Assembly: GCA_964187785.1 (NCBI GenBank)
Contig: OZ076414.1
Span: 34,038,001 to 34,102,000 of the forward strand
DNA length: 64,000 bases
DNA from: Amphiscolops sp. MND2022
Taxonomy: Eukaryota
Direction: 5' to 3'
Position numbers and translations under genes: made by a program
Notes under the pieces: model-generated
Seen by the model: only the letters and a program-made list of their open reading frames with translations
What the model was told of the DNA's origin: nothing
Database searches by the model: none
In this document: in pieces, positions 1 through 64,000 of the stretch
How positions within the stretch are numbered: the stretch's first letter is position 1
How the letters are laid out: every line of letters begins with the position of its first letter

Positions 1-3000
1 TGTAGATAAAAAATGAAGGGTATTTAGTCGAAAAAAATTCAAAAAATGTTAGTACCGAAAAAACCCAATAAATGGACCCTTTGGTCTTTTAATTATCTTT
101 CTAACCATCAAACATTTGGTTTAGTGTTTAGTGCATCACATTTGGTTTAGTGCATCACCAGTCCAGAAAAATGACTTGCTGTGACAAAAAGCATATGAAA
201 ACTATGAAACTTCATAAAAAGGGACGCTTCAGAGTGACTGACGAAAAACTTCCCCTTCTATTAATCTCGGACTTTTTTCTGGTAAAAAGCGTCAACTAAC
301 TGGAGCCGTTAGCCATAGTGTGGACAATTAAGCATCCTAAAACTATGACTCAAAGCCCTCGATCAGTGTACAGTTCAAGGTTGTTTTCAACTCTGTCGTC
401 CGTCAATGTTCAATCAGTGAACAGAGGGGGGGGGGTGTATAAAAACGTTCTTTGGTAGTCTAACCAGATGAGGAGATCGATCACTAACGTTCGAAATTGA
501 AGTAAAACATTGACCGAGAGATGAGACAAACTGCAGATTGTCATTTATAATAATAAATCCTATTGTTCGTTTCTGTTTTTATCCAGTATAATGGTTTCCG
601 CGGTGCTTGTTGTCCAAATTCAACGGTATACCATTTTCCACGCCATGAATCAGTGCAGATGATCTTAGAATGGTATCCATGGTTGATCGATGACAACCTA
701 AGATTTCAAGAAAGGCCATCCATGAAAAAAACTAATTAGATATAACGTACGGATTTAAATTGTACTTCAATTTGAGAAATCGATTCATTGAGAAGATCAA
801 AATACTAAATAAGACGTCTTATACAGGGAAAAGTAGAAAGGCTACTTCAGGACATTATTTCCATTTTAGGACAAAATGCCTGATTTTTTTCTAAATTTTT
901 GTGTTTGATGAAAATCTTTCTTAATTTTTGTCATAACGAAACGTTAATACTATGATAATCACTTTTGTTTCTACAGGCTTTTGTAGGCTCATACGTCATG
1001 TCTAACTGTCTCCTCCCATTGCAGAGCGATGACGTCTAAAGGGGAATTCTCGAGGGGGTCCTAAGAGACTAATGCTAAATTAGTTCCATTGTCAAGACAT
1101 TTTGCCACACCCCAATTATACTATTCTCATTATGAACCGAATTATATGCATTCACATTCAAATAATTTCAGCTTTTATAGCTCTCTTTTTGCTTCGTGAT
1201 TTTTCTTCAGAATTCAAAGATTAAAATAAAGTATAAAAATTGTAAGGTTCCTAAATGTTGATATATAATGTAATGGCAATATTATGAATACGACTGTTAA
1301 AGTATACGTATATATGGTACTAATGATCAGCTGACCACGATAATGCAAAGCTGTAAAAGTTCAAACGCGTTCAGTTCAGTTCAGCACGGCTTAATTTTTG
1401 GTCAAAAGTATGATGAAGCATTAGGGATTTTATTTGCAGTCATTATTGAGTTCGCAATACACCGAGGTCGGAGTCTGAAATATGACCAAATTTTTCCAGA
1501 CTGGAATTTCCAGTGGAACTTCAGAGATTTTTCAAACAATTGAGATGATTAAAATGAAAGAGACCACATATAAAAGTGCGTATCATGATATCAGTCGAGA
1601 CTGCTGAAAATTTTTCCTCATTGCATGCCTGCATGCCGGATAATTTTTTATAAAATCTAGAAACTTCAGTGAGCGTCCGGTGGTAAATTTTGTCGAATTA
1701 TATTGCAGATTACACTATCACAATTAAAATTGAAAACAATTTCCACATCGTTAACGGCATGATCACGTATTCACACTTTCATATTTCAACTACTCATTTG
1801 ATGTAAACACTGCTTCTCAAATATCCCATTGGAGATGACGCTAATTTGCAGTTTATGACATAACTGAAATTAATTCGCTTAAAAATTGGCGGTAAAATTG
1901 ATAACCACTTAGTTACATTTAAAAATAGATGTGAAAAGATGAAACCTGCAAAGCTTCGAGGCTTAAAATTGCCGCCAAATTTAGGAAGATTCTTTCAAGC
2001 AGCAATTGAAAAGGAAAAAGTTTGGCATGAAATTTTCAGTGAAAGTTTCAGGAAATCTTTGAAAAAAATTATAGCAATTTTAAAGAACATGCAAAAAGTT
2101 CAAGCAATTTCAGTAAGGAATGCCTTGTATACTATGAGTGTGAACTTGAATATGTAAATTCGAGTGTAAATTTTTTCATGAGATGGCTCGAAAACTAGTT
2201 TTTCAAACCTGCAAACTTCGCTAGAAGTTTTTCAAATGTGAGAAATGTTTGTTTAGGAAAATATTTTCCGCCTACATTTTCCATTTGTGGAAATTAATAA
2301 CTTTTTATGTCATTTTTTTGCTTTTTTCAAGAAACTTTTGTACAAGTTGTCCATCAATTTGAACATGTTTTTCATTTATGCAAGTATAGTTTAGTGAAAA
2401 ATCAAATAGGTTACCTAGTTGCAACTGCTGGGTTTTTCATTTTTCCTGCTGCTTTCGTGCATACAAAGCCAAGTTTTCGGGATGCGCGCAATAGGCCGAC
2501 AAACCATTATACTGACAATCGAATATTGGGCCAGAAAGCCGACTGAAGTTAGTCAGTTGGTTGAAAATGGTTCATTCAAAGGCACTAGTTTCAATCGAAA
2601 ATGCCTCTAAGTGATCATTCTTGTCAGCCTAATGGCTTGTCGGTTTCATTTCCTGTCGGTCTAACGCATCACTTCCCATTGTTTACAAAACATGGAAAAA
2701 TCCGGAAGCTTGCTCGAAAAAAAACTTTGTAGGATTACAACGCAGCACTCTTTGTCTCAATGAAAGTGAAAACTTTTCTATTTCTCGATCAGTTTGTTTT
2801 CACTCTTCAATTTCACAAGAACACAACCTGTGAAATCGCTGTTAGTCAAATTGCACGTTGATTGTGACGCCGCTATGAACGCTATAAAGTAACAGAAGTT
2901 TCATTGCAATAAAATGGCTGTAAAATTACAAATTACAAAAAAATAGAACTGCATCTTATTGGAATTTGTAAAACTTCGCTGCTGCTCCGATCATCTTTTA

Positions 3001-4594
3001 GGCAGTTTGATGAAAATCAGTTGAAACAGTTAAATTTTAATGCATGGAAGTTTCTGCGAAAGTTCTAAAAATCATGATGAATTAACTTGACAACCTAGAA
3101 AATTTCCAAGCGGTTTCAACTAGGGCTTCTAAGATTTACAGTGTTAAATGTGGAACAAAATTGCTGATTGGAAAAGTCTTGAGACGCAGTGCGATAGCGC
3201 AATAGGAACTTTGACGTCAGAAGTAATTGTTTCCCTGAGTGTTCCAATTTACGTTAACTCAATTACGTTGCGTCTACAACTGTAAATGCATTTATAGAGT
3301 CGTAACAAATGTTCTTGCATCAACGTTCAAAAGAGTCTAGACCGTTAATTAATTACTCGGCAGTCAAAAAAGTGCCTTCGTTTTTCATACAAACGAACGC
3401 ATTGTGCAGGGAATATTCTGAAATTCAATCTCGAGTGTTTCTTTCTGCCGGAATACTGAAATATATTTTTGTATTTACTCAGAATAGTACACTGTACACA
3501 CATTCTCAAGGCTCATCAATGTTGTGCAGTATACTGCACAACATTGATGAGCCTTGACAATTTCCACAGTGAAAAAAATGAAAAGCTCTTCTGGAAAAAG
3601 TGTGACCATGGTCGAATGTTTGTGAACGAAGTGTGAAATGCATGTATCATAGTCAAGTCGAATACAATGCAAGTTCGTGAATTCACATCGACGTAATACA
3701 GAATAGTACTTCAACAGAATCAAGATTTCGTGAATCAAAAGCTTTATTCTTCAATGGCTTCATTATTTCCTTGTGCAGCTAACTCTGAAACGAGATCATA
3801 GAATGTAATGCTTTGTAATTTTCCGCTTCATTCTCTCCAAAAACAGCTGCGCGTCAAGCGCGACAAAACAAGGGATAACTCTTTGTAAATGCTTTGAATT
3901 CGTTGAAAAAAACACCGGTGCAGTTTGCATACTTACATGACTATTTGATCATACAATGTATTCAATAAACAAGAAATGATATCATAAAGATTTTCCTTAA
4001 AGGCAAATTTTGGTTGATGAATTTTGAAATATATTCTTAAAATTTTGAAATATGTACGGTGGGAACATACCCATAACTTTTTCAACATAAATTTTCTGCT
4101 GTTTTGACAAATTTTCACAGGGTAACCAAAATATCATTCAGATTTCCGGTACTTCTTGTGGGGATTTTTGCGCTCCTTTTTTCTCAAGTTTTCGCTAGTG
4201 TTTGAATTTGGCGGCTATGTAAGTCCATTTTTCTAGAGGACCCTGTAATATCGAAACCCTTTAATATGTTATCATCAAGTCATCAAATATTATTGGCTAA
4301 TTCACGGTGAAGGAATTTGAAGATGAACTGGAGACAGTGTTTTGATAAATTTATAGTATATATCTTTAGAATTTTGAAATATATCTTGAAAGATATGCAT
4401 AACCTTGCAGAATCTTGCATTATACAAGTTTTTGTGACAGAATCGTGCAAGATTTTCATAACATGCAAAAGTTTAGCAAGAATCTTGAAACATTTGTGCG
4501 TTTTCTGCCATCTAGGGTACACATGGAAAATTTTCCAGAGTGTTGTTCTTCAAACAACTTTGCTAGCCTACTAAATTTGGATGTTCTTTTCCAG

Positions 4595-4765
4595 GTGTTA
4601 GGGATGCTGAGCAACCTTGCGTTGATTGTCTCTGTGATGAAGTTCGGCCATCTGCAGCAGATTCACAACCTCATCATCACTAGCCTCAGCTTCGCGGACG
4701 GCTTCTTTCTGCTCTACGAGACGGTCATTAGGGTACCCCAAAGCATCACGGAGACATTCACTTCT
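4595..4765 (+). CDS. Class A GPCR exon (TM1-ICL1-TM2)
   Basis: Bounded by ttttccag| and |gtaagt; 171 nt, phase 0/0. Encodes VLGMLSNLALIVSVMKFGHLQQIHNLIITSLSFADGFFLLYETVIRVPQSITETFTS, with the TM1 GxxxN and TM2 N..I.SL..AD (LAxAD-like) motifs. Confidence 0.88.
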
Positions 4766-5136
4766 GTAAGTGGTCATGGCTGATTTTGTTCAAAATTGAT
4801 CTTGCTTTGAAAATCAGCTCAGGAAAACGTGAAAAACGAAAGTTCATTTCCCCAATTCCGCAGGGTGGACGCCGAATAAGCAGTTCTGCTTTTCTGAGTC
4901 GGCCTCTTTCGGATACTTTCTCCCCATTGCAACCTATGGTACCATATTTGCCGCCAAGTGGTCAAGTAATGGTGGACTTGAAGCTGTGGTTTCAAAGTGA
5001 CTTGCTCAAGGTCACAAAGGTCTGACTGCTCACCGTTGCTCTTTTTATTTTTGCTTTTCTCCGCCAAATGCGTTATTCTTTGTCACTGACTAAACCACTA
5101 AGCTACTGATGGAGGACTTGCTTAAAGCCCAACAGT

Positions 5137-5210
5137 GGTGAGTTGAAAGAGATTCGAACTTGTTCGCCCCAGTACAGGACGAGTGCTCTAACGACTACAC
5201 CGTAAAACGT
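5137..5210 (-). ncRNA. tRNA-like Pol III unit (tRNA-derived SINE head or tRNA pseudogene)
   Basis: The minus strand reads ggtgtagtcgttagagcac (A-box-like) ... GTTCGAATC (B box). No convincing acceptor or anticodon stems. Confidence 0.4.
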
Positions 5211-6339
5211 GGTGAAACGCAATAGTTTTCTTGAAAACTTACAAAAATAGTTTCTATGGTGAAATGGTTGTCATCATCTGCATCGCACCATATTGAAATT
5301 TTGAGTTGCTTGAGAGTTGAATTTGCACGAAGCCATATGTTAAAAGCAATTCACGTGAACAAAAATCAAAGCTATCATTGCTAGTGAGTTATTTTCGTTG
5401 ATTTGATTTCTCTTTTTCAAAACTGAATCAGCATGTCGCACACACCATAGAAACTGAAACGCATCAAAACCGTTGATACGAACAGAACCGTCATCTTTAT
5501 TGGCTTCGGGCATTAGTTGCTGTTTTTTCGAAGCTTTTGTTCGAAGAAATTTTCCACTTTTAAACTTTATGATGTCTGGAACCTTCAACGGAAAGGAAGG
5601 TTTTCACGTTTACGCAAGAAAAACGAATACCGAATGTTTTGGTTCAAAAAGAGATAAATTCATAATAACATCAATGTTACTAACAAAAGCATACCATTGA
5701 AGAATCCTAGATTCAAGAAGATGAGCAATTCAGAAATTTTGTAAAACAATCGACATTTTCGCAGGTACTTGGAGCATAAAGATTTCATTTTTATAATTAA
5801 ATAGTTGAATAATTAAAATTGTATCCTTCGTGAACGCTGTTAATTTTTATCAATACAACGAGGTTTCTGACGACGATAACGAATATTCTGGTAATCCTTC
5901 TTCTATTCAACCGTATAACACAAAGTTCATCTTAACTATGCAGCATCTTTAAAAGTTTGTAATAATATTTGTCAATAAAGTTCTGGTAAGCCTAGGTTCA
6001 GACTAATCCAAATTGGACATATGCTCACATCACTTCAGATAATTTCATCCAGAAAGTGTCGAAGCACCCAAAACGCTTCCTGCGTTCAGATGTAGCAGCA
6101 CATGTCCTGAGACAAATGCGAGCAATTTTTTTCGATCCTACGCTTCCTCCTCAGTCAATCGCAAGTTACTTCGGATATAACAACAAAAGTCCGGATATAG
6201 CGTGCTGGGACGAATGGAAACCTCCACCTGCTCCTTAGTAAAACGCAATATAGTTCGGATATAACGTCAAAAATTCTGCTATATCACATTAGTTTTGAAC
6301 ATCCTGATTTCCTGTAAAAATTCAAATTCTCGGAATCCG

Positions 6340-6680
6340 AACCTTATTCCAGTGGTTTTAGAACTTACAACTGTGAAATAAGAACCGACCTACAAGGTTT
6401 TTTGGAATTTTTTAGGGGTTTTCGGGGTGAATTTGGCTAAAATATCGACAATTTGGGGGACTTTTAGATCTTATTCCAGAGATCTGAGTCCTTATTCCAA
6501 AGATCAGTGGTTTTAGATCTTATTCCTGTGAAATAGAAACCGACGTAGGTTTTTTTCAGGGGTTTTCAGTATGAAATTGGAGAAAATGTCGTCGTGATGA
6601 ATTTTAGATTTTCCAGAGGTAGGTTTTCAGTTCAGTGGCTTTAGATCTTATTCCTGTGAAATGGAAACCGACGTTTTTCA
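6340..6680. repeat. Degenerate tandem repeat (gtggttttagatcttattcc...tgtgaaat.gaaaccgacg)
   Basis: The motif recurs at about 6350, 6460, 6505 and 6633. Confidence 0.6.
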
Positions 6681-6880
6681 GAAGTGTTGGAAAAAAGATT
6701 TGGTGACTACTATTCTTCAGTTTGTTGAAGTTTTTATTTGAAGTCCGAAATATCAGGATTCGACTCCCAGCTTGTCAATTTTCAACGAACATGGTTACCT
6801 CAGTCAGTCTTTGGAAACTGTGACCCGCATTGTCAGAGACAACAACGCGTTTTGGCCACAAAATGACAATAATGTATCTA

Positions 6881-7282
6881 CGATATCGAAGTGGTTGTAA
6901 AAATCATTCAGTAATTTTGTTTTGAGTGATGTCTAGATTATTTTTCCATAACTCTTAATTTAATGGTTTTCTGAGTCTACTTTTTCTCGAAATCGAGCAG
7001 TTCGTAGTAATTTTTTTCTTGCCATATTTGGCTTCTTAGTAAGATTTTTCTTGCCATATTGGGCTTCTTAGTAAGATTTTTCTTGCCATATTTGGCTTCT
7101 TAGTAAGATTTTTCTTACCATATTGGGCTTCTTAGTAAGGTTTTTCTTGCCATATTGGGCTTCTTAGTAAGATTTTTCTTGGAAACATGGCTCTCTTGAT
7201 AAGATCTTACCATGGCATCTTGCAATTATTGGCAATATCTTGTCACGATCTTACTAAGATATCCATGGAGGGTCGACCCGGG
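6881..7282. mobile_element. Partial copy (right arm) of the CCCGGG-TIR MITE, containing five 32-bp tandem units
   Basis: Near-identical to 8933-9313 and ends in gagggtcgacccggg-TA. The unit gccatattgggcttcttagtaagatttttctt starts at 7021, 7053, 7085, 7117 and 7149. Confidence 0.75.
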
Positions 7283-8233
7283 TATATATTGAGGAAACCT
7301 AATTTCAGACGAAAAATGACATGTTTGAACAGTCTCACAAAACATTTGAAACATTTTAAACATCCAGTTTGTTGCAAAATATCAAAAATTTTAGGGGGAA
7401 CTTTTGGATACCTTAACAAAATTTTGAGGGCACTTTAGTCTCGTCCGGTTTTGTATCTTGGAATAGAATTATGTAAATGGAATAAATGAAAGAGGGGCCC
7501 TTTGCACTAATGTTTCCGCTTGCTGGTCCAGTAGTATAGTAGTTCTGTAAAAAGTGTCCACTACGCATACATTCTGTTATTTGACGAAAAAAACTTGCCG
7601 CTGTATTAGTCGCGCTCATTTTCTACTAAAATGTGCCGACTCAAAATCAGCCTCCAGTCTATAGGCAAGGTTGCAATCAATAATGTGATCAGAGACCAAA
7701 ATCGCCCGTTCCTGAAACAATATCATTATCCCACACTGCTCTTACAGGATTCGAGACGTGCAATAATTGCAGAGCTTGTTAATATTTGCAAACCGGTCCA
7801 TAAGTACCGACTACTGGGCCCAGTGACAAAATATCAAACTGTCCATACTAGAAACAATCATTGGACATGTAAAAGTCCTAAATCGGCTCAATCATTGATG
7901 CCCGCTTCCAGGTTCTAAGCTAGTAGGCTCGGACGAGACTATATTGTCTCCTTTGGATTTTTTTCGGCACTTTGAGACGTTTTTTTTCCGAAAAAATTTA
8001 ATTGTCTTCAAAGGGTCCCCCTTCTACTTTTTGATATTATGCGACAAATTGGATGTTAAAAAATGTCAATGGGTCCCCCTTTCACATTTAAGCTAGGCAA
8101 AGAATGTGAAAAGAGGACCTTTTGAAGTGGAAATTTTTTCTCACGAAAACCTTCGCCACAGTTGGAGGTGGACACTTTTTTCGAATTCAGTCGTCAGGTT
8201 TCTCATATTGGGAAACATAATTCCTATAGGCTA

Positions 8234-9313
8234 CCCGGGTTGACCCTCTTACTAGCATCTTGGCTGTCTTGGCAAGATCTTGCCAAATTCTTACTACATC
8301 TTGGCAACCATGGATCCCATGGCAAGATTCTTATTAAGATCTTACTAAGATAATACTTATTCCAAGATCGTATCTTATCACGATGGACAATACTTTAAGG
8401 TTATAAAAAAAACACTATACCTTCGGTACAAGCAGCCGAGACTCAATCTAAAGGCTCATTTCACCCAACAACGACTATTTCTACTCGTTTTCATAATCAA
8501 AATGCTTAAACCTGCTGAAAAAATTTTGCATGCAAAATTGTGCGAAAAATTACGATAACGTAGTCTGGCTTCCAAAATTTTGACGAGAATCCTAATAACT
8601 GCTCACCTGTTTAGGACTGAGAAATGCGAATGTACCAAATGAAAGGTAATTTCAAGGGCTTTCCAAAACTTAAAATTTATCACTCCTGTCGATTCCAGAG
8701 GCGGAGAAATATGCTCTCAAACGTCCAGACCCACTATCGGAAAGTTTCAAAGGAAAGACCTTAAAATCCTGAAATCTTTGTAAAAATCATATTTCCAGGT
8801 TTCTTTGAGCCTGTTTCAGCAGCCTTATTACTGCTAGAAACGGCGGTCATTTCTCTAATTTGGGTAATGATTGAGCTCAAGGCTTTTCTGACGCCGTTGT
8901 TGGTGACAGTTTTGCAATTGAAAGAACAATATCGATATCGAAATGGTTGTAAAAATCATTCAGTAATTTTGTTTTGAGTGATGTCTAGATTATTTTTCCA
9001 TAACTCTTAATTTAATTGTTTTCTGATTCTACTTTTTCTTGATATCGACAGTTCGTAGCAATTTTTTCTTGCCATATTCGGCTTCTTAGTTAGATTTTTC
9101 TTGCCATATTGGACTTCTTAGTAAGATTTTTCTTGCCATATTGGGCTTCTTAGTAAGATTTTTCTTTGAAACATGGCCCTCTTGATAAGATCTTACCATG
9201 GCATCTTGCAATTCTTGGCAATATCTTGTCACGATCTTAGCTACGATTTTTCCAAGATCTTGGGAAGATCTTGCCAAGATCTTACTAAGATATATATGGA
9301 GGGTCGACCCGGG
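8234..9313. mobile_element. MITE-like non-autonomous DNA transposon (15-bp TIRs, TA flanks)
   Basis: TA-cccgggttgaccctc ... gagggtcgacccggg-TA (14/15 inverted match). Subterminal cttggcaagatcttgccaa and cttactaagat motifs occur at both ends in opposite orientation. Confidence 0.75.
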
Positions 9314-10890
9314 TATAGGCTAGAGGTTAAGCTATGCCCAAATTTTCAATTAAATAAATCGTGAAGAAACATGTCCAGCAAAAGGAACTTTTACTAGGAT
9401 TTTTCGATACCATCTGTGTTTTTTTGACATTTTGCACGAGGATATTCATAAATTGTAAAGAACCTGAAAATGCGTAGTGATATAATTGTTGTATTTTTCA
9501 TCGGACTTCCAAGTAGATTGGATTCTGGTTGAAATTTGGGACCTTTCTAATTCTGCGACATTCTTCTGGTAAATTTGCATCAAAAAGTTCGAGCTGTATT
9601 CGTTTTTTTGCTATCCTATTGTGTCAAAATTTCAGTGAGAAATCTTTGAATACGATCAAGCAATATTATATGGAGGACATTGTATGAGTCTCGGATGACT
9701 GCGTAGCAAAACAGCGTAAATTTTACCGACTATTTCTTCGTACAGAACAAGCACTCACAAAGAGCATAATGTTTGTCAACAAAAACCGTCAAAACTAGAA
9801 AATTATGCTTACCAATCATCATCATCATTATAAAGTGGTGGACTTCAAAAAGTCTTTTGCTGTTGAAAACGTCTGCTTTTGTGTTTTCAATTGGATGTTT
9901 TGATGTACGACACGTGAATTTGTTTGACAAGCTCAATTTTCTTCAAAAAACAGCTTTTTAAGGAATACTTCATTCAATGAAGCAGAAGAATTTGGTTTTG
10001 TCTCGGGAAGTGACAAACGGACTTCGGAAATTTTTTCAACCTACAGCCCCCCACAAATCTGAAAAATGCCAGTAAGCTTCAAAAGTTGGCTTAAACAGTT
10101 CATCTTCAACTGGGCATGCATTTCACTTATTCTAGTCGATATGAAAAGGAAACAGCTAGTTCAATAAATGCTGGTTAGATTATAATTAGAACCATAAGCA
10201 CATGTATCAGATAGAACCATAAATGAAGAAAACGGCGGTTACAAAAAGTGACGTCGATTGGAATTAAGATTATGATAGAAAAACTTTAGTTATAACCATA
10301 TATGTCTACATTTAAATTTGTCAAAAATAAAAAAAATATGGATAACAGATTTTTCCAGGAGGTAGAGCCTTTCTTTGATCATGTGTCTAACTCACGCTAA
10401 TCTTTTTCCTTGGAAAAAATCTCATTTTTGTAAATCCTTGGAAGAAATGAAATGTCTGTTTTACGACGTAAAAAAATGACGTATATCTTCAAAAAATGAA
10501 AGTACCCCGAATTCAAATACATACACAGAAGAAAACTGAGAAGAATACGAGAAGTAATTTATTTAGATGCATAAAAAACTTGAAAAAAGATGGTTTTACT
10601 GGGATGAAAGAACACTGTAATTCTCAAATTGAAACCAAACTTTAATCCTTTTGATCAAATCTTGTCTGCTTTCTGTAACTTTGAAAAACGAATAAGAAAC
10701 TTGGAGTGGTTATGATAGGTGTAGCATTATTCTGCTGTATTATAATATTATAGTATTATAGTACACGTCTACCGAAATGAGGACTTCTATTTCTAAGGTC
10801 TTGAGGATGAATAATTCCAGTATGTAGGTTCAAGTGTAACTGTTTTTTTTTGGAATTTGATGAATAATTTCATTTTTTGTTCATTTTCAG

Positions 10891-10991
10891 CATCAATTCT
10901 CCATCCACCCCTGGCACTGCAACGTCAATCTGATGCAGAACACTTTTGTCACGTGCCAGTTACTGCATCTCCTGTTGGTTGCCCTGGACAG
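10891..10991 (+). CDS. Class A GPCR exon (ECL1-TM3, ending in D-R of the DRY-type motif)
   Basis: cattttcag| ... GAC AG|gtgaga; 101 nt, phase 0/2. Encodes HQFSIHPWHCNVNLMQNTFVTCQLLHLLLVALD(R), including the Cys at the top of TM3. Phase matches the preceding exon. Confidence 0.88.
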
Positions 10992-13321
10992 GTGAGAATT
11001 TTGACTAACTAATCATGGATGCTTCAATTATATACCTGCAATTATTTGGTATGCGGAAAACTTGTCGAAAAAACTTGCCGAATACATTTCGTCGAAAACA
11101 ACTCGTTGAACTTAAAGGGCGGAAACCTGGTCGAAAATTATTCCGTTGATTTTCAATTGGGCAAAAAATCGTCGAATAACTTCTGATTACCAATTGGCTC
11201 TAAGTAACCCATCAGAAATTTGTTTGTCATAAGTTTCATTGCGAAGTGCTAATTATCGATTGATTTTTCTTAATTCATTCGTTAAATTTTCAATTTTGCG
11301 GATAATATAGCTTTTGAAGTTGTATAATTCTGCGAAATCTCTCACTTTTATAGTTTAGAGTGTAATACTTTTGTTCGTAATACAGTACGGTCACAAAATT
11401 AACAATGCAATCGACGAAACTTGGCTGAGAAATATACTGTAGTTTGGGACGAGTTTTTCATTATAGCATTTTCGACTAGTTGTTTTCGAAGAGTTTTCTT
11501 AGATTCCTGGATTTTATTTTCGATTATAATGACTGAGAGACCTCGAAATTTGTACAATTTTTTCGTTTTCCACGTTCTTCTGAGAATATAAGAACTGAAA
11601 GAACAAACTGCTCCCTAATAGAGTTGCTATCCAGTGAAAATTCGATTACAATTTTCATGTGTTGCAAATTTTAGGTATTAATCAATTGAATTTGAGCTAT
11701 CGAAATTGGCTCCAGCATTTCCGGTGGCTAACAATTCATTTTGTTTTTGTCAAATGCGGCCTTTTAAAATAATGAGCACTTCAAATGTTCTCCGTTTTTT
11801 CCTAAGTTCTTCGAACATCGAATTTGTTCAATCGCAGAAACATGCAGTTGACAAAATTGACAGTTATTCGCTGTGAACAAATAACTCTTCTTTTAGATGG
11901 TTCTCAGTGTGTCTAAAGAATGATCAATCATTTCCGATGGATGATGTTAAATTGACGGGAAGTGAATTTGAAGTGAAAATACATCATTTATGAACCTGAA
12001 ATACAAATTTACCTGAAATGACATGAAATTGTGCATGCAAATGGGAATTTTCTATCACTATGGTCTGGCTCAAGTCAACAAGAAGTGCAAAAAGGGTTTT
12101 GAATACAATAATCGAATGTTTTAAAAACTTGTTCATGCTAATTTCATGAATCTCTATCATTTTCTCTATTATTTTCATCTTTTCGCGGCTCAACAACTCA
12201 AAACGACCCAACTGTTAGTCAAATTGCGAGCTGATCGTGACTCAATTGCAACGTGTTTGAAAATCGAAAAGTTATCACACGTCAGAGTTTTCTTTTCATT
12301 CAAATGGCGGAAGAATTGATTAGGTCTACCTTGTATGTAACAAGTCGGGAACGGCCAAGTCGGCGCCTCGCTCACTGTTAAAAAATTAAAGCAAAGGGAT
12401 GCGCATAAGACCGGAAAACCGCTTTTCCCCCACTGGAAATATCAGAAAACGGATTTTTCAAAAAATAAATTATTTTTTTTTCAAAAAAAATCTTCAGTAA
12501 AAGGTCCCATAGTATTGAATAAGGAGCTTTAAACTCGCAAACTCTTTTTTGTTTGTCGGAAACATTTAATCGAGTGAAGGGTACACTTTGATCACTTGAG
12601 AATTTTACCGAAAAAAATCGCACAGCGCCAAAAAAGACGAAGGTCTTTTCCACAATCATTGCGGAAAAACCATCAATTCCACAGGATCAAAAAGTATCGA
12701 GGCGATCACCCTCAAGACTCATAAAGACATTTTCATTTACAGAAAACCTCAAAAAACAAAAAACTGCTTCAAAATTTAAAAAAAACTAGACAAAAAGTCG
12801 CATCAATCCAAAAACAAATCCAAAAGGGGACACTTTGGTCTCCCATCTACTTTTACAAGCATTAGAAACACTTCGCTTCAGAGCGAGACTCGAATCCACG
12901 GACTCCTCAACCTTGTCTCCCACCTTCCAGGAAACCCTGGTTGATATCTAGAACAATTGGCGGTCAGAAGTTACTAAGGTAACTAAGTTACTTTTGAAAC
13001 GTGCTATTCGAAATCTGTCAGCTGGCTGGTCATAAAAAAACCACTGTTATCATCAGATTTTTTTCACTGAATCAAACTGAATCAGAAGTTTTTTTATAGT
13101 TTGAATATTTGCCAGAAAAGAAAAAAAAATATTTAATGGGATTTCCTTTCAGTTTTATGTCAGGATATCTGTGGTTGCCAATACGGATGGGGTATCGTGA
13201 TTTTTAAAGGGGAACTCTGAAAAAAGAACTGCACACGTTGACCCTGACAGCGCCTATCATATTAGGATCGAAGCAAGACCATATCACCCATGCACCTCGT
13301 AGTATATTTCGTACTACGTAC

Positions 13322-14281
13322 TACATTACGACGCATAACCCTACACTTTTAGTGCGGCTCAAAGTTGAGGTTTTGAGCAGTAGAATCATGGGCCAAGCTT
13401 TATAACATGCAAAACGCAAAATGCGGAATCCGTTGCGCGGAATTCAGGGACAAAAACCTCAGAGTTTAATTTCTCGCGTTTCCGGTTGATGATAAGGCAG
13501 ATTAGCGGGATCCGCTGCATTGGTAAGCTCGAGATCGCGGAATCCGCTGCTAGTTTTATATTTTTGCATGTTCATCAACCCAAGTTTTCGTAAACTCACA
13601 GGTAATATCACAGGTAATCTTTGCTCAATTTCTGAATTGGACTACAACCAAGGAAGAATCCTCAAAAGATTATGATTAATTACTTTCTTCCTTAAATTTA
13701 GAACACATTTGACACAAATTGAATAAAAGTGATTCAATTAAAAATTAATTAAAGTATATAAACTGTCTTCTGTTTCCTGTGCTGCCAAACCCCAGTTTGT
13801 GTTTTTGAAGTGTGCTGATGGATGATGAAGAATGACGATGAGAAACGAATACAAAGGGTTCTAAAACATAAAACCTTGTCAGTTTGCTGATTCCGCGATA
13901 TTTTGCAGTGGAACCCGCTGTTAAAAACAGCGGATTTCGCTGTTTTTCTATTTACAATACCAACGCTTGTCTGTGGAATCCGCTGTTTCTATGCTGTGTA
14001 AAATTACATGACCTTGGATTCCGGAACAGCGACTTCGGAGGAATCCGCTGCTGTCTAATATAACAAGATTTGCGTCCGGAATCCTTTGAACATTCAATGT
14101 AAAGAGACTTGCCCCCGGATTCCAGAACAAAATGCAAACGCATTCCGCTGCACATGTTATAAAGCGTGTTTTTGAATTCCGTCATTTAAAACAGTGGATT
14201 CCAGGTCCGCTGTAGCAGTACATGCGGTTAGCAGACGATTCCGCGCTTTTCGAAACGTGTAGGGTTATGCGTCGTAATGTA
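13322..14281. mobile_element. MITE/foldback-like element with 25-bp perfect terminal inverted repeat
   Basis: tacattacgacgcataaccctacac (13322-13346) is the exact reverse complement of 14257-14281. The interior has more than 10 variants of the palindrome gcggaatccgc. Confidence 0.75.
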
Positions 14282-15999
14282 CGCAAAGCGTGTCCAAGAT
14301 TCCTTTTACAGTGAGAAATGAGCATTTTGTTGTTTAAGCAACGTTTCACCTCGAATGTGCGTCGTATCGTGAAACATTATTCACGTAAGGCGCCCGAAGT
14401 GACGAGTTTCGTAGCAATTTGGTACATAACTGGTTGCCTTTCAAAAGTTGCGTTTTCATAATAGTGATAGGAACCGAGCGCGCTCAATTAATCCTCCATG
14501 AAAGTGACAACGTTGGAAACAAACTTTGTTGTTTTGAATTTCCATTGTTTGGACGACTGACACGTTATGGAGCGTGCCGGGATTCAATAAATATTACAAA
14601 CAAGTTAATCCAAAACCGAATCCCGAAGGCAGTTGCAATGTTCCCCGAAAACGAACGCTCACTGGTTGTCCAATGCAAAAACGCTCATCAAAAGTTGTAT
14701 AATTTCTTTATTTGGGCTCTCTACGTTTTTCGTGACTTCAGCCAAAGCTTTATTTGATCAAAAATCATGGGTTAACATGAAACGGCCCGGATTATGTGAG
14801 TCTATTCGAAGTTCTGATTCAAAAATTATTTTCTGAGAGTTTGGCACCCTGTAATTTGGCAATGCCTTCACATAGTAGACAAACTCTTCAACACGTTACA
14901 GTTCGACATGCATGTAGGTTTGTATTCTTGGTGGGAAAAGAACTTTTTCTAATTGATTTGTTTGCAAATCATGCTGATACTTCGCTAGGTAGTGATCTAA
15001 AATAGACTTGAAATTCAAGTAATTCCTTCATCAAGTTGCTGGCTGGCGTGCGCTACGAACACTGTATATGAACTCTATCATGCGCTTCGTACTATAATGT
15101 GCCATAACATCATGTGTTTCATAATACGATCAAACAACGCCATCACGCCAATCGTAGGACAAAACGTGATATGATCAAAGATTCGAGCATGATCGCTGTT
15201 ACTACAACATAGGGAGGGTCATCTCGGGTAGAGATGTGAGATTGTTTATTTTAACATCAACGAAATATAATACTTTCAAATATAGACTTTAAACAATTTT
15301 CACGTGTACTCATGAAGCTTTGCAGCGTGCTTGCTTTTTTCATTTTATAAACTTCAACTTTCTAAACATAAAAGTCTGAGAACTTCTTATAAAAGTTCTC
15401 AGATCTTACAGCTTTGAACTTCAGGTATCATATTAAATGTTTTTGGCCCAGAAGTATCCCAATGACCAACGTCTGTTTTTTCAAAACAATCACTATTGAA
15501 AGAAATTGAGTAATCCTATCTCATTGTCTTCTTTCCTGATTTCAACCTCTTGTAAAGTTATTGGGTTAGAAGTTAAAGTAATTGAATCACGTAGCAGTAA
15601 TTTGAATTTGAGTTTTCTTACATGTTAGTGGAAGGAATTGGAACGTTTAGTGTTTCCACTTCCAGCAAATGGTAAGCTAAGAACAAAGACAACTACTTTG
15701 TAGTACCACTCATTCATTATTACTTGCTCCAAGTAATTACGAAAGCTGAAAATTCTCAAAAGCAAAACTTTTTGAAACTAGCTTATATGGAATACTATCA
15801 GAAAAGGATTATTTGAGCCCCACCCCTGAGCTCTTCAGCAAAATCGAACGGATCACTTTCAAGTATTCTCTGAATGCTTTAAAAAACAAAAGCAGTCGCC
15901 ATTTCTTTCGATGGGTTGATACTAATTGCAGAAAAATAATGAAAAAAATAAACTTACTTTCAAATGTTTCGATCAAATTTGACAAATTTTGGTGAAAAA

Positions 16000-17124
16000 G
16001 AATAAATAAGTAAATAATAGAGTTGTATCAGGTGTACCACAAGGAACATTGTTAGGTCCTTTGTTGTTCAATCTTATGTGAACAGTATGCAGAATCAGAT
16101 CAAACGACCAACTCATTTGAAACAGTATGCAGACGACACATTTTTGTTTGCGGCTGCTGACAAGGCTCGATCAAAATCTGAAACAAGTATTAAACAATTA
16201 GAGAAAAGTGTTGAAAATTTGTCGAAACATCGATTGAATATCAATACGAGCAAAACAGAAAATATTGTTTTATCTGAACCATCAAAGAACAAAGAGCAGG
16301 AAGAGCTCAGGTTGAAAATAGGTAATCATTTGATAAAACCAAAAGAATCTGCGAAATATTTGGGTATACCTTTAGATCGAAACCTGACATTTAAACAATT
16401 AAGTATTAAACAATTAGAGAAAAGTGTTGAAAATTTGTCGAAACATCGATTGAATATCAATACGAGCAAAACAGAAATTATTGTTTTATCTGAACCATCA
16501 AAGAACAAAGAGCAGGAAGAGCTCAGGTTGAAAATAGGTAATCATTTGATAAAACCAAAAGAATCTGCGAAATATTTGGGTTTACATTTAGATCGAAACC
16601 TGACATTTCAACAAAAAGTGGAAAATATATTACAAAAAATGGCCTGTGGAATCAAAACGATTCATTGCTCACGAGGTTTCCTTCAGCAAAAAGAAAAACT
16701 TTTGGTTCTATATTCTCTCGTAATTAGTCATTAACACTATTCTTCCATTCTTCCTACTGGTATATCGCCGAATCGTTTGACAAATTTGGAAAAACAGTTA
16801 AATTGGGCAGTAAAAGCTTGCTTTCATCGAAACAAACTGGAATCAGCACATGATTTTAGAATCAGACACAACATCAGAAATTTTTTGGATTATAAAACTA
16901 TTTACTATTTTTGGAAAAGGAAATCTCATCTTTTTACCTTCTTTTTCGACATAATGAAATTACCACAGCAAACTTCAACCATAAAGTATGAACAAAAAAG
17001 TTGGTCTATAACTCCTATTTTCGGAGTGAATTTACCCGCAAAAGTTTCTTCAAGAGAGGCAGTCTTTTATGGAACACCCTACCACAAACCCTACAGTATA
17101 CGAAAGAATCAATTGAAAATATGA
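16000..17124 (+). pseudogene. 5'-truncated non-LTR (LINE) retrotransposon reverse transcriptase fragment
   Basis: SGVPQGTLLGPLLFNL (frameshift) YVNSM...QYADDTFLF, ...LNINTSKTE, KYLGLHLDRNLTF: RT subdomains 4-7 of non-LTR elements. Contains frameshifts and an in-frame 216-bp duplication. Confidence 0.9.
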
Positions 17125-20100
17125 AAAAAAAATCAGACGTTGCTTTATTGAAAAGTTTGTGAATGGATTTGAAAATCCTCAATTTGGTCAAAAATGATGG
17201 AAGGATTACCGTTTTAGATTACTGAAAATTTTTAGTAATAATCTGTATGTCTTATTTCTGTGCACATTGTTCTTCATGTCATTTGGAAAGTTTGTTTTTA
17301 TTTTAAATATGCAAGTGGAAATTTAGTGTTTTTTCTTTTTTTAAGTAAGCTTTCGTTATCCAGCATAAAAATTGTAGCTGCTGTTGTAAAAAAGTTACTT
17401 GATTATAAATGAATCGAAAATTTAATGGTGACTGTAGAATTTCAAGCAATTCTGATCACGAATATTCTGAAAAATTTTTGCCTACTCAAAACAAAAAAAG
17501 ATAGTTGTTGAGTTTGATTCCTTTTTGACTCGATGGCACTCCCATGAAATGACAAACTTTCTGTCTCGAATTATTGTCACCAAATATTTGTGAGAAATTA
17601 AAGTGAATTCGAGACAATTTCACTTCTGATTGTCACGAACACGAATAAATAAACAATTCAATGCCGGCCAAGAAAGGAAAGATCAATTTTCAAATACGTC
17701 ACCTTGTCTAGGAAGTTTCCTCAATTCGTTATTTATTCCCTTTTTATTTTCTTGCTTGTCTAATTCATTAGACCGGATTGAAGTAGCGAAATGATTGACA
17801 TAAGGTTACTCTTTTAACGGCTTGAATGTCAAGCATTCGCAGTCATAACTTCCCCAAAAAGTGCTTGTAATTTTCTGGGAGCTGTCAATTTGATTGGAGT
17901 GTTGTAATTCATGAAGTTCAGTCAGCTCGTGGTATTTTGAAAGAATGCAGACTGAGATTGGAATTATATAGATAAATTTTAAATAACTTTGATCGAATTA
18001 TAATTCACTTTCAACATTTGGGAAGATTTAGTTGAACCTCCGTTGAAGTATCCGGAAAAGTATATAAAAACAGACACTAAATAGATTTAGACATTCGTAA
18101 AAGAATTTGAATAACAGAAATTTGATGCAAAACTAGTCACATGAGCGGTGTTTTTAATGTATTCTACAGGGAAATTTGATGTGAGCAGTCTACTCAAATT
18201 TCATTACGCGCATCCGAAAAAGGTGAAAAAGTAGGAGTATTAGGTCATCCTGCACACAAAGCCTAACCGTATATGTGCCCCGGTTAAGAAACAAGCGAAC
18301 CACGGTTGTTAAAGAATAAATAATGTAAAAGTTTTCAAGATCAGCATTCTAGTAGTATGAGTTCCATAACTTTGTTCACAAGTTAACAGGAAGAGTTGGT
18401 GAATCGGTTTAAATCCTAATTAGGATTTTAAAAACAAATCACTCCTACGTACTGACTCTTTAGAGCTGACACAAACACTTCTGGATTTTTGAAGAGCAAA
18501 CGCTGTGCTTTTTTGAGTAGCATTCTTGATTCATTATTCTCTCCTCGATTGCTTACACAGTAGGAAACTGTCGTTCCGAAGATCAGCCAATCCTTTTGAA
18601 ATATATTTTCAACATTGGTTTTTCAATCTCGAAAATTTTGCAAAAAAAGTTTTCAACACCTTGCTTCACATGACACACACGTCACTCCGACACACACTTT
18701 TTGGAAAAGTCACTCTGGGCCCTGCAAAAGTTTTCCAAACTTTCTCGAAACTGAAGTCTACAAATAAATATATACAAATTAAAAATATCCAATATTGAAG
18801 GTTATTAATAATCAATGCGTATGGGCTAGACAGGGAAGAAACTTTTTGTGATGATGTTTTCTAATTTCACCGTATTAAAATTCGAAAGAGTTTGACTGCT
18901 GATAGGTTTTGGTTCGCTAACTTTTCGGTTCAAAAACGTTTTGAATCTGCTGTCATTCGAAAAAATGATTTTCAATAACTAAATGTGATTTCGGAGCCTA
19001 ATCACAGTGCAAATGGCCCACGCATAATATCAAATTTCAGATCTACAATTTAAAAATTCATGTTTGTACCATCAGACGCAAAGTGTCTCAATTAGTGTCT
19101 CATGTATCTAAAGGTTTTGGAACGTTTTTGTAAGAACTTGAACAATAGAAAATAAAAACGTTTTCTAAATTTTTCTCTAGTATTTATGAATCATGAGTCA
19201 TACTTTGCGAGGTTAGTTGAAAAAAAAGATCTTTTGAATTTTTTGCTATTCAGGTTCTGTGGAATATGAATAATTTCTTCGTTCGCTGACTAAATTTAAA
19301 GAAAACACTACAATTGAATACTTTTCGGTTACTCTTTTGGGTTGCACTCGCTATTACTATACCTATTGTTTGCAATACGCAATCAAAATACCTTTTCTCA
19401 CAAATCTTTGTTTAAATAGAACAGAGAAGCTATTATTCAAACCTTGGCTGGTCGAAAAATAACAAAGCAGGCTCAAGAATGCTGAATTTTAAAAAATATC
19501 AAAATGCTCTTTTCATATTCAGCTTTTCAAAAAACCAGAGAGCTGCTCTCTCCAATTCTTTGTCTAGTTTTCCCACTGGTGGCTTCTAGCAAACATGCAC
19601 ACCCACAAGTAGGCTCTAAACGCCATGTTGTAGGGCACGTGGAAATCATTTTGATGAAAAACTGCCAAAATTTGACTAAAAATTCACTTTTTGGGATTAC
19701 GGAATATTCAAGAGGACACTGTCCCACAATTTTCATTCGACGCTCTATGGAATAAAACGCGACCATTGTAGTGGCTTTTCGTCATGATTAATTTTTTTCC
19801 CAATCCTGTCGGTCGGTGTGACCATTCCATACCAAATGCCAAAATTTGAAAGTGAGCAACAATTCTACAAATTGGCCAAACGGCCGGAATGGTCACCCAA
19901 GTCAAGATTGCTAGAACTTTGTACATGCTGCATGGAAGAATGCAGGCTAATTTTGTTTACAAAACGTGGAAAATTCAGGGAACATTTTGTAGGATTACAA
20001 TGCAGCTTCCACTAATTCAATTAAAACTGAAAACATTTCCACTTTTTCACTGTCGCGATCACTATTAATCACTAAGTAATCACGCACGCTGAGTATGAGG

Positions 20101-21932
20101 CTACTTAGAAAGTTATAATGTGACTGAAGTTTATTTGCACTGAAATTGTGGTAAAATTGATGATGACTTAGTTGCCTTCAAAATTAGAACTGATTTTTAA
20201 TAAAACCTGTAAAACTTCGTGTCTTGGAATTGCCGCCAAAGTTAGGATGCATCTAAAAGGCAGCTTGATGAAATTGAATCGAATCAGTGAGAATTTAATG
20301 CATGGATGTTTCCCTGAGAATTTTATAGATTCAAAAATTATATTGGTAACCTGCACAAACTTGTAAAAAAGATCAACCAGGGCACCACATTCTTATTTTT
20401 TCATTTCTATTTGTAATAATTAAGTTTTTTGTAACCAGATAAGGTATTTTCGGAACCTTACAATTTTGTTTTCGAAAAGAAGTGCACTTTTCGAAAATGT
20501 CTATTAGTTTGTTTTTGATTTTTTTTGAACAGGAAAAACTGTATTTTTTTAATTTTCGGCACTGTTTGATTTGTTTTAGGAAATTTGTTTCGCAAAAGGG
20601 TTTTCGCTTTGGTTCTTTGATATTTCCGGTGAGAAAACAGGAAAAAACTTTGTTTTTTGTGTGTTTCTTGTGATATTTCCATTGAGGCCCAAATCGTACC
20701 CATTTGCATGTTTCTGCAATATTGGCCTGACTGAGAATCTGTCAAAAGAGATTCCTTGACGCTTTGAAGTACTTTTGCTTTTTTTGAGCCCTAAATTCGA
20801 CGCCGAGTTACGCTGTTCCCGGTTTGTATTGTTTTCAGGGAAACTTTACTTCATGATGGGCTTTCGAAGGAAAAAATAAGTGGACCGTATTGCGAATTTA
20901 ATCTTCAAAAAAACATTTTCACAACAACTGAAATTGTCAGTTTGAGATGAACGTTTTAGATTGACAAGTATTATTAATATCTTACGAGAAATTATCGTGG
21001 ATGAAATGAATTTTGCAAAGTAAATCCCAATTAACCCCAAACAATTGTACATTTCAGGCACTATTCTTGTTTCTAAATGCAGCGTCGATCAAGCGTTTAT
21101 TGCCAGAAAAAACATTCAAAAATTAATTTTGTATTTTCAGGAATCCTGTCAATCATTCAGACTCAATGCAGCATTTGGAACTTGCAAACATTCTACGTTT
21201 TGTACCACAAATTTCTCAGTCTGAGAAACAGTCGAAAAAATTGTCGCTGTCATTTTTTTCACTTATGCACATTAAGTTGTCTACGAAACTCCAGTAAATT
21301 TCAATTCATTGTAGAATCGTTCGAAAAATTGAGCTCAGGAAACAGGCAGAAATTAACGAAGCTTACAAGAACTTTTATGTTTTTGGTTCATCATATTACA
21401 CTTCATTCATGAAACACCGAATGAAACACTAAACGTTGTGCTAATCTCTCAAAAACCTTGGTACATGTTTCGTGTTTCTGAATGTTAGTAATGGTTTACA
21501 GAGTCTGGTGTACATTCAAAGCTAATGTTAACATATCAGTTATGACTAGCAAAGTAAAATTTCAGTGGCGCCTAAATCCGCCTTTCCTGCTTATTTACTT
21601 CATTTTTGTATCTTTTTTATTGAGTTTTATAGATGTATTCTTTGCAACATATAGCATAAATTTGACTTTTTTTGGAAAATGTGGTGTATCTAAATGTATT
21701 GATCGCCTTCCAGTTAAAAATCAACAAATTTTCTGGAAAACATTTTTTGACTTGTGTTTGTTTCTGACATGACAATTTTTTTTGATATAAAGTAGCAGCA
21801 CTTTTGGACTTTTCATGAGTTTTTTTCTATTTTTTTTGTTACTTTATTGCCGACGAAACTAACAGTTTTCCTTTTCCGCCTCAAAAGGCGGCCTCTTTTT
21901 GACATCGACTGCCTAAATTTTATTTTTAGTTA

Positions 21933-22504
21933 CCCGTGTTAGCAAACCATGTACTTCCATAAATGGTCCATGTGAAATCCATTCATGGTCCATATACATG
22001 GTCATGCTGTTGTTTTGCATGGAATCGCCTAGTTCATGCATGTATCATAGATGATCCATGCATGGAATCCAAAAACTCAAAAAAGCTGAATTAGCTCATA
22101 AGAAGCTTTACAGAACCAGCCATCGGAGATACGAATTTAAGAAAAACGGCACACCTGTCAATATAATTCACTTTTTGAGACTAAAAAATGGAGAAAAAGC
22201 CTTAGAAATGGAAAAAAAGGAAACTGAAAAAAAACATCCCTATCAGATATTCCTTCGTAAAAAGCGGAGTGTCTTGATTCTTTTGTTTTGACACCGCAAC
22301 TTAACTGAAACCAAAATTTAAGATGAATTGCGCCTAAAACACTCAGAATTTTTGAGTTCAGAACTGTTTGAGTTTTCCTACTACGTGGAGCGCAAAAAAC
22401 TTAACAAGTGTTGATTTAGTTTTTGAACTTTTTTTCGAAAAAACGGATTCCATGCATGGACCAAGCATGACCATGCATGGAACTTCAAGAAACCTCCACA
22501 CGAG
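21933..22504. mobile_element. MITE-like element with TA-CCCGTG...CACGAG-TA ends
   Basis: Short imperfect TIR flanked by TA. Perfect 16-bp inverted pair tccatgcatggaatcc (22055-22070) / ggattccatgcatgga (22445-22460), plus CATG-rich subterminal repeats. Confidence 0.55.
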
Positions 22505-23280
22505 TATGACTGACTTGAGAATATTCACTGATATTTTCTCACTTTTACTCTTCAGTACCAAAGTATGATATAGAATAGTAAACAAACTTGAATTTTAGCC
22601 CGCAATGGCACACGTACCTTGATTATCAGAGATCACCTTTAAAGTCAAGCTCCTCCATTTTTCCCTTTCTTTGCTGTTTGTTGTTCAGATGGGTCAAATG
22701 TTTTTTTTTACCTCAAGGCCGGATTCGTGCCACGCTGATCTTTGAAAAAAGTTTCTATGTAGTGAGTGATTTCAACAAAAGTTTCTGTAAAAAATGTTCA
22801 CCCACCAGTTAAATCCACTTGTTTACAGTGATTGGATAATGAAGCCAATATCTTTCAGCCGCGCCATTTTAAACGGCAGTCAATTTCTGACAGCTAATTA
22901 ATGAACAAAAAATGCCTCTCAAGTCTTTGCTAAGTCTTTTCTATCTGAAAAAATTCCCTTCAGACAACTGATAGACAGGCAATTGACAGAGAAAAGTACC
23001 GTCCACGTAATCAGTGGAAAGAACACATGTTTCAGCTGCAATTCTAATGGATCCAGACTGTCATTCACGTCCTTCAAAGAATTAAATGTTCATCAGCGAG
23101 ACTTGAGATGAAATTCAAGTTTAACGGGCTGTCTGAGAGTGTAACTTTGTGACGTAATTCTATCAACGCTTTTTCAAGATTTTTTTCTTTACTATTTTAG
23201 TTAGCGTAGAGTAGAAAAGACTGAGTTTTTCGACTGATGAACTCTGAATGTTTAATTGAGCAATATGGAATGAGGTCTTT

Positions 23281-23720
23281 ATTAGGAGTCGGAAAAAATT
23301 TTCGACTACTTATGCAATCGTGCTGTTTTTTTTCTCCCGACCTTTTCATGAAAATTTCAAATTTCTCAAAAACTGTCCATACGATTTTTATAAAATTTTG
23401 CACAGTCATTCTACACCCAAAGGGGCCCCTGCGTGCGGAATGGCATCAAAATCGTATGACTGTGTTGTGAGAAACATAGCCAAAATTAGCCCAAAAATGG
23501 CCGAAAAACAGCCATTTTTCGACTTTTTTCGAATTTCTCAAAAACTGTCCATACGATTCGAACGAAATTTTCTACAGTTATTCTACACCAAATCAGAGTC
23601 CTATATGTGCAATGGCATCAAAATCGTATGGCTGGGATGTGAGAAACGTAGCCAAAATTAGCCCAAAAATGGTCAAAAAAGGACCATTTTTCGACTTCAG
23701 AAGGAAAAAGACCTAAGCCG
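23281..23720. repeat. Interspersed repeat with ~172-bp tandem units
   Basis: tttctcaaaaactgtccatacgatt...ggcatcaaaatcgtatg..tg...gccaaaattagcccaaaaatgg recurs at offsets 23362 and 23534. A degenerate copy flanks the copia insertion. Confidence 0.7.
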
Positions 23721-24086
23721 ACTCCTTTACCGCACATGCGGCTCTGGTTTACATTGATTTTAGTCAAGGAATAAACAAGCAAGAAACGTCCCCCAAAATT
23801 TGTGTTTTGTAAAATCATTGATTGAAAGCTGCATGTCTTTTTTTCCTGATTGCTTATGTTCACAAAACGTTTCCATTTTTCCGAACTTCGGTTTTTGTTC
23901 CAAATCATTGAAAATCTTTGGATTATGGATTCTTGGATTATTTTGAAAATTAAAATGACTTTAAAGGGTTCTTTAAGTTTCTCCGCGTGACAACCGCCAC
24001 CGCCAAGATTTCAATGGAAAAATCAACGGAATCACCACTGCAAAGAGAATTCAGTTTAAACCATATACAATATGTTTTATACCCTT

Positions 24087-24292
24087 TGTAGAATAGAGCA
24101 TGGTAAAGGTCACAATGTCATGTAAGATTACATAACTTCATACCATACTGTCTATGACCATATTACATAATGTACCTGCTAACATAGTACTGAAGATTAC
24201 TGTATATCTTAACAACACAATAACCTTAGATACAGTTACAATTCAGTATTACATTCCTTACCTCTTTTGAATATAACCGAATACATACAACA
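24087..24292 (+). repeat. 5' LTR of Mag-like element (206 bp)
   Basis: tgtagaatagagc...catacaaca; one mismatch seen against 29838-30043. Confidence 0.95.
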
Positions 24293-24304
24293 TGGCGCAG
24301 TCAG
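24293..24304 (+). promoter_or_regulatory. Primer binding site, tRNA-Ser-like
   Basis: TGGCGCAGTC directly after the LTR, complementary to the ...GACUGCGCCA 3' end typical of invertebrate tRNA-Ser. Confidence 0.7.
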
Positions 24305-24306
24305 AA

Positions 24307-25230
24307 TGAGTCAAAAGAACGAGACGAACCCGACAGAAGTGTCAAGCAGGAACTCCTCAAGCGAAGAATCCGGAGAAAAGAAGGGGAGATCAACAACACA
24401 CCAAAAAATAACGTTACCCATATTTGAGAAGAAGAACATTCAAGAGGACAAATTATGGTGGCGACGATTTCTACAATATGTCAAAATGACGCAGAAGATC
24501 GATTTAAACAGAATGACAACGAACAAAGAGATTATAGACGACTACTGAGAAGAACTGGAGACAAAAAAAGGATATTTTTATCTGGGCTCTGGGAGAAGAA
24601 GCGGTCACCGAAATGACAAAAACAGTGAGAGACAATGACCCAAACAAAATGAATATAAATCAGCTATATTCAATATTTAGACTTCACTTCATCCCAGAAA
24701 GAAACAAGTTTCATAGTGGAGCCGATTTTTTCGGAATAGTACGAGAACCCAGCGAAACAGCTGAAGATGTATGGACCAGAATTCTCCAGACAGAGAAAAA
24801 CTGTGAATTTGACAATGTTACACCAGCCGAGCGTATTGCTTCTAAGTTCCTGTCATTAATTGGAAGGTCAACGGGAGATTATGAACTGAAGAAAAAAATA
24901 CGGAAAAGCAACATGACAATCGAAACCATTACCGATCTTATACACGAGTACATGTATGACCGATTAAATGATTCAAACAACTCAAACGACGGAAGAAACG
25001 TAAAACATGTACAGGAAAGGCCCCAAAAGAGAAAATGGTCAGAAAAAATCCAGTTACGAAAGGAACAAGAAACGACCGGAATATCAGAAACAAAAATACA
25101 AAGATAACCGGTGCGGACAGTGCGGAGCACCTAACTGGTCAAGACAACACATTTGCCCAGCCAGAACGGTAGAATGCAGAAACTGTAAAAAGAAGGGACA
25201 TTAGAAAAAAATGTGCAGACTGCCAAAAAG
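24307..25230 (+). pseudogene. gag: gag (interrupted by stops and frameshifts)
   Basis: Capsid-like region (RLHFIPERNKFHSGADFF) and Mag-type double zinc knuckle CGQCG...HICPARTVECRNCKKKGH*. Stops at 24546 and 25202. Confidence 0.85.
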
Positions 25231-25322
25231 AATACAATACGTGGATAAAATATCATCCTCAGCTGAAGAAGACGACTGGGATCACAACAAAATACAAAGT
25301 ATCAACAACAAGAAGAAGAAAA

Positions 25323-28300
25323 AATAACCAGCTTTTCAAGGACACTTCAGAGGTGACGAAATTAAACACAAACTACAAAGATGTAAACGACAACAAAATT
25401 GAATTCCGGGGACAAACACTAGCAACAGTGAAAGCAAACATTACGACGCTACAATTACCACTGCTAATCACTAAAGCAAGTATAACACCGTTAATGGGAT
25501 TAGACTGGATGAACCGGCTAGGTATAGCTCTCAACACAACAACGGAGGACGTCAAAATACACAACATCAAACTGGATGAAACCCAAAAGAAAATCCTAAA
25601 ATTAAAAAACGAATTCAAGGACCTATTCTACAATAACACGGAAATAAAGAATTTATCGGTAAAGATAAATCTGAAAGAAGACGCAAAAATAATACAGCAG
25701 AAAAGCAGACCAGTACCGATCCATTTGCAAGAACAAGTGGCCAAGGAAATCAAACGACTAATAAAGAACGGCTATCTCGAAAGAGCAACTGAGATAACCG
25801 AAAATTGCTTTGTGAGCCCCGCGGTAATTACAGTGAAGAAGGACAAATCGGTAAAGATCGCTTTAGACTCAAGAAAAATGAACGGAGCAACAATAAAAAG
25901 AAAAGCCCAAATGCCAAATTTGGAAGAACTGATATCGAGAATATCACGAAAAAATATCTGAAAAAAGAAGGCGAAATATGGCTAACAAAACTAGATTTTG
26001 ATTACGGATATGGACAAATCAAACTGGACGATGAAACAAAAAATCTCTGCATATTCACCATAACAGGAGGAGAAGTCACGGGATACTACCGTTTCCTCAA
26101 AGGATTCTACGGACTGGCAGATATACCAACCATTTTCCAGGAACGGATAGACAAAACACTAGAATTCAAACACCCCGCTTGGTTGGACGATATCATAATC
26201 GTAACCAAAGGAACAATAGATAACAATGAAGCGGAGGTAAAAGAGACAATGGAAAAGCTAAAAAAAGCCGGGTACAGACTACACCCAAACAAATGCGAAT
26301 TCTTCAAACAGGAAGCAGAATGGATTGGACATAGAATGGACCAAAACGGAATCAGACCTCTACAAGATAAACTGGGAGCCATCACAAAGATAGAAATACC
26401 AAAGAACGAAAAAGAACCAAAATCATTCTTGGGCGCAATCCAATACCTGGCAAAAAACATAGAAAACTTGTCAGCACAAACAGATATCCTCAGAAAAGTA
26501 CTGAAAAAACAAAACGAATGGAATTGGACACAAGAACATACGGAGGCATTCAACAACCTAAAAAAGTTAATAACACAACTGCCATGCCTAGCCCACTATA
26601 ACGCCGATAAAGAAAATATCCTAACAACGGACGCCAGTACAAAAGGATTGGGGGCAACATTATGGCAAAAACAAAAAGATGGAAATTTTAAGCCGATCGG
26701 ATTCGCAAGTAAATTTTTATCGGACACGGAGAAAAAGTACGCACTAAACGAACTAGAATTGTTAGCTGTAGCGTGGGGATTGGAAAATTTTCGCCTATAC
26801 ATATACGGAAAACCAATTGAATTACTTACCGATCACCAAGCACTGGAGCCGCTAATTAAAAGGAATAGATCAAATAAAACTTATAGTGCAAGATTAACAA
26901 GATGGTTTGATAGACTGGCACACTTTGATATCAACATAAAGCATATCGCTGGAAAACACTTGATGTTGACGGATTATTTAAGTAAAAACCCTGTAGCAAA
27001 GCCGGTACCAATTGAGAATTACGACGAAGAATACGTAATCAATTGCATAATACCTCTACTGGAGTTCATTAACACGCATGGCAGCATCTCGGATGAAAGG
27101 AAAGCGACGATGCAAACGGAAAACAACACAGCGAAGCAAAACAACAACCAATAACAGACAAGAAGCGTGAACAAACAACCGCTCACCATAAATCAGATAA
27201 ACGAACGCAAGCCATTCAAAACTTTGCAAACGAGCGAACCAAACGATTCATACCGCAAATTTGACCACCGTTCAATCAATATGGAAATTAAAACAATTGA
27301 AAGCATCGAGAAAGATGATCCATCAGAAGATACACTCCGACTTACGAGCAGATGGAGAGAAATTATTAAACCGGGCGATTATCGATTTACCCAAAGACAG
27401 TGGAGAAAATATGCATCCCCGAGAACATTGAGAGCTGAATTAAAGAGAATCGAAGTAGACTTATGGCAAAGGAGAAATAGACTAATCTGGCAGAAAATGG
27501 AGAAGAATAATAAAGAAGCACCGGAAGAAGTAGCACGAAAAAAGGAGTTCCACAGTGTAATTGAGATGATCAGAAATCTGCCTAAACGAGACGAAGCAGG
27601 CCCGAACAGCAGCAACACATAGCAGCAAAAACAACCACGGTACGAAGAAGAGAACATAAACGTAGACCAGAGAGACGAAACGGAAACAATGTCTTCCGAT
27701 TCAGACCAAACAATAGCCGTACCGACTATAAACTTCAAAAGATATCTGGGCGCAACCAGCGTGAGATATATTCAAATGGGAACCGCAAGCAAAGTACAGC
27801 ATGACGACAAGTGGGATTTAGAAGAAACTGTACGACAAGCTGAACAAAAATTTTCAACGGACCTGCGAACAATCGCAGACGAAACTACCAATGATGAAAA
27901 GCTACTAATGACACTGGTTTGCCTTGAGAGAAGAAATTTTGAACAAATCCCTGAAGAGTATAAACAATACAAAAACAACCTCTCGACACGATTTGGAGTC
28001 GTCTTTTACGACGACAAAATAGTTATATCAAAACCACTTAGACAAACCGTCATTATGTTATTGCATAAAGGATACCATGCAATCAACAAAATGAGCCACG
28101 CTGCCCGCCCATTCTGGTGGCCTAAACTGACAAAGGACATCCAATCCAAATGCAATGACTGCATTCCCTGCAAGATGTCAGGTAAGAGTAATAAGCCACA
28201 ATTACCCATGACCGAAATTAACTACTTAACACCGGCCGGAAAACCAAATCAGGAAATTCAATTGGACTTCGTCGGACCTAAAAGATTTAAGCACCGGAGA

Positions 28301-29540
28301 TTTTATATTCTCATATCAATTGATCGATATAGTAGATGGCCGGCCGCATGTATATGCGAAGCTCCTAATAGTAAAACAGCAAAAAACTTCTTAGAGCAAT
28401 ACATTGTACTAAACGGGAACCCGCAGACAATAAGAACGGATAAAGGAACTGCCTTTACCGGAAGGGAATTTAGACAAACATGTAAAAATTTAAAAAAAAT
28501 AAAAAACTAATATATGGTGCGCCATATATCCATACAGCGACAGGACTAGTCGAAAGAGGTATAAAAACCCTTAAAGATTTAATGCGAACAAAATTACAAG
28601 ATAATTGTAATTTGAACGAGGCACTATACGAAGCACTAATGGTGATGCGAATGACCGTCCATTCAAAAACAAAAGAATCACCATTCGAAAGACACTATGG
28701 CAGAAAGCCAAGAACGGAACCTACTAACTATCTAAACTTACCAACGGGTAACAAATGAATCTATTTCAGCCCAATCGGAGACCCTCCAAGTATACTCCTT
28801 TAAAAACGGAAAAGGCGGCTACGACCAATTGATCATGAAGACGCCCAAAAAACTCAAATGTGATGTGAGTAATAACTTTCCATACAACTTTTTAGAAAAA
28901 AGACAAACAAAAAACATTCGAGAGTGAATACCAAACAAAACCACAACCAGCGATAGCTGGAACAAAACATACCATAACAACCGATACAAACAAAGTAATT
29001 CACCGAAAATTAGTAATCAAACCTCTACCGAATTCATTTCGGAACCCACTCTCTCGCCGCGGGGAGAACAGGAGAGGAATAGACGGGCGATTCATTCAGT
29101 TGTCCCTACCACCACTGGAAACGGAAGATCCGGACGAAGAAGAAACCCAATCAGAAGAGGGGGAAAAGGAAAGCATACCGGTAGCAGAAACATCGACAGA
29201 GCAGATGGACGAAGAGTTTGAATTCACACCACCAACTCCGATCGGAAGGGGCGGACCAAAGTCACCAGGAGCAGGCAACCTGAAGCTTCATGTGGAAAAC
29301 ATGAATGAACAACGACTGGAACAAGCTCTTGAAACAATCAACGAGAACCCAACAACCACCACAATCATTGACAATAATGGTAACGAAAGTTATATAAAAA
29401 CAGAAATAAATGAAATTCCAAACACAAGCGAAATAAATAGTAATAATAACCAACCAATTAGAAGATCTTCAAGACTAAGAAAAAATAACCCAATAGTAAG
29501 GTTTGGAAACCCGTTAACTCATTTACCCGTTTACAGGTAA
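25323..29540 (+). pseudogene. pol: pol (protease remnant, RT, RNase H, insert, integrase, acidic C-terminal tail), disrupted
   Basis: RT: FVSPAVIT, WLDD. RNase H: TTDAS..GLGA, ELELLA, TDHQAL. Integrase: HKGYH...CNDCIPC, LDFVGP, RTDKG, GLVERGI. In-frame stops at 27152 and 27620, plus several frameshifts. Confidence 0.92.
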
Positions 29541-29837
29541 CACCGTTGACAAAATCAACGAGAAGTTCACCCAGCCACAGAGTGAATAAAAAAGGACCGG
29601 ACGGAGAAGCAGAACACGCGAAGTCACACCCGGTGACAAGCATAGCGGAAGAGGAGCGATGATCCAGAAGTATTACCTGGAACTTTATGTTTATTCATCA
29701 CATTTTCAAGTGATGAAAACTAAAACATTTTCATGTATCAGTGTATGTGCGATAACTTTATTTTGTTTAAACTTATACTGTATTAACCTCTGAGTTATTA
29801 TTAGCAGATTGTACAATCTGGCCCGTAAAGGGGGGAA

Positions 29838-30043
29838 TGTAGAATAGAGCATGGTAAAGGTCACAATGTCATGTAAGATTACATAACTTCATACCATACT
29901 GTCTATGACCATATTACATAATGTACCTGCTAACATAGTACTGAAGATTACTGTATATCTTAACAACACAATAACCTTAGATACAGTTACAATTCAGTAT
30001 TACATTCCTTACCTCTTTTGAATATAACCGATTACATACAACA
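29838..30043 (+). repeat. 3' LTR of Mag-like element (206 bp)
   Basis: Direct repeat of 24087-24292, preceded by the polypurine tract aaaggggggaa. Confidence 0.95.
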
Positions 30044-31961
30044 CCCTTCTAACCTTATATCTTTGTCTGTGACAATTTAGTGTCAAAAGGTTTTTTCACA
30101 TTCACAGTATTTCTCGTTCTCGAATTGAAATATCCGGTCAAAAACTTTTGGTGGTTCGAGGAAAACAGAGAAGAGCCGAATGAAAATATAATTTAACTGG
30201 CAAACCATTGAAGCGTGTACTTTTCTCGCGAATATTTTCTAGAGTGGTGTTAGTTTCGTCTCAAGATATGTTCTCGCGACAATCATACAAATTATTGCCA
30301 TGTCTCCGCGTTGAACTTGTGAACCTTTCACAGACAAGTTCCCCGGGAAAGAACCTTCTAGTGCTACTTACTACCTCCTCAAAAATTATAAGTATATTTT
30401 TCCTGATGATTGCTATGTTTTCGTCTATTTTCAAAATTTTTCATGAAACATCAGCAAACATTCATTCACCATGGGCCAATTGAAAGGTATTGGAAACGAC
30501 GTCATTTTTGCATTAAACCTAATCACACAGATATGTTTCAAGTCCTTTATTGTTATTTTGAGTACACCCTGTCTCATGGTACTTTCAAAGACGCTCCATT
30601 CAATTTTTTTCCTTTTTATGTCTGGATAGTTGATGCATTTTAAATGAATGCATATTTCGAAACGTCTAAGATTTGAATTCATGAACACAAAAATTGAGTC
30701 ATCGTGAAGGAAACAGATGCAAAAAACTTTGTGTAAAAGCTAGTTCAATTGATTCTTTCAACAAATGACGAGCTTCATTTGAAAGGAAACGACAAGGGCT
30801 ATGTTCAGAAAAAATAGTCTCCAAACCTGGCTCAACCCAAATATGAAGGCAGTAAACTTCAATTGAGACCATTGCCAAACAAACTAGTTTCAAAAACTGT
30901 AATGTGTTTAATAAGTAGCTTCAACAATCGGCTGAGAATTGCTTCAATACTGTTATCTCTTGGTTTTACTATTAGTTTTTTTCTTAGTTTTATTTCTTTC
31001 ACTGTTTTACTAATACTAAAATAATTCCCGTAATTATCAATCATGATACACAACATTGGCAGAGTAGTCACATGAACTTTATTTACCCCGTAATGAAAAA
31101 ACGAATCTATTCTATCGGAATAGTTGGTAAGTGTGACTAGAGAATCACGGATCGGTAACTACTTCGCTGGTTATTATGTCATACACATCAAATAAACATG
31201 CGGAAAACAACCATGAAATCTATTCAACAATTGCGAATATTAAAGATTATTACCTTCGGCATAATACGGACAATATTGAAAAGCATTTAGCATAAGGAAT
31301 CAATTAACAAGGGTTTAAGAATGTAGATTGGGTATCCCGGAGAATGGGAGTGAGATACGCGTTCTCAAAATCTTCAAGTATCTTCCGCAAATCTTCTCAT
31401 GCACGATTGAAACGGGTCGCCCCAACAAAGGTTTTGCAGTCCCATACCGCACAGCAGTAAGCCAAACAGTTCGCTAGATTTCAACTCTTGTGTGTGTTAT
31501 AGAATGGCGCACACATCGGCCTGAGTAATGTCTTCAGAACTCTAGTAATGTAGTGAATAATATTTGTCAATTTCATTTTTTGGCTTCTGATTAAGTGATG
31601 AGCGGTACCGCTTTTTCTACCTCGGCACAGAAGGATTTACTACCTTTTCTCACATCATTAGTGGATCTGGTCCCTTTTTTTGACAATCATGACTAGTCAC
31701 CAATTTTCGTGTTCAATAAAAGTTCAGTGGAGGTGCAAATGAATCAATGTTTGTCATTCGGACTAGCACGACATCGGTTTCGAGAGTGACATTTGTGATC
31801 TTCAGCAAGTCCAATTTTCCCACACGACTCAAAAAACTTCGCTTTAACTAAAAATTGGAATTGGCCGAAAGAATGTTTTCCAACAACTTCTTCGATCTAA
31901 AAAGAACAGTTTTCGAAGATTTTGAAGAGAAGCTGTGTTTTTACGAGTCGGAAAACGTTTT

Positions 31962-32526
31962 TATTAGGCTAGGACGTGGCTGAGCAGTGAAGACTTTCGT
32001 TTAGAAAGACAATTAGAAAAAGCAGTTAATTTGAAGATTAGTTTGGAAGGCTATTTCAGTTGATGAGCGCTGTGAAAAATTGTGGAAAGCACCGGGTATT
32101 TATACTCCAAAAAGTAAACATGACATTTATTAAAGGTTGGGGACTTTGGAAGAATGCGGATGTGAATTTCCTTGATTTTTACAATCGAACATTCTGGAAG
32201 GAATTTTCCATCACATCATCATGAAAAAATGTAATACTTCAATGCAATAATCATGAACTTCAGAATCGCTTCATAATCCAATTTTGAGGTCATAGATGGG
32301 AGTCAGATGTTTGATATTTACGATACTTTCGACAGGTTGAACTTGAAAGGTTAAACATCAACAAATAATTCGAGTAAGCTAGCAACATCATTTAATTCAT
32401 TGCTCGAACAACTTGAAGTTTGCTAACATATCAGGTTAGTTTGTTTCTGCTCCATTTTGAGCTATTATAAAATAAAAGTATAAGTTTTGTAGCTCCAGAA
32501 ATTTGACTAAGTTCTTTTCCTCAACA
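31962..32526 (-). repeat. 3' LTR of copia element
   Basis: Direct repeat of 37122-37686, preceded on the minus strand by the PPT GAGTGGGGG. Confidence 0.93.
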
Positions 32527-32533
32527 CCCCCAC

Positions 32534-35500
32534 TCAGATTGTTCCGGATGTCGTAGGAAGAATCTGCATTGAACCCAAAAGTTGCTTTCGATGTTGCTCC
32601 ACTTTCACTTGTGGAAGTGCCTTCGTCAACAGATCTGCTGCCAGTTGATCAGTTGGCGTATAGACTAGTTGAATTGAATTGTCATCAACTTTCTCCCGTA
32701 TGAAGTGGAATTTCGTGTCAATATGTTTTGATCGCTTGTGCATCACAGGGTTAGTTGCCAGCTTGATGCAACTTTGATTGTCTTCCCCAATGATGGTCGG
32801 CTGTGTCTGTTCGTAGCCCATTTCACACAAAAGTGATCGCAAGAAGATTGCTTCTTGCACTGCACCAGCCAGACCTTGATATTCTGCTTCACATGATGAG
32901 AGTGCCACAGTCTGCTCCTTCTTAGTTTGCCAGCTTACTGCTCCCCCACTTAATCCAAGTTTGAAGAAGTAGCCAGTGGTCGAACGTCTGTCATCATGAT
33001 CGCCACTCCAGTCTGCATCACTTTCTCCATTTAGATTGAAGTCACCGTCTCGTGAGTAGACCAGTTTGAGTGACTTCGTGGCTTGAAGATAGCGGAGGAC
33101 ACGTTTGCCAGCCAGCCAGTGAGTGTTAGTTGGTTTGTCCATGAATCGAGAGAGCACATTGACGATCCATACTATATCTGGCCTAGTTTGCTTAGCTATG
33201 TATAGTAGGGAGCCTACCAAACTTCTGTATAGTCTCTCATCAACTAATGCTTCACTCTCACTTGCCTTAACTAATCTGAGATTGTTTTCCGCTGGCGTTT
33301 TCGAAGGATTGCTGTCTTGCATACTAAATTTCTCTATGACGCTTTCAATGTATGTTTCCTGGTCAAGAGTTATTTTGTTTCTTTCCTGACTTATTTGCAT
33401 GCCTAGGAACCATTCGAGTTTTCCTCGATCGTCCATTTTAAATTTTCCTTCAAGAGTTTTCTTTAACTCCTCAATGTCCTCATCGTTGCTACCTGCTATT
33501 ACTAGATCATCTACCCAACTTAGAACGTACAACTTTCTTTTGGCTTGTTTTTTAATGAAAAGACAGTAGTCATTTTTGCTACGACTGAAATTTTGCTGTA
33601 TAAGGAAGTTCGCTAACTCCTCATACCAATTTTTAGACGCCTGTTTCAATCCGTAAATTGATTTGTTTAATTTACAGACAAGCTTGTTTCCCGAGCTGTC
33701 TGTTTCCTCAAAGCCTGTCGGTTGCTCGAGGTATATCTCTTCTTTGATTTGTGGATGTAAGTAGGCTGACTTTACATCCATTTGCCTTAGCGTAAAATGT
33801 TCTTTCGCTGCTAACGAAAGAATGAGTCGAAAGGTTTCTGGTTTGCTGGTTGGAGCAAACGTTTCTGCATAGTCTATGCCTTCAATTTGTTTGAAACCTT
33901 TAGCAACGTATCGGGCTTTATATTTTTCTATTCTGCCATCAGCTTTTGTTTTCACTTTGTAAACCCATTTTCCGGGAATTACATTTTTCTGACTTGGCCG
34001 CTGGACTAGGTTCCAAGTTTTTGTTTCATGAAGACACTCGAGCTCTTTTTCCATGGCGTCTTGCCATTTTTTGCTATCAATGGACTTTACAGCCTCTTCG
34101 TAAGTTTCAGGTTCTTTGGGAAAGAACGTTGAATTGTGGCTGTAGCTCTGACCATATCTTTGAGGAGGATTTCGTGACCGATCCTCTCGCTTGAGTTCCT
34201 TAGCTTCTTTCCTGGCATCTTTCATCTCATAGTACTTATCCCATCTCTCATGTAACACTTTTTCACTTGACGGGATTGCAATTTTCAGGTACTGTCCTGT
34301 TAGTTCCAATTTACTGGGTACTTTAGTTTTTGGTCTCACGACCTTAGGTGTTCGCTGAACATCACTTGATGTCTGAAAGCGTTCCTGTAGGACAGGAATT
34401 CTTGAAGGCCTTGCCTGGAAATTTTGATCTGTCCTACTGGACGTTAGTTCCTGAACCTTCACTTTTGAGTTAGGAATTATCGGGTTAGTAGTGTCAACGT
34501 TACTTTCAGATTCGCTACTTGATGAATTTTCTTCATCAGTGACGTTTTCAACTTTCACTTCAACTTCAGGACTCTCGTCCTTCACTTCTATTTCTGGTAT
34601 ACTTTCCGGCTCGTTATTCTCACTTTCATCAAACGTTACATCGAAAAGAAGATCATCATTTTCGTCTTCTCTTGCTTCGTTGGTGAACCCAACGATCTTT
34701 TTTTTCGTTGAACACGACGTTGCGGGCTCGTGTCAACTTCCTAGTTTCAATATCTTGCAACAGGTACGCTGTGCTGTTGCTGTCGTAGCCGAGAAACACA
34801 TGTTTCCGTGCTTTGGCATCGAACTTTGATTTTTCACGTTTTCGGTTTTTAACGTATGCTAGACAACCGAAAACCTTCAGATGATCTATTTTGGGTTTTT
34901 TACCCCAAAATTTCTCATAAGGCGTTTTCTCGTTTTGGGCCTTTTTAACTAGGTTTCTCACATAGGCTGCTGTGTCAACAGCTCTGAGCCAATATCATTT
35001 TGGGACTTTTGACTCAATTAAAAGACTTCGAGCGGTCTCTACAACTGTTCGATTGTATCGCTCTGCGACACCATTCTGTTCCGGAGTTTCAGGAACGGTG
35101 TATTCAGTCTTGATTTTGTTGTTGGTACAGAATTTTTTGAAGTTTTTGTTCGTATACTCGGTGCCATTGTCTGACCGGAGTATACGGGGAGTCCCGCATT
35201 CAGCAATGTACTCCTTGAATTTTTGCAAAACTTGGTTTTTGTGTCGCATGAACTTCACACAAGCATGCGAACTGTATTCATCGACGAACGTTACGAAGTA
35301 TCTAAATCCATCTTTACTCGATGGAGTGATTGGTCCAACAACATCGCTGAAAACTCTTTCGCGAGCTTTCGTAGCTTTATTTTCAGATCGTTTTGGGACA
35401 GGAGTTTTGGTTATTTTGGCTAAGCAACAAGTTTCGCATTTTTCGTCAATCTCCGAGAAGTTTTTCGAAACCGAGGTTTTTATGTCTCTATAATTCACGT

Positions 35501-36005
35501 GTCCGAAACGTTTGTGCCAAAGTTGTGCCTCGTTTGACCCCCACTCAAATTCGCAAAGTGGTTTCCTTGCTTTGGGGTCATGCGTAGAAAGAAAAGATTT
35601 CCTTTTCTTTTAATGGGGAATTTCTCTTTGCTTTTGAGGCAAAGGAAATTGTTTTTCGCATGGTGAACAACTGTGTGTCCATTGTCTACAATACGCGATA
35701 CCGAGATTAGGTTAGTTCGGTATCCTGGCACAAATAAAGCTTTTCTGAAAACTAAAGACTTAATTTTCCCCTTTAAATCTTTGGCTAAGACCTCGACTTC
35801 TCCTATTCCTAGGACTTTCGTGTTACCTCCATCGGGATTGGTAACAGTCGTTTCTATTTCTTTGAGGTTTTTGAACCAGTTTTTGTTCACTATTACATGA
35901 TCTGTACTTCCTGAATCTACAACTAGATCCTTTGCTGTTGCCTCACTTGATCCTCCTGACTTGAGACTTGATGCTAAGCTACCGTGCTTGCCTCCCTTGG
36001 AATTT
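32534..36005 (-). pseudogene. pol: Copia pol (PR, GAG-pre-integrase, IN, RT, RNase H) with 2 frameshifts and 1 nonsense codon
   Basis: PR: LVVDSGSTDH. WHKRFGH...CETC. IN: SDVVGP, RSDNG.EY, QNGVAER. RT: QMDVKSAYL, WVDD. RNase H: SDADW, EAEY, EDNQ, DLLTK. The RT-RH ORF 32534-34585 is intact. Confidence 0.93.
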
Positions 36006-36905
36006 TCAGCTTTTTTTCATACATGCCTTTTCAAAATGGCCTTTCATTTTGCAATAATTACATTCGGCCTTATCCTTATGGAAACAATCTGCTTTTACGT
36101 GTCCTTTAATGCCACAGCAGTAGCATGTCTGTCCTGTGTTCAACTTAGGCGCAGCGTTATATTTACCCAATGACTTGGGTTTTCGCCTGTGTCTCTTGCT
36201 TGCCCTTGCCACATGTGAATCATCGTCGTCTAGTTTCTCCCTGTGTTGACGGCTTTCCTCGTAATTGGTTAGACGTGTCCTCAGCTCCACAAAGCTGCCA
36301 GCTGGATTGAAACTCTCTTGGACAACGAAGTGCTCGTAGCGCTCAGGTAAACCATTGAGCACCATCGCATTGAGCAGTGGCTCTGAAAGATGTTCCCCTG
36401 CTTGCTCCAGGCGAGTTGAGAGCTCTTGGGCTCTGATGAAGTAGTTGTGGAGTGCCTCGTCTTCTCTTAGTGCCAAGCGAGCCAGTTGCCTCATCACACT
36501 CACAACAGTGACTGTTTCATTGCTTCTGAACCTCTCTTGCAGAAGCCCCCATGTCTTGTGACCGTCACCGAGGCCTTTGTGATCAACGCAGTCATGCCGG
36601 ATCAACATCAGACTTGTAGAATCGAGAACCATCGCAAGGTAGCACCAGAGTGTGTTCTTGCGTTTCTCGATGTCGTCGAGAGCACGTCGATGTGCTGCTT
36701 CAGCTGCGTCGTGAGCAGCGCGGGCTTCGTCCGTTGGGTCATTACCAAGCCGCGTTGGTGGAGTTGGGGGTCGCTCATTGCCAGTGAGCGTGTCGAAGAG
36801 GCCTTTCCTTTGAGAAAAGGCTAGAAATCTGGTGCTCCAGATTGGGTAGTCCTCCGTTAGGCCCGAGAAGCAGAGCCATTTGAGATTATTGCTATTGCTT
36901 TCCAT
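36006..36905 (-). CDS. gag: Copia gag with two CCHC zinc knuckles
   Basis: Likely start MESNSNNLKW. Copia gag helical domain (LGDGHKTW..L.ERF, LNGLPERYEHF) and knuckles CYCCGIKGHVKADC and CNYCKMKGHFEKAC. Frameshift into the protease at an A-run. Confidence 0.9.
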   Translation of the reverse strand: MESNSNNLKWLCFSGLTEDYPIWSTRFLAFSQRKGLFDTLTGNERPPTPPTRLGNDPTDEARAAHDAAEAAHRRALDDIEKRKNTLWCYLAMVLDSTSLMLIRHDCVDHKGLGDGHKTWGLLQERFRSNETVTVVSVMRQLARLALREDEALHNYFIRAQELSTRLEQAGEHLSEPLLNAMVLNGLPERYEHFVVQESFNPAGSFVELRTRLTNYEESRQHREKLDDDDSHVARASKRHRRKPKSLGKYNAAPKLNTGQTCYCCGIKGHVKADCFHKDKAECNYCKMKGHFEKACMKKS

Positions 36906-37107
36906 TTCAAGTTTTTTCGAACCTACTAAGCTCAGCCGATAGTTTATTTTTTCTATCGTTGAGTAGTGCAATGCTAACCTCCCAGTCACAACCTGTCTAA
37001 ACCGGAACCGGGTTAGCTACTCAACGGCTGAGACCCTACTAAGCCTTTTGAATTAGGACGTGGGATCTACTCCCCCTAGATTGATTGGACAGCTTAATTG
37101 CCTTTCG

Positions 37108-37121
37108 CTGGGCCCATAACC
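37108..37121 (-). promoter_or_regulatory. Copia-type PBS (internal initiator tRNA-Met half-molecule type)
   Basis: GGTTATGGGCCCAG, the motif known from Drosophila copia. Confidence 0.85.
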
Positions 37122-37686
37122 TATAAGGCTAGGACGTGGCTGAGCAGTGAAGACTTTCGTTTAGAAAGACAATTAGAAAAAGCAGTTAATGTGAAGATTA
37201 GTTTGGAAGGCTATTTCAGTTGATGAGCGCTGTGAAAAATTGTGGAAAGCACCGGGTATTTATACTCCAAAAAGTAAACATGACATTTATTAAAGGTTGG
37301 GGACTTTGGAAGAATGCGGATGTGAATTTCCTTGATTTTTACAATCGAACATTCTGGAAGGAATTTTCCATCACACCATCATAAAAAAATGTAATACTTC
37401 AATGCAATAATCATGAACTTCAGAATCGCTTCATAATCCAATTTTGAGGTCATAGATGGGACTCAGATGTTTGATATTTACGATACTTTCGACAGGTTGA
37501 ACTTGAAAGGTTAAACATCAACAAATAATTCGAGTAAGCTAGCAACATCATTTAATTCATTGCTCGAACAACTTGAAGTTTGCTAACATATCAGGTTAGT
37601 TTGTTTCTTCTCCATTTTGAGCTATTATAAAATAAAAGTATAAGTTTTGTAGCTCCAGAAATTTGACTAAGTTCTTTTCCTCAACA
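37122..37686 (-). repeat. 5' LTR of copia element (TG...TA termini)
   Basis: On the minus strand it begins TGTTGAGG and ends ...CCTTATA, followed directly by the PBS. Confidence 0.93.
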
Positions 37687-38409
37687 GTTTTCGACCTATT
37701 ATGCAATTGTACTTTTTTCCCCACCGTTCAAGAACGTTTTCTCAAAAACTGGCAGTAAAAAATGACCGAGAAAACTAGCTAAATTTAGCCCGTAAATGAC
37801 CAAAAACTGCCATTTTTAGACATTTTTGATTTTCTCAAAAACTGCCCATTCTATTCGAACCATAATTTTTACAACCATTGTGCACCGTATTACTGTCCTA
37901 TCAGTACAATGCCATCAAAAATATTTGACTGTAATTTGCGAAACATAGTCGAAATTTGTCCTAAAATAACCGAATGACTATGTAGTATACAATTTTCAAA
38001 TCAATTTTCAACTCTTTCACCGCACGTACGGTTCTGGTCCATCTCGCCTTTCTAGGAATATTCAAAACATGCATCCAAAAAGCTAAAACTTGCTTCTCCA
38101 TTACAGACTTTTAGTTTTCACTCTTCCACAGTAAAATTTGGCCTTGAAAAACAGTTGGTCGAAAATAAGATCAAAATTTGTCGACAATTTCAATTTTGGA
38201 GTGCTCGTAGTCACTCATTTCTAATGAAATATCATGGGGACGTGCACAACCATATCCCATGCGATTAGGCGTATTTTGCGCTTTAGATGAGGCCTCTAAC
38301 ACATCTCAACAGTTTTCGGTGTTCCTTTTTCTGATAACAGTTGTTATTAGTTTTCAAATGAAATGATCTCCAACTATTTATGCGCACACGTGCAGTACTG
38401 TACGATAAC

Positions 38410-40483
38410 TGTAAAGGTTCGATTGGGTTTAGGAGAAATTAGCCTTCTGAGATTCTTGATCAATAGTGTTTAGGAGTTAGTTTGCGACTATGCCTTCCTA
38501 AACCTTTACAAAAGTTGTCTCTAGGTCTTCCGAGTTCGCAGGAAGGACTTTGTTTCGAGAGAAGAGTTTGAATATATGAAAAGAATTTGAATTAGTTCGA
38601 GTATTATATTCAACAATGTTTGTTTTTACACAATACGCAAGAATACAATACAAACAGAATAATGTAATCATCCAAGTTGACACAAATATCCAATCAATAA
38701 TATCTGAATTGCTTAGCATTCACCACAAATAAATACATCAATTATTTAGGGAGCAATGTTCAGGTAAGTTGTTTAAATACTATAAAAACTGGAATTTTCT
38801 GATCTTATTGTCCAACAATTTGGTTAGGACAAGTGTGCTGACTTTTGGCCAGAATTCCAGTCTATTCAGACCGGTTTGGGGTTCCTAGAGTTCTCAACAA
38901 TGTAGTGAGAGTTACTAAGTCTATTGACAATTTACGTGAAAGGTTTGTCACACGTTCTAGCTTATAGGAAGCGAAGAACTAGCTTATAGGAAGCTGAGAG
39001 TTAAATAAAATAGTTTTAGCCTATATGACCAGCCAATTACTAGGTCGAAGACAGGGTTGTCTTGAGCATAGACTTATAAGAAGTCTTGCGAATCTAAGTA
39101 AATTAAAGGTCTTATCTAACCAGCATTCGCTAGGTTTTTGTTCGGACAAGATTGCCGATTGGGCTCGATCCAGAGGTTCGGTGCCGTGTTCTAAGAGTTT
39201 TAACCTATTGCAATGGACCAGCAAGTTTGCTAGGTCGAGAGGAAGACAAGTTTGTCTAAAGACTTTGAAGAAGTCTTGTGAGTCTAAGTGAGTTAAAAGG
39301 CCTTATTTCAACCAGCAGTTTGCTAGGTTGCTTTTTAGACAAGATTGTCAGAATTCTGTTCAATACTTTATAAGGTTACATGCATTTTACTTTTTAATCA
39401 GTTTGTTTTACTTGCAAGTTAGCTGCAGTTATTGAGATGATCTAGACTAGCAGTCGCTAAGTCTTGACGCAATCGCGTACTAAGAGGAAAGTGATCTCCG
39501 TCGAGAATTGTTTGGGAGCGTTTAGCTCTAGTTAGTTTTCCCTATGATTTTCATAGGAGAACCTTGTCGGTTGTTTGTCTCTTCAGTCACTAGGACTGGG
39601 GGTTGTCTATAAAAGACAGGTAGGAAAAGGGAGCAAAGAAAAAAGAGAAAAATTTTGAGTTGTGAATTTTGAAGTTATTTTCTAAGTTAAAGAAAATAAC
39701 TAACCTGAAGTTTGAAGCAAAGATTGGGTCGGAGAGATTTGTTCTCGCAAGAGAGAGATTTTTTGAGTGAGATGATTTATAGCAGAGGCGAAGAGGAGAG
39801 TCAGAGTGAGAGTGTGCGAGGGATTTATGCGAGAAAATTATATCTCAATTTGCTAGAGTCCGGCTTTTTATACGAGCCGACCGAACGGTACAACCAATCA
39901 AATCGATTGGCGTTTTTTATTGGATACGAAATTATTTCGTCATTATCTCGTCAATATTTTGTCCATAATTGGAATCGCATTCACTATTGGATGCAACCGA
40001 ATAGAAGTCGGCGGGGATTGCATCAGCTACCGAATATGTTCGGCTAACCGAGTTGGCTGACGCAACTCTTTGTATTTGTCAGGGGAATTAATCCTCTCAA
40101 GTGGGGGACTTTGTTCCCACTTGAGAATTCTTTTGTTTAAAATTGAGAATTTGGCCGTACAAGTGGCGCCTATTATTCTCTTTTCAGAGATATTTACTGG
40201 CACAAGTGGCGTCGCATATTGTCTTTTCAGGGGAGATAAAAGATAATTGTTTGCACAAGTGGCAAGCGTTTTCTTTCGTAGAGGGGAATTCTCCCTTTCA
40301 TATGACGCGCAGCTGTAATTTTGTTTATCTCTAAAATTCTTTCGAGCGTGCCTGGAGAATTGAAAGAATTTGAGTAAGAGTTCACAAAAATTGAATAAAA
40401 AAAATTCTAGCTCCGATTGAATAATTTTCTAAATATGTTTTTTCAAATATTAAAATGAAGAAAAAGTTGTGTTAAACATAACA
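38410..40483 (-). repeat. 3' LTR of giant element (2,074 bp)
   Basis: Direct repeat of 55562-57635, with internal duplications (16-bp ctagcttataggaagc x2; an ~190-bp-period degenerate pair). Confidence 0.96.
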
Positions 40484-40485
40484 AC

Positions 40486-41259
40486 TCACCCGGGGTTTAA
40501 GAATGATTGAGTTGAAAGGGGGGCATTCAGGGTATTTATGACTTTTACTTCGAAAAATATGGAATTGTTTTTTAGCCAGGGGTTCTCTGGGTTCATGAGT
40601 TCATCATGTGGGATGAAGCACAAGATGGTGATTGCTGTGTTGCTGGCTGTGGGAATAGGTTTCTTGAAGCACTCACTGTTATTGTTATTCGTCACAATGA
40701 GTTGTTTGTAGGGTTTGTAAATATTGCCTTGACCAAGGAGGTGTATCTCGATAACGCCTTGGAAGGGCCAAGTGAGTATCTCATCGTAGGGTCCCGGACA
40801 CATAGCCAAGCATACTGACATGTATTTCCCTTTGGCAGTGTCGATGCCATAAGGGTAAGCTCGTAGATGAAAGGTGTACCCAAAGGGTTGTGAGAAGAAG
40901 ATAGGGCTACAGACGTCTTTTAGGCTATTAGGATCACAATAGGGTGCTCTTACATGAGACAAACTTTTTTCGTATTTTTCAGCATTCTGAAAAATATCAG
41001 AAAATTGATCAAGCCTCCAAATAATTTTGTAGAGGTTCCAATCCCGTGGAATTGATTTCTTTTCGATACGAAGGACTCGCATCTCAAGTGCGTCGAGCTT
41101 TTTACTGATCTCGTGTATCATATCAGAATCAAATGTGTCATCTTTATATTGGGTGATATTGAGTTTTTGTCGAAGCAATAGTAACTCATTGATTAGGGAG
41201 TCCGTAAGGGACCTTTCATCTTCCAATTGTTCAATAAGGGTAGATGAGCTTGTGTTCAT
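40486..41259 (-). CDS. TRAF-like protein (coiled coil + TRAF-C/MATH domain, no RING or zinc fingers), 257 aa
   Basis: IIWRLDQF...SPIFFSQPFGYTFHLRAYPYG...GKYMSVCLAMCPGPYDEILTWPFQGVIEIHLLGQ...FKKP...FIPHDEL...LKNNSIFFEVKV follows the TRAF-C consensus strand by strand. Heptad-rich residues ~8-68. Confidence 0.92.
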   Translation of the reverse strand: MNTSSSTLIEQLEDERSLTDSLINELLLLRQKLNITQYKDDTFDSDMIHEISKKLDALEMRVLRIEKKSIPRDWNLYKIIWRLDQFSDIFQNAEKYEKSLSHVRAPYCDPNSLKDVCSPIFFSQPFGYTFHLRAYPYGIDTAKGKYMSVCLAMCPGPYDEILTWPFQGVIEIHLLGQGNIYKPYKQLIVTNNNNSECFKKPIPTASNTAITILCFIPHDELMNPENPWLKNNSIFFEVKVINTLNAPLSTQSFLNPG

Positions 41260-41295
41260 CTTGATAGGTCGTTCTGAAATTCAATGGAAAAGACT

Positions 41296-41805
41296 TTAAA
41301 TAAATGCTGAAATAGCTCTAATAGGTACCACAATCCTCTGGTAGCCTAGGGTCGGATTTTCCAATGTAAATTCTTGACGGTTAGAATCCCAGAATACAAT
41401 ATTCCAAGGATTATATTCGCGTTTCAAAAGATAATTTAATTCGGTCCGGAATCGTGGGTTCCTGGTGAAAATATATTTATTAGCAGCTTCCTCGTTTTTT
41501 CGTTGTTGTCGTAGTTTCTCGTGAGCCGAGAGGGAAGCTTTTTGCCTTTTATGAGAACGCTTAATGGACGTTGAATGAGGTCGTTTAGTGGGTAGGGGTG
41601 TTGTTTTTAAGTTGTTGCGCGGAGGAGGTGGTGCTGTTTCAGTAACACCTTCTGCAATAGTTTCCGTTGAGAGAAACTCTAAATCTGTTGGGGAAAGCAA
41701 GGGGAGATCAAGTAGTCCGCTGTTGTCGAGTTTTGGTTCACCTGTTAATAACTCGATTTCTTCAGCCACAGTTTTGTCGGTTTGCATATTCTGAATACTA
41801 AACAT
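41296..41805 (-). CDS. Accessory ORF-D, ~163-169 aa: acidic N-terminus, Pro-rich linker, basic NLS-like stretch, small C-terminal domain
   Basis: Long ORF on the element's coding strand between env and TRAF. The acceptor tttagtattcAG (41791) lies just before ATG 41787 (MQTDK). Confidence 0.75.
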   Translation of the reverse strand: MFSIQNMQTDKTVAEEIELLTGEPKLDNSGLLDLPLLSPTDLEFLSTETIAEGVTETAPPPPRNNLKTTPLPTKRPHSTSIKRSHKRQKASLSAHEKLRQQRKNEEAANKYIFTRNPRFRTELNYLLKREYNPWNIVFWDSNRQEFTLENPTLGYQRIVVPIRAISAFI

Positions 41806-41815
41806 AAAAATACAA

Positions 41816-43924
41816 TTACACCGGAGAAACAGTATGGGTATTCGAAGTAGGGGGCCTACTTATGGCAGGGTAAATGTGTTCGAGGGTTTCGTGCTCATTG
41901 TAATTTTTGTCTGGAGGGGTATCTGAGACCATTGGGTCATGTTGGGGAACTTGATTAAGTGTTGATATCATCGAAACTGTGAATAGATTGTAGGTTGCTG
42001 ATAGAAGTATTTTGCCAATACCCCAAGAAGCTCCTGTAACTCGGTGTAGTTCAAATGAGCGAAATGTTATAACAATCACATTGACCAAAAACTTGATAAG
42101 AAGAAATCCACCAAACCACTGTCCCAATTTGCTAAACCAGTATTCGATAATACCAAAAGTGCTGATGAACTGTTCCTTGAAATATCCTGGTGATATCATG
42201 TTATCCACATAGAAATTTGTACGTGGTGCAAAGTAACCAAATTCGTCTGGTCCTTTGTCGGCAGCTGAAGGTATAATGAGTTCTCGTGAAAACTTTTGCA
42301 AGGCATTCCTCGAAGCCGCGCTGATCAGAATATTGTCCCAAAAATCGCTGAGTTGTCCTTTTGTGTACATTCCAGCATCTTGAGACTCATCGAAAGCATC
42401 TTTTGTGAAAGGAGAAATCTCTTTCGGACCGAAGATAGCAGGTCTATCTCTATGTGTAGGCTCTGGATTTAAAGAAAACCAAGAGTCCTTGTCTTGCATA
42501 TCTAGTTGAAAAAGGTTCTTTATTCTATCTGTGCAATTTTGGGTATTTGCGTTAGGGTAGGTTTGTCTGGTGATGGGGTCTACGAATTGAATTTGTCCCT
42601 TGTAGAATATGGGTATTTTGTCATAACAATTGTTCATGACATGAAGAGGTGATGAAATCAGTGGGCATGAATAGAGCCAGGCGAGACTACCATCAGTTTC
42701 AAGGAACATGGATCTATTTCCAGTAAGCATGTATCCAGCAAGGCGTGGATTTTCCAAAGACAGCATTAAAATAGTTAGAATTTGGGTTCGTTCCTGTTCG
42801 CACTGGTTTTTCAACATTTGAATTTCGGAAGATTGCAGTGCTCGGGTGCTTTCGAAGAACAGGTAATCCAGTTTTGTTCAAACTTGCATTTCATAATCCA
42901 TGTTGAGCCAAGTATTAACGTACTTGTCTTTAACTGTGGCATCTCTGTTGTACACGTAAAGTCCAGGTTTCCCAGAATTGTCTGTGGAGTATTGGAGGGT
43001 ATAAGATCCTCTTGTTATCCCCATCTTTCTTCCGGAGGCCATGTCAAATCCACCGGTATGTATCACAATGTACATGGACTCGTAATTTGTGGGATATACG
43101 TCGTTTGGTTTGTTGCAGAATTTTTGAGGGTAGTTCTTCACTTCGAACAAAAATTTGGAGGAGGAATCGTTGGTGCTCACCATGTGATACCTGTGTTCAT
43201 TTTTTATCATATTCACATGTTCTTCTTTCAATACTGAAAGTACACAGTTATCTGGGTGATCCCAAATATAGGCGTAGGGATCCAAGGATGTGCTTTGGCA
43301 ACCCAGATCGTCAAGTTTGCATGGGAGAGGATTTCCATTTACATTGTGAACTGTTCCATCTCTCAGCTTGACGGGTAGGGTAACATCTTGAATGTGACTC
43401 TCAAAAGTATCTTTGATCATCCAAGACCTTCCAGTGCAATGGTTTCTGTTTTCTTCGCTCTTCTTTCCGTTCGTATAGGACTGAGTTAGTTTGTTTCCCT
43501 TTTTAAACTGGACCATGTGATCCAATATTTGTATCTTTCCCTCTTCTCGTGCTCTTCGACATTGTTCGGGGCTCAAATCGATATCGCTAGTTATTGTACT
43601 TTGTTCTGCATCGATACTCGCATGGTCATGATATCCACAATGCCATTTGAATCTACTGTGCTTTAGGCGGCACATAGTGGCATTGAGTTCTGTACGAAAG
43701 TGCTTCGTGTAGACAGTGATTATGGCTGGGTTGATTTCAATATTTTCTGGGGAAACGTGGCAGGGTCTCACTTGATTGAGCGCATATAATTTGTTTTCGG
43801 TCATTTCTCCACAATCATAGTGCGATACACTAAGCCTTTGTGCGATGTCATCCAGGTTTGGATTGGGGAGGCTATTGATTAGGGAGTAGCACGTAATGAA
43901 TAATATCAAAATTTTACTGCACAT
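41816..43924 (-). CDS. env: Envelope glycoprotein, chuvirus G / herpes gB-type class III fusion protein-like; 702 codons with one in-frame TGA (42878-42880)
   Basis: N-terminal signal peptide. Cys pattern YDC..., CRLKHSRFKWHCGYHDH, SPEQCRR, LPCKLDDLGC, KNQCEQER...ENPRLAGYML, CYDKIPI...DPITRQT...QNC. N-glycosylation sequons and C-terminal hydrophobic segments. The two listed ORFs are in the same frame. Confidence 0.85.
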
Positions 43925-44037
43925 TTTGGAACTAACTGGGGGAAATCTTAGGTGTTTGCCAGAGCTCAGTTTTCAGAGGGGCAAACTGTTAAGAAGAAAA
44001 AATCAAAAAGAGGAAAGTTAAACGGTAGCTTGCTAAC

Positions 44038-44189
44038 CGAGAGTTGGTGGAGTCGAATTTGACAACCAGTTAGAATCAAATTGATTCTATTGTTGAAGAA
44101 TGTTCTTCAGAAACGAGAGTTGGTGGAGTCGAATTTGACAACCAATTAGAATCAAATTGATTCTTTTGTTGAAGAATGTTCTTCAGGAA
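44038..44189. repeat. Two 76-bp direct repeats, each with two palindromes, upstream of env
   Basis: Units at 44038 and 44114; each has agaatcaa-a-ttgattct and gaagaa-tg-ttcttc. Confidence 0.9.
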
Positions 44190-44503
44190 CTGAAACGAGA
44201 CAATTATTGTCTAACGTTTTCAACCAGGGTGAACACCGAATTTGGATTTGATAGCTTGCTAACCAAAAATAGGTGTAGTCACAGTGATCACTGCTTTAGA
44301 TTTGAGATTGGTGCACAGGTCTATGGATTGAAGATTTCAGTGTCTGGCTCAATTGATAGCCGTTTTCATAAGTACTGAAAGTACACTCTGTTATCAGAAG
44401 TGAAGTTATGGAATTTGGGATTTGAAGTGAAAGTTGAGAAAGAGGATCGTAAAATTTTATTTACCAAACAAAAATTTATTTCAAAACGAAAATGAGATGA
44501 AAT

Positions 44504-44968
44504 TTACAAATCATAAAACTGGATAAGATCCTTGTACAATTTGCTATATTTAGGTGAAGTGACACACTCAATGTCCATGACACTGGTTAATTCACCTAAC
44601 ACAAGCAGATCAAATTTGGTGATGTGCCTTTCAGGTCTCTGTTCGTATGACAGGAGGGAAGCTGCTAGTGACGCGTATAGAAGGGTGTCCTTGTAGATTT
44701 GTTTCTGATACTTTTTGTCAGGCAGGTCGTAACGTTCAAAGTGAACGCAAATCTTGAATTCGTAGGTCCAAGTCCACCGAATATAGGTGATCAAAAATTG
44801 TTTGTTGTTTTCAGCAACGAAAATAGTCCAGGGGCAATTGAAACTGAGTTCTTCGTACTTTTTCTCCCAGAGGGTATCCAAGTAAATAGTAGGAGGAGGA
44901 TAAATTTGAGTAATCCTCGGTTTTGTTCTTTTGCGTGAGTCTTTTTTGAGAATAGACTGTGGGTTCAT
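44504..44968 (-). CDS. Accessory ORF-B, 154 aa from MNPQSILKK (paralog of ORF-A)
   Basis: Starts in the TAATG overlap. Followed by two AATAAA (44480-44475, 44461-44456). Motifs align with ORF-A. Confidence 0.8.
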   Translation of the reverse strand: MNPQSILKKDSRKRTKPRITQIYPPPTIYLDTLWEKKYEELSFNCPWTIFVAENNKQFLITYIRWTWTYEFKICVHFERYDLPDKKYQKQIYKDTLLYASLAASLLSYEQRPERHITKFDLLVLGELTSVMDIECVTSPKYSKLYKDLIQFYDL

Positions 44969-45186
44969 TAGAGATGGTTGTTTTCTCCTCTGAACAAATC
45001 CGAAGGTTTGTCTCCCACAAATTTCATAAGGTGGAGAAAATAGTCCCAATATACTGAATGTTGATCTACAAAAACAATATCTTTTTTCGAGGTGATGTAG
45101 TGCTTTACATAGATATAGATTCTGTCTTGATGCAGCTCAGTTCTATAGATCCGGTAGAATTCGTTTTCAATTTTGATGTAGGTCAT
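44968..45186 (-). CDS. Accessory ORF-C, 72 aa (MTYIKIENEF...), unknown function
   Basis: ATG 8 nt after the acceptor ttttgactatttcAG (45195). Its TAA overlaps the ATG of ORF-B (TAATG). Confidence 0.65.
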   Translation of the reverse strand: MTYIKIENEFYRIYRTELHQDRIYIYVKHYITSKKDIVFVDQHSVYWDYFLHLMKFVGDKPSDLFRGENNHL

Positions 45187-45214
45187 ACGACGAACTGAAA
45201 TAGTCAAAAGTTTT

Positions 45215-45642
45215 TTACCCACGGCAGAGATTGATACTATGATCGTTACCGTGCTGAAAAGTTATTTACCCACGGCAGAGATTGATACTTTGATCGTTAC
45301 CGTGCTCGTTTTTGTGAAAAATTCTTTACCCACGGCAGAGATTGATGCTATGATCGTTACCGTGCTGAAAAGTTATTTACCCACGGCAGAGATTGATGCT
45401 ATGATCGTTACCGTGCTGAAAAGTTATTTACCCACGGCAGAGATTGATGCTATGATCGTTACCGTGCTGAAAAGTTATTTACCCACGGCAGAGATTGATA
45501 CTTTGATCGTTACCGTGCTCAATTTTGTGAAAAAGTTATTTACCCACGGCAGAGATTGATACTATGATCGTTACCGTGCTCAATTTTGTGAAAAAGTTAT
45601 TTACCCACGGCAGAGATTGATACTATGATCGTTACCGTGCTC
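45215..45642. repeat. Tandem array of 8 units (51, 60 or 61 bp), each containing an imperfect inverted repeat
   Basis: Units start at 45215, 45266, 45326, 45377, 45428, 45479, 45540 and 45601; core cacggcagagattgatactatgatcgttaccgtg. Confidence 0.95.
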
Positions 45643-45748
45643 AAGAATTTCTGAAACGAAGGACTACAAATTAGTTATCAGTTTACGTTAAAATGACAAT
45701 GAAGAGAAGAGAAAAAGAATTTTGACAAGAAGACTTTTATTTACAATA

Positions 45749-46159
45749 TTAGAAATCTTCCATTTCCTGCCACAGCTTTAGAGTTTCAAGGAAATCAATG
45801 TACATATCATTGTAGCTCGAGTTTTTACAAACATTGTCCATCTGGCTAGAGATGGTGTTGAGAGCGTCGACTTCTTGTTTTGATAGCTGTGGTTCGGGTT
45901 TCCTCATGAACGTTACTAACGCCGCAGTGAGGGACACATAAAGGAATGAACCGGGTTTGACCCATTTGTGGTATTTTTGTTTGGACCGGTAGTTATGGAA
46001 TTTAACTTCTACATCAGCAGTTGGGTGCCAACTCCAACTTAGTTCTTCGATGATCATCGAGATTTCTTCTAATTCGGGCATGATATTCCAGGGGCAGCAT
46101 TTGAAATTTATTTTGTTCATAATCACAATAGGGATGTCGTACGCAATGACGGGCTTCAT
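45749..46159 (-). CDS. Accessory ORF-A, 136 aa, unknown function (paralog of ORF-B)
   Basis: ATG preceded by a tttcAG acceptor (46176), AATAAA 7 nt after the stop, and clear collinear similarity to ORF-B. Confidence 0.8.
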   Translation of the reverse strand: MKPVIAYDIPIVIMNKINFKCCPWNIMPELEEISMIIEELSWSWHPTADVEVKFHNYRSKQKYHKWVKPGSFLYVSLTAALVTFMRKPEPQLSKQEVDALNTISSQMDNVCKNSSYNDMYIDFLETLKLWQEMEDF

Positions 46160-48549
46160 CTTTGGTTGGCTTGGGCTGAAATTTGGTCAAAATAGATACT
46201 AAGGCACGAAAATGCTGCTTGACTTACTTTGTAAAATTTAAACAAATTTTACAATTGCAAGAGCTGGATTTTTCAAAAAGTAAAATTTCATACTATTGTT
46301 TTTGTTCTTTTCACAAGGTTCTCCTTTAACAAGGCTTTGTCTTGTTTTCTTTTGTTTGTCTACTTCTTTTGTTTCCTTTTGTAGTCTTTATTGAATAGAT
46401 TCTTGCATTCTTTTGTTTTCTACATGCTTTTGTTGTTACATGCAGTGGTTCCTTTTGTAAACTCCTTTCAGTTGTTGACTTTTGTTTTTCGTTTTCTATG
46501 GTTTGCATCACTGGCTTTCATCGGCTTGTTTTGTAAAGATCGCGCTTTTGTTGTTGGATAACGGCGGGTGCCATATGTGTTTTTGAAGTAGAGTGTTGAA
46601 GTTAGCTTTGTATTGAATGCGCTTTTGTTATGGTTCAGTTCTTTTGGTGCCATGTGTTTTCGAGTGGTTTGAAAAGTTGTTTGTTCACAATGTGCTTTTG
46701 TAATGGTTCAATTCTATGGACGCCATGTGTGTTTTTGAAGTGGTGGCCCAAATTCGGTTTGTGTTGAATGCGCTTTTGGATGTTAGTCTGATCTCTTCAC
46801 ATTTACAAGTAAGTTCGGTTTTCATTTTCAACTTTTGCTTTTTCTTGAATTTTTGGTAACGTGTATATGACACGCTCGACCGCCGAAAAAGAAGTAGAGA
46901 AAAAGGTTTGAGCCATATGGTGGTGAAGATTGGAGAGAAAGAAATGAAAGAAAAGCAATTTTGAAGAACGGAGTGGAAAATGGGGGAAATTTTTAAACGG
47001 CATAAGGGGGGTGGTGAAAACGAAATTTGAGGTTGTAATTTAGTTGCGTTTCTTTAGGCTGTTTTAGTACACGATGAACCGTTTGCCATTTTCTACCGCG
47101 GATGATGCTTATCTGGCACCAGATCTTTTTGCGGATATGCGATTATTGGTGACTGATTTGGAACTACCAATGATGGCGGGGACGACAGCGGTGGGCGAGG
47201 TGTTGCGACGCCCAGAACCACTCCGGAGAGCAGTGAGATTGGCGTTAGGCGAGCACGTAAGTTGTTGAGTGGTGTAACTTGTGAAGCTAAGACATTGTGG
47301 AGAAGAGATTTTGAATTAGTTCTTAGCACTAAGAGTAAAAAGGAAATGGAAAGTATTGTCTTTAGCTTCGATTGTAAAAGTTCTGTAGTTGCAGTTTCTA
47401 AGTACGATAAGGTAAACAGAGACGGAAATGTTTGTGAAATTAATGTTTTTGTGTATTGATTGCAGTTTGTTTTAGTGGAGATCGAAGCTACAGTCCGGAG
47501 CCAAGGACGTTTGGATTTTTAAACTAAAAGCCATTGTACGGGGGTGGGAGATGACTGCTCCACAAGATCGGCCGGACATAGCCCGACGGCTGGATCGGAG
47601 TCAGTTTTTTCAAGTGCTGCAGGACTTGGCGGAGTTGGGGGGATATATGGTGTGCCTCTGCGCGGGGCATCCTAAGCCGCCTCCAAATGGGGCGACTGTT
47701 GTCCCTTCCGAAAGGGAAGATTTATTATAAACTTGTATATATTGTAAATATTTTGTTTTTGTTATTTTAATATTTTAATTTTATTTTGTAATACTTTTGT
47801 TTTAAATTTGAGTTTTTAAGTTGTAGGGTGAAAAGTAAGAGAACGGTTTTTGACGGTTATAAATTCGAAAAGTTTAGCTGGAGGAGAAGGATTAGCTAAA
47901 ACTTTGAGCAATCGCCTCTGTGGGGGCTTGTTGATTAAAACATCAACAGTCACAGTGCTATCTATTCCAGGCAATTCGACCATTTAAGGCGAACCGCCAT
48001 AGCACAATTTTTCTTTGTGGTTTTTGTCTCTTGAGAAGACTTGTTGAAGAAAACCGTCAACAATCACAGTGGCATCTATTCCAAGCAGTTCAACCATTTA
48101 AGGTGAACCGCCGTACCACAAAATTTTTGTTGTCAGAGTGGGTAGTGATCCGATTTAGAATTTTCGCAAAAAATCTCGGGATTCAGTAAGGTGTACTAAA
48201 AGGGTATACCAGTGAAGTGTAGGTTATTGCTAATTGTCTCGTAATAGTTTTGTGGTTGTTGTATCCAATGGGTCATTGTGGAGCAACTTTGTTTGTAACT
48301 ACGTAAGAAAAAAAATTGAAGTTTTTTGAAAGGGAAACTCTTTTTGTTGTGTCTCAAGACGAAAAATGTTTAGGAGTGTGTTCGGAGGCTTCCTGGTGAG
48401 TCTCATTACACGGTGAAGTGTGTTTAGTTCCGTACTATACAAGTTTCAAGTTGTGACGATGAGGAAGTAGTTCGCGCTTATGTACGGAACTGAGAATTGA
48501 GAGGTGTAGAAAAATGTGACATCTTGTTATTGTTATTTTTATTTTGATT

Positions 48550-51500
48550 TTAATCTTTATAACCTTTCCGTTCTATATCCCTGAGAGAACTACCAGGGGT
48601 GCTTCGTTCGTATTTGGGGTCTTTGGGTTTTTCGGAAAACCGTGTAGATACTTTCTTTTTGAAGTTTGATAACTTTCCTGTTTTTGGGGAAATTTGGTCG
48701 GGGGGAGGCACTGTGTGGATAGGAGGGACGGATGGGAGAACCGGCGTTCTCTTTGGTAGGGGAGTGTTAGAAGAGAAAGCGAGCGGCAAAACTGCCATTG
48801 GGAGGCGTGGTGTTTGCATAGGTGGGAGTGGGTTTGTTTTACAACTTTGAGGGGTACGTTCCCCTGGAGCGGTGTTGCTAGAAGTAGATGGGATCGGGGT
48901 GTGAAATTGTGGTGTTTTCGGGGAAAGGAATCCAGAATCAGTACTGGGGGAAAATTCTGAACCTTTAGAAGTATTGTTACTCGGTCCTGAAAGGGGGGTT
49001 ATGATAAGTGGCATAAAATCTAGTTTATGCTCAGGTTGTCCCGAGTTGTGTTTGTCAATTTGAGTTTGGATCAAATGCTTGTAAAAATTATCGTCCTGTT
49101 CTACGGGAGCGTAATTTGTCAGCAATGGGGGTAAAGTTTCCTCTTTGGGAAAATACTCTAGTAAGTGGTTTCGGTGAGTTACTTTAACATTTTCGGGGTT
49201 CTCATCTTCTTTAATCTCGTATGTGGTATTGGTTATTTGTTTTGTTACCGTGAAAGGTCCCACTCGTAATTGTTTCAATTTCTGTGATTTGGATAGGTCG
49301 GGTTTGTGATTCTCCAATAGGACTTTTTGACCAACCGCGAGCGGTCGTCCTAGTTTGAAACGGTTCCGATACTCATGAGCTTTCGATGTGATTTCTCTAC
49401 ATCTTTTGTAGGTAGATGAGTATATTGATTTGAAATCGTTTTCTCTTGTAAGTAGTTCGGAAGATAACTGTGGTCTAAGGAGTCGGTCGAGGGACTTGTT
49501 TCTGAGGTTATTCTCACTATGGGTGTGGGGTTGTAAATCTGCACAAAATTCTGATTTACATTGTTTGTTTTTGTCGCGAAATAGCCCAAGTTTCAAAGTC
49601 ATCGGTATCTGAGGTTTGACGCCGAAGACAATCTCGTAGGGGGTCATACCCGTTGTGTAATTTACACTTGTGTTATGGGCAAAAGCGAATTTAGATGCAA
49701 GTGTTGACCAGTTGTTTCCTGACTCATTGGTGAAATTCCTCCAGTATCTCATGAGGTGTTTGTTTTGGACTTCAACTTTGCCATTTGTCCAGGGCGAATA
49801 AGCAGTGCGCGGTGCCAGCGTTATTCCGAACTCTTTGGTCCAATTTACAAAATCACGGTTGATAAACGCTGAGCCATTGTCGTGGACGATTTTTTGGGGA
49901 ATGCCGTAGGATGTGATCCATTTTTCTAGGGCATTGATTGTAGTCTGGGCTCCTGTATCTCGGACCGGATAGACTCCAAGAAATCTTGAGAATGCATCTA
50001 CTACAACTAGACAATGTGTATTCAGGTTACTGCTTGGTCTGATGGGACCTTTGTGGTCGATATGGATTGTTTTGAAGGGGGTTGTCTCGAGTTCGCCCCA
50101 TTGTTCAAGAGGAGCTTCTTGTAGATCGTGTCGTTTAGACTTGTTAGTCTGGCATTGTAGACAATCTTCTATCAGGGATACTATCCACTTATATCGTCCA
50201 GGCCAAAAGAAGTTTTGTCTGATGTTTTCGAATGTTTTAAATATGCCTGGGTGGCCACTGTGAGTATGAGCGTGGGCCAGATTAAAGAGGGGTAGGAATA
50301 ATGATAAGGGGACACAGATTTTCATTTCGTATTTGTCCGTTCCATGAATAGGTTCGTTATAGCAGAGTAGGTTGCTTTCTTTATCGAGAAAAAGTTGGTT
50401 GAAATTGTTGAAGTACGATAGCAAAGCCTTCGATTGGTGGATCTCTGGTGTTTTGGTGTTCGGCTTGTTCTTGTTTCTAACCCAAGCTCGTACAATTTGT
50501 AATACAGGATCGTTGATTTGTTCTGCAACTAAGGTGGTGATGTCCAAATCAGCGGTTTTAGAGTAATCGCTGAGTTTTTGTAAGAGGTCTTTGGTATCAA
50601 CGTGTGGGAATTGCTCGACATCTAAATTCTTGTTCAATAGAGGCCTTTCACTTTTCTGTGAAATGTTCTTTTCTTTCGCAGTTGATTTATCGCGATAGAA
50701 CTCGTGGTCTTCGCTGGAAAGGTGAAGTTCGGCGACTTCCTCTTCATCGTCACTGGAATCGGTTTCGATGTCGTCAATTCTACTATACTCGGGTTCATAC
50801 TGTATTTTGTATGAGGGTAGACAGAGGTTTTTGTATTGATTGATGGATTTTCCCAGTTTGAAACAGTCAGCGATGTCTTGGCGAGTCGCCATTACTGTTT
50901 GTTGGTTCTCATAGTGTTCTACTTCATGTTCTTCTCCGTCATTCTTGAGATGGAGTAGCCTTTGATCTTTGCCTTTTTGGCAGAGGATAGGGAAAAAGTC
51001 ATTGCTGCCACAATGACCATCGTCATTATGCTCGATTGCATAGTGTATTTTCGATCCAAATTCATCATAGAAACTGATATCTCGCGGTATCTCTTTGTGT
51101 AGTTTTTGTAAGTTTTTGGTTTCTTCCAGCGTGACATTTCTACTAAGTATGTCTGGAAATGCGAGGTTGGATCCTTTAGTCCAGATGATTTTGAGGTTTT
51201 GGAACTTGGTGATGATTACCTGATACTTGAAAAAGCGATGTGAAAGCTGTCCTTTTCTTCCCCAGAGGTATAAAATAGGTTTGTGATCGCAATAGAGGTA
51301 TATTGGAAATGGAGATCCAATAATGTAGTGTTCGTATGTTTGGAGTGCTGATACTATGCCACACAATTCGCGATGAAGGGTGGACATCTTTTGTTCAGCT
51401 TTGTCAAATACGCGGGAATTGAAAGAAACTATCCTTTTTCCTTCTGGAAATTGTTGAACTAGTATACAACCAGTACCAACGTTCGAAGAATCGACGTGTA

Positions 51501-52570
51501 TGTGGAAGGGGTACTCAGTTGAAGGGACAGCAAGAATAGTGTCCTCACATATACGACTTTTTATATCAGTGAAGAGGTCTTCGTGTTCTTTCGTCCATTT
51601 GAAAGGCGTTGTAGCTTTTATCAAATCGTAGAAGGGCTGGCTATCCACGTGTAAGTTTTTGATATAGCAACTGTAAAATCCAAGACAGCAAAGTACTTTC
51701 ATCACATCTCTTTTACTTTCGGGTGATTTTAAGTTTTTTAGATCCTGTACTCTTTTTGCTAAGGGTTGTATTCCTTGTTCAGAAATAACATGTCCTAGGA
51801 ATTTGACTTTCCTGATGAAGAAATTCGTCTTCTCAGGTGCAGCTTTAAGTCCGGCTTTCCTCAGGAGCTGATGGTACTCATGAATTATCGTGAACATTTC
51901 TTGTTTGGTCTGAGCCTGCATAAGACTGTCATCAAGATAGGTGATAGCTTGTTTTCGCTTGATGAGGGGCTCAAAATGTATAGCCATGAGACGGCTAAAA
52001 AAGTTTGGAAGTCCACAGAGTCCGTAGAAACCGCGTACATACGTGTATTGTTTTCCGCCGATAATAAAACTAGTGAGTTTTTGGGTCTCGTCGCTCAAAG
52101 GTACTTGGTGATATGCGCAGGATAAATCGCTGACCGTGAAGTACTTTCCGTTAATTCGAGTCATAATCATCTGAATGGGTTCCAATGGCCACGAGTAATT
52201 TGTCAGATCTGTTATGGAGTTTAAGTAGCGGGCGTCGATTACTAACTTTACGTAGTCTGCTTTGGGCATCAGAATGATCGGATTGACAAAAAGGGAACCT
52301 AGTTCGTCATCGTCTCCCATTTCTCTAATGATATCGGCTTCTTGGATTCGTCCAAGTAACTTCTCAAGTTTGTCCTTCAAGTGAAGGGGTACTTTGCTTG
52401 GTCGTTGTTTCTTGAGTTCTGAATTGGCTTTGAGTGTTACGTGAAATTTTTGACGTACTTTTCCCACGTCAAATTTGTGTTGTGAGTACACGTCCGCTGA
52501 GTCAATAAGCATGTCTATCAAGACAACCAATTCTTCATCTTCGAGGTCAGTATATCGGAAATCGAATTTC
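48550..52570 (-). CDS. pol: Pol part 2: RT, RNase H, linker insert, integrase (HHCC, DDE, GPF), Pro/Ser/Thr-rich tail
   Basis: YLDD at 51939-51928. RNase H: VDSS, ELCG, CDH, PD. IN: HAHTHSGH...CLQC, IDHKGP, HDNG, GKVE, VGPF. Joined to part 1 by a -1 shift near 52570. Confidence 0.95.
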
Positions 52571-54137
52571 TTTCATATTCCTTGATTTCCTCAGGCTGAT
52601 ATTGGAGATAGTAATCAATTAGTGCGTCATTGTCTTCTTTTGCTCTAAGCTCGACAAATTGTTCTGTACAGGGTGGCTGACACGATTTAGCATCCGTAGC
52701 AAAATTTGTTTCAAGTTCTTCAGTACCATTAGCAAATTGTTCTGTATAATAGTCAATATCTCCTTCTTCTACTTCTTCTTTTCGTATGGAAGCGTTAACA
52801 AATTGGAGGTTCGGTTCGTTTCGTGATACGATCTCGACTTTAATATGTCCATAATCGAAGCTGTTACGGATTATGTCCAAAGCTCCTTTCCAGTGAATGT
52901 TATCTAAGCCATCTTCAATTTTGGGTATTGAAATTGCAGGTATATTGTTTAGTTGTGCGTGTCCAACCAAATTTTCGATGCAACTGCGAAAATCTTCGGG
53001 TTTAATTTTTTCGTAACATCTCTTTTTTGCAACTAGTCCATAGATGAAGCGACTGGCTTCGTTATCCCAAAAGGGTAAAACTGATCCGACGAAAGGTTTC
53101 GACTGGTTCACGAAATTCTGAAAATCTTTCTTCTGTTCGCACAACCTTTTTGCGAACGTGGTTGTCATTTTTCCATCTGCTGAGACACAAAAGGCTAGAT
53201 TTGCATTTGAGGCTCGAAGGGTCTCGCCGGAGCCGTGGCTTAGAAAAACTTGTTGATCTCCTTCGTGTTCGAAGGGAACTGTTGAGTGTAGCAAGAAACA
53301 GTCGTTGTAGTCTGGGTTTTCCTTTAAAATTGTGTTGACCATCGTGACGCAATCCTTTATCTGGAACTTTGGTCGTTCTTTTTCCTGTAGGTCTATGATA
53401 GCATGACCAATTATTCCTCTATTAAGGGTTATTTGGTGATTTCGATTATTTTCAATCAAAATTGGCAGGTGGGATTCGGACTTCGTACATAAAACATTCA
53501 CAAAGGTAAGTCCTGTTTTGACTGCATTTTTGTGGGGTGTGAATGATGTTCCGGGTGCAAAATGTCTGTTATTTTCGCGGGAGTACTTGTGTAGGCGGGT
53601 AGTTTTGGCATCGATGCAAATTGGGTTATCTGTTCGTATTGTTTCGACCTTTGAAACGTATGGGAAAGGTTTGGTAGCACAAAGGTTACCGTAGCAAATC
53701 GTGTTAGGACTGTCTTTCAATTCGATTGCAGGCAAATCAAAATGTAATTTAGAAACAAGTTGACGGCAGAAATCTATTCCCAGTAAATTGGGTGTCTTCG
53801 CTTCTGTTATCCAAAACTTTAGCTCTACAGGATGGAGTCCATCCGAGTCGAAACTGAATGTGATTGTTGTTGATCCAAACATCGGTATAACTTCACCAGT
53901 ATAGGTTTTAGTCAGTTGTTTGCTCCTGACTACCGTGATGGGTTGTCCAAACTGTGCAATTTCCTCAAAAGCTCTGTAATTGATGATTGAACAGGCTGCT
54001 CCTGTATCTAGCATGAATTCTATTTCTAACCCACTATCTTTTTTGGAGTCTCCGGTGGGAAAAAAGAAGAGATTTAGGTGAAAACGTGATTTGAGGTTAC
54101 TTTCTTCGTCAGGTCGCGGAGACTTTAGCAGTTTAAA
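52518..54137 (-). CDS. pol: Pol part 1: aspartic protease, dUTPase-like remnant and TARG1/Poa1p-like macrodomain
   Basis: MLDTGA...LLGIDF protease. Macro region 52827-53249 (AFCVSADGKM...FIYGLVAKKR...ISIPKIEDGLDNIHW). Confidence 0.88.
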   Translation of the reverse strand, partial: FKLLKSPRPDEESNLKSRFHLNLFFFPTGDSKKDSGLEIEFMLDTGAACSIINYRAFEEIAQFGQPITVVRSKQLTKTYTGEVIPMFGSTTITFSFDSDGLHPVELKFWITEAKTPNLLGIDFCRQLVSKLHFDLPAIELKDSPNTICYGNLCATKPFPYVSKVETIRTDNPICIDAKTTRLHKYSRENNRHFAPGTSFTPHKNAVKTGLTFVNVLCTKSESHLPILIENNRNHQITLNRGIIGHAIIDLQEKERPKFQIKDCVTMVNTILKENPDYNDCFLLHSTVPFEHEGDQQVFLSHGSGETLRASNANLAFCVSADGKMTTTFAKRLCEQKKDFQNFVNQSKPFVGSVLPFWDNEASRFIYGLVAKKRCYEKIKPEDFRSCIENLVGHAQLNNIPAISIPKIEDGLDNIHWKGALDIIRNSFDYGHIKVEIVSRNEPNLQFVNASIRKEEVEEGDIDYYTEQFANGTEELETNFATDAKSCQPPCTEQFVELRAKEDNDALIDYYLQYQPEEIKEYERNSISDILTSKMKNWLS

Positions 54138-55519
54138 GGATTGAACGAGATTGTACTAACTCTGTCCTGTCCTTCTTCGTCAATGAACTGTACGGAGTTT
54201 GGGAAACTGTCATTGTTGGTTGGGAAATTTCGGTTGTACTCAGAATTTGTGTTTTGTGGTCGTGCACTGAAGTTATACGGGCTATTTGGCCTATTTCCAG
54301 TATAGGGTGTATTGTTTCGCAAATTGGTGCTAGTAGAAGTTGGTCTACTACCTGAAGAGTGATTGTTATTGCCATTGAAGTTGTTGAAGTTGTTCGACTG
54401 CTGAGAATTATTTCGGTTCCAGTTTTCATTTCGATTGTTTCCTTCGTTAGGTCTGCCTCTGTTGAAGTTTTGGTTCGACTGTTGGTTGCTTCTTTGATTA
54501 TTGGTGAAGTTCGGTCTTGGTGAAGACTGATAATTTTGTTGTGACCCAAATCCGGGTCCCTTCCGTTTGTTGTAGTCGTTGGTGAAGGTGACCTTCTTCT
54601 CTTCATTAGCTCGTGATTGTGCTCTCTTGGCTTCGTCATCGTAGATCTTCTTTCGGCAATATTGGAGTGTATGACCATTCCTTTGGCAATATTTACAAAA
54701 TCGTGTGATGTTTTGGCGGGACGTGTTATTTACGTCTACTGCAGAGACGTGATAGTCATGACAGTGAGAGGATGGGCATCCGTAGGGTAGAGAGTTAGTC
54801 ACAGCTAAAGAATTGACTTGTTGTTCTTTTAGCATATTCTTCATTGCGTTGATGTCTTCTCGTAGTTCGTTTATCAACGTTTTCTGGTTTTGTGAGGAGT
54901 TCGGAGCTAGCTGAGAGCTGATAGTAAAAACAAGGTCTTTATTAGTTACATGTTCCTGAAATTGTTCCCAAGTAGCGTTGGGGTGTTCAATTAGGTATTG
55001 GTGAGCCTTGTTCTTTAGTTCGTTTGGCGTTAGTCCTCTGACTGCAAATTCAATGTACTTTTGCCTTCTTTGGGCATTCAGGGCAGCCCTGGCTGCGTTA
55101 TCAGCATTTTCTTCATCTGGCCATCCTCTATCGACAGCTCGTTTCACTCGGTGAAAGTAGTTCTTTATTATTTCTTCATTTCCTCTGACACTGTTTTCTG
55201 CAGTTATTCTATATCTGTATTTATCTCTGTTGTCGGAAAAGCGGGTTAGAAAATGTGCTCGAATATATTGCCAGTCGTGTCCATCGTCTATGTTGTCTGC
55301 ATACCATTCAGCGGCAGGTCCTCTTAGGAGTGATGAAAAAAGTGCCTTTTTGCGAAAAAGGTATCTTGCGCGTTCGTCGGCATTGTCGGGTTCATGACCC
55401 ATCGAGAAATTGATTTTGTTTTCAACGGTTGTTAGGAATGATCTAACATCTTGTTCAGGATCGTTCCCTGAAAATTTGTCCGAAGCGAGGTCGGGAAATG
55501 AAACTGTGTTATCTGCCAT
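54125..55519 (-). CDS. gag: Gag, 464 aa, intact
   Basis: Ty3-type capsid (KFSG...LLRGPAAEWY...FLTRF), CCHC knuckle CKYCQRNGHTLQYC, and an N/Q/R-rich nucleocapsid tail. Confidence 0.93.
   Translation of the reverse strand: MADNTVSFPDLASDKFSGNDPEQDVRSFLTTVENKINFSMGHEPDNADERARYLFRKKALFSSLLRGPAAEWYADNIDDGHDWQYIRAHFLTRFSDNRDKYRYRITAENSVRGNEEIIKNYFHRVKRAVDRGWPDEENADNAARAALNAQRRQKYIEFAVRGLTPNELKNKAHQYLIEHPNATWEQFQEHVTNKDLVFTISSQLAPNSSQNQKTLINELREDINAMKNMLKEQQVNSLAVTNSLPYGCPSSHCHDYHVSAVDVNNTSRQNITRFCKYCQRNGHTLQYCRKKIYDDEAKRAQSRANEEKKVTFTNDYNKRKGPGFGSQQNYQSSPRPNFTNNQRSNQQSNQNFNRGRPNEGNNRNENWNRNNSQQSNNFNNFNGNNNHSSGSRPTSTSTNLRNNTPYTGNRPNSPYNFSARPQNTNSEYNRNFPTNNDSFPNSVQFIDEEGQDRVSTISFNPLNC
54131..54137 (-). 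promoter_or_regulatory. -1 ribosomal frameshift slippery heptamer U UUA AAC
   Basis: In gag frame CCT TTA AAC TGC TAA. The -1 frame is open without stops into LEIEFMLDTG (protease). An 8-bp stem agtctccg/cggagact begins 6 nt downstream. Confidence 0.85.
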
Positions 55520-55540
55520 TCTTCTCTTTTGCTTGAATGT

Positions 55541-55558
55541 GCCTCACTGGTCGCACCA
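55541..55558 (-). promoter_or_regulatory. Primer binding site of giant element
   Basis: TGGTGCGACCAGTGAGGC, 3 nt after the LTR. The implied tRNA 3' end GCCUCAC-UGGUCGC-A-CCA has a T-arm like elongator tRNA-Met or tRNA-Ile(UAU); this assignment is inference. Confidence 0.8.
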
Positions 55559-55561
55559 GTT

Positions 55562-57635
55562 TGTAAAGGTTCGATTGGGTTTAGGAGAAATTAGCCTTCT
55601 GAGATTCTTGATCAATAGTGTTTAGGAGTTAGTTTGCGACTATGCCTTCCTAAACCTTTACAAAAGTTGTCTCTAGGTCTTCCGAGTTCGCAGGAAGAAC
55701 TTTGTTTCGAGAGAAGAGTTTGAATATATGAAAAGAATTTGAATTAGTTCGAGTATTATATTCAACAATGTTTGTTTTTACACAATACGCAAGAATACAA
55801 TACAAACAGAATAATGTAATCATCCAAGTTGACACAAATATCCAATCAATAATATCTGAATTGTTTAGCATTCACCACAAATAAATACATCAATTATTTA
55901 GGGAGCAATGTTCAGGTAAGTTGTTTAAATACTATAAAAACTGGAATTTTCTGATCTTATTGTCCAACAATTTGGTTAGGACAAGTGTGCTGACTTTTGG
56001 CCAGAATTCCAGTCTATTCAGACCGGTTTGGGGTTCCTAGAGTTCTCAACAATGTAGTGAGAGTTACTAAGTCTATTGACAATTTACGTGACAGGTTTGT
56101 CACACGTTCTAGCTTATAGGAAGCGAAGAACTAGCTTATAGGAAGCTGAGAGTTAAATAAAATAGTTTTAGCCTATATGACCAGCCAATTACTAGGTCGA
56201 AGACAGGGTTGTCTTGAGCATAGACTTATAAGAAGTCTTGCGAATCTAAGTAAATTAAAGGTCTTATCTAACCAGCATTCGCTAGGTTTTTGTTCGGACA
56301 AGATTGCCGATTGGGCTCGATCCAGAGGTTCGGTGCCGTGTTCTAAGAGTTTTAACCTATTGCAATGGACCAGCAAGTTTGCTAGGTCGAGAGGAAGACA
56401 AGTTTGTCTAAAGACTTTGAAGAAGTCTTGTGAGTCTAAGTGAGTTAAAAGGCCTTATTTCAACCAGCAGTTTGCTAGGTTGCTTTTTAGACAAGATTGT
56501 CAGAATTCTGTTCAATACTTTATAAGGTTACATGCATTTTACTTTTTAATCAGTTTGTTTTACTTGCAAGTTAGCTGCAGTTATTGAGATGATCTAGACT
56601 AGCAGTCGCTAAGTCTTGACGCAATCGCGTACTAAGAGGAAAGTGATCTCCGTCGAGAATTGTTTGGGAGCGTTTAGCTCTAGTTAGTTTTCCCTATGAT
56701 TTTCATAGGAGAACCTTGTCGGTTGTTTGTCTCTTCAGTCACTAGGACTGGGGGTTGTCTATAAAAGACAGGTAGGAAAAGGGAGCAAAGAAAAAAGAGA
56801 AAAATTTTGAGTTGTGAATTTTGAAGTTATTTTCTAAGTTAAAGAAAATAACTAACCTGAAGTTTGAAGCAAAGATTGGGTCGGAGAGATTTGTTCTCGC
56901 AAGAGAGAGATTTTTTGAGTGAGATGATTTATAGCAGAGGCGAAGAGGAGAGTCAGAGTGAGAGTGTGCGAGGGATTTATGCGAGAAAATTATATCTCAA
57001 TTTGCTAGAGTCCGGCTTTTTATACGAGCCGACCGAACGGTACAACCAATCAAATCGATTGGCGTTTTTTATTGGATACGAAATTATTTCGTCATTATCT
57101 CGTCAATATTTTGTCCATAATTGGAATCGCATTCACTATTGGATGCAACCGAATAGAAGTCGGCGGGGATTGCATCAGCTACCGAATATGTTCGGCTAAC
57201 CGAGTTGGCTGACGCAACTCTTTGTATTTGTCAGGGGAATTAATCCTCTCAAGTGGGGGACTTTGTTCCCACTTGAGAATTCTTTTGTTTAAAATTGAGA
57301 ATTTGGCCGTACAAGTGGCGCCTATTATTCTCTTTTCAGAGATATTTACTGGCACAAGTGGCGTCGCATATTGTCTTTTCAGGGGAGATAAAAGATAATT
57401 GTTTGCACAAGTGGCAAGCGTTTTCTTTTGTAGAGGGGAATTCTCCCTTTCATATGACGCGCAGCTGTAATTTTGTTTATCTCTAAAATTCTTTCGAGCG
57501 TGCCTGGAGAATTGAAAGAATTTGAGTAAGAGTTCACAAAAATTGAATAAAAAAAATTCTAGCTCCGATTGAATAATTTTCTAAATATGTTTTTTCAAAT
57601 ATTAAAATGAAGAAAAAGTTGTGTTAAACATAACA
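55562..57635 (-). repeat. 5' LTR of giant element (2,074 bp)
   Basis: Direct repeat of 38410-40483. The minus strand has several CCAAT boxes upstream of TATAAAAA (57024-57017). Confidence 0.96.
57017..57024 (-). promoter_or_regulatory. TATA box of the LTR promoter
   Basis: TATAAAAA preceded on the same strand by multiple CCAAT motifs; same site at 39865-39872 in the other LTR. Confidence 0.6.
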
Positions 57636-60600
57636 TAACGCACGTTTTGGCTACTTCGAATCAGTTTTTCACAAGTGTTGGCCTCAAACTAAAATACTAC
57701 GGGTTTTGTGTTTACGTTCAATTCAAACTAGGCCATCTATTTAATTTCGTTTTGAGTTATATCCCAAATTGCACCATATTCGGGGCAGGGGCTTTTCAAA
57801 ATTTCCCAGCGACCCTTTTTTAATTACCTGTGCGTTCCGCCGCTCACAGGGCGTTCTCAGTTACTATCCTTTCGGTTTTTGATTCGTTTGATTTAGGGGT
57901 TTCATTCTATACTTACAGCACACACAACGATAGTTTCGCTCAACTCACCGTCAACCTACGTATTAACAACATAGCCTTTTCGTTTATTGTATGTTCACTT
58001 CCAAATTGTACTTCTAGTTCAACCCTTGTTAGTTATAGAACTGTAAAGCATTGAAGCATAAACGGTTTACGAACGTAGTCGATGCGTGGTTGAACGTATG
58101 AATGAAATATTCAATTGTATTTTTGGCGATCCTACGACTTATGACTTTGTCAATGTTGTGGTCACAGTTTGGTACTATTAACAACCTAGAGTTCATTTCC
58201 ATCACTTCCGCTCAGCGGTGGATACTTGCCAGCGTTAGTGATCAGTTTAGAGGAGTTTCAATGCAACTTTTTGGTAAAAATTACTTTCCATGTACAGGTT
58301 CTGGAAAAATTCTTGAACTGATTATTATTACTGAAGGATGAGATTGTTCTTATACGCGTGAATTTTTCAGGCATTATGGAATTTTGCAGATTGCTCAGCC
58401 TTCTATTCTATTATTTTCTGGGCCAGGCTGTGACAAATTGTATTGGTTTTTTGGTAAAGGGACACTGGTTTTTCTTACGCGATAATGAAAGTAGTGGCGG
58501 CTCATCTTATGCACTTTCACATACCGGTGTAAAACTTTGCTTTGTGTCAACTTCAAATTTTTCGTCTCGAATATTTGAACGGTGCTTTTAAACTGTTTAT
58601 AGTTCATAGTTTTATCCATTTCATACAAAAAGGACAGCGCAATCCAGGGGCTAGATATTTGCGTTTTACTATTCAGCGTTCTGATAATTTAATTTTTGTC
58701 CCATCTTTACGTCTTCGTGCGGTATTACCGATCGACACCGGAAAGCCTGCAATTTCAAGTGGGTAGGACGAATCTATCATTGGGGATTCATCAATCATTT
58801 CTGGAATACTAGATGAGTACGACGTGGCACCTGGCGAAAAATTCTTCGGATGAAGGGTAAAAATGAAACTACGAAAAAGGGTGTTTCCACCAACCGTGGG
58901 TCCTCAAGACTTCAATGAGCGATTACAGCGACACTGGCACCCTTGGGAACAGCATTATCCAGACTTATCGAACACGCTGCCAATTTTTCAACTTTCATTG
59001 CTGCTACTCTGTATAGCTCTTTAGTTAAATATTATTTACTTACTTTTATCATTGTAATTGTTTCATATTTCATCATATTTCACCTGACCTTATCTATTTT
59101 ACCGGTTAGAATCCGAATGATCATGACTAGGAAATAGATGAAGAAGTTAAAATCCTACCAAAACCAAAAAACGCTTTTGGAATCCGAGATTTTTGCATTT
59201 ATTGCCTGTTTGGCCTAATATTTCATTTTTGGCCTACCATGTTGGAGAAAAATGGAAGAATTTTTTAAATATTCTTAATCAAACGTTTACTTTGATTTTC
59301 GTCACTTGCATTACCCAATTTTTGAAACAGTCCTTCATCTTTTACAGTTGAGGATAATGTCCGGTAATCAGTTTTGCCCGGTTGTCCGGCCTGACGGAAG
59401 TTTTCCTATCCCGTTCCTTTCATTTAGTGGAAGAAAAAGTTGATGAAAGAGCTAATCAACAGAAATAGATTTGAATATGGTGTGAAAAAATTACAGATGA
59501 TAGTAAAACGGGAATTTTATTATCAATCAAAACCTTCAATCCAATATATTTCAGGCAATAGAAACAGCTCAATTAGCAGATTTTTGTCTGTTCAGATTTG
59601 AAGTGTTCCTGAATGGAAATTTCAAATTTAGTAAACGTTTCCGACCACATTTTAATCAACGCTTCTGAGCTCAAGGTGACGCTTGTAGACATTCTCATGT
59701 AAATTTCGTAAAGCTATTTTCTCCCAGGGCATAATGATCCCACGCAGTAATTGTGATTATCTACTTTACTAAGCAAACCAGACTACAGTATTCCAAACAA
59801 TAATCAGTACATTTCCGCGGATTTATTACCTTTGCCTGTATCCTTTCCCACCAAGAAAGTCTAAAGTAAGAGCTGATACTCAAGGATTGAAAAAACATGA
59901 CATGAACAGAATATACTCATTTTTTGCGCAATAAATTCTCATTAAAAATGAGGACAAACAAGAGAAACAAATCGCAAACTTTTCAACGACGCATCAATGC
60001 GCGTCGATGTCTAATTAATGTTCTACATTTTTCTTTTCCGCCCAAAGTTTCCTACATCCCTAAATGACGTATTTCGTCGCCCTAAAGAGGGAGTCAGAGG
60101 AAATTTTTCACCAATTAGGGATATCATCTAATTCCAATGAGACGGAATGAAAAAAAAGGAAGTCTCAAGGACGCTATATTTACAGACACGTAAAAAAATG
60201 CCGACACTGAAAAGTTTCCCCGAAAGTACTACACCCAGTCGCATTGGGTCATCTTAAGATTTTATCGAGAGAATTCTGTCAGTTTGCAAAAGGAACACAT
60301 TTCTGCAATTGAATAAGTCGACCGGGACACCATTAACTAATTGCGAAAGATCGGAAATTACAAACTCGGATTATCAGCAAAAACTTAAACACTAGTCAAA
60401 AATCCATGATCACATGAAACAATTTGAAAGTTTCAATTGATTAGAAAAAATTATTTTGTGGTTAAAATCTGATTGAATTGGGTTACTTAAATGAGCCCCT
60501 AAATCATTCAACCCGTAGGAGGAACTATTGAATTCCTAATTGGACAAAAAACAATGATTTTTCATATTAGGTTATCACTTAACATTCTAATTTTCAAGAA

Positions 60601-61001
60601 CTTACACGTTTCGAAGCCCAAGATTTAATGCAATTGCGAATTTTGTTCAACCTTTAAGACGGCCTTGAAACTCAAAACTCAGTGTCAGGTTAATTTCAGA
60701 ACCAATTTCTTTTCTGACAGACTGGCTAAATCATGTAACACTCTCTTATCTCAGTTTCTTGGAGCTTAACCGTTGTAACAACCGTTTCTGTTATTGAAAC
60801 AATGTTTTCAATTACACAAGTCATATTTTTCTGTTTAACTCATTCTAATGAAATGCTCTTGTGTAAACTTGATTGAAAAAATGGAAATGCTATGCAATGA
60901 AATTTGAAACGACAGGGTGCAGAATTCGATGAAACCGAGAAATAAAGTTAATTGATAACTTTGAAAGTTCTCTATTTCACCTGGTTTTGGTTTGTTTTCA
61001 G

Positions 61002-61105
61002 ATTCCTCTTTATCCATCGGCCAATTCAGTATTCAATGTTGGACAAAAAGAAACTGGCTCTTGTTATTTTGCTGTGCTGGATTCTGGGAATTGTGCCTCT
61101 GTCAT
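61002..61105 (+). CDS. Class A GPCR exon (ICL2-TM4)
   Basis: tttgttttcag|A ... TCA T|gtaaga; phase 2 completes AGA (Arg). Gives DR-FLFIHRPIQYSMLDKKKLALVILLCWILGIVPLS, matching the DRYxxIxxPxxY pattern and the TM4 Trp. Confidence 0.87.
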
Positions 61106-64000
61106 GTAAGAAGCCTTCTTGTTTCACCATTACTACATAGTTATTACTTTCAATCACGAAATCTGACTTTATTTTCTCCGTCTTAAAACTACCGTACATT
61201 TTCAAATCTGATTTCCGCAGTGATTATAAGTTCTGCAACGAAGGTATTAAGTAACCTTCAGCGTTTGTTGATATAAGTTCCTTGTCAATTTTCTTACGCT
61301 GCAAATTTTGGCATTCGAAAGCTTTGATTTTCGGTGAATTATAATAGGGCTGTCCGTATAGGGTTGCCAGTGTTTTAAAAACAAGTTACCGAAGCGTAGC
61401 ATGCTCTGTCGTTATACCAGCCTGTGTTTGGAATTATCATATTTTCGACTAAAGAAGCATGAGCTTGAGGCAATATCAAGGGAAATTCAATTCTAAGCAA
61501 GTGTGTTAACATTCAGCAACAAAAATTAAACTTCCGAATTTACGTTAACTGAGATCCGTAAGCGAGACCATGTGCAAACCAACTCATCAATATAACATGA
61601 AATTTCCGATTTTGAGGAAAAATGTACAGCTTAAAGCAGTCCCATGTTGAGCTTTCCTTGAGAATCTGTAAAGATCTGTGAGCCAATTTTCCTTGAGGAT
61701 CTGTAAAGATCGTGCCACTGCTACGTAAGGACAACTGCAGATCTGCAAGGATCTTTACAGATGTTCAAAGATTTTCTGTACAGATTTCTCAGGAAAATTT
61801 TTTCCGGACCCGTGTGTCTTTAAATAACCCAAACTCCTTGAAACTCGTTGAAATCAATGAAACCTAATCTGGTCACTCAGTTTGGATTCAGCGGCCATTG
61901 TATGGAATTATCACAATGAAAATACAATTTTCCATCAGTTTATGTTGCTTTTACTAGAACGTGCTTTCATCGAAAATACTCGTCCAGGGAAAACTCTATC
62001 ACAGTTTAAATACCGCTCTGTCATCGATATGCGTTGCTAAATTACGTCACATCTATGACATAATGCGAGCATAGAAATTTTTAATCGAGAGGCTGATGAT
62101 TTTCCTTCCCTGACTAGCTGATGACATTCTGAAGGAAATCCCAATTAGCATTTGGTTTTTCATCTCATTAGAAAGAAGGAGAAACAAATTATCAATTTTG
62201 AAAAAGAAAGAAGATGAAATGAAAACTTTCGTATAACAGCATCACAGCGTATTCGGATGAATATTCAACAACCCATTTAATTGCGAAAACATTTACAGTT
62301 GAATTTGATTTAGAATTGGATAATTCATTATCAGCGCTATAATCAAGTACACGCATTTCCATTAATATAAATTTGTATATAAATGGAAATACTTGCTTAT
62401 AGCGCTAATGATCAAATTTCGTCATTGCTCAATCAAAAATCCAATTTTTATGTTTTAGCAGTTAGAGGAATGAATATATCAATTGCAAAAAATATGTACT
62501 ATTTGGCAAAATTTTGTAATTATGACTATGGTAATGCATTATAGTCGAGTGAAAATACACATATATTCAAATATATTTATATTCAAATGAAAATCAATTT
62601 AATACTTAAATGTCAGCACAAGATATAATAATATCATCATTTCCAGTAGGCAAAATAATGACATAGTCAAGTCTAAAGTAATTAATAATTGGGTTGCAAA
62701 TGATGATAAAGATTGTTTGCAGGAAGTTGCTAAGGCAGAGGTTTTGCTGACGTCAAAGATATTCGGGAAAAAGAAAAGAAATTCCTTACGGCGACGTATA
62801 ATTGATTTGAAAGCGGCATTTCTATAACATTGAAGGCTGATTGACATTGCTACGTAAAGTTTCTTGTCATCAGGATGGCTAATGCATTTTCGAATAATTT
62901 CCAAAATGCAAAAAATTTTCAATAATGGCAGTTTTCAATCTTTTTGATCTAAATATACAATGTTAAACTATGGATTCAAGATGACATCTTTTAAAATTTT
63001 CAAAAAATGCACCATGTTTGCGATAACAATGGGAAATATTTGCGATATCATTCAATACAATAGGGTACGAAAAAGCTAAGGACGCCCAATTTTCTATCTA
63101 GAAAATTTTCGATCACAACAAAACTTACTCTGTGAAAATATCATTTAGACTGAATTGCAATTGCATTAGGCGGTTCATTTTTGAGAAAAAGTGTTATGAA
63201 TGAAAGCTGAAGAACGGTGTCAAGGCTTCAAGATTGATCGAAAGAGGGTTTCTTCTGATGAATAGTGTTTGAGATATTGCGTCATAAAGTTGGAATAATG
63301 GCAAAATTTCACAAATTACCATGTGGGGTAACTTTTAATTTTCTTTCGATATCAAAACAAAATATCGTTGTAATTCTGATGAAAATCGGGGAATTTTTTG
63401 CTCTTGAGATTTTTTGCCACATGCCTGTCCTAGGAAAAACTTTTTGAAGTTTTCGCTTGTGATATTAGCTATCTTTAGCTTTTTGGTACAATAGTGTATT
63501 TCAAACATAAAAACTAGGTGCAGAAAGAAACCCATTTGACCACGTTTATCGAATATTTTTGAAATGATTAACTCCGGGATGTTCGTCACAAACCCCCATT
63601 AAAGCTCAAATAATCACTCAGTGCCAAAAAGTCCGAAAGTAAACGCTTTGGTTTTCTTAGTATCCAAACATCAAAATATCAAACTACTCAAAAAGGGACC
63701 CTCCAACAAAAAGATAAAATTTTAAGTTTTAAAGTTTGACAATGCCAAAAATTGCACAGGTGATTTTCAATTTTATTTCTGTTTTTTTAAAACAAAAACA
63801 TTCCAAAAAAGTGAAAATCGATTTATCCTGTCACAATAGTCAAATTGTTTTCTATAGACAATGTATCCTGAAATGTTATAAACATATTTTTAACATTTCA
63901 GAATAAATTTTCAATTTATATCACTCTGAAGAAGACATCAATGACATTGCTTCATGATAGCTTCGTGGTTTCAGTACGTTTGTAACAATGTACATTTCAG

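What the first reader, a model, noticed from the sequence alone, without database searches (positions are those of the whole stretch)
38410..57635. Giant, recently inserted, enveloped Ty3/gypsy element with a virus-like accessory gene set
The element is 19.2 kb, against about 5-8 kb for typical gypsy elements, with 2.07-kb LTRs that differ at only about 4 sites and a 4-bp TSD. Besides gag-pol it carries a macrodomain, a class III fusion glycoprotein, a TRAF-like protein and at least four orphan ORFs. All lie on one strand with splice and poly(A) signals. Entry protein plus putative ADP-ribose and TNF/Toll signalling modulators in one LTR element resembles a complex infectious retrovirus built on a Metaviridae chassis. 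I know of no described element with this combination, but novelty needs a search.
Basis: partly seen in the sequence, partly recalled or inferred. Interest (0 to 1): 0.96.

Follow-up and report, generated by a model that had tools for sequence, protein, structure and literature searches.

The report
Giant enveloped gypsy element, accessory genes
This is a young but slightly broken 19-kb copy of an abundant retrovirus-like jumping gene that carries a viral envelope gene plus conserved ADP-ribose-removing and TRAF-like genes, a gene set that is unusual but has a published precedent in flatworm 'Burro' elements.

Summary
Two 2,074-bp LTRs (4 mismatches, TG..CA ends) lie at 38410-40483 and 55562-57635, flanked by a TAAC duplication. 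All genes are on the minus strand. They are gag, a Pro-Pol with a TARG1/OARD1-type macrodomain between protease and RT, a Monjiviricetes-type fusion glycoprotein, a RING-less TRAF-like protein, and three conserved orphan ORFs.

The accessory region is not a nested insertion. The same gene order recurs in a 97%-identical copy at another locus and in an 80%-identical copy. It also recurs in relatives with 60% Pol identity in a second assembly, and the 3' cassette occurs in a third. Against the 80%-identical copy, dN/dS for env, TRAF and the orphans is 0.04-0.17.

This copy is defective, with one frameshift in pro-pol and one premature stop in env. Intact versions of both genes exist elsewhere.

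The novelty claim is overstated. Env-carrying Ty3/gypsy elements are known across animals. Planarian Burro elements already combine giant size, a TRAF-MATH domain and a mononegavirus-like env. The new points are the Pol-embedded macrodomain, the gene order and two orphan gene families.

The class III fold, splicing and the host could not be verified. Verdict: a new variant of a known kind, of moderate to high interest.

The parts
38406..38409 (.). Target-site duplication, copy next to the 3' LTR (TAAC)
38410..40483 (-). 3' LTR in element sense, 2,074 bp, TG..CA
   Evidence: 4 mismatches and no indels against the other LTR
40486..41259 (-). TRAF-like gene (257 aa): coiled-coil plus TRAF-C/MATH domain (MATH about 40552-40914), no RING or TRAF zinc fingers
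   Evidence: Pfam MATH 8e-22. PDB TRAF1/5/2/3 1e-12 to 1e-10. The 90% cluster has 61 members. dN/dS 0.04 against L002.
41296..41805 (-). Conserved orphan ORF (169 aa, 'o187 family') between env and TRAF: acidic N-terminus, basic patch, conserved C-terminal domain
   Evidence: Found in L002-L008. dN/dS 0.11. No Pfam or PDB match.
41816..43924 (-). Envelope-like fusion glycoprotein gene (Pfam PF24664 Monjiviricetes_fusion), with signal-like segment 43868-43924 and TM segment 42047-42127. Broken once by a premature stop; other copies encode 702 aa.
   Evidence: dN/dS 0.04-0.05.
44035..44186 (.). Tandem repeat, two 76-nt units, just upstream of env
44504..44968 (-). Conserved orphan ORF (154 aa from ATG, 'o210 family')
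   Evidence: Homologues in L002, L004, L005, L007, L008, L009. dN/dS 0.17. The 90% cluster has 32 members, one variant on 15 contigs.
45206..45707 (.). Tandem array of 51-nt units (about 8 copies) between the two paralogous orphan ORFs
45749..46159 (-). Orphan ORF (136 aa), paralogue of the o210 family
   Evidence: dN/dS 0.06. The cluster has 21 members, one variant on 19 contigs.
46160..48549 (-). 2.4-kb stretch after pol without a supported gene. Its small ORFs are low-complexity and poorly conserved or not conserved in L002.
48550..54155 (-). Pro-Pol gene (PR, macrodomain, RT, RNase H, integrase). Broken once by a frameshift; other copies have a single 1,821-aa ORF.
53760..54032 (-). Aspartic protease domain (DTG/DSG motifs)
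   Evidence: Pfam Asp_protease_2 E 6e-4, below its cut-off. Motifs.
52830..53207 (-). TARG1/OARD1-type macrodomain inside Pro-Pol
   Evidence: PDB 2l8r/4j5q E 2.5e-10. Foldseek TARG1 prob 1.00, TM 0.62. The aligned Lys and Asp are at least 90% conserved in 70 relatives.
51202..52461 (-). Reverse transcriptase plus RNase H (YLDD present)
   Evidence: Ty3 Gag-Pol 7q5b E 1.9e-55. Pfam. Motif.
49162..50310 (-). Integrase (HHCC zinc domain, core, C-terminal SH3-like domain)
54131..54137 (-). Slippery heptamer TTTAAAC in the gag frame inside the 28-nt gag/pro overlap; putative programmed -1 frameshift site
54125..55519 (-). gag (464 aa) with one CCHC zinc knuckle
   Evidence: Pfam Retrotrans_gag E 3.5e-4, below its cut-off. 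CCHC. The 90% cluster has 89 members, most 464 aa.
55541..55558 (-). Putative tRNA primer-binding site (starts TGG, 3 nt after the 5' LTR); tRNA not identified
   Evidence: No tRNA gene in the window or loci.
55562..57635 (-). 5' LTR in element sense, 2,074 bp
57636..57639 (.). Target-site duplication, copy next to the 5' LTR (TAAC)

Best explanation
The region is one recent insertion of a multi-copy, retrovirus-like Ty3/gypsy (Metaviridae-type) LTR element from an unidentified eukaryotic host, probably an invertebrate animal.

Shown:
- The gene order is 5'LTR-PBS-gag-(-1 shift)-Pro[PR-macrodomain]-Pol[RT-RH-IN]-spacer-two paralogous orphan genes-env (Monjiviricetes-type glycoprotein)-orphan gene-TRAF-like gene-3'LTR.
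- This plan is shared by other copies and by divergent relatives.
- The env, TRAF-like and orphan genes evolved under purifying selection.
- This copy carries two inactivating lesions: one frameshift in pro-pol and one stop in env.

Inferred from the families involved:
- Genomic RNA is made from the 5' LTR. Gag and Gag-Pro-Pol are made through a -1 ribosomal frameshift at the slippery heptamer. Replication is tRNA-primed, and integration makes a 4-bp duplication.
- Env and the 3' genes are presumably expressed from subgenomic, probably spliced, RNAs.
- Env would let particles leave and enter cells.
- The TARG1-like macrodomain would remove ADP-ribose marks laid down by host ADP-ribosyltransferases on proteins, or on the element's nucleic acids.
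- The TRAF-like protein has a trimerising coiled coil and a receptor-binding TRAF-C domain but no RING. It would act as a decoy that blunts TRAF-dependent immune or death signalling.

Because of its two lesions, this copy could at most be propagated with proteins from intact relatives.
For: Structure: LTR pair, TG..CA ends, TAAC TSD. PBS beginning TGG 3 nt after the LTR. CCHC in gag, DTG, YLDD and HHCC motifs. Pol is closest to Ty3 (7q5b, E 1.9e-55). TTTAAAC lies in frame in the gag/pro overlap.

Accessory genes: macrodomain, glycoprotein, TRAF-like protein.

The accessory genes belong to the element:
- There are no internal LTR or TIR pairs.
- L004 is 97% identical and colinear over 12.9 kb up to the LTR end, then has a different flank.
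- L002 is about 80% identical with the same order.
- L003 and L008, from another assembly with 60% Pol identity, have PR-macro, env, the o187 family and TRAF in the same order.
- L006, from a third assembly, has env, the orphan ORF and TRAF, all open.

Selection: dN/dS against L002 is 0.06 for pol, 0.04-0.05 for env, 0.04 for TRAF, and 0.11, 0.06 and 0.17 for the orphans.

Abundance: 90%-identity clusters hold 89 (gag), 168 (pro-pol), 133 (env) and 61 (TRAF) distinct sequences, and some single variants occur on 15-19 contigs.

Lesions: other cluster members are 1,821 aa (Pro-Pol) and 702 aa (Env).
Against: - There are no expression data. Splicing, promoter and poly(A) use are unverified (only motifs).
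- The class III fold of Env was not confirmed. The AF2 model was poor (pLDDT 43.7), Foldseek gave nothing, and the profile against PDB gave nothing.
- The functions of the macrodomain and the TRAF-like protein are inferred from homology only.
- The best non-element relatives of the TRAF-like protein are unnamed multi-MATH proteins at about 30% identity, so 'TRAF' may be too narrow a label.
- dS against L002 is near saturation for some genes. L002 is degraded, so only conserved local alignments were counted.
- The gag assignment rests on position, a CCHC knuckle and sub-threshold Pfam hits.
- All relatives come from ENA assemblies without names; the nine places I looked up lie in three assemblies. 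The host is therefore unknown.
- The frameshift could be a long-read assembly error.
Confidence: 0.8

Rival explanations
1. The accessory region (macrodomain, or the 3' block with env and TRAF) is a separate nested insertion or an assembly chimera, not part of the element.
For: The 4.6-kb gap between pol and env holds tandem repeats and no supported gene in its first 2.4 kb. The pol half and the 3' half differ in divergence from L004: dS 0.097 against about 0.01.
Against: There are no internal LTR or TIR pairs. The same order and colinearity appear in L004, L002, L003, L005, L006, L007 and L008, across three assemblies. The macrodomain lies inside one open reading frame with PR, and with RT in relatives.
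Confidence: 0.03
2. The accessory genes are passengers: host gene fragments transduced by the element, with no role in its life cycle.
For: LTR elements do pick up extra ORFs downstream of pol (PMC6431247). The TRAF-like and orphan proteins diverge faster between lineages (30-45% identity) than Pol or Env (about 60%).
Against: dN/dS is 0.04-0.17 for these genes between subfamilies, similar to pol. The genes are retained in the same positions in lineages with only 60% Pol identity. A deletion derivative that lost most of pol still keeps env, the orphan ORF and TRAF. The aligned active-site Lys and Asp of the macrodomain are at least 90% conserved in 70 relatives.
Confidence: 0.08
3. The accessory genes are functional but do not antagonise immunity. 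The macrodomain might act on ADP-ribosylated nucleic acids or on the element's own proteins. The MATH domain might be an adaptor for ubiquitin or trafficking machinery used in particle assembly. The orphans might be regulatory (RNA export or transcription) proteins.
For: The macrodomain's nearest folds after TARG1 are DarG macrodomains, which act on DNA. The closest non-element MATH relatives are multi-MATH proteins, not canonical TRAFs. The o187 family has a basic patch typical of nucleic-acid-binding or nuclear proteins.
Against: The best PDB matches of the MATH domain are TRAF1/2/3/5, including the preceding coiled coil. The Burro precedent groups MATH_TRAF_C with BIR and BCL2-like apoptosis modules. 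Nothing here discriminates directly between the two readings.
Confidence: 0.3
4. The family is the endogenous trace of a currently circulating infectious retrovirus-like agent, rather than a germline-confined retrotransposon.
For: Copies with open 702-705-aa env ORFs exist. Env is under strong purifying selection. Lineages are diverse within one assembly.
Against: No relative was found in IMG/VR viral contigs. No near-identical copies were seen shared between assemblies. High copy number fits germline amplification. Drosophila env-bearing elements also remain endogenous (PMC13524379).
Confidence: 0.25

Closest known systems
Burro / GYPSM1 giant gypsy-like LTR retrotransposons of planarians (Grohme et al. 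2018; Jurka 2007; reviewed in Arkhipova & Yushenova 2019, PMC6431247)
   Same: An oversized Ty3/gypsy element with a MATH_TRAF_C module, which is an accessory ORF in Dugesia. Its env region resembles mononegavirus fusion glycoproteins, and an extra enzyme domain is inserted between PR and RT. It was interpreted as a provirus that interferes with host apoptosis and ubiquitin systems.
   Different: Burro exceeds 30 kb and has a roughly 4,900-aa polyprotein. Its env is in frame between gag and pol, the domain between PR and RT is a dUTPase, and it also has BIR, BCL2-like, ankyrin and SUMO-like modules. Here the element is 19.2 kb. Env is a separate ORF 4.6 kb downstream of pol, and the PR-RT insert is a TARG1-like macrodomain. 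No BIR, BCL2, ankyrin or dUTPase hits were found. Sequence relatedness to Burro was not testable.
Env-carrying Ty3/gypsy 'errantiviruses' across Metazoa (Chary & Hayashi, eLife 2026, PMC13524379)
   Same: They have gag-pol-env within LTRs and multiple near-identical copies. Their env is either F-type or gB-type (class III). The authors also report a chuvirus-like glycoprotein next to gypsy POL.
   Different: Here the gap is 4.6 kb and the gag-env span is 13.7 kb. The paper does not mention a macrodomain, TRAF or further conserved ORFs. Placement of this pol in their tree was not tested.
Anakin: mosquito BEL/Pao elements with a captured chuvirus glycoprotein (Dezordi et al. 2020, PMC7642597)
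   Same: An LTR element carrying a Jingchuvirales/Monjiviricetes-type glycoprotein as env.
   Different: Its backbone is BEL/Pao rather than Ty3/gypsy, its hosts are insects, and no macrodomain or TRAF-like gene is reported.
[quoted passage not shown] 2009, cited in PMC4977317)
   Same: A reverse-transcribing LTR element carrying a macrodomain.
   Different: These are Retroviridae of vertebrates, and the macrodomain is an additional ORF. Here it is a domain of a Ty3/gypsy Pro-Pol polyprotein.
Macrodomains of positive-strand RNA viruses (corona-, alpha-, hepeviruses) and virus-encoded TRAF-like proteins of fish iridoviruses (own knowledge, not tested here)
   Same: A macrodomain embedded in a replicase polyprotein that is thought to reverse antiviral ADP-ribosylation, and a TRAF-domain protein used to interfere with host death or NF-kB signalling.
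   Different: These are unrelated virus classes. The macrodomain here is of the TARG1/DarG clade rather than the MacroD type (a Chikungunya virus macrodomain appears only at rank 46).

Membership tests
Ty3/gypsy (Metaviridae-type) LTR retrotransposon | Paired LTRs with TG..CA ends and a short (4-6 bp) target-site duplication | tested here: met
   2,074-bp LTRs, 99.8% identical, TAAC on both sides
Ty3/gypsy (Metaviridae-type) LTR retrotransposon | pol domain order PR-RT-RH-IN (integrase after RT) | tested here: met
Ty3/gypsy (Metaviridae-type) LTR retrotransposon | RT/RH closest to Ty3/gypsy rather than copia, BEL or Retroviridae | tested here: inconclusive
   The best solved relative is Ty3 Gag-Pol (E 1.9e-55), against 1e-21 or weaker for foamy, caulimo- and gammaretroviral RTs. 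No phylogeny against GyDB, Repbase or Dfam was possible.
Ty3/gypsy (Metaviridae-type) LTR retrotransposon | gag with capsid and nucleocapsid, PBS next to the 5' LTR, PPT next to the 3' LTR | tested here: inconclusive
   A CCHC knuckle is present, and Retrotrans_gag is below its cut-off. The PBS starts TGG but the tRNA is unidentified. The tract before the 3' LTR is only weakly purine-rich.
Env-carrying Ty3/gypsy ('errantivirus' sensu Chary & Hayashi) | gag, pol and an env-like membrane glycoprotein on one strand between the LTRs | tested here: met
Env-carrying Ty3/gypsy ('errantivirus' sensu Chary & Hayashi) | Multiple highly similar genomic copies | tested here: met
Env-carrying Ty3/gypsy ('errantivirus' sensu Chary & Hayashi) | Compact gag-pol-env layout (pol-env gap at most 1 kb, span at most 10 kb in their screen) | tested here: not met
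   The gap is 4,625 bp and the span 13,704 bp.
Class III viral fusion glycoprotein | Membership of a sequence family held to be class III (chuvirus-like / gB-like) | tested here: met
   PF24664 matches at 1e-13 and 1e-22 here, and 5e-39 to 1e-43 in uninterrupted relatives.
Class III viral fusion glycoprotein | Class III fold (elongated multidomain trimer with a central helix and internal fusion loops) | tested here: inconclusive
   The AF2 model of a relative had pLDDT 43.7. Foldseek gave no hit with E below 2. Sequence and profile searches against PDB gave no hits.
Burro/GYPSM1 giant gypsy elements | Total length over 30 kb with a giant polyprotein and env in frame between gag and pol | tested here: not met
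   The element is 19.2 kb, and env is a separate ORF downstream of pol.
Burro/GYPSM1 giant gypsy elements | MATH_TRAF_C module | tested here: met
Burro/GYPSM1 giant gypsy elements | dUTPase between PR and RT; BIR, BCL2-like and ankyrin modules | tested here: not met
   No such Pfam hits were found, and a macrodomain occupies the PR-RT position.
Burro/GYPSM1 giant gypsy elements | Sequence relatedness of pol and env to Burro; planarian host | not testable with these tools
   No Burro sequence could be fetched, and the host of the assembly is unknown.
TARG1/OARD1-type macrodomain | Sequence and fold similarity to TARG1 | tested here: met
   E 2.5e-10 over 126 residues. Foldseek prob 1.00, TM 0.60-0.66, 28% identity. 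The macro part of the model has pLDDT 60-83.
TARG1/OARD1-type macrodomain | Active-site Lys and Asp (Lys84 and Asp125 of human TARG1; numbering from my own knowledge) | tested here: inconclusive
   The aligned Lys-Lys and Gly-Leu-Asp motifs are present and at least 90% conserved in 70 relatives. Identifying them with the catalytic residues rests on memory of the literature.
TRAF family | C-terminal TRAF-C/MATH domain preceded by a coiled coil | tested here: met
   Pfam 8e-22. The alignment to TRAF1 TRAF-domain constructs starts about 60 residues before the MATH domain.
TRAF family | N-terminal RING and TRAF-type zinc fingers (absent in TRAF1) | tested here: not met
   No RING or zf-TRAF hit down to E 0.1. 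The protein is only 257 aa.

The most novel reading that the evidence does not exclude
This would be a previously undescribed clade of complex, retrovirus-like Metaviridae. Its conserved core would include a dedicated set of host-defence antagonists: a TARG1-type ADP-ribose hydrolase built into Pro-Pol, a RING-less TRAF decoy, and two new protein families. Together with a Monjiviricetes-type envelope, these would make it an invertebrate counterpart of complex retroviruses, and the first reverse-transcribing element known to carry a macrodomain in its replicase polyprotein.
Probability: 0.3. Interest if true: 0.8.

Novelty: new variant of a known kind. Interest (0 to 1): 0.6.

Why it matters
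Accessory genes that act on host defences are a hallmark of complex retroviruses and large DNA viruses. They are rarely documented in LTR retrotransposons.

In this family a macrodomain, a TRAF-like protein and two orphan families are kept under purifying selection. They are retained across lineages whose Pol proteins are only 60% identical, and they sit next to a viral envelope gene. This gives a sequence-level handle on which host pathways (ADP-ribosylation, TRAF-dependent signalling) restrain retroelements in invertebrates.

The family also extends the Burro precedent beyond planarian-style polyproteins. In addition, published env-element screens used tight spacing limits, and those limits may miss elements with long pol-env intervals such as this one.

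Tried and rejected
Class III test: single-sequence PDB searches of both env pieces found nothing. A 63-sequence profile against PDB found nothing. An AF2 model of the longest relative, with that alignment, had pLDDT 43.7, and its Foldseek search gave no hit with E below 2. The test is inconclusive rather than negative.

Orphan ORFs: Pfam found nothing. Profiles of the two conserved families against PDB found nothing.

gag against PDB found nothing.

Host identification failed:
- All homologues come from unnamed ENA assembly proteins.
- The accession numbers are not in the paper library.
- Rfam and tRNA scans of the window and loci were empty.
- The window holds only transposable elements.

Exogenous relatives: none were found in IMG/VR.

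Nested-insertion idea: rejected.

Small ORFs between pol and the first orphan gene (my labels o141, o122, o97): rejected as genes, or left doubtful.

Literature searches for a macrodomain or TRAF in gypsy-type elements returned only the Burro review and the fish ERV note.

1. From the ORF tables I worked out, in my thinking, where the env stop lies.
2. My first notebook entry lists the bounds of the open pieces of env and pro-pol, which in effect brackets both breaks.

For dN/dS, I pooled codon-pair counts over separate local alignments.

Full report
1. OBSERVATION

A direct repeat of 2,074 bp lies at 38410-40483 and 55562-57635. The two copies differ by 4 mismatches and no indels. Each copy starts TG and ends CA. 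The four bases outside each end are TAAC, so the element is 19,226 bp long with a 4-bp target-site duplication. The LTRs make up 22% of the element, and the internal part is 15.1 kb.

All long ORFs lie on the minus strand. The element stands out from its surroundings by a strong strand asymmetry in composition.

2. ANATOMY (minus strand, 5' to 3')

- A tract beginning TGG lies 3 nt after the 5' LTR and is a plausible tRNA primer-binding site. I could not name the tRNA.
- gag (54125-55519, 464 aa) has a sub-threshold Retrotrans_gag match and one CCHC knuckle. It has no solved relative.
- The next frame overlaps gag by 28 nt in the -1 direction. The overlap contains TTTAAAC in the correct phase, a canonical slippery heptamer.
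- Pro-Pol (48550-54155) contains an aspartic protease with DTG.
- After about 180 unassigned residues it contains a macrodomain (52830-53207).
- Next come RT with YLDD and RNase H. About 300 unassigned residues follow, then an HHCC-type integrase with a C-terminal SH3-like domain.
- The best solved relative of RT-RH is the Ty3 Gag-Pol polyprotein (E 1.9e-55).

The macrodomain scored below Pfam's cut-off (E 0.027). It matches human TARG1/OARD1 (C6orf130) at E 2.5e-10 over 126 residues. An AF2 model of the ORF was poor overall (pLDDT 46), but the macro part scored 60-83. Foldseek placed TARG1 structures first (E 9e-6, probability 1.00, target TM 0.60-0.66), followed by DarG macrodomains. The Lys and Asp that align with the TARG1 active-site motifs are at least 90% conserved in an alignment of 70 relatives.

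Downstream of pol:
- A 2.4-kb stretch has no ORF that I can support. Its translations are low-complexity and not conserved.
- Two paralogous orphan ORFs follow (45749-46159 and 44504-44968). A 51-nt tandem array separates them.
- The envelope-like gene (41816-43924) comes next.
- A third orphan ORF follows (41296-41805).
- A TRAF-like gene (40486-41259) ends 3 nt before the 3' LTR.

The envelope-like protein matches Pfam PF24664 (Monjiviricetes_fusion) in both of its pieces (1.2e-13 and 1.2e-22). It has a signal-like N-terminus, 16 cysteines, and a TM segment followed by a tail of about 75 residues.

The TRAF-like protein has a MATH/TRAF-C domain (8e-22). It aligns with the TRAF domains of TRAF1, 5, 2 and 3, including about 60 residues of coiled coil before the MATH domain. 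It has no RING or TRAF zinc finger.

3. STATE OF THIS COPY

An exact look-up placed the window's protease-macro ORF and its pol ORF in one 90%-identity cluster. The representative of that cluster, and several of its members, are 1,821 aa long. The two env pieces fall in one cluster with several 702-aa members (L004).

So in other copies Pro-Pol and Env are each one open frame. This copy has one frameshift in pro-pol and one premature stop in env. I give counts only. gag, the three orphan ORFs and the TRAF-like gene are open. The insertion is young (4 LTR differences) but not autonomous as it stands. An assembly error at the frameshift cannot be excluded.

4. IS THE ACCESSORY REGION PART OF THE ELEMENT?

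Yes, for four reasons.

(a) The internal 15 kb has no second LTR pair and no inverted repeats.

(b) L004 is another contig of the same assembly (ENA ERZ25074608). It is 97% identical and colinear over 12.9 kb from pol to the last base of the 3' LTR, after which the flank differs. It is therefore an independent insertion of the same family.

(c) L002 is a degraded copy, about 80% identical, with the same order including all three orphan ORFs.

(d) In a second assembly (ERZ26859043), elements whose Pol is only 60% identical show the same plan (L003, L008). They have PR-macrodomain-RT in one frame, then integrase, small ORFs, a 705-726-aa glycoprotein, an o187-family ORF and a TRAF-like gene. A 4.1-kb contig of a third assembly (ERZ1742291) carries glycoprotein (702 aa), orphan ORF (162 aa) and TRAF-like gene (251 aa), all open.

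5. ARE THE ACCESSORY GENES FUNCTIONAL FOR THE ELEMENT?

Nei-Gojobori counts between this copy and L002 gave these dN/dS values:

| Gene | dN/dS |
|---|---|
| pol | 0.06 |
| env | 0.04-0.05 |
| TRAF-like gene | 0.04 |
| three conserved orphan ORFs | 0.11, 0.06 and 0.17 |
| two doubtful small ORFs | 0.23 and 0.35 |

Three caveats apply. dS is near or above 1 for several genes. L002 is degraded. Only local alignments were counted.

Two further observations point the same way:
- Between lineages, the accessory proteins diverge faster (30-45% identity) than Pol and Env (about 60%) but stay open.
- L005 is a deletion derivative that joins gag to the end of integrase. It still keeps env, the orphan ORF and the TRAF-like gene, and its TRAF-like protein heads a cluster of 85 sequences.

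Copy number is high. The 90% clusters hold 89 (gag), 168 (pro-pol), 133 (env), 35, 32 and 21 (orphans) and 61 (TRAF) distinct sequences. Single variants occur on up to 19 contigs.

6. MECHANISM

Shown: the structure, the conservation and the selection described above.

Inferred from established knowledge of LTR retroelements: transcription starts in the 5' LTR. Gag and Gag-Pro-Pol are made through a -1 frameshift. Reverse transcription is tRNA-primed, and integration makes a 4-bp duplication.

Inferred, untested: env and the 3' genes are expressed from subgenomic, probably spliced, RNAs. I saw only consensus TATA and poly(A) motifs in the LTR.

Inferred by homology:
- The macrodomain reverses ADP-ribosylation, as TARG1 does.
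- The TRAF-like protein can trimerise and bind TRAF-binding motifs but lacks the RING. It would therefore act as a decoy in TRAF-dependent signalling.

Alternative roles are listed as a rival explanation: nucleic-acid de-ADP-ribosylation, a MATH adaptor for ubiquitin or trafficking machinery, and regulatory roles for the orphan proteins. The best non-element relatives of the TRAF-like protein are unnamed proteins with up to 13 MATH repeats, at about 30% identity. A recent capture from a canonical TRAF gene is therefore not evident.

7. COMPARISON WITH WHAT IS KNOWN

Env-carrying Ty3/gypsy elements with F-type or gB-type (class III) envelopes are reported across animal phyla. The same paper notes that a chuvirus-like glycoprotein, structurally similar to gB, lies next to gypsy POL genes (PMC13524379). 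Its screen allowed at most 1 kb between pol and env and at most 10 kb in all outside insects. This family has a 4.6-kb gap and a 13.7-kb span, so the screen may have missed it. The paper does not mention macrodomains or TRAF.

The closest published precedent is Burro/GYPSM1 of planarians. These are giant gypsy-like elements (over 30 kb) with MATH_TRAF_C, which is an accessory ORF in Dugesia. They also have BIR, BCL2-like and ankyrin modules, a dUTPase between PR and RT, and an env region hitting mononegavirus fusion glycoproteins, in frame between gag and pol (PMC6431247).

Macro-domain ORFs have been noted in fish epsilon-like ERVs. My literature searches found no gypsy-type element with a macrodomain.

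The element is thus a new variant of a known kind. The new points are:
- the TARG1-type macrodomain inside Pro-Pol;
- the gene order, with env, an orphan ORF and the TRAF-like gene at the 3' end;
- the two conserved orphan families.

8. LIMITS

- The class III fold could not be tested.
- The host is unknown. Every homologue comes from unnamed ENA assembly proteins, and the nine places I looked up lie in three assemblies.
- No relatives were found in IMG/VR.
- No phylogeny against reference retroelement libraries was possible.

9. SLIPS

From the ORF tables I worked out in my thinking where the env stop lies. My first notebook entry lists the bounds of the open pieces of env and pro-pol, which brackets both breaks.

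While thinking I also wrote out the human TARG1 stretch shown, with three further residues from memory.

For dN/dS, only pooled counts over separate local alignments were kept.

10. VERDICT

This is a young, defective copy of an abundant env-bearing Ty3/gypsy family with a conserved accessory gene set. I rate it a new variant of a known kind, with interest 0.6.

Noticed in passing
window 31962-37686 (minus strand): A young Ty1/copia element lies about 720 bp from the focal element. It has 565-bp LTRs at 31962-32526 and 37122-37686 (98.9% identical), with gag, integrase and RVT_2 ORFs between them.
   Followed up: partly
window 24087-30043 (plus strand): A second Ty3/gypsy-like element has short 206-bp LTRs (99.5% identical) and RT-RH and integrase ORFs. 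The region has a very strong AT skew of +0.3 to +0.4.
   Followed up: partly
window 16078-16734, and 6881-7260 with 8933-9247: An RT fragment carries a 214-bp tandem duplication (98% identical). A separate pair of direct repeats of roughly 370 bp (overlapping 236- and 185-bp matches), about 95% identical, lies 2 kb apart and may be the LTRs of a small element.
   Followed up: no
L005 1805-10747 (ENA ERZ26859043): This is a deletion derivative of a related element. gag is joined to the C-terminal end of integrase, so PR, macrodomain, RT and most of IN are missing. It still has an open 705-aa env, the orphan ORF and the TRAF-like gene. Its TRAF-like protein heads a 90% cluster of 85 sequences, which suggests that non-autonomous env-bearing derivatives amplify.
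   Followed up: partly
L008 8107-8445 and 21463-22394 (ENA ERZ26859043): In this lineage the o210-family ORF lies just upstream of gag rather than upstream of env. The TRAF-like gene is 436 aa, with an N-terminal extension of about 300 residues that has no Pfam match.
   Followed up: partly
window 38410-51183 compared with L004: Divergence between the two near-identical copies is mosaic. Synonymous divergence is about 0.10 in pol but about 0.01 from the orphan genes to the TRAF-like gene, which suggests recombination between family lineages.
   Followed up: no
window 45206-45707: The 51-nt tandem array between the two paralogous orphan ORFs aligns in several registers with L004 and L002, so its copy number probably varies among copies.
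   Followed up: no
proteins P0321, P0322, P0325-P0328 (representative search): The closest non-element relatives of the TRAF-like protein are very large proteins with 6-13 tandem MATH domains (up to 3,052 aa). Six of them were looked up, and all come from unnamed assembly proteins (five ENA, one JGI/IMG). They point to a large MATH-domain expansion in some sequenced eukaryote.
   Followed up: no

What the first reader, a model, noticed from the sequence alone, without database searches (positions are those of the whole stretch)
40486..41259. Retrotransposon-encoded RING-less TRAF: candidate decoy of innate immune or death-receptor signalling
The ORF is an intact, intronless coiled coil + TRAF-C (MATH) domain. 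It keeps the R-x-Y of the receptor-peptide groove (LRAY, compare TRAF2 LRIY). It lacks the RING and zinc fingers needed for ubiquitin ligase signalling, the architecture of TRAF1 and of dominant-negative TRAF constructs. A viral TRAF homologue is known in a fish iridovirus (ISKNV ORF111L), but I know of none in an LTR retrotransposon. Inference: a host TRAF mRNA was captured and is used to dampen TNFR/Toll-NF-kB or apoptosis responses.
Basis: partly seen in the sequence, partly recalled or inferred. Interest (0 to 1): 0.93.

Follow-up and report, generated by a model that had tools for sequence, protein, structure and literature searches.

The report
Retrovirus-like element carrying a TRAF gene
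A 19-kb retrovirus-like mobile element in this window carries, as its last gene, a stripped-down copy of a cellular immune-signalling adaptor (a TRAF). Related elements from marine invertebrates, stony corals probably among them, have kept this gene under strong selection, so it is likely a working accessory gene that touches host immune or cell-death signalling.

Summary
Window 40486-41259 on the minus strand is an open 257-aa ORF: two N-terminal helices (the second a clean heptad coiled coil) followed by a TRAF-C/MATH domain (Pfam E 8e-22; PDB TRAF1/2/3/4/5; Foldseek prob 1.0). It has no RING and no zinc finger.

It is the last gene of a complete 19,226-bp Ty3/Gypsy-type element (38410-57635). 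The LTRs are 2,074 bp and 99.8% identical, with a 4-bp target duplication. Gene order is gag, PR-RT-RH-IN, two paralogous small ORFs, a class-III env (PF24664), a 169-aa ORF-X, then TRAF.

It is not a passenger:
- The env / ORF-X / TRAF order recurs in five further lineages from five other samples, with TRAF identity falling to 34-36%.
- Most copies are full length.
- dN/dS is 0.06-0.14 (Fisher p below 1e-34).
- 449 related clusters exist, all RING-less. Every relative whose neighbourhood I could read, but one, sits next to this env or inside such an element.
- One relative lies in a Cyphastrea coral metagenome.

The capture was therefore ancient, probably from a TRAF1/2/3/5-type (TRAF3-like) gene, and not recent from this host. 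The decoy function is plausible but untested. The TRAF2 Arg is kept, the Tyr is usually Phe, and the serine triad is absent. I found no report of a TRAF gene in a retroelement.

The parts
38410..57635 (-). Complete LTR retroelement of Ty3/Gypsy type carrying env; 19,226 bp
   Evidence: Two 2,074-bp direct repeats with 4 mismatches. TG..CA ends. 4-bp target duplication. Gene order gag, PR-RT-RH-IN, env.
38406..38409 (.). Target-site duplication, left copy (TAAC on the + strand)
   Evidence: Identical 4-mer on both flanks; 3-mers and 5-mers do not match.
57636..57639 (.). Target-site duplication, right copy
38410..40483 (-). 3' LTR
55562..57635 (-). 5' LTR
55540..55561 (-). Primer-binding-site region: a TGG-initiated stretch 3 nt after the 5' LTR
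   Evidence: Sequence read. The matching tRNA was not identified.
54125..55519 (-). gag, 464 aa, open
   Evidence: Retrotrans_gag at E 3.5e-4 (weak, below the cut-off). A CCHC zinc knuckle is visible in the translation. 47-66% identical to gag in L002, L009 and L018.
48550..54014 (-). pol (protease motif, RT, RNase H, integrase). Broken in this copy by one frameshift.
   Evidence: Pfam RVT_1, RT_RNaseH_2, Integrase_H2C2, rve, Integrase_p58_C. A D-T-G-A protease motif is in the translation. A sibling copy, P0218, has one 1,821-aa ORF at 99% identity.
45749..46159 (-). Accessory ORF, 136 aa; paralogue of the 181-aa ORF
   Evidence: BLASTP 29% identity, E 2e-15. No Pfam or NCBIfam hit.
45206..45644 (.). 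Tandem repeat array (51-61-bp units, about 8 copies) between the two paralogous ORFs
44504..45049 (-). Accessory ORF, 181 aa, conserved in related lineages
   Evidence: 33-38% identical to the 133-aa ORFs of L002, L005 and L007 and to an ORF upstream of gag in L018.
41816..43924 (-). env, a class-III-type viral fusion glycoprotein. Broken in this copy by one in-frame stop.
   Evidence: PF24664 Monjiviricetes_fusion, E 1e-13 and 1e-22 on the two pieces. Intact 702-705-aa homologues in L001, L002, L003 and L005. Both pieces are in the same frame.
41296..41805 (-). ORF-X, 169 aa: acidic or low-complexity N-terminus, a basic patch, and a strongly conserved C-terminal half. No known homologue.
   Evidence: 43 invariant columns across five lineages. 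No Pfam, NCBIfam or PDB match.
40486..41259 (-). The finding: a RING-less, zinc-finger-less TRAF-domain protein, 257 aa, the last gene before the 3' LTR
41059..41256 (-). N-terminal helical / coiled-coil part of the TRAF protein (residues 2-67)
   Evidence: AlphaFold2 helices at 2-38 and 45-67. Heptad a/d positions 48, 51, 55, 58, 62 and 65 are hydrophobic at all six in 12 of 13 family members; one has Thr at position 48.
40531..41031 (-). TRAF-C / MATH beta-sandwich (residues 77-243)
   Evidence: Pfam matches 80-240. pLDDT 80-94. Foldseek matches to TRAF domains.

Best explanation
SHOWN. The ORF is a conserved accessory gene of an env-carrying Ty3/Gypsy endogenous-retrovirus-like element. It encodes only the TRAF domain (coiled coil plus TRAF-C) of a TRAF1/2/3/5-type adaptor, with no RING and no zinc fingers. 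It always occupies the last position, between env (usually with ORF-X) and the 3' LTR. This holds in at least six element lineages from marine samples, one of them in a Cyphastrea stony-coral metagenome. It has evolved under strong purifying selection while diverging to about 35% identity, faster than env or pol.

INFERRED. A cellular TRAF gene, closest to TRAF3-like genes among the canonical relatives recovered, was captured once and long ago. Its ubiquitin-ligase half was lost at or after capture. The product probably oligomerises through its heptad coiled coil, as TRAFs do. It would then occupy TRAF partners (receptor or adaptor tails, or host TRAFs in mixed oligomers) without being able to signal onward. 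In cells that express the element this would change TRAF-dependent NF-kB, JNK or cell-death signalling, most likely damping it, as RING-deleted TRAFs do (established knowledge of TRAF2 truncations and TRAF1). The ligand is probably not a classical TRAF2-type motif, because the serine triad of that groove is absent.
For: Domain identity.

Inside the element.

Conserved position:
- L001: sibling copy at 99% identity, env 702 aa, ORF-X 169 aa, TRAF 250 aa.
- L003: 59% identity.
- L002, L005, L006, L007: 36% identity.
- L009: 40% identity.
- L017, Cyphastrea metagenome Ga0126343: env C-terminus, ORF-X and TRAF N-terminus, 84-87% identical to the 36% group.
- L018: a full element with 99.8%-identical LTRs whose last gene is a 459-aa TRAF-C protein.
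- L013-L016: env followed by a 404-aa TRAF-C protein on TARA and other marine scaffolds.

Selection: pairwise dN/dS is 0.055-0.14 at dS 0.34-1.4. For example, 44 nonsynonymous changes over 591 sites against 97 synonymous changes over 153 sites, Fisher p 7e-47.

Intactness: 13 of 15, 11 of 15 and 13 of 15 listed cluster members are full length or nearly so. The clusters hold 61, 85 and 20 members, and one identical protein occurs on 16 contigs.

Breadth: 449 clusters at E 1e-5 or better; the 120 listed carry only MATH domains and all come from ENA. Of 106 new clusters, 83 are long forms homologous over more than 300 aa to the L018 gene.

Phylogeny: the short forms are monophyletic. All RING-less forms make a 35-tip clade. 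The next canonical relatives carry RING and/or TRAF zinc fingers, and one of them (P0206) is TRAF3-like.

Coiled coil.
Against: - No expression, binding or signalling data exist.
- Groove residues are only partly TRAF2-like. Arg is kept in 15 of 17 short forms, the aromatic position is mostly Phe, and the serine-triad and Ser467 equivalents are not Ser.
- The only characterised viral TRAF induces apoptosis (PMC3352826), so the direction of any effect is open.
- Trimer formation was not modelled; the tool predicts monomers only.
- The host of this window was not identified.
- The neighbour-joining tree has no support values. The database holds mainly intronless ORF calls, so true host TRAFs are under-represented and the donor cannot be named.
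- Loci were fetched through intact TRAF proteins, so 'TRAF open while pol and env are broken' in L006 and L007 is ascertainment-biased.
- This particular copy has a broken pol and a broken env.
Confidence: 0.5

Rival explanations
1. Activator or killer rather than decoy. The protein engages a death-domain adaptor or another partner and triggers caspase-dependent cell death or signalling, as reported for the megalocytivirus TRAF. This could help particles leave the cell or pass to neighbouring or germline cells.
For: The best viral fold matches are megalocytivirus TRAF-like proteins (E 3e-12 and 2e-11). ISKNV ORF111L binds TRADD and induces caspase-8 apoptosis (PMC3352826). The element carries an env whose tail motifs are conserved, which fits cell-to-cell spread.
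Against: Fold similarity does not show shared function or origin. Sequence identity to the iridoviral proteins is about 21-22%. Nothing here bears on TRADD-type partners.
Confidence: 0.15
2. A function within the element itself. The trimeric TRAF domain binds a short motif in the element's own proteins, for example the cytoplasmic tails of the trimeric class-III Env, Gag or ORF-X. It would then act in assembly, Env trafficking or control of fusion, with no role in host immunity.
For: TRAF is always linked to this env type: and the fragment P0180. The env tail keeps an invariant Y-P and a C-terminal P-(V/I) in all six lineages, inside a tail motif that varies little. In L002, an internally deleted derivative keeps gag, env, ORF-X and TRAF.
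Against: The tail motif looks like an ordinary tyrosine-based sorting signal. I found no TRAF-type binding motif conserved in the tail. No complex could be modelled. Linkage to env is equally expected for any 3' accessory gene expressed from subgenomic RNA.
Confidence: 0.15
3. A gene that now serves the host. TRAF copies retained from decayed elements would work as host immune modulators or as blocks to superinfection.
For: In L006 and L007 the TRAF ORF is open although pol and env are broken and ORF-X is not called as a gene. In this window, too, pol and env are broken while TRAF is open.
Against: The gene is multi-copy, with 20-85 near-identical members per cluster and many subfamilies. It sits inside young elements with 99.8%-identical LTRs. 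It co-diverges with env and pol. Loci were fetched via intact TRAFs, which biases this comparison. A 0.77-kb ORF survives by chance far longer than a 5.5-kb pol.
Confidence: 0.05
4. A neutral passenger: a transduced host fragment with no function, or an ORF that only happens to lie next to the insertion.
For: None beyond the general fact that retroelements sometimes transduce host sequence.
Against: The ORF lies inside the LTR pair and target duplication. Its position is conserved in six lineages. dN/dS is 0.06-0.14 with p below 1e-34. Most listed copies are full length.
Confidence: 0.02

Closest known systems
TRAF1 and RING-deleted TRAF2/3 (cellular TRAF family, TRAF1/2/3/5 group)
   Same: Coiled coil followed by a TRAF-C beta-sandwich. 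Best PDB sequence and fold matches. No RING, as in TRAF1. Arg133 aligns with TRAF2 Arg393.
   Different: No zinc finger at all. Only about 21-24% identity to solved TRAF domains. The serine triad and Ser467 equivalents are replaced, and the Tyr395 equivalent is usually Phe. Encoded by a mobile element in many copies.
Megalocytivirus (fish iridovirus) TRAF-like proteins, e.g. ISKNV ORF111L; also MATH/TRAF-like proteins of klosneuvirus-type giant viruses
   Same: Virus-borne TRAF-domain proteins. They are the best matches in the viral structure library (E 3e-12 and 2e-11). They are candidate manipulators of TNF-receptor-type signalling (PMC3352826).
   Different: Those are in large DNA viruses of fish or protists, this one is in a reverse-transcribing element. 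Identity is about 21-22%. No evidence of common descent from one capture. No member of that group came back in the sequence searches.
Env-carrying Ty3/gypsy elements of non-insect metazoans ('ancient errantiviruses', PMC13524379) and Gypsy or BEL/Pao elements with chuvirus-like glycoproteins (Anakin, PMC7642597; PMC10084718)
   Same: LTR element with gag, pol and a class-III-type fusion glycoprotein gene. Multi-copy, with young copies. Such elements are reported in cnidarians and other marine phyla.
   Different: Those descriptions deal with three genes. TRAF and MATH do not occur in those texts. This element is 19 kb and has at least four further ORFs, of which TRAF is one.
Host-derived accessory genes of complex vertebrate retroviruses (e.g. 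the retroviral cyclin of fish epsilonretroviruses; my own knowledge, not tested here)
   Same: A cellular regulatory gene kept for long periods in a 3' accessory position of a replication-competent retroelement lineage. It does not replace viral genes, unlike acutely transduced oncogenes.
   Different: A different gene family and host range. That comparison rests on memory only.

Membership tests
TRAF family (TRAF domain proteins) | C-terminal TRAF-C / MATH eight-stranded beta-sandwich | tested here: met
   Pfam PF21355 at 7.8e-22 and PF22486 at 8.2e-22. PDB TRAF1-5 hits. Foldseek probability 1.0, target-normalised TM 0.65-0.78. pLDDT 80-94.
TRAF family (TRAF domain proteins) | Coiled coil (TRAF-N) directly before TRAF-C | tested here: met
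   Predicted helix 45-67 ends 10 residues before the first strand. Six a/d heptad positions are hydrophobic at all six in 12 of 13 relatives; one has Thr at position 48. The HMMER alignment to TRAF1 extends into this helix.
TRAF family (TRAF domain proteins) | Formation of mushroom-shaped trimers | not testable with these tools
   Only monomer prediction was available.
Canonical signalling TRAFs (TRAF2-6) | N-terminal RING and TRAF-type zinc fingers | tested here: not met
   No RING or zf-TRAF hit in the window protein or in any short or long form scanned. The precomputed Pfam for the 120 listed clusters shows MATH only. Long forms have a median of 2 Cys in their first 250 residues. Canonical outgroups P0205-P0207 do show these domains.
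TRAF1/2/3/5-type receptor-peptide groove | Residues matching TRAF2 Arg393, Tyr395, Asp399, Ser453-455 and Ser467 | tested here: not met
   Mapped through the HMMER alignment to 1ca9 and column shares. Arg is kept in 15 of 17 short forms. The Tyr position is Phe in 13 of 17 and Tyr in 3 of 17, including this copy. The Asp position is Cys or Ile, with Asp one residue later in some. The triad is Thr/Ser, Pro/Glu, Cys. The Ser467 position is Cys or Ile.
Ty3/Gypsy (Metaviridae) LTR retroelement | LTRs with TG..CA ends, short target duplication, PBS after the 5' LTR, and the order gag, protease, RT, RNase H, integrase | tested here: met
   In this copy pol has one frameshift. An intact sibling pol exists.
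Env-carrying (errantivirus-like) Gypsy elements | Viral fusion glycoprotein gene downstream of pol | tested here: met
   PF24664 on both pieces. One in-frame stop in this copy. Intact 702-729-aa env in L001, L002, L003, L005 and L018.
Megalocytivirus vTRAF (ISKNV ORF111L type) | Shared descent and TRADD binding | not testable with these tools
   Only fold similarity was seen. No sequence-level hit. Binding cannot be tested here.
Acutely transduced host gene (oncogene-type capture) | Recent capture, high identity to a host gene, replaces viral genes, confined to one defective lineage | tested here: not met
   Present in six lineages at 34-59% identity. It sits alongside a full gene set. The nearest canonical TRAFs are distant.

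The most novel reading that the evidence does not exclude
A large and old clade of envelope-bearing endogenous retroviruses of marine invertebrates, corals probably included, behaves like 'complex retroviruses'. Its accessory-gene set would include a TRAF-domain mimic acting on the host's TNF-receptor/TLR-TRAF axis. That would be the first host-signalling adaptor mimic found in a reverse-transcribing element. Related RING-less TRAFs in a gene-dense contig that looks like a large DNA virus hint that different virus classes of these hosts converge on, or exchange, the same module. A bolder variant is that the trimeric TRAF docks on the trimeric Env tail, so that Env acts as a virus-made 'receptor' wired to host TRAF signalling.
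Probability: 0.35. Interest if true: 0.85.

Novelty: new variant of a known kind. Interest (0 to 1): 0.74.

Why it matters
Virus-encoded TRAF homologues have been known only from a few large DNA viruses. Host-derived accessory genes in retroelements are known mainly from vertebrate complex retroviruses. Here a RING-less TRAF is a long-kept, strongly selected gene of a widespread, recently active group of env-carrying Gypsy elements, probably including elements of reef-building corals.

Lineage-specific expansions of TRAF3 homologues have been reported in stony corals (PMC5730576), and TNF-type death signalling is discussed in coral stress biology. A multi-copy genomic source of a TRAF-domain protein could therefore matter for interpreting coral immune and stress transcriptomes. 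For example, 'TRAF' reads may derive from elements.

The finding also gives a concrete, sequence-defined candidate for how endogenous retroviruses of invertebrates deal with innate immunity. Finally, it shows that these elements carry more genes (ORF-X and a duplicated small ORF) than the three-gene picture used so far.

Tried and rejected
Host identification failed for the window itself:
- No Rfam family was found in 64 kb.
- No telomere-type repeats; CpG observed/expected is about 0.9.
- Only transposon ORFs flank the element.
- No relative carries a source name or accession.
- Of the sample accessions searched in the literature, only the JGI Cyphastrea project was found.

Other searches and models:
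- The IMG/VR viral-contig scan found nothing.
- The first AlphaFold run, with 13 sequences, was poor (pLDDT 62). It was replaced by a 35-sequence run.
- ORF-X and the two small ORFs have no Pfam, NCBIfam or PDB relatives.
- I looked for a TRAF-type binding motif in the env tail and found none conserved.
- DNA of the 404-aa TARA form is identical in four samples, so it gives no information on selection.
- dS between the main clades is saturated, so only within-clade dN/dS is quoted.

Explanations rejected:
- Neutral passenger, and an ORF outside the element: see the rival explanations.
- A read-through fusion of ORF-X and TRAF as a general mechanism. The two ORFs share a frame here but not in the 36% clade (coordinates).

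Slips, disclosed as required:
1. My first notebook entry and the printed output give the bounds of the two pol reading frames. That was partly before I knew they were one gene split by a frameshift, and it implicitly shows where the break lies. The ORF lists do the same for env. I have not repeated these places in this report.

Consensus lines printed by the alignment tools were not used.
Full report
1. THE OBSERVATION

The interval 40486-41259 has no open frame on the plus strand. On the minus strand it is a 257-codon ATG-initiated ORF.

Pfam finds only the TRAF/meprin MATH domain (PF21355 at 7.8e-22, PF22486 at 8.2e-22) over residues 80-240. Sequence search of the PDB returns only TRAF domains. 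TRAF1, TRAF5, TRAF2 and TRAF3 score 1e-12 to 1e-10, TRAF4 1e-7 and TRAF6 1e-4. A profile of the family gives the same picture.

A first AlphaFold2 model from 13 sequences was weak, with pLDDT 62. A second model from 35 sequences reached pLDDT 76 and pTM 0.69, with 80-94 in the sandwich. It has helices at residues 2-38 and 45-67, followed by eight strands. Foldseek places it with the TRAF domains of TRAF1/4/3/5/2 at E about 1e-12, probability 1.0, target-normalised TM 0.65-0.78 and about 3 Å rmsd over the sandwich.

The second helix has a clean 3-4-3-4-3 hydrophobic spacing at residues 48, 51, 55, 58, 62 and 65. These positions are hydrophobic at all six in 12 of 13 relatives; one has Thr at position 48. 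There is no RING and no zinc finger. Only the strand needed stating.

2. THE SURROUNDINGS

The ORF is the last gene of a complete LTR element on the minus strand, 38410-57635, 19,226 bp.
- The LTRs are 2,074 bp with 4 mismatches.
- They start TG and end CA.
- They are flanked by a 4-bp duplication.
- A TGG-initiated primer-binding region follows the 5' LTR.

The gene order is as follows.
- gag, with a CCHC knuckle.
- pol, with a D-T-G-A protease motif, RT, RNase H and integrase domains typical of Ty3/Gypsy.
- Two small ORFs that are paralogues of each other (29% identity, E 2e-15), separated by a tandem array.
- env, matching Pfam's Monjiviricetes fusion glycoprotein family.
- A 169-aa ORF-X with no known relative.
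- The TRAF ORF, whose stop codon lies 2 nt before the 3' LTR.

This copy is young but not intact. pol carries one frameshift and env one in-frame stop. gag, the small ORFs, ORF-X and TRAF are open. Intact sibling genes exist elsewhere.

The rest of the window is transposon debris: Gypsy fragments at about 24.6-28.5 kb, a Copia-type element at about 32.5-37 kb and an RT fragment at 16 kb.

3. IS THE TRAF GENE PART OF THE ELEMENT'S BIOLOGY?

The protein has relatives of the same size at 99%, 59%, 40% and 36% identity. Every one whose neighbourhood I could read has the same arrangement.
- L001: env 702 aa, ORF-X 169 aa, TRAF 250 aa.
- L003: 702, 162 and 251 aa.
- L002 and L005: 705, 152 and 248/252 aa.
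- L009: env, then 162 and 238 aa, followed by an LTR and gag.
- L017: a 1.1-kb contig with the env C-terminus, ORF-X and the TRAF N-terminus.

L017 belongs to JGI project Ga0126343. A preprint identifies this as the metagenome of the stony coral Cyphastrea sp. 2 (10.1101/391565). L017 is 84-87% identical to the 36% clade.

Two more distant lineages carry longer versions.
- L018 is a full element with 99.8%-identical LTRs, about 65% pol identity to the window, and a 729-aa env. Its last gene is a 459-aa protein with a C-terminal TRAF-C, ending 41 nt before the 3' LTR.
- L013-L016, from TARA Oceans and other marine metagenomes, have the same env type followed by a 404-aa TRAF-C protein.

A profile search then found 449 protein clusters at E 1e-5 or better. 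The 120 listed carry only MATH domains, and many are multi-copy. Of the 106 new clusters, 83 are long forms homologous over more than 300 residues to the L018 gene.

Divergence of TRAF follows that of env and pol: the 59% lineage is closest, then the 40% and 36% lineages, then L018. This fits inheritance with the element and not repeated capture.

4. SELECTION

Within the 36% clade, pairwise Nei-Gojobori dN/dS is 0.055-0.14 at dS 0.34-1.4. One pair has 44 nonsynonymous differences over 591 sites against 97 synonymous over 153 sites. Fisher p values are 1e-34 to 7e-47. Between the main clades dS is saturated.

TRAF changes faster at the protein level than env. Nonsynonymous p-distance is 0.41 against 0.27 between the window clade and the 36% clade. 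That rate is common for genes at a host interface, but it also fits lower constraint.

In the three clusters examined (61, 85 and 20 members), 13, 11 and 13 of the 15 listed members are full length or nearly so. One identical protein sits on 16 contigs. The gene caller only reports ORFs, so badly decayed copies are invisible. Fragments of 149-188 aa do exist.

5. ORIGIN

In a neighbour-joining tree of 206 TRAF-C domains, the short forms make one clade of 17 tips. Together with the long forms and a few other RING-less proteins they make a clade of 35. The next relatives are canonical proteins with RING and/or TRAF zinc fingers. One of them, P0206, is closest to TRAF3 in the PDB (2.4e-52, against 2e-46 for TRAF2).

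The tree has no support values. The database under-represents intron-containing host genes. The statement 'one old capture of a TRAF1/2/3/5-type, perhaps TRAF3-like, gene' is therefore an inference.

One member of the 35-tip clade, P0101, is not in a retroelement. It sits in a dense, intronless array with HSP70, kinases, a BIR-plus-RING protein and two further MATH proteins, on a 193-kb contig seen in three sources. That array looks like a large DNA virus or a very compact genome.

6. THE BINDING GROOVE

I mapped the family on TRAF2 through the HMMER alignment to PDB entry 1ca9 and tabulated column shares.

| TRAF2 residue | Window residue | Short forms (17) | Long or viral-like forms (18) |
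|---|---|---|---|
| Arg393 | R133 | Arg in 15 | Arg in 9, otherwise mostly Lys or Gln |
| Tyr395 | Y135 | Phe in 13, Tyr in 3 | Tyr in 16 |
| Asp399 | I139 | Cys or Ile; Asp one residue later in 5 | Asp one residue later in 12 |
| Ser453-455 | S195, E196, C197 | Thr/Ser, Pro/Glu, Cys | variable |
| Ser467 | I210 | Cys or Ile | mostly Val or Leu |

Several of these positions are strongly conserved within the short forms, for example Cys197, Phe198 and Asn207. The groove therefore seems to be used, but its specificity cannot be read off from TRAF2.

7. MECHANISM

Shown:
- a TRAF domain without the ligase half;
- a conserved heptad coiled coil;
- a conserved 3' position beside env;
- strong purifying selection;
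- many young copies.

Inferred: the protein oligomerises and competes for partners of host TRAFs, or mixes with them, and so alters TRAF-dependent signalling. From what is established for RING-deleted TRAF2 and for TRAF1, damping is the most likely direction. I give the whole chain 0.5.

Rivals:
- An activating or death-inducing role like the megalocytivirus protein (0.15).
- A role inside the element, for example docking on the trimeric Env tail, whose tail motif is conserved in all lineages (0.15).
- Host co-option of decayed copies (0.05).
- A neutral passenger (0.02).

How the ORF is translated is unknown. The gaps between env, ORF-X and TRAF are only 2-39 nt. This suggests subgenomic spliced RNAs or re-initiation. 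Neither was tested.

8. COMPARISON WITH WHAT IS KNOWN

Env-carrying Ty3/gypsy elements with class-III fusogens are described across invertebrate phyla including Cnidaria (PMC13524379). Capture of chuvirus-type glycoproteins is described for mosquito BEL/Pao and insect Gypsy elements (PMC7642597, PMC10084718). None of these texts contains 'TRAF' or 'MATH'.

Full-text searches for TRAF or MATH domains in LTR retrotransposons returned nothing relevant.

In the viral structure library the best matches are megalocytivirus TRAF-like proteins and giant-virus MATH proteins. No retroviral or metaviral protein appears.

The finding is thus a new variant of two known things: virus-borne TRAF homologues, and host-derived accessory genes of complex retroelements.

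9. LIMITS

- The host of this window is not identified. 'Coral' is supported for one related lineage only.
- There are no expression or interaction data.
- The tree lacks support values.
- dN/dS rests on four loci of one clade.
- The loci were ascertained through intact proteins.

Two slips are disclosed under 'tried and rejected'.

Noticed in passing
window 41296-41805 (-); L001 9455-9964; L002 9540-9998; L003 2241-2729; L009 992-1480: ORF-X, a 152-169-aa gene always between env and the short-form TRAF. It has a variable acidic N-terminus, a basic patch and a C-terminal half with 43 invariant columns across five lineages. No Pfam, NCBIfam or PDB relative. It may be a regulatory or export factor of the element.
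   Followed up: partly
window 45749-46159 (-), 44504-45049 (-), 45206-45644: Two paralogous small ORFs (29% identity, E 2e-15) flank a 51-61-bp tandem array of about 8 copies. The 181-aa one has 33-38% relatives in the other lineages. In L018 the relative lies upstream of gag rather than downstream of pol.
   Followed up: partly
L010 / L011 / L012 (JGI 3300022206, ENA ERZ27296364 193-kb contig, Logan SRR7132589): The RING-less TRAF relative P0101 lies in a gene-dense, intronless array with HSP70, two kinases, a MAM protein, a BIR-plus-RING (IAP-like) protein and two further MATH proteins. This looks like a large DNA virus or a very compact eukaryotic genome carrying several TRAF-like genes.
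   Followed up: partly
L002 1805-4552: A 915-aa ORF that matches gag at its start and the pol C-terminus at its end. It is an internally deleted, non-autonomous derivative that still keeps env, ORF-X and TRAF. Its TRAF cluster has 85 members.
   Followed up: partly
L002 versus L005: Mosaic divergence. The TRAF genes differ at dS 0.34, but env (dS 0.05) and ORF-X (dS 0.02) are almost identical. This suggests recombination between subfamilies at the 3' end.
   Followed up: no
window 41816-42118 (-) and env C-termini of L002, L003, L009, L013, L018: The Env cytoplasmic tail keeps a tyrosine-based H-I-Y-P-x-(I/M) motif, with Y-P invariant in all six lineages, and ends in (S/P)-P-(V/I). This looks like sorting and PDZ-type signals.
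   Followed up: partly
L009 (ERZ25067548, 3x coverage): TRAF is followed after about 1.7 kb by gag, protease and pol on the same strand. This is a tandem or LTR-sharing arrangement of two elements.
   Followed up: no
P0180 cluster (47 members, about 265 aa): A multi-copy protein with a faint match to the N-terminus of the env family, followed by a MATH domain. It may be a deletion derivative fusing the start of env to TRAF.
   Followed up: no
P0065, P0067, P0069, P0072, P0074 and others: Proteins with 5-13 tandem TRAF-C domains (up to 3,052 aa in one uninterrupted ORF) are among the best profile hits. Their origin is unknown.
   Followed up: no
window 24613-28510 (+), 32534-36989 (-), 16078-16734 (+): Other transposon remains: Gypsy-type RT/RNase H/integrase pieces, a Copia-type element (gag, integrase, RVT_2) and an RT fragment. 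No host gene was recognised in the 64 kb, and no Rfam family.
   Followed up: partly
window 40486-40506 (-): This copy's TRAF ORF is 7 codons longer than its siblings (257 versus 250 aa). It reads on to 2 nt before the LTR. Some members of the 36% clade likewise read on towards or into the LTR (P0012, P0018).
   Followed up: no

What the first reader, a model, noticed from the sequence alone, without database searches (positions are those of the whole stretch)
41274..48300. A 3' splice site precedes each accessory unit: complex-retrovirus-like splicing programme
Minus-strand acceptors lie 3-62 nt before the start codons: ttttgaccaaatttcAG (46176; ORF-A), ttttgactatttcAG (45195; ORF-C/ORF-B pair), tttttcttcttaacAG (43986; env), tttagtattcAG (41791; ORF-D) and ttttccattgaatttcAG (41274; TRAF). 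A sixth candidate is ttttttttcttacgtAG (48299). Candidate donors are CAG|GTTAGT in the 5' LTR (56856, closing an ATG-free leader of ~130 nt after the TATA box) and AAA|GTAAGT at 46227. One leader spliced to many acceptors would express each gene, as in HIV or adenovirus late units.
Basis: partly seen in the sequence, partly recalled or inferred. Interest (0 to 1): 0.82.

Follow-up and report, generated by a model that had tools for sequence, protein, structure and literature searches.

The report
Splice signals in an invertebrate endogenous retrovirus

Summary
All eight quoted motifs are at the stated coordinates on the minus strand. They lie in a 19,226-bp Ty3/gypsy element (38410-57635) with 2074-bp LTRs differing at 4 bases, a class III env, paralogous ORF-A/ORF-B, ORF-C, ORF-D and a TRAF-domain gene.

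Relatives from three assemblies give a mixed verdict.

- **Well supported:** the LTR donor (56856), which is a better match in every relative; the ORF-D acceptor (41791); and the TRAF acceptor (41274).
- **Moderately supported:** the env acceptor (43986), lost in the two closest copies but matched in two deep lineages, with a conserved alternative at 44190; and the weak ORF-A acceptor (46176), kept in its only comparator.
- **Weak:** the ORF-C acceptor (45195), for which 45651 is the conserved alternative.
- **Not supported:** 48299 and the donor at 46227.

The strongest new evidence is that three lineages have an ORF-D frame of over 200 codons with no ATG. That frame opens exactly at a strong acceptor. 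ATG-free stretches and overlapping stop/start codons (TAATG for ORF-C/ORF-B) point to polycistronic translation as well.

No transcript evidence was found. Verdict: partly supported; a new variant of a known kind.

The parts
38410..57635 (-). Whole LTR retroelement (19,226 bp), flanked by a 4-bp target-site duplication GTTA
   Evidence: Offset comparison of the two LTRs and their flanks
55562..57635 (-). 5' LTR (2074 bp, TG...CA)
   Evidence: Differs from the 3' LTR at 4 of 2074 positions
38410..40483 (-). 3' LTR
57018..57024 (-). TATAAAA box; CCAAT (57075-57071) and ATTGG (57050-57046) lie upstream
   Evidence: Sequence; conserved in six LTR copies of relatives
56857..56995 (-). Predicted ATG-free leader exon. 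The start is inferred from the TATA position; the end is fixed by the donor.
   Evidence: ATG-free stretch 57095-56706. The leader varies in sequence and length among relatives while its two ends are conserved.
56851..56859 (-). 5' splice site CAG|GTTAGT (first intron base at 56856)
   Evidence: Donor score 9.3, the only strong donor in the LTR and leader. It reads (A/T)G|GTAAGT in L008, L009 (two LTRs) and L010 (two LTRs).
56748..56856 (-). Probable short leader intron inside the LTR. The first AG after the pyrimidine tract is at 56760-56759 in this copy; the conserved AG is at 56749-56748.
   Evidence: Alignment of LTRs. The host has introns of this size: 87 nt in the EML gene.
55541..55558 (-). 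Primer-binding site, 3 nt after the 5' LTR
   Evidence: Sequence; identical in L003 and L011
54125..55519 (-). gag (464 aa, CCHC knuckle), intact
   Evidence: Pfam Retrotrans_gag, 21.2 bits, below the cut-off. The CCHC motif was read directly. A 304-nt ATG-free stretch lies upstream.
48550..54014 (-). pro-pol (protease motif, RT, RNase H, integrase), interrupted once by a frameshift in this copy
   Evidence: Pfam RVT_1, RT_RNaseH_2, Integrase_H2C2, rve and Integrase_p58_C. A 99%-identical relative, P0023, is one continuous 1821-aa ORF.
46160..48549 (-). 2.4-kb spacer without a long ORF, with internal repeats. It holds the unsupported candidate acceptor at 48299 and donor at 46227.
46176..46193 (-). 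Candidate acceptor for ORF-A (…aaatttcAG), 16 nt before the ATG
   Evidence: Weak score of 4.1. The AG and tract are kept in L008 despite a 10-nt indel just downstream.
45749..46159 (-). ORF-A (136 aa), paralog of ORF-B
   Evidence: BLASTP ORF-A against ORF-B: 29% identity, E 1.5e-14
45206..45707 (-). Tandem repeats (units of about 51 and 111 nt) between ORF-A and ORF-C, ATG-free
45651..45668 (-). Conserved alternative acceptor for the ORF-C/ORF-B unit (…cgtttcAG)
   Evidence: Score 8.4. Kept in L008 and L009. Followed by an ATG-free run to the ORF-C ATG.
45195..45212 (-).
   Evidence: Score 6.5. The AG is kept in L009 and is AA in L008.
44968..45186 (-). ORF-C (72 aa from the ATG)
   Evidence: Coding sequence conserved in L008
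44504..44968 (-). ORF-B (154 aa from the ATG). Its ATG overlaps the ORF-C stop as TAATG.
   Evidence: B-like ORFs occur in L003, L005, L006 and L011.
44190..44207 (-). Conserved alternative env acceptor (…cgtttcAG), 265 nt before the env ATG with no ATG between
   Evidence: Aligned acceptors in L008 and L009
43986..44003 (-).
   Evidence: Score 12.4. The AG is lost in L008 and L009. A tract, AG and the same downstream motif are present in L011 and L012.
41816..43924 (-). env, class III (gB/chuvirus-like) fusion glycoprotein, interrupted once by an in-frame stop in this copy
   Evidence: Pfam PF24664 on both pieces, searched apart. Intact at 700-729 aa in relatives.
41791..41808 (-). ORF-D acceptor (…agtattcAG), 3 nt before the conserved ATG; a second AG lies at 41798
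   Evidence: Scores 9.4 and 10.0. YYCAG is kept in all four close relatives (five copies), with equivalents in L004, the L003 group, L011, L012 and the reverse element of L009.
41296..41787 (-). ORF-D (163 aa from the conserved ATG) with no ATG triplet in any frame
   Evidence: The upstream ATG at 41805 is not conserved. 0 ATG against 7.1 expected. 55 representative clusters in the family.
41274..41291 (-). TRAF acceptor (…gaatttcAG), 14 nt before the ATG, in the ORF-D/TRAF spacer
   Evidence: Score 9.2. Homologous sites in relatives score 9.2-16.0, with the tract changing base by base but staying pyrimidine-rich.
40486..41259 (-). TRAF-like gene (257 aa: coiled coil + MATH, no RING or zinc fingers)
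   Evidence: Pfam MATH_2 and TRAF-mep_MATH. PDB TRAF1, TRAF5, TRAF2 and TRAF3 TRAF domains, E about 1e-12.
40484..40491 (-). Polypurine-type tract GGGTGAGT abutting the 3' LTR. It scores as a donor but is not one.
   Evidence: the same motif lies next to the LTR in L003, L011 and L012

Best explanation
The region is the 3' half of a recently inserted, env-carrying Ty3/gypsy endogenous retrovirus of an unidentified animal. Downstream of pol it carries five extra reading frames: ORF-A, ORF-C, ORF-B, ORF-D and a captured TRAF-domain gene.

Proposed mechanism:
1. Transcription starts about 30 nt after the LTR TATA box.
2. An ATG-free leader of about 135 nt ends in a conserved 5' splice site at 56857|56856.
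3. That donor either removes a short leader intron inside the LTR, or is joined to host-type 3' splice sites further down. This would give a nested set of 3'-co-terminal mRNAs.
4. The acceptors most likely to be real are those before ORF-D (41791), TRAF (41274) and env (43986 and/or 44190). Those before ORF-A (46176) and the ORF-C/ORF-B unit (45651 or 45195) are plausible.
5. Splicing is combined with polycistronic translation. ORF-B would be read by termination-reinitiation at TAATG. TRAF would be read at least partly by scanning through the ATG-free ORF-D.

Shown: the signals, their conservation, and the ATG-less ORF-D frames in relatives. Inferred: every donor-acceptor pairing and every translation step.
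For: **Element anatomy.** Established.

**Promoter and donor.** The TATA box, CCAAT boxes and donor are conserved in six LTR copies of relatives. The leader between them has diverged and carries indels. The donor is closer to consensus in every relative. It is the only strong donor in the LTR and leader.

**ORF-D acceptor.** It is kept in all four close relatives, five copies counting both L010 units. L004 and the L003 group have equivalents. The ATG just upstream of it is not conserved and is out of frame in L004, so coding does not explain the conservation.

**ATG-less ORF-D.** In L011, L012 and the reverse element of L009 the ORF-D homolog is an open frame of over 200 codons with no ATG. 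It is 236 codons in L011, 207 in L012, and in L009 carries one stop. Each frame opens in phase 0 directly after a strong pyrimidine-tract TAG. L011 and L012 share an ATG + two codons + donor motif upstream of env, which is frame-compatible with that acceptor.

**TRAF acceptor.** The AG is kept in all close copies. The tract keeps 12-15 pyrimidines of 16 while individual bases change, and scores run from 9.2 to 16.0.

**env.** Acceptor position and downstream motif are shared with L011 and L012.

**Host comparison.** Real host splice sites are of the same type and strength.

**ATG-free stretches.** ORF start codons are preceded by unusually long ATG-free stretches (permutation p = 1e-4).

**Precedents.** Errantiviruses express env from a spliced mRNA (PMC4276936). 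Cer1 expresses an accessory protein from a five-exon mRNA (PMC10309623).
Against: - No transcript evidence. All relatives of TRAF come from genome-type ENA assemblies, and no near-identical RNA-derived contig was found for TRAF or env.
- The splice-site matrices are my own rough values.
- The ORF-A acceptor is weak (4.1) and has one comparator.
- 45195 is lost in L008. 43986 is lost in L008 and L009.
- The proximal LTR acceptor could capture the donor, so distant pairing is unproven.
- In L011 I found no strong donor in the LTR, and the L012 LTR scan showed none placed just after a TATA box, so the plan differs between clades.
- The L003 group's ORF-D and TRAF sites score low (3.1-7.2).
- ATG depletion of ORF-D argues that TRAF does not rely only on its own acceptor.
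- This copy has one break in env and one in pro-pol, so it may not be expressed at all.
Confidence: 0.55

Rival explanations
1. Minimal splicing plus translational tricks. Only one or two subgenomic mRNAs exist, for example one entering before ORF-D or env. The remaining ORFs are reached by leaky scanning or termination-reinitiation. Most of the quoted pyrimidine-AG motifs are not used.
For: - ORF-D contains no ATG in any frame between its start and the TRAF start (0 against 7.1 expected). Relatives have 0-1 against 4-7 expected.
- ORF-C stop and ORF-B start overlap as TAATG.
- L012 has TGATG at the ORF-D/TRAF junction, and the L003 group has 2 nt between stop and start.
- The ORF-A and ORF-C acceptors are weak.
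Against: - The ORF-D/TRAF spacer of the close relatives and of L004 keeps a strong acceptor while its bases change.
- ATG-less ORF-D frames need at least the ORF-D acceptor.
- ORF-A has internal ATGs, so scanning cannot pass it.
Confidence: 0.25
2. Internal promoter, as in foamy viruses. The env-to-TRAF block is transcribed from a promoter inside the element, and the acceptors serve only short local introns or nothing.
For: L011 and L012 share an invariant 30-nt block with a TATA box and a CRE-like palindrome. It is preceded by tandem repeats and lies about 170 nt upstream of env.
Against: - That block is absent from the window.
- No TATA box lies in the 445-nt ATG-free stretch before env in this copy.
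- An internal promoter does not explain the conserved LTR donor or the ATG-less ORF-D frames.
Confidence: 0.1
3. Spliced-leader trans-splicing. The acceptors 3-16 nt before the ATGs are trans-splice sites of a polycistronic precursor, as in nematode or flatworm operons.
For: Short acceptor-to-ATG distances of 3, 8, 14 and 16 nt, and tightly packed ORFs, resemble trans-spliced genes (established knowledge of nematode operons).
Against: - The host is unidentified and no SL RNA was found. Rfam found nothing in the window.
- A conserved cis donor sits in the LTR.
- The host EML gene shows ordinary cis introns.
Confidence: 0.05
4. No programme at all. The motifs are chance matches in an AT-rich, silenced and partly broken copy.
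For: - 48299 and 46227 are not conserved.
- The ORF-A and ORF-C sites are within chance on their own.
- env and pro-pol each carry one break.
Against: - The donor, ORF-D acceptor and TRAF acceptor are conserved across copies of 73-86% identity and across deeper lineages.
- Combining the five non-coding p values by hand with Fisher's method, and setting env at 1/4857, gives about 1e-4.
- ATG-free stretches end at ORF starts (p = 1e-4).
Confidence: 0.05

Closest known systems
Drosophila errantiviruses (gypsy, ZAM, Tirant, Kuruka)
   Same: Ty3/gypsy elements with gag, pro-pol and an env 3' of pol. Their env is expressed from a spliced subgenomic mRNA with a conserved acceptor just upstream of env (PMC4276936, PMC13669377).
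   Different: Those have one spliced mRNA, an F-type (baculovirus-like) env and no further genes. This element has a class III env, five further ORFs and several candidate acceptors, and its donor lies inside the LTR.
gB-type env-carrying Ty3/gypsy elements of non-insect metazoans (PMC13524379)
   Same: GAG-POL-ENV order and a class III glycoprotein env. They are widespread and multicopy.
   Different: A term search of that paper found no mention of splicing, accessory genes, TRAF or MATH.
Cer1 of Caenorhabditis elegans and its CERV protein (PMC10309623)
   Same: A Ty3/gypsy element whose accessory protein is made from a multi-exon spliced mRNA. Its TTTCAG acceptors are conserved between species. 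The first exons supply the start of a protein whose main exon lies 3' of pol.
   Different: Cer1 has one accessory protein and no env. No homology of ORF-D or ORF-A/B to CERV was tested because no comparator sequence was available from the tools. Here up to five units may be served.
Complex retroviruses (lentiviruses, deltaretroviruses, spumaviruses)
   Same: It works like them on paper. There is one 5' donor, many acceptors before accessory genes and weak acceptors. In relatives there is a two-exon accessory protein whose start codon sits in a tiny upstream exon, and possibly an internal promoter.
   Different: It is not a member. pol and gag are Ty3/gypsy-type by Pfam and env is class III. 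No Rev/RRE-type export system was identified.
Bdelloid rotifer LTR retrotransposons with captured extra ORFs (PMC5408684, seen in the listings, not read)
   Same: LTR retroelements that carry additional ORFs beyond gag, pol and env.
   Different: Different ORFs. I did not read how they are expressed.

Membership tests
Ty3/gypsy (Metaviridae) LTR retroelement | Direct LTRs ending TG...CA with a short target-site duplication | tested here: met
   2074-bp LTRs, 4 mismatches, TG...CA, TSD GTTA
Ty3/gypsy (Metaviridae) LTR retroelement | pol order protease-RT-RNase H-integrase | tested here: met
   Pfam order RVT_1, RT_RNaseH_2, Integrase_H2C2, rve, Integrase_p58_C. Protease is supported only by the D-T-G motif read in the upstream ORF.
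Ty3/gypsy (Metaviridae) LTR retroelement | gag with capsid-like domain and CCHC knuckle | tested here: inconclusive
   Retrotrans_gag scores 21.2 bits, below the 24.1 cut-off. One CCHC motif is read in the sequence.
Ty3/gypsy (Metaviridae) LTR retroelement | Primer-binding site next to the 5' LTR and purine-rich tract next to the 3' LTR | tested here: met
   A TGG-initiated 18-mer lies 3 nt after the LTR and is identical in L003 and L011. GGGTGAGT abuts the 3' LTR. The primer tRNA was not identified.
env-carrying Ty3/gypsy ('errantivirus' in the broad sense) | env ORF 3' of pol homologous to a viral fusion glycoprotein | tested here: met
   PF24664 hits on both env pieces, E 1e-13 and 1e-22. 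Intact 700-729-aa relatives exist.
env-carrying Ty3/gypsy ('errantivirus' in the broad sense) | env expressed from a spliced subgenomic mRNA | not testable with these tools
   Only predicted signals are available: acceptors at 43986 and 44190 and the donor at 56856. No RNA-derived contigs were found.
Errantivirus in the strict (insect, F-type env) sense | Baculovirus F-like class I env | tested here: not met
   env matches the class III Monjiviricetes_fusion family instead
Complex retroviruses (Retroviridae) | Retroviridae-type gag, pol and class I env | tested here: not met
   Pfam gives Ty3/gypsy-type families and a class III env. No retroviral Gag or TM family was hit. No RT phylogeny was made.
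Complex retroviruses (Retroviridae) | Accessory or regulatory genes beyond gag-pro-pol-env | tested here: met
   ORF-B, ORF-D and TRAF homologs are conserved in several lineages. ORF-A is a paralog of ORF-B.
Complex retroviruses (Retroviridae) | Several alternatively spliced mRNAs from one major 5' donor | not testable with these tools
   The sequence signals are compatible. No junction was observed.
Complex retroviruses (Retroviridae) | Trans-acting export or activation factor with a cis RNA target | not tested
   ORF-D has an acidic Leu-rich N-terminal part, a basic stretch and a small beta-barrel. Its fold search was not significant.
Spliced-leader trans-spliced operon | Host SL RNA and SL-bearing transcripts | not testable with these tools
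   No Rfam family was found in the window. The host is unidentified.

The most novel reading that the evidence does not exclude
[quoted passage not shown] The plan would comprise:
- an LTR donor and several regulated acceptors;
- in one clade, a two-exon accessory protein (ORF-D) whose start codon is donated by a three-codon mini-exon upstream of env, so that env is its intron, as for tat/rev or tax/rex;
- translational coupling at overlapping stop/start codons;
- a captured TRAF-domain-only protein that could interfere with host TRAF signalling.
Probability: 0.3. Interest if true: 0.8.

Novelty: new variant of a known kind. Interest (0 to 1): 0.55.

Why it matters
Retroviral complexity, meaning accessory genes served by alternative splicing, is usually treated as a vertebrate retrovirus trait. 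Among invertebrate Ty3/gypsy elements, the papers I read document single-splice env mRNAs and the Cer1 CERV mRNA.

A large and diverse family would show that the same solution arose outside Retroviridae. Size is indicated by hundreds of env clusters and 55 ORF-D clusters. The family combines env, several conserved accessory genes, conserved splice signals and a captured immune-signalling domain.

It would also give a natural system for asking how unspliced genomic RNA escapes nuclear retention in such elements. Whether a virus-borne TRAF domain modulates host innate signalling is a second open question. All of this can be tested descriptively once the host and its RNA data are identified.

Tried and rejected
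- **Transcript evidence.** Exact and homology look-ups for TRAF, pol and env returned genome-type ENA contigs. Two pol relatives (36-56% identity) and one env relative (37%) carry a Logan source, but none was close and I followed none up.
- **Processed copies.** The LTR-to-ORF-A arrangement in L009 looked like a reverse-transcribed spliced RNA. It is an LTR without a primer-binding site, then 600 nt of unrelated DNA, then a 5'-truncated copy. The shared internal deletion of L010 does not have GT-AG ends.
- **Host identity.** No names or accessions came back for any relative. There were no tRNA genes in the loci and no Rfam hits. I can only say it is a metazoan with an EML gene and short introns.
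- **Donor at 40489.** It has the best donor score in the element, but I rejected it. It is the purine tract abutting the 3' LTR and recurs there in relatives.
- **The ATG-GTN-GAG-donor motif and the TATA/CRE block of L011 and L012.** Neither is present in the window.
- **Function of ORF-D.** The fold search gave only non-significant SH3, Tudor and integrase C-terminal-domain-like matches, with E above 0.1.
- **Nucleotide alignment of the pol-env spacer to the deep relatives.** It failed because they are too diverged.


Full report
**1. What is at the coordinates**

They belong to one LTR retroelement, 38410-57635 on the minus strand, 19,226 bp long.
- The two 2074-bp LTRs end TG...CA and differ at 4 positions. 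They are flanked by a 4-bp duplication, GTTA. The insertion is therefore young.
- An 18-nt primer-binding site lies 3 nt after the 5' LTR. A GGGTGAGT tract abuts the 3' LTR.
- The gene order is gag, pro-pol, spacer, ORF-A, tandem repeats, ORF-C overlapping ORF-B, env, ORF-D and a TRAF-like gene.
  - gag is 464 aa with a CCHC knuckle.
  - pro-pol is RT, RNase H and integrase of Ty3/gypsy type.
  - The spacer is 2.4 kb and has no long ORF.
  - env is class III (PF24664).
  - The TRAF-like gene's stop lies inside the purine tract.
- Breaks in this copy: env has one in-frame stop. pro-pol has one frameshift, since a 99%-identical relative is a single 1821-aa ORF. gag, ORF-A, ORF-C, ORF-B, ORF-D and TRAF are open.
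- The rest of the window is also made of retroelements.
- The source is a 618-kb contig of a metagenome-style ENA assembly.

**2. Is it more than chance?**

I scored sites with rough generic splice-site matrices. The values are mine and are not a trained model.

Calibration came from three acceptors and three donors of the host EML gene. I delimited them by aligning ORF translations to the solved EML1 structure.
- The acceptors score 7.5, 9.5 and 12.7. The donors score 10.5, 2.1 and 9.1.
- They are of the same TTTCAG and GTAAGT kind as the element's sites.

| Site | Unit | Score |
|---|---|---|
| 43986 | env | 12.4 |
| 48299 | none | 12.0 |
| 41791 | ORF-D | 9.4 |
| 41274 | TRAF | 9.2 |
| 45195 | ORF-C | 6.5 |
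| 46176 | ORF-A | 4.1 |

- The sense strand is T-poor, so such sites are rare on it. There are 14 sites scoring 8 or more in 15 kb, against 52 on the antisense strand.
- Against a null drawn only from non-coding sense sequence of the element, the chance of an equal or better site within 70 nt is 0.26 (ORF-A), 0.12 (ORF-C), 0 of 4857 (env), 0.058 (ORF-D) and 0.058 (TRAF). Within 20 nt it is 0.016 for both ORF-D and TRAF.
- Combined by hand with Fisher's method, with env set at 1/4857, this is of the order of 1e-4.
- The donor at 56856 scores 9.3 and is the only strong donor in the 5' LTR and leader.

**3. Relatives**

A homology search with the TRAF protein found 22 relatives, all from ENA assemblies. 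Their contigs gave three tiers of comparators.
- **Close copies from the same assembly**, 73-86% identical in DNA from the pol end to the 3' LTR: L008, L009, L010 and L002.
- **A third-assembly copy**, L004, with 59% TRAF identity.
- **Deep lineages from another assembly:** the L003, L005, L006, L007 group with about 36% TRAF identity, and L011 and L012. A second, reverse-oriented element in L009 belongs with these.

All share the env, ORF-D, TRAF module.

**4. The donor**

In an alignment of six LTR copies from relatives, the CCAAT boxes, TATAAAA and the donor are conserved. The leader between TATA and donor has diverged and carries two large indels.
- W has CAG|GTTAGT. Every relative has (A/T)G|GTAAGT.
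- The leader is ATG-free.
- About 100 nt downstream, still inside the LTR, a long pyrimidine tract is followed by an AG. This is 56760-56759 in W. The conserved AG is 56749-56748.
- L009 carries deletions inside this interval. This looks like a short leader intron of host-typical size.
- The donor is therefore real in the comparative sense, but its nearest partner is local. Use with distant acceptors is an inference.
- The L003 group has a weak GTTATG at the equivalent place. L007 has an insertion there carrying GTGAGT. L003 also has a consensus donor 85 nt before gag.
- L011 has no strong donor in its LTR, and in L012 none lies just after a TATA box.

**5. The acceptors, one by one**

- **ORF-D (41791).** YYCAG followed by AAYATG is kept in all four close relatives, five copies counting both L010 units. 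L004 and the L003 group have a pyrimidine-AG 4-9 nt before their ATG. The upstream ATG at 41805 is GTG in three copies and out of frame in L004. ORF-D therefore starts at the second ATG, and coding cannot explain the conserved AG.
- **TRAF (41274).** The AG is kept in all five close copies and L004 has an equivalent. The tract changes base by base but keeps 12-15 pyrimidines of 16, with scores of 9.2-16.0. In the L003 group the equivalent TTTCAG lies inside the conserved C-terminal codons of ORF-D, so it is not informative there.
- **env (43986).** The AG is lost in L008 (which has an intact env) and in L009. Both share another acceptor that aligns with W 44190, from which no ATG occurs before the env start. 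However, L011 and L012 have a strong tract and AG followed by the same CCTCTGAA-type motif as W 43986. The position therefore looks ancestral.
- **ORF-A (46176).** It is weak but kept in L008 across a neighbouring indel. It is the only candidate that places the ORF-A ATG first.
- **ORF-C (45195).** The AG is kept in L009 and is AA in L008. A better-conserved acceptor is 45651, at the start of the tandem repeats. It is kept in L008 and L009 and is followed by an ATG-free run to the ORF-C ATG.
- **48299.** It has no counterpart and opens only a 26-codon ORF.
- **The donor at 46227.** It is lost in L008.

**6. The strongest new evidence**

In L011, L012 and the reverse element of L009, the ORF-D homolog is an open frame of over 200 codons with no ATG at all.
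- It is 236 codons in L011 and 207 in L012. The L009 frame carries one stop.
- In each, the frame opens in phase 0 immediately after a strong pyrimidine-tract TAG just 3' of env.
- The protein is conserved with W's ORF-D. Two of these elements have intact env, and L011 has an intact 1795-aa pol.
- These frames therefore need a start codon from elsewhere. Splicing into that acceptor is the simplest source.
- L011 and L012 share, about 290-340 nt upstream of env, the motif ATG + two codons + donor. The donor scores 13.0 in L011. The motif is in phase with the ORF-D acceptor. If used, env would be the intron of a two-exon ORF-D mRNA.
- The motif is absent from W, where ORF-D has its own ATG 3 nt after the acceptor.

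**7. Signs of polycistronic translation**

- The longest ATG-free stretches of the sense strand end at ORF start codons: 577 nt before ORF-C, 528 nt before TRAF, 445 nt before env and 304 nt before gag. The permutation p value is 1e-4.
- The 528-nt stretch is the whole of ORF-D, with 0 ATG against 7.1 expected. Relatives have 0-1 against 4-7 expected, and more in L010, L011 and L012. That is the signature of ribosomes scanning through ORF-D to the TRAF ATG.
- ORF-C's stop overlaps ORF-B's start as TAATG. L012 has TGATG between ORF-D and TRAF. The L003 group has 2 nt between them.
- The programme is thus probably a mix of splicing and translational coupling, not one acceptor per gene.

**8. Rivals**

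- **Internal promoter.** This is suggested only for L011 and L012, by an invariant TATA/CRE-like block after tandem repeats. The block is absent from W.
- **Spliced-leader trans-splicing.** It would fit the short acceptor-to-ATG distances. There is no evidence for it, and a conserved cis donor exists.
- **Pure chance.** It fits 48299 and 46227 but not the conserved sites.

**9. Comparison with what is known**

- Errantiviruses make env from one spliced mRNA (PMC4276936, PMC13669377).
- Cer1 makes CERV from a five-exon mRNA with conserved TTTCAG acceptors (PMC10309623).
- gB-type env-carrying gypsy elements are widespread in Metazoa. A term search of the survey found no mention of splicing or accessory genes (PMC13524379).
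- This element is a member of the Ty3/gypsy group and of the broad env-carrying group. It is not a retrovirus in the family sense, but on paper it works like a complex one.

**10. Limits**

There is no RNA evidence. The host is unidentified. The scoring matrices are home-made. The close relatives are not independent of each other. Some comparators are degraded.

Noticed in passing
window 40486-41259 (-): The captured gene is a TRAF domain only: coiled coil plus MATH, with no RING or zinc fingers. Its best solved matches are the TRAF domains of TRAF1, TRAF5, TRAF2 and TRAF3 (E about 1e-12). Relatives range from 248 to 440 aa. A RING-less TRAF could act as a decoy in host signalling; this is speculation.
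   Followed up: partly
window 45749-46159 and 44504-44968 (-); L011:15688-16029: ORF-A and ORF-B are paralogs (29% identity, E 1.5e-14). The deep relatives have one B-like gene. In L011 it sits between the 5' LTR and gag instead of after pol.
   Followed up: partly
window 41296-41787 (-): ORF-D belongs to a family with 55 representative clusters. Only the C-terminal 70 residues or so are conserved. They are predicted with pLDDT above 90 as a five-stranded small beta-barrel after a long helix. Foldseek's best matches are integrase C-terminal, SH3 and Tudor domains, and none is significant (E above 0.1). The N-terminal part is acidic and Leu-rich, followed by a basic stretch.
   Followed up: partly
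L011 (whole, 17,516 bp): This contig is flagged circular by its assembler name. It holds exactly one complete element with a single LTR. It is either an assembly collapse of the two LTRs or a one-LTR circle. It has an intact 1795-aa pol and a 729-aa env.
   Followed up: no
L011:8414-8431 and L012:9825-9842, with flanks: An invariant 30-nt block with a TATA box and a CRE-like palindrome lies about 170 nt upstream of env. It is preceded by tandem repeats, four units in L012. The reverse element of L009 has triplicated related units. It may be an internal promoter or enhancer.
   Followed up: partly
L003:1403-1805: The leader between LTR and gag is 402 nt, against 42 nt in the window. It contains about five degenerate repeats of the primer-binding-site motif, one of which reads as a consensus donor. 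A further consensus donor lies 85 nt before gag. L003 also has gag fused to the end of integrase by an internal deletion.
   Followed up: no
L010:1098-12656: Two units of the element lie in tandem and share an LTR. Both carry the same internal deletion, which removes ORF-A to mid-env. The junction is not GT-AG.
   Followed up: partly
window 52518-54014 (-) and protein P0064: The ORF that carries the protease motif has about 350 further residues with no Pfam match. One relative's pol (P0064) carries a Macro domain (PF01661).
   Followed up: no
window 16078-16734, 24613-28510 (+), 32534-36989 (-): The rest of the window is also retroelements. There is an RT fragment, a second Ty3/gypsy-type pol on the plus strand in a strongly A-skewed stretch, and a copia-type element next to the 3' LTR.
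   Followed up: partly
window 44035-44186 and 45206-45707 (-): Tandem repeats sit exactly in the two ATG-free untranslated stretches before env and ORF-C. The 76-nt env-proximal repeat duplicates the conserved acceptor module, and only the first copy keeps the AG.
   Followed up: partly

Follow-up and report, generated by a model that had tools for sequence, protein, structure and literature searches.

A predicted TARG1-class macrodomain with a remodelled ADP-ribose pocket in the Pol polyprotein of an env-carrying Ty3/gypsy element

Identity of the domain and of the element that carries it

Counter-defence by macrodomains is established in RNA viruses, including alphaviruses and coronaviruses, and macro domains are carried by some non-LTR elements, as well as by an endogenous retrovirus of Xenopus. 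The locus analyzed here raised the question of whether the Pol polyprotein of an LTR retroelement carries a domain of this kind, and whether such a domain could still act as an ADP-ribose eraser. The original prediction placed a TARG1/Poa1p-like macrodomain at 52827..53249 (minus strand) of the window, i.e., the whole 64-kb stretch of Amphiscolops sp. DNA under analysis, and the three motifs quoted for it were found there, at residues 303-443 of the 545-aa frame 52521-54155 on the minus strand. Profile searches gave a divided answer. The Pfam Macro model scored 18 bits on the domain, below its cut-off of 22, and a Pfam scan of the entire 545-aa frame missed it; on the other hand, phmmer against the PDB retrieved human TARG1/C6orf130 in five of the six rows (E 3e-11), the sixth being noise (E 0.79). 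The nearest ESM Atlas clusters had Pfam Macro in 25-55% of their members. The NCBIfam DarG model NF048014 did not match the window domain, and the related family B reached 31.7 of 250 bits with it.

Next, the domain was modelled with AlphaFold2. The macro fold was predicted with a pLDDT of 91.7 when a 54-row alignment was supplied, against 34 from the single sequence, and this model, being ligand-free, tells of the fold and not of the pocket. The best eight Foldseek rows were all TARG1 (TM 0.82-0.84), and VIA-align superposed 138 residues on the human enzyme with a Z of 21.4 and an rmsd of 1.7 A. The DarG antitoxin (PDB 5M3E; Z 18.5-18.9) and yeast Poa1p (6LFR; Z 17.0), which belong to the same ALC1-like class, matched less well than TARG1. 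Alphavirus and coronavirus macrodomains also place a macro fold within a viral polyprotein, but they belong to a more distant class (Z about 13.9); closer viral matches were TARG1-like domains from CRESS viruses and from RNA viruses of invertebrates. By these models, the stretch 52827-53249 encodes a genuine TARG1-class macrodomain that is nearer to TARG1 than to DarG or Poa1p; the predicted fold stood, and so did the class, with TARG1 preferred to Poa1p or viral Mac1. A chance motif match or an assembly artefact, to which the sub-threshold Pfam score and the single-sequence pLDDT could be credited, is ruled out by the TARG1 match, the Z of 21, the copies elsewhere in the genome that share 97% identity or more (at least 33), and the presence of the same protein in an independent protein collection (P0005).

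The domain is held by an env-carrying Ty3/gypsy element of about 19 kb, on the minus strand at 38410-57635. The LTRs (5', 55562..57635; 3', delimited by LTR comparison, 38410..40483) are 2074 nt long each and have TG...CA ends; the target duplication is 4 nt, TAAC, and since the LTRs differ at just 4 positions, the insertion is recent. A primer-binding-site-like stretch (55540..55559) begins with TGG two bases past the 5' LTR, and ARAGORN detected no tRNA in the 64-kb window. The gag gene (54125..55519; Retrotrans_gag, E 4e-4) overlaps pol at 54125..54155, where a slippery-type heptamer was seen in six of six examined copies from families A (the window's own), B, and E; a programmed -1 frameshift is likely at this overlap, and the macrodomain would be made through it together with Gag-Pol. 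Given the polyprotein layout, it would then enter the particle alongside reverse transcriptase (RT) and integrase. In pol order, domain matches identified the aspartic protease (53769..54032), RT (51778..52392), RNase H (51202..51597), and integrase with its zinc finger, core, and SH3-like end (49162..50310). The RT-RNase H-integrase order assigns the element to Ty3/gypsy, and with the LTRs, the target duplication, and the preceding protease it has the full set of features of a Ty3/gypsy LTR retrotransposon. The macrodomain follows a conserved protease-RT spacer (53250..53750), which matched nothing in Pfam and is also found in relatives without the macrodomain. Its location within Pol was as predicted; its continuity with RT was not, as the frame of the window copy is interrupted between the macrodomain and RT at about 52518..52600. 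The Pol of close copies was a single frame of 1835-1870 aa in 22 of 33 cases (97% identity or more; 150 of 919 candidates were scored, and these copies number at least 33).

Downstream of pol, two small related accessory frames (44504-45136 and 45749-46186; span 44504..46186, minus strand) flank a tandem array of 51-61-nt units and had no Pfam match. The env-like gene (41816..43972) matched Monjiviricetes_fusion, PF24664 (E 4e-23 and 1e-13), and is interrupted by one stop near 42878 in the window copy, with single frames of 713-731 aa in sister copies. A 187-aa frame downstream of env (41296..41859), again with no Pfam match, is common to families B and E, and a MATH/TRAF-domain frame (40486..41280; E 8e-22) is common to families A, B, and E; the latter lies 3' of env and is possibly a signalling decoy. 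An env-like fusion gene within the LTRs, shared by families A, B, and E, gives the element an errantivirus-like character. Errantiviruses with HSV/gB-type, chuvirus-like env are alike in their gag-pol-env Ty3/gypsy layout and PF24664 fusion protein (PMC13524379), and a term search of the main text and supplements of that survey returned no mention of macrodomains or ADP-ribosylation, the matches in the supplements being species names.

Other elements were observed in the same window. A broken second gypsy element (24087-30043, plus strand) has 206-nt LTRs and gave no macrodomain match, and a copia element (31962-37686, minus strand) has 565-nt LTRs that are 99% alike and a coding region split over several frames. 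A pair of related repeats (6881-7286 and 8933-9317) is built of internal units of 32 nt; separate from these is an RT fragment at 16021-17124.

The ADP-ribose pocket across families

As described in the accessible part of PMC6397177, Lys84 of TARG1 is the nucleophile, Asp125 the resolving residue, and the GxG loop serves the pyrophosphate, with His32, Ser35, and Thr83 surrounding the distal ribose; the published TARG1 pattern is TKx(30,35)Px[IL]GxGxD. The window domain keeps Lys84 (53025-53027), Gly123 (52908-52910), and Asp125 (52902-52904, all on the minus strand), along with Ser35 and Asp37, and it carries five substitutions, i.e., His32 to Phe, Gly43 to Thr, Thr83 to Ala, Gly121 to Glu, and Cys122 to Asp. 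It therefore resembles human TARG1/OARD1/C6orf130 (PDB 4J5Q, 4J5R, 4J5S, and 2L8R) in the fold, the Lys84/Asp125 pair, Ser35, Gly123, and Trp129, and differs from it in being part of a retroelement polyprotein, in failing the TARG1 pattern, and in the five changed positions. Retention of the catalytic pair and the change in the first loop had both been foreseen, but the changes at His32, Thr83, and the first glycine of GxG had gone unnoticed. For Asp20, which binds adenine, the phmmer alignment begins after this residue, and it had no clear equivalent in family A, with an unclear register in family B too.

These changes are a property of the family. Across 41 distinct family-A loci, His32, Gly43, Thr83, and the GxG loop were altered in all or nearly all; every one of the 41 had Phe at His32, and acidic residues at both the first Gly and the middle position of GxG, with the second Gly kept. 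Among 152 outside domains, the usual residue was present at His32 in 142, at Gly43 in 146, at Thr83 in 142, at Gly121 in 142, and at Cys122 in 124. The published pattern was found in 15 of 16 family-B loci and 123 of the 152 outside domains, and in none of the family-A (0/41) or family-E (0/9) loci. Similarly, of 20 conserved TARG1-class columns, family B kept 19-20 and family D 17-19, with 11-12 in family A, 10-11 in family E, and 11 in P0289 (family F); only 5 of the 152 outside domains had 12 or fewer. Judged by the published signature, the window's family falls outside the canonical TARG1 hydrolases, and the eraser claim is weakest precisely for this family. The proposal that reversal of ADP-ribosylation guards the cDNA or proteins of the element is hence plausible for families B and D (17-20 of 20 columns) and doubtful for family A (12 of 20 columns in the window domain, and the pattern in 0 of 41 loci).

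We consider it somewhat probable that an eraser was captured once and that, in the window's family, ADP-ribose binding and hydrolysis have been lost, the domain being kept as a folded module that is predicted to be non-catalytic. According to this proposal, a TARG1-class domain would have been captured between protease and RT as an ADP-ribose eraser, and in families B and D, the gag-protease-macro elements, and most families with a C-terminal macrodomain, Lys84 and Asp125 would strip the ADP-ribose added by host PARPs from element RNA, cDNA, or proteins. In the window's family, the two acidic residues of the phosphate loop and the Thr at Gly43 would block the pyrophosphate, and the domain would persist because the folding or processing of Pol relies on it. 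The human mutants G43E, I44E, and G123E fail to bind ADP-ribose, as stated in the accessible text of PMC5928194; the Gly43Thr and Gly121Glu changes of the window domain are other substitutions than these, and family E naturally carries Glu at Gly123. The domain has been retained in family E and P0289 despite the loss of Asp125 and/or Gly123, indicating that catalysis is dispensable for its retention in the clade. Three loci from the families with a C-terminal macrodomain also lacked both catalytic residues. The signature has likely been lost three times within the clade (A, E, and P0289) and once outside it, the count of independent losses being uncertain because a first, unfinished macro tree joined A with E.

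The same pocket can be read as that of an eraser that is still active but retuned, i.e., reshaped for another ADP-ribose linkage, such as base-linked marks on RNA or DNA, with Lys84 and Asp125 working in the particle. We hold this to be possible, though doubtful. The catalytic pair, Ser35, and Gly123 are kept across family A, and the codons of Ser35 and Asp125 show synonymous changes between subfamilies; this fits retained catalysis, but at 12 of 20 columns the retention of Lys84, Asp125, Ser35, Asp37, and Gly123 by chance would not be unlikely. The human enzyme can take base-linked ADP-ribose off RNA, and it is most efficient on these marks according to the accessible part of a preprint (bioRxiv 10.64898/2026.03.31.715305). 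Against a retuned eraser stand the alteration of both phosphate-binding loops, the GxG loop having gained two acidic residues, and the persistence of the domain in E and P0289 just described.

A new binding job, independent of the pocket, was also weighed, in which the surface of the domain would bind element RNA or a host protein as a chaperone or decoy. The human enzyme binds RNA independently of its ADP-ribose pocket (PMC5928194, in the part accessible), and a PxWD stretch specific to the clade does not vary across families A, B, D, and E, regardless of the state of the pocket. The RNA binding of TARG1 is supported, in the accessible part of the same preprint, by the basic residues Lys50, Arg86, and Arg126, of which the window domain keeps only Arg86, and its charge is nearly neutral, with 19 K+R and 18 D+E. 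This explanation is improbable in our judgement, and a non-catalytic folded module is preferred over it.

Capture, evolutionary rate, and selection

The history of the insertion was analyzed with 120 full-length relatives of Pol drawn from the protein collection, and the macrodomain was present in 9 of them. In a quick RT-RNase H tree, the carriers formed one clade of 13 rows (SH-aLRT 95); the domain was visible in 12 of them, and the remaining row begins too late to judge. The sister clade, whose 4 rows show 70-76% identity in RT-RNase H, is without the macrodomain, its protease-RT spacing being 284-298 aa vs 454 aa in carriers, and the alignment revealed a clean insert of about 160 aa within the protease-RT spacer. 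The sister clade lacking the domain and the clean insert point to a single capture, and also to a domain that is unneeded for core retrotransposition. A wider quick macro tree grouped A with B and recovered the clade (support 90 and 84); the joining of A with E in the first, unfinished tree was flagged as long branches meeting. Within the genome, the clade is represented by families A, B, and E, which share their env and MATH genes. Searches of the genome with families D (P0074) and F (P0289) returned family B as the best match, at just 48-49%, indicating that these two come from other assemblies.

When family D was used as the outgroup, the macrodomain had 33 changes unique to A vs 5 unique to B (p 5.6e-6), and in the nine remaining regions of Pol no such acceleration on A was seen (p 0.07 or more). 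The stems of the macro tree measured 1.27 for A vs 0.16 for B, with RT stems of 0.045 and 0.067, respectively. Comparison with 7 diverged A copies (dS 0.45-0.82) gave a dN/dS of 0.054-0.076 for the macrodomain, with an upper 95% bound of 0.14 or less. In these comparisons, the family-A macrodomain thus underwent a domain-specific burst on its stem and purifying selection afterwards. The rate test was not domain-specific for family E, where RNase H and the linker were also accelerated. A burst followed by constraint fits adaptation, and to this extent favors the retuned eraser discussed above. The value of about 0.06 does not single out the domain, though, as similar values came from the linker (0.04) and the tail (0.08), both non-enzymatic, in the same comparison, which indicates general constraint rather than a specific job.

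The rates also bear on whether the domain is a neutral passenger on its way to loss. Between A and B, no other region of Pol is as poorly conserved (41%, against 88-93% for RT, RNase H, and integrase), and close relatives manage without it, as would be expected of a passenger; against this, the dN/dS is about 0.06 at a dS of 0.45-0.82, A, B, D, and E all have a domain of the same length, and the 12 clade rows spanning it showed no deletion. Neutral decay is therefore a very unlikely account of its presence, and the loss of ADP-ribose binding with retention of the fold is again the reading that we favor for family A.

Host PARPs, related retroelements, and precedents

The 1.07 Gb genome has macroH2A-like and tankyrase-like genes and 32 PARP-domain matches. 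Eleven long PARP frames were scanned, and these comprised at least six ZNFX1/UPF1-like helicase-PARP fusions and at least three WWE-PARPs, a set that is a plausible candidate, judged from sequence, for the host side to the element erasers, and one that a retuned eraser would also accommodate. Six of the fusions (L135-L139 and L141; G000 C4, C8, and C13) are single frames of 1800-2100 aa with a helicase and one or two PARP domains, an architecture that looks antiviral, and the H-Y-E triad of PARP domains was recognized by eye, in a similar form, in three helicase-PARPs. Two neighbouring host-like TARG1 frames (L150:5057-6001 and L151:559-1077) had no retroelement domain nearby, and the host-like TARG1 frame (L129/L150) did not group with the element domains in a quick tree whose deep forks are open.

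Retroelements of this genome carry a TARG1-class domain at four polyprotein positions. Besides the protease-RT families, 20 other stretches were examined, 16 with the domain after integrase, 1 with it between RNase H and integrase, 2 with a gag-protease-macro arrangement (834 aa), and 1 fragment. One gag-protease-macro element examined in full had LTRs and gave no match to RT or integrase; L084:1783-4284 is such a non-autonomous LTR element, of 834 aa, with a near-canonical TARG1 site. Dozens of frames similar to it were among the matches listed, and comparison of diverged gag-protease-macro copies gave a dN/dS of 0.15-0.23. Outside this genome, retroelement domains were present in 8 of the 56 long matches scanned, of 150 listed.

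The intact pocket in sister families and its remodelling in family A hint at a tug-of-war with host tagging enzymes. More tentatively, and with perhaps one chance in four on our own estimate of it, an expanded set of host helicase-PARP fusions would mark retroelement RNA or cDNA, and elements would counter with TARG1-type erasers at the four polyprotein positions, even those elements devoid of RT and integrase; the pocket, remodelled repeatedly in a burst followed by stasis, would then give rise to erasers retuned to a changed host mark, or to decoys for it. One clade provides a natural series, i.e., no domain, the full signature, and three remodelled forms. With this series, one could test whether LTR retrotransposons are restricted by ADP-ribosylation, and what role is left to a macrodomain once its pocket is lost.

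Precedents were sought in the literature. Fish epsilon-like endogenous retroviruses carry macro domains, as cited in the accessible part of PMC4977317; they are alike in being LTR retroelements with a captured macro domain, and unlike in belonging to Retroviridae, not Ty3/gypsy, and in having it in additional reading frames and not as a Pol insert. Term searches found macrodomains in retrotransposons unmentioned in the zebrafish survey PMC8672886 and in the accessible parts of the accessory-domain review PMC6338049 and the ADP-ribosylation review PMC10789625. No report of a TARG1-class domain in a Ty3/gypsy Pol was found in the literature searched, which was without most subscription papers and Repbase. 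What is new is that a single clade holds a series of remodelled pockets; macro domains in fish retroviruses were known already.

Several related polyproteins had further features. A sawfly Pol has two macrodomains between RNase H and integrase, and P0249 is a gypsy Pol at whose end a TARG1-like macrodomain precedes a Tpt1/KptA domain, possibly an ADP-ribose eraser and a writer in one polyprotein, judging from its domains. The frame at L071:791-1714, which adjoins a broken macro-carrying element, resembles by eye what we take to be a Polinton-type packaging ATPase. The gypsy elements with a C-terminal macrodomain (L074:4845-5744, L069:4913-6058, L070, L076, L077, and L078) have an antisense frame between pol and env; that of L074 matched JmjC with an E of 7e-4, below the cut-off, and the other antisense frames are interrelated and look similar by eye.
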